Made by a program: the position numbers and the translations under genes. Below, piece by piece: positions 1 through 27,033 of a DNA stretch of 27,033 nucleotides (within the stretch, counting starts at the first letter, position 1; every line of letters begins with the position of its first letter). Origin of the DNA: an uncultured Gemmatimonadales bacterium (lineage in GTDB: Bacteria > Gemmatimonadota > Gemmatimonadetes > Gemmatimonadales > Gemmatimonadaceae). Where the stretch lies: assembly GCA_963793305.1 (NCBI GenBank), contig CAWBZV010000021.1:1-27033 (forward strand). Direction: 5' to 3'. Under the pieces are notes generated by a model, which saw nothing but the letters and a program-made list of their open reading frames with translations, was not told the DNA's origin and did not search any database.

Positions 1-550
1 CAGATTTGAATGTGCCCTTTCTGGAGGCCTCGCTTCCGGCAGACGGCGCAACAAACGTAGCACCCAATACTCTCATCGCGTTGCGATTTTCGAAACCGCT
101 CCGAGTCGGAAGCTTAAACCATACTTCAGGTCAGGCTGTCCGGTCCAAGTGGAGCGGTGCTTGCCAAAATTGTGCCAAGCGAAGCCGGCATGTTGTGTTT
201 TGTCACGCCCAATGCTCCGCTACAAGCTGGAGCCGTTTACACGCTTTCCTTGCGAGGCGCCACCGTTACTAACAATCTCAGCCTGGTTTCCAAAGACGTT
301 ACTTTTACAGTTGCCGGCCAGGCCGCTCGAAGCGCTCCTGAAACGGGATCGACAACGCAATCCAGTACGGCAGCCCCTCCTCCGCTCATCGCGCCCGATG
401 GGGTTACCGCTTCTCCGGGCAAGTTCTTCGGCTCGATGGCACTCCTCTCGCCCATGTGAGTCTCAGTGTCGGAATTCACAAAGCAATGAGCGATCGGACC
501 GGTCGTTTCCTGTTCGCAGAATATCGAAGATGGATACCGCACCCTGCTGA
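1..550 (+). CDS. Internal fragment of a large bacterial surface protein: Big_5/SbsA Ig-like domain followed by a carboxypeptidase-regulatory-like domain, as in RHS/YD-repeat proteins; frameshifted, cut at ~550
   Basis: Joining frames gives VPFLEASLPADGATNVAPNTLIALRFSKPL..VLAKIVPSEAGMLCFVTPNAPLQAGAVYTLSL..APPPLIAPDGVTA/SGQVLRLDGTPLAHVSLSVG..SDRTGRFL..NIEDGYRTLL. Frame changes near 127, 410 and 515. Family assignment is from recalled motif similarity. Confidence 0.65.
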   Translation, partial: RFECALSGGLASGRRRNKRSTQYSHRVAIFETAPSRKLKPYFRSGCPVQVERCLPKLCQAKPACCVLSRPMLRYKLEPFTRFPCEAPPLLTISAWFPKTLLLQLPARPLEALLKRDRQRNPVRQPLLRSSRPMGLPLLRASSSARWHSSRPCESQCRNSQSNERSDRSFPVRRISKMDTAPC

Positions 551-1145
551 CCAGATAATAACTGAGCTTGATTTACAGCCGAAATCCAAAATACATAATT
601 GTAGTCAGATCTATGTCTGTAAGCATGTTCCAAAGCAATTTGCGTTTTCCCAACGCCTCCGAGACCATACAATGAAATTCGATGGTTATATCGTTTTGGC
701 TTTCGATCAGTCAATTCTTTCCAAAGTCTCTCGAGCAAGTCGTCTCGACCCGTGAAAAAAGGATTTCGGTCATATCGAACGCAGAATACTGATTTAGCAA
801 TGGGAGAAGAGGCCGCTTCATTTTGAATTCTAGTTTCAACCCTAGCCAACGTTTCTGCGATGTCTTCCATTCTTTCATAAATTTGAAAACCAAGGCTGTG
901 CGCGAAATTTGAGAGGGTATAATTAAATTCTTTGACCGCTGCTTGTAGTTTCGCATCAGCGGACTCGTAATCGTCATCGCCTTTAAAAATTGTACTCGCA
1001 ATATTTCCTACCAATTCAGTCAAAATAGTAGGAAAGAAGCACTAATCAATCCTAAGGAACGGGATTCATAATGAATTTGTGATGCAAGAAAGATGAAGGC
1101 AGCGGACTTTACATCCATTGCCCTATTAATGATTTCATGAGAAAA
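550..1145 (-). CDS. Fungal NLR-type NB-ARC (STAND P-loop NTPase) gene, partial; exons ~1145-1043 and 1007-550
   Basis: VRYDRNPFFTGRDDLLERL..RISLYGLGGVGKTQIALEHAYR..YNYVFWISA is the typical fungal NB-ARC N-terminus with Walker A. A 35-nt GT..AG intron (1008-1042, minus strand) joins an upstream open exon in frame (..SLGLI-R-NIAST..). Truncated at the ~550 junction. Confidence 0.85.
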
Positions 1146-1433
1146 CTAGTGTGTGATCCCTTCAGGGATTTGTGGAGATTCGAAACTAAAGTCTTTCTTC
1201 AGCATGTTTCACTGTTTATGTTCGTAATTCACCGGGTTATTCGGATTTGAGATCCTGCCAAGTTCAGCCAAGAAAATGCCGAATTCGGATCCAGACTAGG
1301 CGTCGAGTTGAAATTTTGAATAATTCGGCTGATCTTACGCATTTTCCCTTGTAGTCGTACAGTCTCATTCATCCCCCAGTTACTGACCAAATCAGCTTCT
1401 CCGTCCTCTCCATACCACCCTCTCATCTTCATC

Positions 1434-4235
1434 ATGCCCTTCCACGAGGAAGGCGACACCCCTCCAGGAGAGACTGAGTCTCCATTTCTTGTCACCCCCA
1501 GTCCAGGAAGAGACTCATCCCGTCTTATGCAAGACCTCTTGGAACACGTTTTCGCAGATCCACAAATCCAAAGTCCACCCCCTCATTTTGACCCGACAAA
1601 ACGTCATGCACTAGCAGAACCATCTCATACACATTCTTGGGTAATGAAGACCCGCGAGAGCATCAAAGCGCGTCCATGGAATGCCCATTACGAAGATCAA
1701 ACCATTGCTGCTCTCTGCGAAACCTGTCGACTCCACATGTCTTTGACAGCTACTATCACCATTGATGATCAACCTAAATGCGGAACTGTGGAATCTGATT
1801 ACAAATCGCATCATTTTCATCTTGAGTCATGGTCTTCTAATACTCGATATTCATCATCCCAAAATCCCATCGAATCGAAACCTCAGTACGGTAGTTTTCA
1901 TTGTTGTCAATGTCCTTTGGAAATCCAAATCGATTTTTTACTTCCTGTGGTACCGGAATATCTCCTCTCGTCTCTCAAAAAACGCAAAACCGGATCCAAT
2001 TCCGCTCTTAATCTCATCAATCGGAGTAAAGAATCGAAGATATTCGCTACGAAGGCGTTTGGGACATTATCGACTTATTGTAATCATGCTCTTAACACGC
2101 CTAACGATGAACGTCGAGATATTAATCTCACGCCTGACGGACCGTTTGCTCGTAAAGTAGGGTTGGATCCTGATGTCATCAGATTCATGGAGTATCTGGG
2201 ATGGTGGCAGGACAATGGTAAAACGATGTTACACCCACCACAGTGGGATGAGTCTTTGGATAAGGGACGATTGCTTCGGAAACTACTTGAAGCTGCAGAG
2301 ATTGAACTTGCAGAACTCTACATTGAGTATGCAAAGGATTGTGACAAGAGTGATCTTCGTCCCAGTAACGTCTCTAATTTTCCCATCTAAACTTTTAGAT
2401 TTCGAACCGAATATTATTTCTGCTATGGTTGATATTGCCAGATTAATGGCCGCGTCTTGGCCACGTTCAGGTATAACTCTTCTGCCATCAGACTTACTAA
2501 TTGTAGGTTTCACTACTCGTTTGGAGAATTATTTTCGAAAATCTATCAATTTAGATGACCCAGTGAATCCGTATACTATACATTCTCTTCATTTCTAACG
2601 ACTAGATCCTACGCATGTCTCGGAACAGTTCACGATGCGGACGATAACGACGTAATCAACGCCTACATCAAACAAGTTGAAGACGATCCAACAAATAGTG
2701 TCTTCTACCTTGAATGTCTTCAAGATATCGGTTCCTCCACCCAGAATCGTATAATCAATCAATTCGCACAAGGACAAGTCGCAAACGGCATCTTCACTCG
2801 CTTCGAGCTACAAAAAGCATATAAGACCCTAGAAATTGATCATCCAGATGGCATTGACGATGATGGTGTCTTCGCTGTTTTCCAAAGTCGTTGTGTGGAT
2901 GCACCAGGGAGAGAACGAGATTTCAAGTTCGCATTGAACGTGATTCAATATTATCGAAGGGGTGCCTATAATAATAATGGACGAAGATCAGTGGACAGGA
3001 GAGGTACCATCATTTCATGGATCGTCTAATGTAGAAATGGATGCTACTGAAGCATATAAGCGATTACGAATTTCTGATGTTAAGATTTCTGACGACCATG
3101 TTATCGCAAATTTCGTTTCTTGCGTATGATCCTCAGATTACGGTCTAATCTCTAGAATGCCGATTATCCTCATGAACGAGATCTTCTGACAGAAGCCCTG
3201 CAAGTCGTTGGAAAAGAACGAAATAGTCTCGTTATTCGAAGTTTCTTGAGTGAACAAAGTATAATCCTGTTATTTCGGTGTTGACAAGTAGATGAAAGTC
3301 ACGTTGCAGTTGGACCGCTTAATAGACAAATGTCCTTGGACGAAGCATACATTGTTCTTGGAATTGAAGGTGGCGCCAAGAACGATGATGGAGCCATCAT
3401 GATCGCGTACAATGAATTGGTATAGTCATTTATACTCAATCTGATATAGGTCGGTCTTCAACCTGAGAGAACAGAAGAATTTAAAAAGGCAGTCGATGTA
3501 ATCGCAGATCATCGCGACAGCATCCCTTTGAAGACATTCTTGATCGATATGATTACAAGTCCTGATAGTCTGTTACCCTTTCATACAAAACTTATAATAG
3601 AAACAAAACCCGGTCCAGGTTCCGTTACTCAACCTGTTGGATTGGAGAATATTGCGCAGACATGTTACATGAATTCCCTCTTTCAGTATTATTTCACCGT
3701 CAAGCCATTGCGGAACGCGATCCTGAATTACGAAGTGCACGAAGAAGGAGATCTGACTGACGACGAATTAAAGAAGAAACAAATCTCGAAATGGGAACTC
3801 GAACGATCTAAACGATGTAAGACCTTGTCTTGCTATGTTAATTCCAGTCATTGCACAACTTCGTTTACTATTCCAAGAATTAATTACGAGCGATTTGGCG
3901 TACATTCGACCGAAAGAAGAACTAGTTCGTCTCACATTGGTCGATGTCAAACAGGAAATTGAAGATGAAGCGATCAAACGTCGACAAAGCCTTGTAACGA
4001 ATGCATCTGCATCCATATTAGATTCAGATATTCCAGATCTCATCGAAATTGAAGATACGAATGTTCCGACTGCGCCTGTATCTTCTCCTGTCGTTATTCC
4101 GACATCAGGCGAAGCAGTTCCTGAAATTATATCTCCCATTCGCAAGACGACTTCCGATATTGCAAATATTCAAATCTCTTCGGCTCCGGATGATACAGAT
4201 TACGAATTTGTGGATCATGAGAGTAATGACTCTGG
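1434..4235 (+). CDS. UBP2: Fungal ubiquitin carboxyl-terminal hydrolase, Ubp2-like (USP/peptidase C19), multi-exon, 3' part missing
   Basis: N-terminal GRDSSRLMQDLL and Cys/His-rich segment; YACLG..DD.DVINAYIKQVEDDPTNSVFYLECLQDIG; three AYxxLxI..DD repeats; Cys box PVGLENIAQTCYMNSLFQYYFTVKPLR; ERSKRFIAQLRLLFQEL..PKEELVRLTL. One continuous frame after removing nine introns. His box not reached before the junction. Confidence 0.88.
2365..3847 (+). other. Nine predicted spliceosomal introns in UBP2: 2365-2398, 2471-2506, 2571-2605, 3004-3034, 3124-3155, 3259-3291, 3420-3449, 3568-3600, 3817-3847
   Basis: All GT..YAG, 30-36 nt, most with a CTAAY/CTGAT/TTGAC-like branch site just before the AG. 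Seven are needed to remove stops or restore frame; 2471-2506 and 3568-3600 are in-frame and stopless, so less certain. Confidence 0.85.
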
Positions 4236-4239
4236 AGGT

Positions 4240-5140
4240 GTTCTCGCTTGCGCGCCCATTTCCGTGGGGCAGAAAGGGGTGGCGCTGGCCGAGGTTGGGG
4301 AGATGGTCGGGGCGGGCGCCGTCGCGGTCAGCGACAATGGGAGGCCGGTCGTGAGCGCGCAGCTAATGCGCAACGCGCTGGAGTACGCACGAACGTTCGG
4401 CAGCCCATAATAAATAATTGAAGAAGCCGACACTGACAACGAAGATGCCATGAAGCGAGGGCCTCGTGAGCGCGAGGCTGGGACTTAAAGGCATCCCGTC
4501 CGAAGCCGAGGAGATCGTCGGTAATCCACGATGTCTGCTCGCGCGGAGGACCGGAGGGCACGTGCATCTGGCGCACATGAGCACTAAGGGATCGGTCGAG
4601 CTCATTCGCTGGGGGAAGGAGCGGGGCATAAACGTGACGGCCGAGGTGTGCCCGCACCATCTGTCGCTCACCGAGCGCGGTCGAGGGCTACAACACGAAC
4701 GCGAGAATGAACCCGCCGCTGCGCACGGCGGAGGACATAGCGGCTCTCCAGGAGGCGCTGCGCGACTCGGGACGATGAATGTCGTGGCGACCGATCACGC
4801 GCCGCACCACTACGACGAAAAGGAGCGCGAGTTCGCCGATGCGCCGAATGGCATCGTCGGCCTCGAGACCGCGCTCGGCGTCAACGTGACGACGCTGGTC
4901 GACCGCGGGATCCTGACGTGGGCCCAGCTGATCGAATCGATGTCCGTGGCGCCCGCCCGGCTGGCTATCTGCGTGGCGGATCGCTGGCGAAGGGAACGCC
5001 GGGAGACGTGACGGTGTTCGACCCGCGGCGATTGGAGGGTGGGAGCCCGACCCGATTCGTGTCCAAAGGTCGGAATACCCCCTATGCCGGCTTCGAGCTC
5101 AAGGGTCGGGCAATGTTACCATAGTTGAGGCATTTCGTGG
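4240..5140 (+). CDS. pyrC: Dihydroorotase (type I), 5'-truncated, with several apparent sequencing frameshifts
   Basis: [103 protein letters not shown]. Confidence 0.9.
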
Positions 5141-5210
5141 CAGCATGGTGGCCGGCTGCGGGATTACTGTTTCAAGGTGATGGCTACGGGCGCTGGAGGA
5201 ATCGACGGAT

Positions 5211-6234
5211 GTGATCACGGCGTTGTTGCAAGAGCGCCGCCGGTTCGAGCAATGGTTGGCGACGCTCGAATCGCGGCACGCGATTACGCCGGCGAACGTC
5301 TACTCGCGTGTGCACGCGGATTACACGGCACGGTTGTCGGGCGTGCTCGATCAGCTCGGCGGGCGATCGGCCGAGCCCGGCGAGATCGGTGGATTCGCTC
5401 GGCGCCGAGCTGTCGACGCTCGAGTCCGAGGAGAACACCAGCGCGATCGGCGCCGAGGCTGAGCTCCGGGCCGCCGTCGGCGAGTACACGCAGGAGCGGT
5501 GGATCGAGCTGAGTGAGGCGACCGACACCGAGATTGCCCGGTTATCGAGCGAACGGTCCGAGGCGACCGCCGAGTTGGCGCAGCTGCAACAGCTGCTCGA
5601 CGTGGCGGAGGCGCCCCGAGCCGGTCGTGCCGGTGCCGCCGGCTCCTCCGGCCGCACCGCCGTTGACGCCGCCGGAATGACCGTTGCTGCGCCAGCAGGT
5701 GGCGAGCGCGCCAGCCGCGGCGCCTCCGCCTCCACCGCCGCCGCCCGAGATCCCGCGATTGCGGCCGCCTGAGCCGAGGACGGCTGACGGGGCGATGCGG
5801 AACACCATCTGCCGCGATCCCGCGGCCGGTTGAGCCCAGGACAGAGCCCAAGACTGGGCCGACCATGGATCCGAAAATGTCGACGAGCTCGCGTTCTTGA
5901 AGTCGGTGGCGCCGGCCGGGGGGGCTCAGGAATCACCGCCTGGGGCCGCGGGCGATCAGGCGCGCGCGGCTGGCGCTGGCGGTCAGGCCGCGCCCGCTCC
6001 TTCGTCGCGCGCCAAGCTCGCGACTCCGCCAGAGGCCGGGACGCTCGAGCGTCTCGGCTCGATAACCCGGCGACACCCGCGAAGGGCGACAGTGGCAGTG
6101 TGCCGGTGTTTTTGCGCGACGTGCCGACCGAGCAGGTCGAAACGCTGAAGAACATGCTCGGAGTGTGGGTCTATGAACTACCCGACGGAGTGGTATTGCA
6201 GAAGCGGTGCGGCGGCGAACTCGCCGCAATGTAA
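5211..6234 (+). CDS. Hypothetical protein: N-terminal coiled coil, low-complexity linker, C-terminal zinc ribbon; frameshifted
   Basis: ALLQERRRFEQWLATLE..AEAELRAAVGEY..; DELAFLKSV at ~5882; across frames the C-terminus reads CSECGSMNYPTEWYC..CGGELAAM* (two CxxC-type pairs). Start uncertain. Confidence 0.65.
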
Positions 6235-6249
6235 CGGGCCCCGCGCGGC

Positions 6250-6490
6250 CTAGGCCTTAGCGGCCTTGGCGAGGTGGCTCTTTTGCCGAGCGGCCGCATT
6301 CCGGTGAATGAGCCCTTTGCGCGCCGCGCGGTCGAGCAGGCTGACAGCGGCCAGACGCTCGTCGGCCGACGACGTGGGGGCCTTGGCCTTCTTGAGCGCG
6401 GTCCGCAGCGCCGAGCGCTGGGCGCGATTGCGCACCGTCGCCGCCCGGGACTTGCGCATGTTTTTCTTCGCGCGACTGGATGTTCGGCAT
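6250..6490 (-). CDS. rpsT: 30S ribosomal protein S20 (one extra base near 6472)
   Basis: MPNIQS/AKKNMRKSRAATVRNRAQRSALRTALKK..LLDRAARKGLIHRNAAARQKSHLAK; span 241 nt = 3n+1. Confidence 0.95.
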
Positions 6491-6498
6491 AGACCTGT

Positions 6499-6527
6499 AA
6501 GGTTGCCGTCCCAATCGCGCATGTCAA
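6499..6527 (-). promoter_or_regulatory. Putative sigma70 promoter for rpsT
   Basis: Minus strand TTGACA (6527-6522) - 17 nt - AACCTT (6504-6499), 8 nt before the ATG. Perfect -35, weak -10. Confidence 0.5.
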
Positions 6528-6549
6528 GATGCGCCATTACTTTGACGCT

Positions 6550-7329
6550 ATGATCGCCGAGGGCGCACCATTCGTCGTCGAGCTCGCGCACTTCAACGGG
6601 CCGCTGGATCTCCTGTTGACGCTCATTCGCGACGAGCAGATCGACATTTACGACATTCCGATCGCGCGCGTGGCCGAGCAATTCCTCGTGCGCCTGCACT
6701 CGCTCGGCCTCGACGAGGCGGCGGACTATCTCGACATGGCCGCTCGGTTGTTGCGCATCAAGGCACAGTTGCTCTTGCCGCATCCGGAAGGGAACGAGGC
6801 GTGGGAGGATCCGCGCGCGGAGCTCGTGCGCCGGCTGCTCGAGTATCAGCAGGTCCGCGAGGTCGTCGACATCCTGGATGCGCGAGGCGAAGCGCGCCGC
6901 AATCAATTCGCGCGTACCGTGCCCGTTCGCCCCGGCGATCCGGTGCCTCAGAACACGGTGTTGTCGGTCTCGATGAGCGAGCTTCTCGCCGCGGTCGATC
7001 GGGTGCTGCGCTCCGCTGTGCGCCCGATCGTGCACACTGTCGTGCCGCGAGCCCTCGACGTGGAAGGCGCGCTGCGCGCCGTGCGCGCGTTGCTTGCCGA
7101 GCGCTCGCGTGCGTCGTGGCGCGATCTCTTGGCCGCGGGGTCGGAGCCATGGCGCGCGTTGTCGTTTCTGTTAGCGCTGCTCGAAATGGCCCGTTTGGGT
7201 GAATGCATCATTCGGCAAGCGGCGCCGTTTGCCGACGTGTGGATCTCGCCGCATGGCGAGATCTGTCCAACCGACCAGTCGAGCAGCGCAAAGCGCTGCA
7301 TCGACGAGCCGCGGAGCGGCTCGGTGTGA
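6550..7329 (+). CDS. scpA: Segregation and condensation protein A
   Basis: FVVELAHFNGPLDLLLTLIR..IDIYDIPI..AADYLDMAARLLRIKAQLLLP..EDPRAELVRRLLEY..FLLALLEMAR; C-terminal tail derives from repeat copy A. Confidence 0.95.
   Translation: MIAEGAPFVVELAHFNGPLDLLLTLIRDEQIDIYDIPIARVAEQFLVRLHSLGLDEAADYLDMAARLLRIKAQLLLPHPEGNEAWEDPRAELVRRLLEYQQVREVVDILDARGEARRNQFARTVPVRPGDPVPQNTVLSVSMSELLAAVDRVLRSAVRPIVHTVVPRALDVEGALRAVRALLAERSRASWRDLLAAGSEPWRALSFLLALLEMARLGECIIRQAAPFADVWISPHGEICPTDQSSSAKRCIDEPRSGSV
7242..7322 (+). repeat. Hairpin repeat copy A, inside the scpA 3' end
   Basis: GATCTCGCC-gcat-GGCGAGATC; TCCAACCGAC (7266-7275); GTCGA-GCAGCGC-aaa-GCGCTGC-a-TCGAC; GAGCCGC-gga-GCGGCTC. Confidence 0.85.
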
Positions 7330-7859
7330 GCCCGCTGGCCAAGCTGCTTGAAGCCGCGCTCTTCGCGAGTGGCACTCCGGTACCGCTCGACGACCTCGCA
7401 GCGCTCGACCCCGAGTCGACGGGCGAGCAGATCACCGCGGCGTTGACCGAGATCGCCGAGCACTACGCGGATCACGGCGTCGAGCTGATCGAGGCGGGCG
7501 GCGGGTGGCAGATCCTGACGCGCGGCGAGTACACGGCGGCCATCGAGCGCGCGCAACTCGCGTCTCGGCCGCAGCGGCTGTCATTGGCGGCGCTGGAGAC
7601 GTTGGCGCTCGTGGCGTATCGACAGCCAGTCGCGCGGGCCGAGATCGAGGAGATTCGTGGCGTCACGGTTGGGAATCTGCTCAAGACCTTGCTCGAGCGC
7701 GGGCTCGTCGACGTGGTCGGCCGGGCCGAGGGACTCGGGCGGCCGTTGCTCTACGGAACCACGCCCGCGTTCCTGGAACAGTTCGCGTTGCGGCACTTGG
7801 GCGAGTTGCCGCGCGCGAACGAGCTGGCCGTCGCGCTCAAGCCGCTCTCTGAGCTATGA
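7326..7859 (+). CDS. scpB: Segregation and condensation protein B
   Basis: GTG start overlapping scpA TGA; LLEAALFASGTP..LIEAGGGWQILT..LSLAALETLALVAYRQPVARAEIEEIRGV..GRPLLYGTTPAFLEQF. Confidence 0.95.
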   Translation: MSPLAKLLEAALFASGTPVPLDDLAALDPESTGEQITAALTEIAEHYADHGVELIEAGGGWQILTRGEYTAAIERAQLASRPQRLSLAALETLALVAYRQPVARAEIEEIRGVTVGNLLKTLLERGLVDVVGRAEGLGRPLLYGTTPAFLEQFALRHLGELPRANELAVALKPLSEL

Positions 7860-8564
7860 TGCGCATCCAGCGCGCGCTCGCCCGCTCCGGCGTGGCATTG
7901 CGGCGGCGGGCGGACGAGCTGGTGGCGGCGGGGCGCGTGCGGGTCAACGGGCAGGTCGCGAAGATCGGGCAGTCGGTCGATCCGGCGACGGATCGCATCA
8001 CCGTCGATGGCGCCGAGGTGACGCCACCAGCCGCGTCGGCCACGTGGATCGTCCTGAATAAGCCGGGCGGTGTGCTCACGGCTCGGAAAGATCGGGACGG
8101 TCGCCGAACAGTCTTCGATCTCGTCCCGGACGTTCCCGGGCTCACGTATGTCGGACGGCTGGATTACATGACAGAGGGCGTGCTGCTGCTCACCACCGAT
8201 GGGGTTGCCGCGCATCGGCTCACGCATCCGAGCGCCGGCGTCGAACGCACCTACGTCGCGACGGTCCGTGGGGACGCCGCTGGCGCGGCGCGGGTCGCGC
8301 GCGCGGGTGTCACCTTGCCCGATGGCGAAATCGTGCGGCCGGTCGACGCGGCGGCGCGCGCGATTGGGCAACGGCGTTGGGAGTTCGAGGTCACGATTAC
8401 CGAAGGCAAGCATCATGAGGTCCGCCGGCTGTGCGAGGCGCTGGGCCTCGACGTTCGAGCGACTGGTGCGTACCCGTTTTGGGCCAGTGCAGCTTGCCAA
8501 TCTGGCTTCGGGCGCGACTCGTGCCCTCACCGCGGCTGAACAGCAGGTGATAGAACATGCCTAA
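7856..8564 (+). CDS. rluB: rRNA pseudouridine synthase, RsuA/RluB family (extra T near 8455)
   Basis: S4 domain MRIQRALARSGVA.RRRADELV..GRVRVNG; LNKPGG; VGRLDYMTEGVLLLTTDG; ITEGKHHEVRR; second frame ERLVRTRFGPV; follows scpAB as usual. Confidence 0.85.
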
Positions 8565-9549
8565 GACCGCAACACCGACGGCTTCGACCGTCGTGCCGTC
8601 GGATACGTCGCTCGCGCAGGCTGTGGCGCGGCAGGTCGCTCGTCGGGTTGTCGGGCAGGACTACATGGTCGAGCGCCTGCTCATCAGTCTGCTGACGGGC
8701 GGGCATGTGTTGCTGGAGGGCGTGCCCGGGCTGGCGAAGACGCTGACCGTCAGGACGTTGGCCGAGACGGTTCGGACAACATTCAGTCGCATTCAGTTCA
8801 CGCCGGATCTGTTGCCGGCTGACGTCATCGGGACGCAGGTCTACGACCAGTCGAATGGGCAGTTCACGGTCAAGCGCGGTCCGATCTTCGCCAACATCGT
8901 GTTGGCGGACGAGATCAATCGCGCGCCGGCGAAGGTGCAGGCGGCGCTGCTCGAAGCCATGCAGGAGAAGCAGGTGACGATCGGCGGTGTGACGCACGTG
9001 CTCGAGGAGCCGTTCCTGGTGCTGGCGACGCAGAATCCGATCGAGCAGGAAGGGACGTATCCGCTGCCCGAGGCTCAGGTCGACCGCTTCATGATGAAGC
9101 TCAAGGTCGGGTATCCGTCGAAGGAGGAGGAGCGGGAGATCCTGCGACGGATGGCGGGTGGGACGGCCATCCCGGTCGAGGCGGTGGCGTCGCCCAGCGC
9201 GATTCTCGAGGCGCGGGCGAAGATTGCCGAATTGTACATGGACGATCGGATCGTCGAGTACATCGTCGAGATCGTGCACACGACGCGGCGGCCGGCTGAT
9301 GCTGGGCTCAAGGAGCTGGGGCCGCTCGTCGAGTACGGGGCAAGTCCGAGAGCCACGATCGCACTGGCGCAGGCTTCTCGGGCTCACGCCTATCTTCGCG
9401 GCCGCACCTTCGTGACGCCCGACGATATCAAGGCCATTGCGCCCGACGTGCTCCGGCATCGGATCCTGACGACGTTCGAGGCCGAGGCCGAGTCGGTGAC
9501 CAGCGATATCATCGTCCAGCGCGTGCTCGCCGCGATCGAGAGCCCATAA
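8557..9549 (+). CDS. moxR: MoxR-family AAA+ ATPase
   Basis: GHVLLEGVPGLAKT, RIQFTPDLLPAD, LADEINRAPAKVQAALLEAMQE, ATQNPIEQEGTYPLPEAQVDRF, GASPRA. Confidence 0.95.
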   Translation: MPKTATPTASTVVPSDTSLAQAVARQVARRVVGQDYMVERLLISLLTGGHVLLEGVPGLAKTLTVRTLAETVRTTFSRIQFTPDLLPADVIGTQVYDQSNGQFTVKRGPIFANIVLADEINRAPAKVQAALLEAMQEKQVTIGGVTHVLEEPFLVLATQNPIEQEGTYPLPEAQVDRFMMKLKVGYPSKEEEREILRRMAGGTAIPVEAVASPSAILEARAKIAELYMDDRIVEYIVEIVHTTRRPADAGLKELGPLVEYGASPRATIALAQASRAHAYLRGRTFVTPDDIKAIAPDVLRHRILTTFEAEAESVTSDIIVQRVLAAIESP

Positions 9550-9561
9550 TGGGTTCTGAAT

Positions 9562-9608
9562 GGCGCTTCGCGCCGGCTCGCTTCGCGTCGCCCTTACTAG
9601 GTTGTTGG
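9562..9608 (-). repeat. Degenerate, inverted hairpin repeat copy E between moxR and DUF58
   Basis: Minus strand CCAACAAC..GGC-ga-CGC-gaa-GCG-a-GCC then GGCGC-gaa-GCGCC; same C-GNA-G loops, only partial match to the 10-mer. Confidence 0.5.
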
Positions 9609-9612
9609 CCAG

Positions 9613-10531
9613 ATGTCATCAACAGTTCCGCCTGAGGTCCTCAAGCAGGTCAAGCTCATCGAGCTGCGCACGCGGGGGCTCGTGAACTCGCTGTTTACGG
9701 GCGAGTACCATTCCGTGTTCAAGGGCCAGGGCATGGAGTTCGCGGAAGTCCGCGAGTACCTGCCGGGCGACGAAGTACGGTCGATCGACTGGAACGTGAC
9801 CGCGCGGATGCGGCGCCCATTCGTGAAGCGCTATGTCGAGGAGCGCGAGCTGACGGTGGTGCTCGCGGTCGACTTGTCGGGCTCGGAGCGCTTCGGCACG
9901 ACGCGGCGCTTCAAGAGCGAGGCCGCGACGGAGCTCGGCGCCGTGCTGGCAATGTCGGCCGTCCGGAACAACGATCGGGTCGGGACGGTTCTATTCACGG
10001 ATCGGGTGGAGCACGTGGTTCCGCCGCGCAAGGGACGGCGCCATGTACTGCGCATCGTCCGCGATCTGCTCGCGTTCCAGCCGGTGGGGCGCGGGACCGA
10101 TCTGGCGGGCGCGATCGAGTACCTGAACCGCCTGTTATCGCACCATGCCATTGTGTTTCTGATCTCGGACTTCCAAGCCGGAGCGGGCGGCATCGAGCGG
10201 CCGTTGAAGCATCTCGCACGACAGCACGATGTGATCGCGGTCACGGTCGAGGACCCGGCCGAGAAGACCCTGCCGAACCTGGGTCCGGTGCGACTCGTCG
10301 ACCCGGAGACCGGTGCGACGATCGTGGTTGACACCAGCAAGGCCGTTGTGCGGGCGCGATACGAGCAGAATGTGCGCCGACGAGCGCCAGGCGCGCCGAC
10401 AGCTGTTGCGGCGGCTGGCGATCGATGAGGTCGCGATTCGCACGGACGCCGGGGTCGTCGAGCCGCTCCTGGGATTCTTTCGCGCTCGCACGATGCGACT
10501 CCATCGGCGACGCAGCGCTGGGCATGCCTGA
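9613..10531 (+). CDS. DUF58 domain protein (MoxR-associated, vWA-like); frameshift near 10374
   Basis: GEYHSVFKGQGMEFAEVREYLPGDEVRSIDWNVTAR..EERELTVVLAVDLSGS..FLISDF; C-terminus continues as DERQARRQLLRRLAIDEVAIRTD..EPLLGFFRAR. Confidence 0.92.
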
Positions 10532-11436
10532 TGTTCGCCGGTCTGGCGGTGCTGGCGCTGCTCGTTCCCGGCGACTCGGTCATGCTGGGCGTTCGCGTCA
10601 CGCCAGACACCGTTACGGTCGGCGCGCCATTTCAGGTCCTTGTCCGCATCCGTGCGCCGCGCGGGTCGCGCATCGAGTTCTCGCTCGGACCTGACTCCAC
10701 CGGCGCTGTTCAGGCGCTGGACACACGCCAGATCAGGGATTCGCCCGACACGACCGGCGCGGAAGCCATGGCGACCTATCGCATGGCCGCGTGGGATGTG
10801 GGGCCGCAGCAAGTGCTCATTCCCGACGCGATGGTGAGGTTCCCGAGTCTGGCGCTGCGACCTGTGCCGATTGCGCCGCTGACGGTGTTTGTCCGGCGCC
10901 TCGTACCCCCCAAGGACAGTGCGAAGCGGGTGCCGAAGCCGGCGCGAGCGATCCTCGTGGCGGTCGAGCCGTGGTGGTGGCGTTGGGCCGTGGCGGTAGG
11001 AGCGCTGCTCATACTCGTGCTTCTCCTTTCTTGGCTCGTATCCCGGTCCAAGCGCCGGACCGGGCCTGGAGCAAACCGGGATCCATACGAGGAAGCCGTG
11101 CGCGAGCTCGATCGCATCGAGCGCCTCGGCCTGATCGATGCCGGCGAGCGTGGGCGGTATGTCGCCCTCGTCACCCAAGTCGTGCGCGACTATCTCGCCG
11201 GCCGGATCGCGACGGCTTCGCTCTCCCTGACGACCATGGAGTTGGTGGAGGCGCTCCGCGCCGATGCGCGCGTGCCGCTCGAGCGCCTGCAGGGCGTGCT
11301 GGAGGAGAGCGATCAGGTCAAGTTCGCGCGGGCCAGAGTGTCGGCCGAACGCGCGGTCGCGGTGGCGAGTGATGCGCGGCAAGTCGTGGAGGAGACCGAT
11401 ACGGCCGTCAAGAAGAGCGAGGAGGCGGCGGCATGA
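10531..11436 (+). CDS. Bat-cluster membrane protein (signal peptide, Ig-like domain, one TM, DUF4381-like C-terminus)
   Basis: VTPDTVTVGAPF; WWWRWAVAVGALL TM; DPYEEAVRELDRI..VRDYL..LTTMEL..SDQVKFAR; position between DUF58 and batA. Confidence 0.75.
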   Translation: MFAGLAVLALLVPGDSVMLGVRVTPDTVTVGAPFQVLVRIRAPRGSRIEFSLGPDSTGAVQALDTRQIRDSPDTTGAEAMATYRMAAWDVGPQQVLIPDAMVRFPSLALRPVPIAPLTVFVRRLVPPKDSAKRVPKPARAILVAVEPWWWRWAVAVGALLILVLLLSWLVSRSKRRTGPGANRDPYEEAVRELDRIERLGLIDAGERGRYVALVTQVVRDYLAGRIATASLSLTTMELVEALRADARVPLERLQGVLEESDQVKFARARVSAERAVAVASDARQVVEETDTAVKKSEEAAA

Positions 11437-12422
11437 CCTTCAACGGCGTCGGGCTGGGGCAGCCGTGGGTCCTGCTCCTCCTGTTGATGCTGCCCCTGTG
11501 GTGGCTCGCGCGTCGTGGCCAGCGGCCGGCGGCCGTCACGTTCTCGCGCGTGGCAATCCTGGCCGCAGGACCGCGGCTGGGGCTTACCCTCAGCCGGTTC
11601 CTGTTTGTCTTGCGCAATCTGGCGCTGGCCGCGTGCATCATCGCGTTGGCCCGGCCGCGGACCGGCGCGCGGGCCGAGATGATCACGAGCGAGGGGATCA
11701 ACATCGTGCTCTGCGTCGATCTCTCGAGCTCGATGCTGGCACTCGACTTCCAGCCCCAGAATCGTCTCGAAGTCGCGAAACAGACAATGAAGCAGTTCGT
11801 GGCGGCTCGCCAATCCGACCGCATCGGCGTCGTCGCGTTCGCGGGCGAGGCGCTCACGCAGGTGCCGTTGACGCTCGACTATCCGGTCGTGCAGGCGGCG
11901 ATAACGAACCTGCAGGCCGGTGAGCTCGACGATGGAACCGCCATCGGGACGGCGATCGCGACTGCCGCCAACCGACTGCGCGTCGCCCCCGGGCGGTCGC
12001 GCGTCATGGTGCTGCTGACCGACGGCGACAACAATCGCGGGTCGATCGATCCGCGAACCGCCGCCCAGGCCGCGGCGGCGTTTCGGATCAAGGTCTATAC
12101 GATTGGCATCGGGACCGACGGCATGGCGCCGGTGCCGGTTGGGCGCGGGCTTTTTGGGCTTCGCTACGAGAATCGGCCCGTGCACATCGACTACGACCTC
12201 TTGAGTGACATCGCGAAGATCACGAACGGGAGGTTCTTCCGTGCGCGGGACGCGGATGCGTTGGGGCGCATCTATCAGCAGATCGATCAGCTGGAGCGCG
12301 TGCCGGTGCGGACGCAATCGTTCGTGCACTACCGTGAATTGTTCAGGTGGCCCCTGGCGGTCGGCCTGCTCGCGCTGCTGTTCGAGCTCGGTCTACTCGC
12401 TTGGCGAGGGCCGTTGCCGTGA
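11433..12422 (+). CDS. batA: BatA-type vWA domain membrane protein
   Basis: N-terminal PWVLLLL..IIALARP; MIDAS DLSSS; DRIGVVAFAGEA.TQVPLTLD; DGTAIG.AI; LLTDGDNNRG.IDP; KVYTIGIG. Confidence 0.9.
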   Translation: MTFNGVGLGQPWVLLLLLMLPLWWLARRGQRPAAVTFSRVAILAAGPRLGLTLSRFLFVLRNLALAACIIALARPRTGARAEMITSEGINIVLCVDLSSSMLALDFQPQNRLEVAKQTMKQFVAARQSDRIGVVAFAGEALTQVPLTLDYPVVQAAITNLQAGELDDGTAIGTAIATAANRLRVAPGRSRVMVLLTDGDNNRGSIDPRTAAQAAAAFRIKVYTIGIGTDGMAPVPVGRGLFGLRYENRPVHIDYDLLSDIAKITNGRFFRARDADALGRIYQQIDQLERVPVRTQSFVHYRELFRWPLAVGLLALLFELGLLAWRGPLP

Positions 12423-14059
12423 TGGCGCTATTTGAGCAACCCATTCTGCTAGCGGTTGCCATTCTCGGGCCGCTCATCGTCGTGGCGCTGGTTGTTTCCC
12501 GGCAACAGCGACGACGCGCGAGACTGGCCAAGCTCGGCACACCGGCGATCGTCAACCGCCTGGTGCCCACGGCGTCCAGAGAGTCAGGCGTCCTCAGGGT
12601 GATCCTGCTCGGCGGAGCGGCCCTCTGCGCGGGAGTGGCGCTCGCCGGCCCGCGGTGGGGAAACGAGCAGCGGCTGGAGCACGGATCCGGGGTCGATGTC
12701 GTGCTGGCCCTCGACGCATCGCTCTCGATGATGGCCCGGGACGAGCGCCCGAATCGCCTCGAGCGTATGAAGGAAGAGGTCCGGCGCCTGCGGGATCTCT
12801 CGCCGGGCGACCGGACGGCGCTCATCGCGTTCGCCGGTCGGAGTTACGTCCTGACACCGCTCACTGTCGATGATGGGGCATTGGATCTGTTTCTGGAGAA
12901 CCTCGACCCGTCGGTCGTCGGGCAGCCCGGCACGGCGCTGGCACGGGCGATCCGGCAGGGCACCGAGCTTCTGTTGGCGACCAGGACGGCGAGCGATCGC
13001 GCGCTCGTCCTCATGAGTGACGGGGAAGGCTTCGACGACGAGTCGGACGTGAGGGCGGCGGCGGAGTATGCGAAGGAGAATGCGGTGAGCGTCGTGACGG
13101 TGGGATTTGGCACGGAAGCAGGCGCGACGATCCCCGTTACGGGAGGGGCGCCAGGCGACACCGTCAAGCGCGATGAGAATGGGGACATCGTCGTGACCCA
13201 TTACACGCCCAAGATGCTGGAAGCCATCGCCGACGCCGGGCACGGGGTGTTCATCTCGGCGACCGAGACGGATAAGGCGGTCAAGATTCGGAACGCGTTG
13301 AACAAGTTGCGGACGCAGGAGCGCGCGCTGGAGCGCGGGCAGTCGCTCGCGCCGCAGTTTCAGCTTTTTCTGGCGCCCGCCCTCTTGCTGCTGTTGTTGG
13401 ACACTTTCTTGGCTGATAGAACGCGCGTGCGGGTTCGAAAGGTGCGAAAGGCTGGCGCGGTCGCCGCGACGGCTGTTGCGCTGGGGTTCGTCCAAGGGCC
13501 TACCGATAGCGTGCCGCCTCCCCAGGCTTTCAAGCAGCTGGTCGACAAGGGCGATCACACGTCTCGGACCATGTACAACTATGGGACCTCGCTGCTGGCG
13601 AGCGACTCCATGGATGCGGCCGTGTCCGCGCTATCGCTCGTGGCGAGCGATCGGGATCCCGAGGTGCGATATCGGTCGCTGTTCAATTTGGGTCTGGCGC
13701 ACCTCAAACGGGGATTGGCCGAGTCGGGTGATAACGCGCGATCCGAGCTGGACATGGCACTGGCGGCCTACAAGCGCGTGCTGCTCATGCGCTCGTCGGA
13801 CGACGATGCCAAGTGGAACTACGAGCTCGCGCTCCAGGCGAAGCAGTCCGGTGGTGGCGGCTCGTCGCAGCAGCCCAAGAACAACCCGCAGCAGAACAAT
13901 CGTCAGCAACAACGCCAGGGCGATCAGCCCGAAGGGCAGCTCGGGAAGCGGCAGGCCGAGGAGATCTTGAAGAGCGCGGCGCGCGAGGAGCGCGACGTCG
14001 AAGGGAAGCGGCAGAAAGAAGCGGCGACCGACGTGCCGCCCATCGGGAAGGATTGGTGA
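12422..14059 (+). CDS. BatB-BatC-like fusion: vWA + TPR + Gln-rich tail
   Basis: ALAGPRWG; MIDAS DASLS; PNRLER; LMSDGE; TPR-like YNYGTSLL, FNLGLAHL, DDAKWNYELA; Q/N-rich linker; ends in KDW as BatC proteins do. TGATG overlaps at both ends. Confidence 0.85.
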   Translation: MALFEQPILLAVAILGPLIVVALVVSRQQRRRARLAKLGTPAIVNRLVPTASRESGVLRVILLGGAALCAGVALAGPRWGNEQRLEHGSGVDVVLALDASLSMMARDERPNRLERMKEEVRRLRDLSPGDRTALIAFAGRSYVLTPLTVDDGALDLFLENLDPSVVGQPGTALARAIRQGTELLLATRTASDRALVLMSDGEGFDDESDVRAAAEYAKENAVSVVTVGFGTEAGATIPVTGGAPGDTVKRDENGDIVVTHYTPKMLEAIADAGHGVFISATETDKAVKIRNALNKLRTQERALERGQSLAPQFQLFLAPALLLLLLDTFLADRTRVRVRKVRKAGAVAATAVALGFVQGPTDSVPPPQAFKQLVDKGDHTSRTMYNYGTSLLASDSMDAAVSALSLVASDRDPEVRYRSLFNLGLAHLKRGLAESGDNARSELDMALAAYKRVLLMRSSDDDAKWNYELALQAKQSGGGGSSQQPKNNPQQNNRQQQRQGDQPEGQLGKRQAEEILKSAAREERDVEGKRQKEAATDVPPIGKDW

Positions 14060-16083
14060 TGCTGGCCCTCCTGCTGCAGTTGGCCATCGTGGCGCGCGCG
14101 CCGATCGACACGGCGCAGCCCGTGAATTTCCACGCGATGGTGACGCCGGACACGGTGTTCGTCGGGCAGCAGGTGACCTACGAAGTCGGCGTATTCCTCG
14201 ACGATCAGCTGCGACTGCGGCTCCGCCGCAATCCCGAGTTCGTGCCACCCGAGCCGCGGGCCATGCTGGCGTACGACCTGCCGTCGACCGCGACCGCGCC
14301 TGGCGCGCGACGTGTGGGCGATCACGAGTACGAGGTGCACGTGTTCGAGCGGGCGTTCTTCCCGCTCGAAGCGGGGCGATATGAGATCCCCGCGGCCGAG
14401 CTGTCGTACTCGCTGCCGCTGTCGATGAGCTTTTTCAGTCGCGAGGAGAGTCATACGCTCGCGGCCGAGAGTCTGGCGATCGTGGCGCTGGCGCCGCCGG
14501 TCGCGGGGCGGCCGGCGAATTACGCCGGCGCGGTCGGCGAGTTGCACGTCGACGAGCGGTTGGATGCGCATCGGGTGCGCGCCGGCGATCCCGTGCTGCT
14601 CACGGTCCTGGTTGGCGGGCGCGGGAATGTCAAACTGCTGCCGCGGCCCGCCCTGGCGGTACCGTGGGGGTCGGCGGTCGCGGCCGAAGAGCGCGTGCGC
14701 GTCGATACGACGACCGCCGATGTGCATGGGACCAAAGAGTTCGACTGGGTCGTGACGCCGCGCGATACCGGGGTCCTCGCGCTCCCCCCGGTTGGCTACC
14801 CGTACTTCAACCCGTATACCGAGCGATACGAGATCGCGGTGACGCGCTCCGACACGTTACGGGTCGGGGCGGGGACGCTCGCGTCACTCGATACCACGCG
14901 GATGGATGCCAGTCCGCCGCTGGCGATCCGCACCATGTACCGCGGCAATCTTCCGCCGCCGCTCTACTCGCGGCCCGAGTTTTTCGCGGTCGCGGCCTGC
15001 GCGCCGATCCCGGCGATTGCGCTGGGGGCTGCGCGTCGCGCACGGCGTCGCCGGCGTCGCGTGCTCTCGGCCGCGGACCGGCTCAAGATCCTGTCGCGCT
15101 CTCGCCGGCCGATCCCACCGCCTGCGCTGCGTCGGGCCTACGTTGCCGCGTTGGCGGAGCGCTTCGCGCTCTCGCCCGCTACCCTCACGCAGCGCGGCGC
15201 GCTCGCGCACGTGTTGCGAAGGGAAGGGTGCACCGGGCCATCGGGGATGCGGGTCGAGAAATTGCTCGACTCCCTCGATAAGACCGCGTATGGGCCTGGG
15301 CCCGATCTGCCCAAGGACATTGCGCGGCAAGCGTATGCGGCATTCGAGAGCGTCTGCCGGGAGGCGCGGCAGCGTATCGTGCCGCTGCTCTTGCTCTGCG
15401 TTGTTTTCGGAGCGACGGCCCGGGCGCTGGGCGTTGGCGAGGCCGAGGCCAGCGAGCAGTTCCGGCAGGGGCTCACGGCCTACGCGCGCCATCAGTATGG
15501 ACCCGCCGCGGTGCGGTTCGCGGCTGCGGGCCATCTCGCGCCGCGCGCCGCTGACGCGTGGGCGAATGCGGGGACGGCCGCATGGGTGGTAGGCGATACG
15601 GCCGACGCGGTCGTGGGGTGGCAGCGTGCCGCGCGGCTCGAGGCGTTTGCGCACGATGTCCATGAGCGGCTCGGGCTCGTGCGAGCATCGCAAGAAGGGA
15701 CGATCGCCGCGCCACCGCGGGTCGACGCCGGAGTCGTGGCGTCGATTGCGCTCGGGTGTTGGGTCTTGCTCTGTCTCCTACTCGCACTCTGGCCCGGGCG
15801 CGTGAAAGCGCTCACCGCGCTGCTCGGCATTGTGGCGGTCGTCGGCGCGGCCGGCGCTGTGTGGCTCGACGAGCTGGCCAGTGGCGCCAAGCTGGTGGTG
15901 ATCGCCTCGGGGTCCGGCCTTTCGTCCTCGCCCGCTTTGGGCGCCGAGCGCGTCGCCGCGCTCGATGCCGGCGATGTGGCTCGCATCGAGGAGCGCTCGG
16001 GCGCGTGGGTGCGAGTCCGGCTCGATGGCGACCGCGATGGCTGGGTCGAGATCGGCCAGACCACTCCGATCGGAGCGTACTAG
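14059..16083 (+). CDS. BatD-like protein fused to BatE-like TPR and SH3 domains
   Basis: Signal peptide; PDTVFVGQQVTY; YAGAVG; YPYFNPYTERY; TPR-like DAWANAGTAAW; C-terminal GAWVRVRLDGDRDGWV (SH3-like). Confidence 0.8.
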   Translation: MLALLLQLAIVARAPIDTAQPVNFHAMVTPDTVFVGQQVTYEVGVFLDDQLRLRLRRNPEFVPPEPRAMLAYDLPSTATAPGARRVGDHEYEVHVFERAFFPLEAGRYEIPAAELSYSLPLSMSFFSREESHTLAAESLAIVALAPPVAGRPANYAGAVGELHVDERLDAHRVRAGDPVLLTVLVGGRGNVKLLPRPALAVPWGSAVAAEERVRVDTTTADVHGTKEFDWVVTPRDTGVLALPPVGYPYFNPYTERYEIAVTRSDTLRVGAGTLASLDTTRMDASPPLAIRTMYRGNLPPPLYSRPEFFAVAACAPIPAIALGAARRARRRRRRVLSAADRLKILSRSRRPIPPPALRRAYVAALAERFALSPATLTQRGALAHVLRREGCTGPSGMRVEKLLDSLDKTAYGPGPDLPKDIARQAYAAFESVCREARQRIVPLLLLCVVFGATARALGVGEAEASEQFRQGLTAYARHQYGPAAVRFAAAGHLAPRAADAWANAGTAAWVVGDTADAVVGWQRAARLEAFAHDVHERLGLVRASQEGTIAAPPRVDAGVVASIALGCWVLLCLLLALWPGRVKALTALLGIVAVVGAAGAVWLDELASGAKLVVIASGSGLSSSPALGAERVAALDAGDVARIEERSGAWVRVRLDGDRDGWVEIGQTTPIGAY

Positions 16084-16091
16084 GTTACGGC

Positions 16092-17795
16092 GTGCCCACG
16101 ATTGCCATACTGCCCAGCGCGCTGGCTGATCAGATAGCCGCGGGCGAAGTGGTGGAGCGGCCGGCGTCGGCCGTCAAAGAGCTCGTGGAAAATGCCATCG
16201 ACGCTGGCGCGAGATCGGTCGAGATCGAAGTCGACGACGGCGGCCGCGCGGGCATACGCGTCAGCGATGATGGGTGCGGCATGGCGCGAGAGGACGCGCT
16301 GCTGGCGCTGGAGCGGCATGCGACCTCGAAGATCCGGTCGGCTGACGATCTCGTGGGCATTGCGACGTTCGGATTTCGTGGTGAGGCGCTGCCCTCCATC
16401 GCGTCCGTTTCGGCCCTGACACTGGAGACAGCGCCGGGCGACGGGGCCGGGACGGTCGTACGTGTGGTCGGTGGGTCAGTGCTCGAAGTGGCGGACGGTG
16501 CGAGAAGGCGAGGGACGACCGTGTCGGTCGCGCGGCTTTTTCACAACGTGCCGGCGCGGCTCAAGTTCTTGCGGAGCGCGCGGTCGGAGTGGCGAGCCGT
16601 GACCGACGCCGTGACGTCGTTGGCGCTCGCTCAGCGTGGGCTGCATTTGACGCTCACGCACGACGGCGTCCGCGCTATGACGCTGCCTGGGGCAACGTCG
16701 CTGCGAGCGCGCGTCGGCGCAATCTGGGGTGGGACGTATGCGGATGCGCTCGTCGAGGTCGACGATGTCGCTGGCACTGTCTATGTGAGCGGGCTTGCCG
16801 AGCGGCCGAGTGATGTCGGGACTCGCTCGCGGCGCGTGGTGCTAGTTATTAACGGGCGCGCGGTGCGCGACGCGGGGTTGGTTCGGGCGGCCGAAGCCGC
16901 GTATCGGTCAACCATCCCCGCCGGGCTCCGGCCGTCGGTCTTTCTCGACATCACCGTCAGTGCCGAGTCGGTCGACGTCAATGTGCATCCGGCGAAGGCC
17001 GAGGTTCGGTTTCGGGACCGGTGGGTAGTGGAGCGAGCGGTTGAGAACGCGGTGCGTCGTGCCCTTGGGACTTTGGCGAGCTCCCACGTTGTCGGGACCT
17101 GGGTTTCGAACGGCGTGGCTTCTCCTCCGCCGGATGAGCGCGTGCTGCTTCGCAGCAACGCTCACTCGCTCGGACCGCTGGCGGAACCGGCGATCGAGAG
17201 TGCGTCATCGGCCGAGGCTGGGGCCGACGTCGAGATCGTGCCGCCGTTGGTACAGCTGCGGCGCACGTATCTCATGTACGAGCACGACGAGGGCGTTGTG
17301 TTGATCGACCAACACTCGGCGCACGAGCGAGTGTTGTTCGAGCAGTTCATGACCGAAAAACGAACGGCGGGGCAAAGGCTGCTGTTCCCGTTGACGTTGC
17401 ACATGGGCCCGGCCGAGGGGGATGCGTTCGAGGAGCACCGCGAGCTGTTCGAGACGCTGGGGTTCGAGATCGAAGGGTTTGGTGGCCATTCGCTGCTCGT
17501 GCGAAGTGTGCCGATGCCGCATGCGCGGTTCGACGCCGAGCGGTGTTTGCGGGAGACGCTCGACGCATTGACGGGAGATCGGGTCGCCGGAACCGCGACG
17601 CGGCACGAGCGGCTGGTTTCGACCGTGGCCTGTAAGGCCGCGGTCAAAGCCGGCGACAATCTCTCGGCGGCCGAGATGCGGGCGCTGTATCTGGCGTTGG
17701 GCCGGACGACGTTGCCGGCGCATGATGTGCATGGGAGGTCGACCATCGTCCGGCTGTCGTGGGATGAGCTCGAGCGACGGTTTGGACGGCGCTAG
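16092..17795 (+). CDS. mutL: DNA mismatch repair endonuclease MutL
   Basis: GTG start; DQIAAGEVVERPASAVKELVENAIDAGA, ERHATSKI, TFGFRGEALPSIASVS, VDVNVHPAKAEVRF, DQHSAHER, clamp-binding QRLLFP, ACKAAVKAG. Confidence 0.97.
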   Translation: MPTIAILPSALADQIAAGEVVERPASAVKELVENAIDAGARSVEIEVDDGGRAGIRVSDDGCGMAREDALLALERHATSKIRSADDLVGIATFGFRGEALPSIASVSALTLETAPGDGAGTVVRVVGGSVLEVADGARRRGTTVSVARLFHNVPARLKFLRSARSEWRAVTDAVTSLALAQRGLHLTLTHDGVRAMTLPGATSLRARVGAIWGGTYADALVEVDDVAGTVYVSGLAERPSDVGTRSRRVVLVINGRAVRDAGLVRAAEAAYRSTIPAGLRPSVFLDITVSAESVDVNVHPAKAEVRFRDRWVVERAVENAVRRALGTLASSHVVGTWVSNGVASPPPDERVLLRSNAHSLGPLAEPAIESASSAEAGADVEIVPPLVQLRRTYLMYEHDEGVVLIDQHSAHERVLFEQFMTEKRTAGQRLLFPLTLHMGPAEGDAFEEHRELFETLGFEIEGFGGHSLLVRSVPMPHARFDAERCLRETLDALTGDRVAGTATRHERLVSTVACKAAVKAGDNLSAAEMRALYLALGRTTLPAHDVHGRSTIVRLSWDELERRFGRR

Positions 17796-17873
17796 GCGCG
17801 GCGAAGCCGTGCCGTTTCCAACCGACTATCGATGAGTGCGAAGCGCTCCATCGAGCGAGCGGCGCAGCCGCTC
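17795..17873 (+). repeat. Hairpin repeat copy C, mutL-miaA junction, contains the miaA ATG
   Basis: GGCGCGGC-gaa-GCCGTGCC; TCCAACCGAC (17817-17826); TCGATG-AGTGC-gaa-GCGCT-c-CATCGA; GAGCGGC-gca-GCCGCTC. Confidence 0.85.
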
Positions 17874-18562
17874 ATTGTCGTGTGCGGGCCGACGGCGGCC
17901 GGGAAGTCGGCGCTGGCCATGCGGCTGGCCGAGGTCCTGCCGATCACGATCGTGAGCGCGGACTCGCGGCAGATCTATCGGCGATTCGAACGTCGGCACG
18001 GCGAAGCCGACGTGTCAAGAAAGGGATAAGGTTCCGCACGCGGGGTTGGATCTCGTTGACCCTACCCACCGATTCTCATCGTTTGCGTGGGCGAACGCGG
18101 CCATTGAGGCGATTGCGCGAGCGCGGGCCGAGGGCCGGGTGCCGGTCGTGGTGGGCGGCGCGGGATTCTATGTTCGCGCACTCGTGACACCCGAGCCGGG
18201 AATGATGCGATATGACGCCCGCTATCTTGTGGTGGATCCCGGGCCGGTGTTGCGCGAGTGGATCGGCCATCGGATCGAACGTCATGTTGGCCGGAGGATG
18301 GCGGGAGGAAGTGGTGCGACTCGAGCGCGACGTACCGGACAGCGCGCCCGCGTGGCAGGCGAGCGGGTACGGGGCGGTCCGTGAGATGGTGCGGGGCAAC
18401 CTGTCCGAACACGAGGCGCGGGAGGCCGTCGTGATTGCGACGCGGCAGTACGCCAAACGACAGCGGACCTGGTTTCGGCACCAGCTGCCGGCCGACCAGA
18501 CCACACGCATCGACCCTCGCTCGCCGGAGGCGTTGGCGCGACTCGAGGAGCTGGTGCGATGA
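17832..18562 (+). CDS. miaA: tRNA dimethylallyltransferase, short form (~242 aa after removing extra bases near 17990 and 18279)
   Basis: CGPTAAGKS, IVSADSRQIY, F(D)VGTAKP, VPHAGLDLVDP, VVGGAGFYVRAL, TRQYAKRQRTWFR; downstream of mutL. Confidence 0.92.
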
Positions 18563-18621
18563 GCGAGGCGCAGCCGAGCGTTGTCCAACCGACTGGTCAC
18601 GGCGAGCGGAGCGAGCCGTGA
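18562..18621 (+). repeat. Hairpin repeat copy D, miaA-bshA junction
   Basis: GC-ga-GGC-gca-GCC-ga-GC; TCCAACCGAC (18584-18593); TCACGGC-ga-GC-gga-GC-ga-GCCGTGA. Confidence 0.8.
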
Positions 18622-19727
18622 ACATTGGCATCACGTGCTACCCGACGTATGGCGGCTCCGGTGCGGTCGCGACCGAGCTCGGGATCGCGCTCGCGGCCCG
18701 CGGGCATGAGGTGCACTTCATCACGTATCAGCAGCCGTTTCGGCTGCCCATGTTCCAGCCGCGGATCTATTTTCACGAAGTGGACGTTGGGCGGTATCCG
18801 TTGTTCGAGTATCCGCCGTATGATCTCGCGCTCGCCGTGCGGATGCACGAGGTCGTGCTCCGCAACAAGCTCGACCTGCTGCACTGTCATTACGCCATCC
18901 CGCACGCGACGAGCGCATGGATCGCGAGGGAGATGCTGCGTGAGACTGGCGACGACATCAAGCTCGTGACGACGCTGCACGGGACGGACATTACGATCGT
19001 CGGGCAAGATCCGTCCTTTCATGCGATCACAAAATTCTCGATCGAGCGGTCGGACCGGTTAACCGCCGTATCGGATTATCTGCGCGAGGCGACGTATTCG
19101 GCGTTCGGGTGCAGCGGTTGTCGCGTCGATGTGATCTACAACTTCGTCGATCCGAAGGTCTTCGATCGGTCGCGGTACCAGCCGCTCATGAGCAATGGGC
19201 GAAAAGTGCTCATGCACATCTCCAACTTCCGCGCCGTCAAACGGGTGAGAGACGTCGTGCGCATCTATGCGAAGGTGCGCAAGGCGGTACCGAGCGTGTT
19301 GGTCATGGTCGGCGACGGGCCCGATCGCGTCGAGGCACAGGATGAGGCGCGACTCCTGGGAGTCGAGGATGATGTGCAGTTCCTCGGGAAGCTGGAGTCC
19401 GTCGCGCCACTGCTCGCCGGCGCGGATGTGTACTTGTTGCCGAGTCAGAGCGAGTCGTTCGGGCTCTCGGCCTTGGAGGCGCTGGCGTCCGGGGTACCGG
19501 TCGTCGCGTCACGCGTGGGCGGGTTGCCCGAGGTCGTCCGCGATGGTGAGACCGGGTGGCTGTTCCCCATCGGGGACGTTGATGCCATGGCGGATGCGGC
19601 CATCGCGCTCCTGCGCGACCCGGAGCGATGGCGCGTGGTCAGTGCCGCCGCCGCGGCGGATGCGCGGGCGCGTTTTGCGACCGACGACATCGTGAGTCAG
19701 TACGAGGCGCTCTATCGCGATTTCTAG
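18618..19727 (+). CDS. bshA: N-acetyl-alpha-D-glucosaminyl L-malate synthase (bacillithiol biosynthesis, GT4)
   Basis: NIGITCYPTYGGSGAVATELG, YPLFEYPPY.LALA, HYAIPHA, TTLHGTDIT.VG, HISNFRAVKRV, ESFGLSALEA. Confidence 0.95.
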   Translation: MNIGITCYPTYGGSGAVATELGIALAARGHEVHFITYQQPFRLPMFQPRIYFHEVDVGRYPLFEYPPYDLALAVRMHEVVLRNKLDLLHCHYAIPHATSAWIAREMLRETGDDIKLVTTLHGTDITIVGQDPSFHAITKFSIERSDRLTAVSDYLREATYSAFGCSGCRVDVIYNFVDPKVFDRSRYQPLMSNGRKVLMHISNFRAVKRVRDVVRIYAKVRKAVPSVLVMVGDGPDRVEAQDEARLLGVEDDVQFLGKLESVAPLLAGADVYLLPSQSESFGLSALEALASGVPVVASRVGGLPEVVRDGETGWLFPIGDVDAMADAAIALLRDPERWRVVSAAAAADARARFATDDIVSQYEALYRDF

Positions 19728-19728
19728 C

Positions 19729-20484
19729 GTTGCACGCCTCGTTCGCCTGCAGAACGGATTGCTCGCCGCTGCCGGCGTCTTCGTTGGCGCCCGCGGAGCT
19801 GGGGTCACCTGGTCGCCCGCGGTGCTCGCCGCCGCCGCGGCTGCGATTTGGTTGAGTGCGGTCGCCAACGCGTTCAACGACTATGATGATCGGGCCATCG
19901 ACGCGGTTATTCACCCGGGCCGGCCGCTCCCATCCGGTGCACTGACTTCGGCTGCGGCTCTACGCATTGTCGTGATCGCCGGGGTGGGTGGGGTTCTGTC
20001 GAGTGTATTGGCCCGGCCCATTCTTGGCGTGGTCAGCCTCGGCGTCATCGGCGTCATGCTGGCCTATGGGCGAATCAAGGCGCGATCGGGCCTCGCGGCC
20101 AATGCGACCGTGGCGGTGCTCGCTTCGATGCCGTTTCTCTATGGCGCGTGGGCCGCGGGCGAGCCGCGCGCGGGCCTCGTGCTGGTGGGCATTGCGGCGC
20201 CGCTGCATTTCGCGCGCGAGATCGCCAAGGACGTTGATGACATCGACGGCGATCGGGGGCGCCGCCGGACGCTGCCCATCACGGCGGGCGTCGGTGTGGC
20301 CCGTGTGATCGAAGTCGCGGCGACGTTCGTGTTCATCGTCGCGTGGGTCGTGTTTCTGGACGCGCGATGGATCGCGTGGCCCGCGGTGGTGCTGGCCATG
20401 GCGGCGGCGTATTGGGGGATGCCGGCGATCTATAAAGGGGCGATGGCTGTGGCGATGATCGCCTACTATGTTTCGCGGCCATGA
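19729..20484 (+). CDS. UbiA-superfamily prenyltransferase, DGGGP-synthase-like; start codon unresolved
   Basis: RLVRLQN N-terminus; NAFNDYDDRAIDAVIHPGRPLPSG; FAREIAKDVDDIDGD..RTLP; multiple TM segments. Confidence 0.85.
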   Translation, partial: VARLVRLQNGLLAAAGVFVGARGAGVTWSPAVLAAAAAAIWLSAVANAFNDYDDRAIDAVIHPGRPLPSGALTSAAALRIVVIAGVGGVLSSVLARPILGVVSLGVIGVMLAYGRIKARSGLAANATVAVLASMPFLYGAWAAGEPRAGLVLVGIAAPLHFAREIAKDVDDIDGDRGRRRTLPITAGVGVARVIEVAATFVFIVAWVVFLDARWIAWPAVVLAMAAAYWGMPAIYKGAMAVAMIAYYVSRP

Positions 20485-21290
20485 CGGTCGTCCAAGCGTT
20501 CGTCCTCGGCATCATCCAAGGGCTGACTGAGTTTCTTCCGATCTCGAGCTCGGCGCATCTCACCCTGGCGCCGTGGATCTTCCGGTGGACCGACCCGGGA
20601 CTCGAGTTCGATGTCGCGCTGCATATGGGGACGCTGATCGCGGTCCTGTGGTATTTCCGGGCCGAGTGGGTGCGGCTGGCGCAAGCCGCATGGGGGATTG
20701 TCCGGCATGGCGGGCGTGTGCAGAGCCCGGAGGAGATGCGGGTCGTGCTCCTGATCATCGCGACGATCCCCGGCGCGATCGCGGGTCTGCTGCTCGAGAA
20801 ACGGGCGGAGGATACGTTCCGGTCGCCGCTCCTGATCGCCGGCACGCTGTCGGTCATGGGCGTGCTGCTCTGGGCCGTCGACAAGTGGGCGCCGGCGGAT
20901 CGGTCAATGGAGCGGCTCGGCGTCATGGACGCCGTCTGGATCGGGCTGGCGCAGATCCTGGCGCTCGTTCCCGGCGTATCACGATCTGGGTCGACGATCA
21001 CGGCGGGCCGCGCGCTCAAGCTCGATCGCGAGAGCGCGGCCGTGTTCAGCTTTCTTATCAGCATGCCGATTATCGCGGGCGCGGGCTTGCACAAGTTGCC
21101 GCATTTGTTGAAGGCGGGCATTACGGCGCCGATCGCCACCGGGGTCATTGCGGCCGCGGTGAGCAGCTGGTTCGCGATCGCGATCGTGCTGCGCTATGTG
21201 AAGACGCATAGCTATGGCGTGTTCGCGCTGTATCGGGTGCTGCTCGCGGCCGCCGTCGTCGCACTCTGGTTCTCCCGCGCAGGTGCCTGA
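20481..21290 (+). CDS. uppP: Undecaprenyl-diphosphate phosphatase
   Basis: LGIIQGLTEFLPISSSAHL, FDVALHMGT, IATIP, ALVPGVSRSGSTI. Confidence 0.96.
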   Translation: MTVVQAFVLGIIQGLTEFLPISSSAHLTLAPWIFRWTDPGLEFDVALHMGTLIAVLWYFRAEWVRLAQAAWGIVRHGGRVQSPEEMRVVLLIIATIPGAIAGLLLEKRAEDTFRSPLLIAGTLSVMGVLLWAVDKWAPADRSMERLGVMDAVWIGLAQILALVPGVSRSGSTITAGRALKLDRESAAVFSFLISMPIIAGAGLHKLPHLLKAGITAPIATGVIAAAVSSWFAIAIVLRYVKTHSYGVFALYRVLLAAAVVALWFSRAGA

Positions 21291-22032
21291 GGGCTCCGAG
21301 TACGATGGGCTGCAGGCGGCCGAGCTGAAGGCCAGGCTCGGGCTACCACGTGTCAATGTCTACGACAGTATCGCTTCAACAATGGACGCGGCGCACGCGG
21401 CCGCGGAGGCCGGAGCGCCGGCCGGGACGCTGATCATCGCCGATCGGCAAACGGCCGGCCGTGGGCGCGCTGGACGGCGCTGGGCCTCCTCCGCCGGCGT
21501 GGGGCTGTACCTGACACTCATCGAGCGGCCGACGGATCCGAAGGCGCTCGACGTGCTGTCGCTGCGGCTCGGCATTCGACTGGCGCCCGTGCTCGATGGC
21601 TTCGCCGACGGCCAACGCGTCGAGATCAAGTGGCCGAACGATCTCTATATCGGCACGGGAAAGTTGGCGGGCATTCTCTCCGAGGCCCGTTGGCAGGACG
21701 AGCGGCCTTCGTGGGTCGCGATCGGGCTCGGCGTCAATGTCATCGCGCCGCCCGAGGTCCCTGGCGCCGTTGGTCTCCGGGGGGGCGTCCATCGCGCGGA
21801 GTTACTCGCGGCGGTCGTGCCGGCGCTGCGTGCGGCCGCGAGGCAGAAGGGTGCGCTGGCTGAGGCCGAGCTCGAGGAGTATGCGATGCGCGACATGGCG
21901 CGAGGGCATACGTGTCGCGAGCCGGCCGTCGGGACTGTGGCTGGCATCTCGTCCTCGGGCGAGCTGCTGGTGCGGTGCGGCGAGGCCATCGGGGCGTACC
22001 GTTCGGGGTCGCTCGTTATGGTTAGTCTGTGA
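21283..22032 (+). CDS. birA: Biotin-[acetyl-CoA-carboxylase] ligase without N-terminal HTH
   Basis: GTG start overlapping uppP stop; SIASTMD, QTAGRGRAGRRW, IKWPNDLY, KLAGILSE, IGLGVNV. Confidence 0.93.
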   Translation: MPEGSEYDGLQAAELKARLGLPRVNVYDSIASTMDAAHAAAEAGAPAGTLIIADRQTAGRGRAGRRWASSAGVGLYLTLIERPTDPKALDVLSLRLGIRLAPVLDGFADGQRVEIKWPNDLYIGTGKLAGILSEARWQDERPSWVAIGLGVNVIAPPEVPGAVGLRGGVHRAELLAAVVPALRAAARQKGALAEAELEEYAMRDMARGHTCREPAVGTVAGISSSGELLVRCGEAIGAYRSGSLVMVSL

Positions 22033-22808
22033 TCTTCGTTTTCGACGTTGGGAATACCGAGACCACGGTTGGGCTTTGGGCAGGCGCTGAGCTTCGGGCC
22101 CATTGGCGGCTGACCACGAATCCCGACCGGACGCCGGACGAGTTGGCACTGCTCATCCAGCAGCTGCTCGGGGTGGGGAAAGTGCATCCGACGGAGATCC
22201 TCGGCACCGCGATCGGGTCGGTGGTGCCGGCCATCACCCGACCGTTGGCCGAGGCGTGTCGGGTGTCGTTTGGGCGGCCGGCCATAATCGTAGACGCGAC
22301 GTCGAAGCTGCCGATCACGCTGGCCGTTGACGAGCCGTTGACGGTCGGTGCCGATCGGTTGATCAATACGCTGGCCGCCAGCCGGCTGTATCACCGAGAC
22401 ACGATCGTCGTGGACCTCGGGACGGCGACCACGTTCGATTGCATTACTGCTGACGGGACCTTTCTCGGCGGAGCCATTGCGCCCGGAGTCCGGACCTCGT
22501 CCGACAACCTCGTACGGCGGACCGCCAAGCTGCCGGCGACGGAGTTGGTTGCGCCATCCAGGGTGATTGGGAAACGCACCGAGGAGTGCATCCGGGCGGG
22601 GGTGGTGTTTGGGGCTGTCGATTCGATCGACGGGATAGTGCGGCGGATCAAGAAAGAGTGGCCGACCAAGGAGGTCCCATTTGTGGTCGCCACCGGCGGG
22701 TTGGCGGAGGTTTTGAAGCCTTATGTCGAGAGCTTCGACCTCGTGGCCCCATATCTGACGCTGGAAGGACTGCGAATAGCCTATGATCTGCTGTCGGCCG
22801 TCGGCTGA
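22029..22808 (+). CDS. coaX: Type III pantothenate kinase
   Basis: DVGNTET, SVVP, VGADR, VVDLGTATTFD, GGAIAPG, VATGG, LTLEGL; birA-coaX pairing. Confidence 0.96.
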   Translation: MIFVFDVGNTETTVGLWAGAELRAHWRLTTNPDRTPDELALLIQQLLGVGKVHPTEILGTAIGSVVPAITRPLAEACRVSFGRPAIIVDATSKLPITLAVDEPLTVGADRLINTLAASRLYHRDTIVVDLGTATTFDCITADGTFLGGAIAPGVRTSSDNLVRRTAKLPATELVAPSRVIGKRTEECIRAGVVFGAVDSIDGIVRRIKKEWPTKEVPFVVATGGLAEVLKPYVESFDLVAPYLTLEGLRIAYDLLSAVG

Positions 22809-22811
22809 GTG

Positions 22812-22887
22812 GGCGATCGGCTCAGCCGAATCGCCATCCAACCGACCAGTCGAGCAGCGTAGCTGCATCGACGAGCGGCGGAGCCGC
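22812..22887 (+). repeat. Hairpin repeat copy B, between coaX and the groES promoter
   Basis: GGCGAT-CGGC-tca-GCCG-a-ATCGCC; TCCAACCGAC (22837-22846); GTCGA-GCAGC-gta-GCTGC-a-TCGAC; GCGGC-gga-GCCGC. Nearly identical to copy A over ~50 nt. Confidence 0.88.
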
Positions 22888-22894
22888 CTACGGC

Positions 22895-22923
22895 TTGCTT
22901 TCGAGCTGATAGCCGGGTAGTTT
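22895..22923 (+). promoter_or_regulatory. Putative sigma70 promoter of groESL
   Basis: TTGCTT (22895-22900) - 17 nt - TAGTTT (22918-22923), directly upstream of CIRCE. Confidence 0.65.
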
Positions 22924-22930
22924 CCCGTCG

Positions 22931-22957
22931 CTAGCACTCGCCATCCTTGAGTGCTAA
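22931..22957 (+). promoter_or_regulatory. CIRCE element (HrcA operator)
   Basis: cTAGCACTC-N9-GAGTGCTAA, one mismatch to TTAGCACTC-N9-GAGTGCTAA, upstream of groES. Confidence 0.95.
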
Positions 22958-22990
22958 CAGATCCAAAAATACACGGAGGGAGTTGTCAGT

Positions 22991-23299
22991 ATGGCCACTA
23001 AGAGTGCCGTGGGCGGCAAGGTCAGCCCGCTGGCAGACCGGGTCGTCATCAAGGCGTTGGAAGAGGCGGAGCAGATGCGGGGTGGGCTCTACATCCCGGA
23101 CACCGCCAAGGAGAAGCCGCAGCAGGGTGAGATTGTCGCGGTGGGTCCTGGCCGGTTCGACGAGGGCAAGCGGGTGCCGATGGAAGTGAAGGTCGGCGAC
23201 AAGGTGCTGTACGGGAAGTACAGCGGCACAGAAGTGACCGTCGATGGCGAGCAGTTGCTCATTCTCCGCGAGTCTGATGTACTCGCGGTCATTGGTTGA
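22991..23299 (+). CDS. groES: Co-chaperonin GroES
   Basis: [55 protein letters not shown] upstream. Confidence 0.98.
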
Positions 23300-24950
<1,651 letters not shown>

Positions 24951-24967
24951 GCCAGGCAGCTGGCAAG

Positions 24968-25000
24968 CGGGGGCCGAGCGATCGGCCCCCGTTTTTTTTT
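24968..25000 (+). terminator. Rho-independent terminator of groESL
   Basis: CGGGGGCCGA-gcga-TCGGCCCCCG followed by T9; the T-run overlaps the vapC stop on the opposite strand. Confidence 0.92.
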
Positions 25001-25493
25001 AGCGGCGGGCGTCGCAGACCGATAGGGTCCGCGTGTGGTCAGCGTATTCGATGATTAGCCGATCCGCGGTCACGAGGGGGACGGCGGCTGAGGCGGCCTG
25101 TGCGATCAACAGGCGATCGACCGGATCACCGTGGATAGGGCCGGGGAGCTGCGTGCTCGCCAGCAGCGTCGGGCGCGTAATGGGCAGGAACGCAAACCCT
25201 GATTGTGCTTCGGCGCGGGCGAGCCAGTCGGCAACGGATGGTGCGAGCGTCAGCTTCCCCTTCGCAGACTTGGTGCCGAGCTCCCAGATGGACATATCGG
25301 AGACGAGCAGGCCCGTCGTACGCACGCTACGCCGGAGGAGGGCGAGCGCGGCGGCGGACATCGCGTCCGCGACGCCGTCGAGATACCAGAGCCAAATGTG
25401 CGTGTCGACGAGGGCAGCGGCGGAGAAACGCGACCGTGCCGTCGGGCGCCAGGCGCCGAAGGGCGGGGCATCGCTCTTCCGGCCCCTAGGCAT
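24999..25493 (-). CDS. vapC: PIN-domain toxin, VapC family
   Basis: LVDTHIWLW, VSDMSIWELGTK..KGKL, HGDPVDRLLIAQA, LVTAD; ATG at 25493 overlaps the antitoxin stop. Confidence 0.92.
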   Translation of the reverse strand: MPRGRKSDAPPFGAWRPTARSRFSAAALVDTHIWLWYLDGVADAMSAAALALLRRSVRTTGLLVSDMSIWELGTKSAKGKLTLAPSVADWLARAEAQSGFAFLPITRPTLLASTQLPGPIHGDPVDRLLIAQAASAAVPLVTADRLIIEYADHTRTLSVCDARR

Positions 25494-25743
25494 CGTTGTC
25501 CGGCCAGGCGTCGAGATCCGGGGCTGTGATATCGCCGTGATACGCGACGGTGCCGCGCAAGCTGCCGAATCCATCCGGTGCATCGTCGCCACCATCGAGC
25601 GGTATGAGCTTAGCGATCGGAACGCCGCGCTTGGTGATGGTCACGGGTACGCGGGAGCGACGCACGGCTTCCATGATCTGGAGGCAGCGCTGCTTGAAGT
25701 CGCCGGCGCCAATGGTGTTGCCAGCCGGAGCATGGTGGGGCAT
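25486..25743 (-). CDS. Phd/YefM-family antitoxin
   Basis: IGAGDFKQRCLQIMEAV...PVTITKRGVPIAKLIP..FGSLRG..GDI; upstream of and overlapping the PIN toxin. Confidence 0.92.
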   Translation of the reverse strand: MPHHAPAGNTIGAGDFKQRCLQIMEAVRRSRVPVTITKRGVPIAKLIPLDGGDDAPDGFGSLRGTVAYHGDITAPDLDAWPDNDA

Positions 25744-25763
25744 CTATCATGGCCTCTATTAAA

Positions 25764-25803
25764 TGTCCATGGACAAGTTAATGTGGACGTAATGCCTCGG
25801 CAA
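25764..25803 (-). promoter_or_regulatory. Putative TA promoter with palindromic operator
   Basis: Minus strand TTGCCG (25803-25798) - 17 nt - TAACTT (25780-25775), followed by the perfect palindrome TGTCCATGGACA (25764-25775). Confidence 0.7.
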
Positions 25804-25812
25804 GCGGCCCCG

Positions 25813-26666
25813 TTATATGCGCAATTGACCTTCCGCCACGATAACCCCGCGTCCAGTGATCGTCACCGCCGTCTCTGTGACGCGAACCGCAATGCGGCTC
25901 GGTCGTCCCATCGCGTGGCCCTGCTCGACGGAGATGGGGATGCCGCGGGTCGCGCGGCCGTGGCGTACGGATAGCAGGCGAGCGGGCCGGCTGCGGTTCC
26001 GGTCGCGGGATCTTCCCACAACCCGACGGTCGGGTTGAAGAATCGCGCGTACGGCGTCGACCCGAGTGCGAATACGTAGCACCCTTCGGCCTCGACTGAT
26101 CGCAGCACTCCGAGCAGTCGCGGCACATCCACGCGGGCCCGGTCGACGGCGCCAACGTCGCGCACTGGAACGAGCAAGTGGGGAGCTCCCGTCGAGACAA
26201 CCTGCGCCGGGAGATCAGCGGTCGCGAGGTCTGTAGCATCGAGCCCGAGTGCCGCGGCGAGTGTGGGCAGGTCGAGCGGCACTGCCCCGAATTTCGGCGC
26301 GCTCTGTGTCATGCTTATGCCATCGGGACGGACCTCGAGGGGCAGAACATCAGGGCCGATTTCCTGGTGAAAGACAATGCGGCCCGCGCTGAGATCGAGG
26401 CGCCCCGTCGCGGCCAGCCACCACCAAGCGCCGAGCGCGTTATGGCCCGCGCCGAACACCTCGACGCCGGCCGCGGTGAACGAGCGGAGTCGCCAATCCG
26501 CGGCGGCGCGCGTCGGTCGCATGACGAACGTCGTCTCCGACTGGTTGAACTCGCGCGCGATGCGCGGCAAGAGCGCTTCGGGCGGAGGGCCGGCGACGAC
26601 CGCCAGCGGGTTGCCGCCGAGCGGTGTCTCGGCGAACACGTCGACGAGCGCAAAGGGATATTCCAC
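25813..26666 (-). CDS. PhzF-family isomerase/epimerase (one base missing near 25970)
   Basis: VDVFAETPLGGNPLAVV, IAREFNQSETTF, EVFGAGHNALGA, VSTGAPHLLVP, EDPATGTAAGPLACY; second frame EQGHAMGRPSRI. Confidence 0.92.
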
Positions 26667-26734
26667 GGCGGAAATATCGCGGTTGGCTGCACTGTCATAG
26701 TAGGCGGTCGGCGGTGTCGATACACTCTCTCATC

Positions 26735-27033
26735 ATGCCGAAAACCATCGCCGTCATGCTGCTCATCGCGCGCGTCGCCACGGCACAGGACATTCAGCTT
26801 ACGGTCGAGCCGAAGGTCATTGGCCCGGGCGTGATATCGACCCCGGCCGAGGAGTTCAAAGCGACGGTCTCGCCCAATGGTCTCACGCTGCTCTACGTGC
26901 TGACCGACCATCAATTCCGCCACATGACTATTGTCGAATCGCATCGAGCGTCCCCCGGTGCCGAGTGGCGGACGCCCGAAGTGGCGGCGTTCTCAGGGAT
27001 CTACCGCGACGGCGATCCGGCATTCGCGCCCGA
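26735..27033 (+). CDS. Secreted TolB-like/PD40 beta-propeller protein, runs off the window end
   Basis: Not in the ORF track. MPKTIAVMLLIARVATAQ signal peptide, then IGPGVIST..EFKATVSPNG.TLLY..WRTPEVAAFSG.YRDGDPAFAP. Confidence 0.75.
   Translation, partial: MPKTIAVMLLIARVATAQDIQLTVEPKVIGPGVISTPAEEFKATVSPNGLTLLYVLTDHQFRHMTIVESHRASPGAEWRTPEVAAFSGIYRDGDPAFAP

Follow-up and report, generated by a model that had tools for sequence, protein, structure and literature searches.

The window, a 27,033-nt stretch of contig CAWBZV010000021.1 from an uncultured Gemmatimonadales bacterium, contains four copies of a hairpin repeat that is best explained as a non-autonomous mobile element limited to one genus of the Gemmatimonadaceae. 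We regard it as a new variant of the REP, REPIN and Rickettsia palindromic element (RPE) kind, for which no enzyme was found. The 10-mer TCCAACCGAC occurs exactly four times in the window, at 7266, 17817, 18584 and 22837, always on the + strand and each time between hairpins, just as the preliminary description of this DNA had it. The repeat extends well beyond the window, with about 114 copies in the source genome. The core matches in five congeners numbered 29, 11, 7, 1 and 0, and the other genomes of the phylum had at most two each (400 scanned). The six genomes of the genus that were compared are 67-95% complete, and their genes were called with our own predictor.

The genome has 73 exact 10-mers where Markov models predict 12.8-17.7, a chance expectation below 0.1 per window. 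With one mismatch allowed, the window held five matches, a number reached in 12 of 100 shuffles, so the motif alone is not significant. Exact 10-mers outside the repeat copies were close to background, and a reading as a DNA uptake sequence was rejected on this count. A phage origin was also discarded, as the 18 + 2 exact matches in viral contigs lacked the structure when judged by eye, and so was a plasmid origin, since no plasmid record covered 80% of type A or A'. Model matches in three further genomes (G127, G152 and G129) and a pattern match in a fourth (G029) were weak, unstructured and chance-like. One genome (G023) carried a related yet different array. The window gave no Rfam match at the gathering score, in agreement with the earlier remark that the family was not a recognised one, and a literature search that took in few subscription papers returned no description of the repeat. 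Uncharacterised 90- and 150-bp repeats are mentioned in the available text on Gemmatirosa (PMC11237797). The present family may coincide with them; the phylum scan showed no expansion elsewhere.

Architecture and fold of the repeat

The repeat runs from a 5' module through the core AAC[CA]GAC to hairpin 2 and a GGA hairpin 3. Two 5' modules alternate, hairpin A (type A) and a G-rich hairpin A'. The core was present in 89 of 99 strong copies and the full 10-mer in 39 of 99; the invariance first ascribed to the 10-nt motif holds for the four window copies, not genome-wide. The GGA loop of hairpin 3 was nearly fixed (65/66). Among 228 triloops, 163 were C-GNA-G and only 2 C-TNC-G, which places the GNA loops on one strand. 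The GNA loops of the preliminary description are therefore common across the genome, but not universal in the window, where the first loop of the copy at 22813 is C-TCA-G and the copy at 7242 also has GCAT and AAA loops.

Covariation in the stems was pronounced. Paired cells made up 93.2% of the alignment, and 13 of 28 pairs changed on both sides, a level reached in none of 500 shuffles. The compensatory C:G/G:C swap reported earlier was recovered in hairpin 3 (14 GC vs 12 CG rows). The one-strand C-GNA-G loops, together with the stem covariation, support the strand-specific ssDNA-type fold that had been proposed, in which one strand is predicted to form a row of DNA mini-hairpins around the unpaired AAC[CA]GAC core. 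Such loops are described as far more stable in DNA than in RNA, and mini-hairpins as withstanding exonucleases, in the accessible text of PMC13037366. DNA folding gave z scores of -6.2, -3.3 and -4.3 against shuffles for three window copies. The fold of copy C, at 18560, depends on tandem G.A pairs, for which the folding model gives no credit, and it scored no better than its shuffles (z -0.6). A tandem G.A motif was found in 13 copies; in the window, these pairs are in the copy at 18560, not in copy D, to which they had been assigned previously. GTAG lies inside the 13-base A' loop in 22 of 33 copies, and it varies. A pseudoknot between the A' loop and the core was considered by eye and dropped, as no compensatory change accompanied it.

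The four window copies

Copy A (7242..7322, +; type A) comprises hairpin 1 (7242-7263), the core (7266-7275), hairpin 2 (7278-7305) and the GGA hairpin 3 (7306-7322). As an insert of 76 bases in the scpA 3' end, it replaces the original C-terminus with an element-coded one. The copy thus lies within the last 28 codons of the gene, so the placement at gene boundaries originally given for all copies fails here. It is missing in all five congeners, and run X5 has the empty allele. Copy B (17795..17873, +; hairpins 17795-17813, 17829-17854 and 17857-17873) lies between the mutL stop (17793-17795) and miaA. Its hairpin 2 contains an ATG (17832) that is read in frame with miaA and is probably the start codon of that gene. 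In G004 and G005, 74 bases are absent, and G001 keeps a short hairpin-3-like remainder. Copy B matched the same junction at locus L204 in 79 of 83 bases, where the adjoining genes were 76-85% identical.

Copy C (18560..18623, +), located between miaA and bshA, is a variant that has two hairpins and tandem G.A pairs; the first six bases of bshA form the 3' side of its last stem. The 59 bases are absent in G001 and G004, where the miaA stop overlaps the bshA start. Copy D (22813..22887, +; type A; hairpins 22813-22834, 22849-22872 and 22875-22887) belongs to a 118-base insert relative to G001 and G004. With it arrived a replacement coaX 3' end (22770..22808, +; peptide LRIAYDLLSAVG), which resembles the coaX end of G005, G003 and G002. 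The displaced former end (22888..22920, +; peptide LRLAFELIAG) starts directly after hairpin 3 and is the coding coaX end in G001, G004 and loci L202, L203, L204 and L206. The new and displaced ends differ in 10 of 24 bases, seven of them at third codon positions. By position, the displaced end may serve as a groES promoter; a consensus scan found no promoter.

Short-read contigs spanned three of the copies, B and D in run X1, which may be the source sample (D without differences), and C in run X2, making an assembly artefact unlikely.

A degenerate inverted copy had also been placed at 9562-9608. This assignment did not survive, as the site gave no model match at E<=1. The stretch 9550..9612 (-), between moxR and a DUF58 gene, belongs to a different inverted-repeat family, one with GAA mini-hairpins, of which it is a truncated arm. 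Over about 48 bases it matches one arm of an element that is whole at the same junction in G001.

Empty sites and junctions

All four window sites were empty in congeners, which indicates that the repeat is mobile and bears out the expectation of empty alleles in relatives. In total, 37 filled/empty pairs (35 sites) were compared, with sites empty in species 91-95% identical. The net gain was 55-164 bases, and 0-3 target bases were lost in 23 of the 37. Neither terminal inverted repeats nor a target duplication of fixed length occurred among the 37 pairs, and a DDE-type MITE was excluded on these grounds. No fixed target tetranucleotide was found, only a preference for T after A' ends (25/49, not independent cases). 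The catalogue consisted of singlets and direct tandem pairs; the inverted doublet is not the unit.

The two ends differ. The 3' junction is at the foot of the last hairpin, and the 5' side is variable. Over the 60 bases upstream, identity to the empty allele was 0.898 for type A (n=20) and 0.824 for A' (n=9); 59 control junctions gave 0.948. Downstream, the values were 0.907 and 0.928, against 0.933 in the controls.

Duplicated flanks and replaced gene ends

Of the 49 A' copies, 17 (at 10 sites, one of them doubtful) carried a duplicate of the upstream sequence after hairpin 3; the null gave 3.1%. The duplicates were 23-98 bases long and started 0-4 bases after hairpin 3, with the upstream member of each pair being the diverged, coding one. 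Among type A copies, the pattern scan found duplication in 1 of 75, itself a truncated A'; copy D, which the pattern missed, is likewise followed by a duplicate of upstream bases. At one site, the restart point of the duplicate differed between genomes. The spacers before A' copies had no match at any other A' site, so capture from other sites of the source genome was not seen. An outgroup-state test on the source of the diverged upstream copy gave a mixed result. Mismatches in the duplicates (9 sites) fell on A in 9/71, C in 19/96, G in 16/114 and T in 13/74 positions. General AT-biased hypermutation beside the copies was rejected, as 37 gene ends showed no GC3 drop (p=0.87); single sites had AT-shifted silent changes. 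In a tRNA gene at locus L161, the working end was kept and the old end displaced. The flank duplication with gene-end replacement, the A' module and the in-frame intragenic copies were absent from the preliminary description.

These features might suggest a cis-acting device that rewrites gene ends. Such a device would spread across strains and species at the same junction, taking along a short stretch of the gene before it to serve as its homing anchor and repeatedly replacing the last 10-30 codons of that gene, with no transposase of a known family, reverse transcriptase or competence channel involved. We consider this unlikely. If true, mobility and local diversification would both come about in a new way, which other enzyme-orphan GNA-hairpin repeats may share.

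Placement relative to genes and transcription

Copies lay mostly between co-directional genes, and many adjoined stop or start codons. Some were intragenic, with 27 inside same-strand predicted ORFs of at least 120 aa, such as MeaB, an alcohol dehydrogenase and L17; one in-frame copy was a 72-base gain relative to the empty allele of G001. Core proteins (ScpA, MiaA, CoaX, L17 and MeaB) are changed at their ends or inside. The strand bias that had been put forward for checking was found for type A, with 58 of 73 copies in the sense orientation (p=4e-7), though both strands are equally open to translation. No bias was seen for A' (11/21).

This sense bias, the many copies abutting stop or start codons and the high identity of copy B across species with flanks only about 80% alike would fit an RNA-level element, selected at operon junctions for a role in translational coupling or in the processing or stability of mRNA, or else propagated by way of RNA. 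However, the loops have the form typical of DNA, A' copies are not biased towards the sense strand, closely related species have empty sites, no Rfam family matched and the four copy-rich genomes have no reverse transcriptase. We therefore hold an RNA-level element to be very improbable.

Searches for a mobilising enzyme

The window held no candidate mobilising enzyme, as stated before. The HUH partner suggested earlier was not seen either: Y1_Tnp (PF01797) and the REP tyrosine transposase (NF047646) were found in 0 of 6 genomes of the genus with controls matched, and our own pattern for an HUH-like motif found none in small proteins. Rep_OBD and RecT were each absent from 6 genomes, and ComEC from 5. 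Y2_Tnp and Rep_1 (0/5 each) carry no information, as their controls were silent. No integron integrase exceeded the TIGR02249 cut-off in six genomes, where no control reached it either. The reverse transcriptase RVT_1 occurred only in G003, a one-copy genome. Ku was present in 6 of 6 genomes.

Several candidates were set aside. IS110 was found in three of the six genomes, not in G001 or G004. A GIY-YIG gene beside an A' copy was UvrC-like and located after fpg (one of two G000 matches, with L022 left out), two small GIY-YIG genes of G001 adjoined radC-like genes, and DUF559 scored 0/1. A diversity-generating retroelement was rejected because RVT_1 was confined to G003 and the repeat differences were not adenine-specific. 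Integron attC sites have paired core and inverse-core motifs. Of 74 type A copies, 24 showed the inverse-core pattern, whereas none of 49 A' copies did; it had no conserved partner, and this candidate was also dropped.

A REP/REPIN family of the classical kind, with its RAYT lost or absent from the assemblies, would account for a palindromic, genus-specific repeat that lies mainly between co-directional genes, is sometimes intragenic and forms tandem arrays with flank, as the consulted parts of PMC3733652 and PMC3116915 describe for REPs and REPINs. CGTC REPs have no known transposase either, and the spread of REP-like repeats without a RAYT is called an open question in the same text (PMC3733652). 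The GTAG of the A' loops also points this way, but it lies within the loop and varies, and the type A alignment has neither GT[AG]G at the hairpin 5' foot nor a CGTC tag. With no inverted doublet unit and RAYT in none of the six genomes, such a family seems quite improbable.

Proposed mechanism

The model that we favour, if with a modest degree of confidence, is a one-ended transfer of ssDNA in which the 3' end is fixed and the 5' flank varies. The folded strand would be exposed in a replication fork or transcription bubble and cut just 3' of hairpin 3, and the resulting end would be joined to the target. Host repair would then resolve the 5' side, which brings along 0-100 bases of flank. At a new site, microhomology or end joining would yield type A inserts with 0-3 target bases lost; where the target is the corresponding locus of a sister chromosome or a related strain, homology would produce flank duplications, tandem arrays and a replaced gene end. 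Copies would be retained by selection where reading frames, starts and stops still work. The cutter would most likely be a distant HUH-type or other ssDNA transferase acting in trans, unseen by the profiles or now gone.

Possible, with clearly less weight, is that no dedicated enzyme takes part. Stable mini-hairpins would stall forks or resist exonucleases, as described for mini-hairpins (PMC13037366, available text), and template switching, end joining (Ku/LigD) and homologous exchange between strains would copy the cassette, fit its outer stems to the flank and make the duplications. The uniformly negative enzyme searches beside the ubiquitous Ku are consistent with this. Several copies have an inner arm complementary to the target sequence (copy C, C14:50016, C3:1417824 and C3:1492738). 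Allele exchange is common: ubiA is 76-78% identical to the sister species and its neighbours 86-95%, and in run X1 a strain nearly identical nearby carries the short empty allele of G004 in place of 9550-9612. However, the pairing with the target was weak (p=0.087 for all, 0.043 for type A, 0.027 for non-canonical copies and 0.38 for the 5' side, uncorrected; 0.30 and 0.08 in a cruder test). The conserved unpaired core and nearly fixed GGA loop suggest recognition by a protein, and in G002 Ku is present but the repeat is not.

Closely related species provide dozens of filled/empty pairs, which together with the asymmetric footprint (fixed 3' end, diverged captured flank and replaced gene ends) make the mechanism testable. 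This footprint suggests either an as yet unrecognised activity that transfers ssDNA or a host pathway. The family also shows that compensatory changes in such repeats can come partly from the target site, not from selection alone.

Comparison with known systems

IS200/IS605 right-end strand transfer and IS91/Helitron-type one-ended transposition have one defined end and carry flank. Our repeat shares these features, as well as ssDNA hairpins and the lack of a fixed-length target duplication; unlike those systems, it has no transposase gene found and no fixed target tetranucleotide or pentanucleotide. Homology-facilitated illegitimate recombination in natural transformation combines one homologous anchor with one illegitimate joint, and some integrative elements restore a gene 3' end. 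The repeat resembles both in that the target gene end is kept working and the old end displaced, but its joint is tied to the repeat end, ComEC was absent from 5 of 5 genomes and the unit holds no integrase gene.

REP, BIME and REPIN sequences with their RAYT are, in the sections available, likewise short, palindromic, lineage-specific and non-autonomous, with ssDNA hairpins, tandem arrays that include flank and presence/absence among relatives (PMC6006769, which also treats IS608; PMC2817692; PMC3116915). Our repeat differs from them in its unpaired core, set among three hairpins that are all different and run in direct order, its missing GT[AG]G foot, inverted doublet and RAYT, and the diverged duplication of the upstream gene end. 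CGTC REPs and RPEs share with it, besides the missing transposase, in-frame copies in housekeeping or repair genes that code for 20-30 residues, and the supply of stop codons (PMC3733652, in part). By inspection against that description, the unpaired CGTC tag, 8-9 bp stem and CCA tail were not met in the type A alignment at the described places; the GNA loops and two exchangeable 5' modules are further differences. Single-strand initiation signals and the N4 promoter hairpin come close in another way, with GC-GNA-GC mini-hairpins read by a protein in ssDNA and an N4-type loop matching the GGA of hairpin 3 (PMC13037366, available portion). Unlike these, our repeat is dispersed and mobile rather than an origin or promoter.

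Anatomy and fold of the repeat

The source genome (G000; 5.72 Mb, 92% complete), of which the window is contig C21, carries scpAB, rluB, moxR, bat genes, mutL, miaA, bshA, ubiA, uppP, birA, coaX and groESL in this stretch. The motif TCCAACCGAC occurred four times here, always on the + strand and always flanked by hairpins, confirming the four hairpin-framed copies of the preliminary description: A (7242-7322), B (17795-17873), C (18560-18623) and D (22813-22887). No Rfam family matched within the window. In the whole genome, the exact 10-mer was observed 73 times against 12.8-17.7 expected. A profile from 31 seeds gave 108 matches at E<0.01 in G000, and the catalogue holds 125 entries, 114 of them strong or A'-only and 33 of type A'. 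Window positions 4252-8103 are duplicated at 95% in contig C6, and entry C6:1475 is the second assembly copy of copy A.

Type A spans about 75-80 bases and consists of hairpin 1, the core, hairpin 2, which carries a bulged A, and hairpin 3. In type A', the 5' part is a G-rich hairpin whose variable loop can hold insertions. The 10-mer, previously regarded as invariant, was complete in only 39 of the 99 strong copies, while AAC[CA]GAC was present in 89. The GGA loop of hairpin 3 was retained in 65 of 66 matched copies. The fold signature lay on one strand, as had been proposed: 163 of 228 triloops on the element strand were C-GNA-G and two had the complement form. Across an alignment of 27 type A copies, 93.2% of cells were paired and 13 of 28 pairs had changed on both sides, so that pairing was kept while the stem sequences varied. 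None of 500 shuffles reached this level and slid controls were at most 46.5% paired, a significance that is overstated because the copies share ancestry and their own consensus supplied the structure.

Filled and empty sites

BLAST alignment of the window with five congeners (G001-G005) broke at each copy. Copy A (76 bases) was missing from all five, and the copy B junction was longer by 74 bases than in G004 and G005 and by 59-65 than in the other three. Relative to G001 and G004, copy C added 59 bases and copy D 118. About 0.7 Mb was fetched from G001, G004, G005 and G003, in regions chosen around their copies, and yielded 37 filled/empty pairs at 35 sites. The net gain was 55-164 bases, with 0-3 target bases lost in 23 pairs; inverted ends and a constant duplication were absent from these pairs. 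The empty sites anticipated in relatives thus exist, and the element is almost certainly a real mobile repeat.

Copy B was also found at the same junction in a metagenome locus (L204), with 79 of 83 bases identical and genes 76-85% identical. Closer species lack this copy, which implies either lateral transfer or an old copy that was repeatedly lost elsewhere. Identity in the flanks did not increase towards the element. Further along the window, a ubiA-like gene (19759-20484) was 76-78% identical to the sister species versus 86-95% for its neighbours, and likely underwent allele exchange.

Several other features of the window were noted. Frameshifts lie at 8454, 10369, 17989 and 18278 and in groEL (23312-24950); the first four were attributed to assembly errors on the basis of single-base differences from short-read contigs. 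An inverted repeat upstream of groES (22931-22957), which we take to be of the CIRCE type, was conserved in the fetched relatives. A PIN-domain gene (24999-25595, - strand) lies 3' of groEL beside a PhzF-family gene, and is probably part of a toxin-antitoxin pair.

Distribution

A 16-base core pattern matched 71, 29, 11, 7, 1 and 0 times in the six genomes of the genus and once, taken as chance, in 55 other relatives. The model matched seven of the 151 family genomes, three belonging to the genus, three looking like chance, and one being G023 of another genus, whose array is related but different (tandem GNA-triloop multi-hairpin units, L054:1180-1700 and L055:1330-1600). The hairpin-plus-core pattern had 22 matches in G000 and at most two in each of 400 other phylum genomes; further copies exist in the genus, and expansion elsewhere was not seen. 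When named genomes were scanned for A', the full element was confined, among the matches listed (at least 99 loci), to Gemmatimonadaceae-titled records and one 5.7-kb Bacillota-titled contig, which is probably misbinned. One Gemmatimonadales record among these matches combined the 5' module with another downstream part. Viral and plasmid collections contained no real copy. A related G-rich hairpin was seen three times in one Acidobacteriota record, 3' of stop codons (L128, L184, L195).

The junction at 9550-9612 and other hairpin families

The supposed degenerate fifth copy, at 9550-9612 (- strand), was rejected. The covariance model of the main family had no match there, and the segment is one arm of an inverted-repeat element that is whole in G001 at the same junction. 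This second family has terminal inverted repeats and GAA mini-hairpins; four further arms, forming one whole element and two single arms, were located elsewhere in G000 (C5:928364-928511, C5:781102 and C5:1020928), and another member in L043. The state of this moxR-DUF58 junction differs among the six genomes, G003 having there a fragment of a main-family element (hairpin 1 plus core). More mini-hairpin clusters lie beyond the catalogue (G000:C5:616840-616993, C5:624480-624632, C2:876761 and C5:291260), one of them present twice.

Placement in genes

Gene positions were taken from our own ORF prediction. Of the 73 type A copies that were informative, 58 were oriented along transcription (p=4e-7), as were 11 of 21 A' copies, so a bias relative to transcription holds for type A and not for A'. 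Both strands of the element are equally open to translation. C-GNA-G loops are described in PMC13037366 as very stable mini-hairpins in DNA and much weaker ones in RNA; that the element acts as RNA appears very improbable. The copies are not confined to gene boundaries, where those of the window had been placed: 27 lie within same-strand ORFs of at least 120 aa, with hosts including MeaB, alcohol dehydrogenase and ribosomal protein L17. Of the window copies, A gives ScpA a replacement C-terminus, B probably provides miaA with its start, and C sits between stop and start codons that otherwise overlap. The neighbours of A' resemble housekeeping genes and tRNAs, judged by N-termini. A'-only variants were also seen within tRNA genes or next to them (Glu/Asp cluster, tRNA-Sec; G000:C2:526512, C11:60774 and L161).

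Flank duplication and gene ends

The 3' end of the element is fixed and its 5' flank is variable. Directly behind hairpin 3, the upstream flank was repeated in 17 of 49 A' copies (10 sites, one of them doubtful), against a null of 3.1%; the single case among 75 type A copies was itself a truncated A'. The repeats were 23-98 bases long, and between the upstream one and the element lay 1-75 unrelated bases that matched no other A' site. At one site the restart point varied between genomes, and tandem copies including the flank arise.

Gene ends were replaced in some cases. Window copy D shows the duplication too: coaX runs into a new end upstream of the element, and the end with which it terminates in G001, G004 and four metagenome loci is found downstream. 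The two ends differ at 10 of 24 bases, seven being third positions, and the new peptide resembles that of G005, G003 and G002. The last 90 bases of fpg were identical to G004 at 66 positions (59 of 60 just upstream) and to the distant G005 at 73; G001 and G004 are not identical to one another here either. At one G001 site both flank copies encode the same peptide, the downstream copy resembling the empty allele of G005. In L161, a tRNA gene end (3') was duplicated in the same manner beside the A'-only variant. Identity to the empty allele over the 60 upstream bases was 0.898 for type A (n=20, p=3e-4) and 0.824 for A' (n=9, p=3e-5), compared with 0.948 in controls (n=59). Downstream it fell less (0.907, p=0.04; 0.928, p=0.30; control 0.933). 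Differences between flank copies had no adenine specificity, GC3 did not fall beside copies, and an outgroup-state test of the flank copies gave a mixed outcome. The inner arm was complementary to target bases in some copies (copy C with the bshA start, and three others), the all-site tests being weak.

Search for an enzyme and possible mechanism

A partner of the HUH type had been suggested, but Y1_Tnp, REP tyrosine transposase, Rep_OBD and RecT were not found in any of the six genomes of the genus, which are 67-95% complete. An orphaned RAYT system is improbable. IS110, another suggested partner, occurred in three of six genomes and was missing from the copy-carrying G001 and G004. DUF559 was not found in the one genome searched, and no integron integrase scored above cut-off, a level that no control reached either. 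The controls of the Y2_Tnp and Rep_1 searches were silent. Among the genomes searched, reverse transcriptase was present only in the one-copy genome G003. A GIY-YIG gene adjoining an A' copy was rejected as the mover, being UvrC-like. Two near-identical islands in G001 (C90:113227 and C9:115573; L284, L285) carry a small GIY-YIG gene and a radC-like gene. The ComEC domain was found in none of five genomes (G000, G001, G002, G004 and G005), despite the signs of interspecies allele exchange.

We lean slightly towards an enzyme-assisted one-ended transfer. The element's end at hairpin 3, cut or protected, would be joined to the target, and the 5' side might then be resolved by host repair, through microhomology at a new site or through homology at the same locus on the sister chromosome or in a related strain. 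Ku is present in all six genomes; movement by host processes alone, with no dedicated enzyme, seems rather unlikely, though less so than an orphaned RAYT.

Comparison with known systems

By the features tested, the repeat is not a MITE, an attC site or a DGR. The literature search returned no description of this repeat family. Uncharacterised short repeats are noted for Gemmatirosa in PMC11237797. For picocyanobacteria, a preprint (10.1101/2020.03.09.984088) links TnpA-REP to diversified gene ends, the causal claim having been withdrawn. REP/REPIN and RPE elements, as portrayed in PMC6006769, PMC3733652, PMC2817692 and PMC3116915, resemble the repeat in working mode; however, their defining tags are lacking in it, and RAYT was found in none of the six genomes. 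What distinguishes this repeat is its gene-end footprint.
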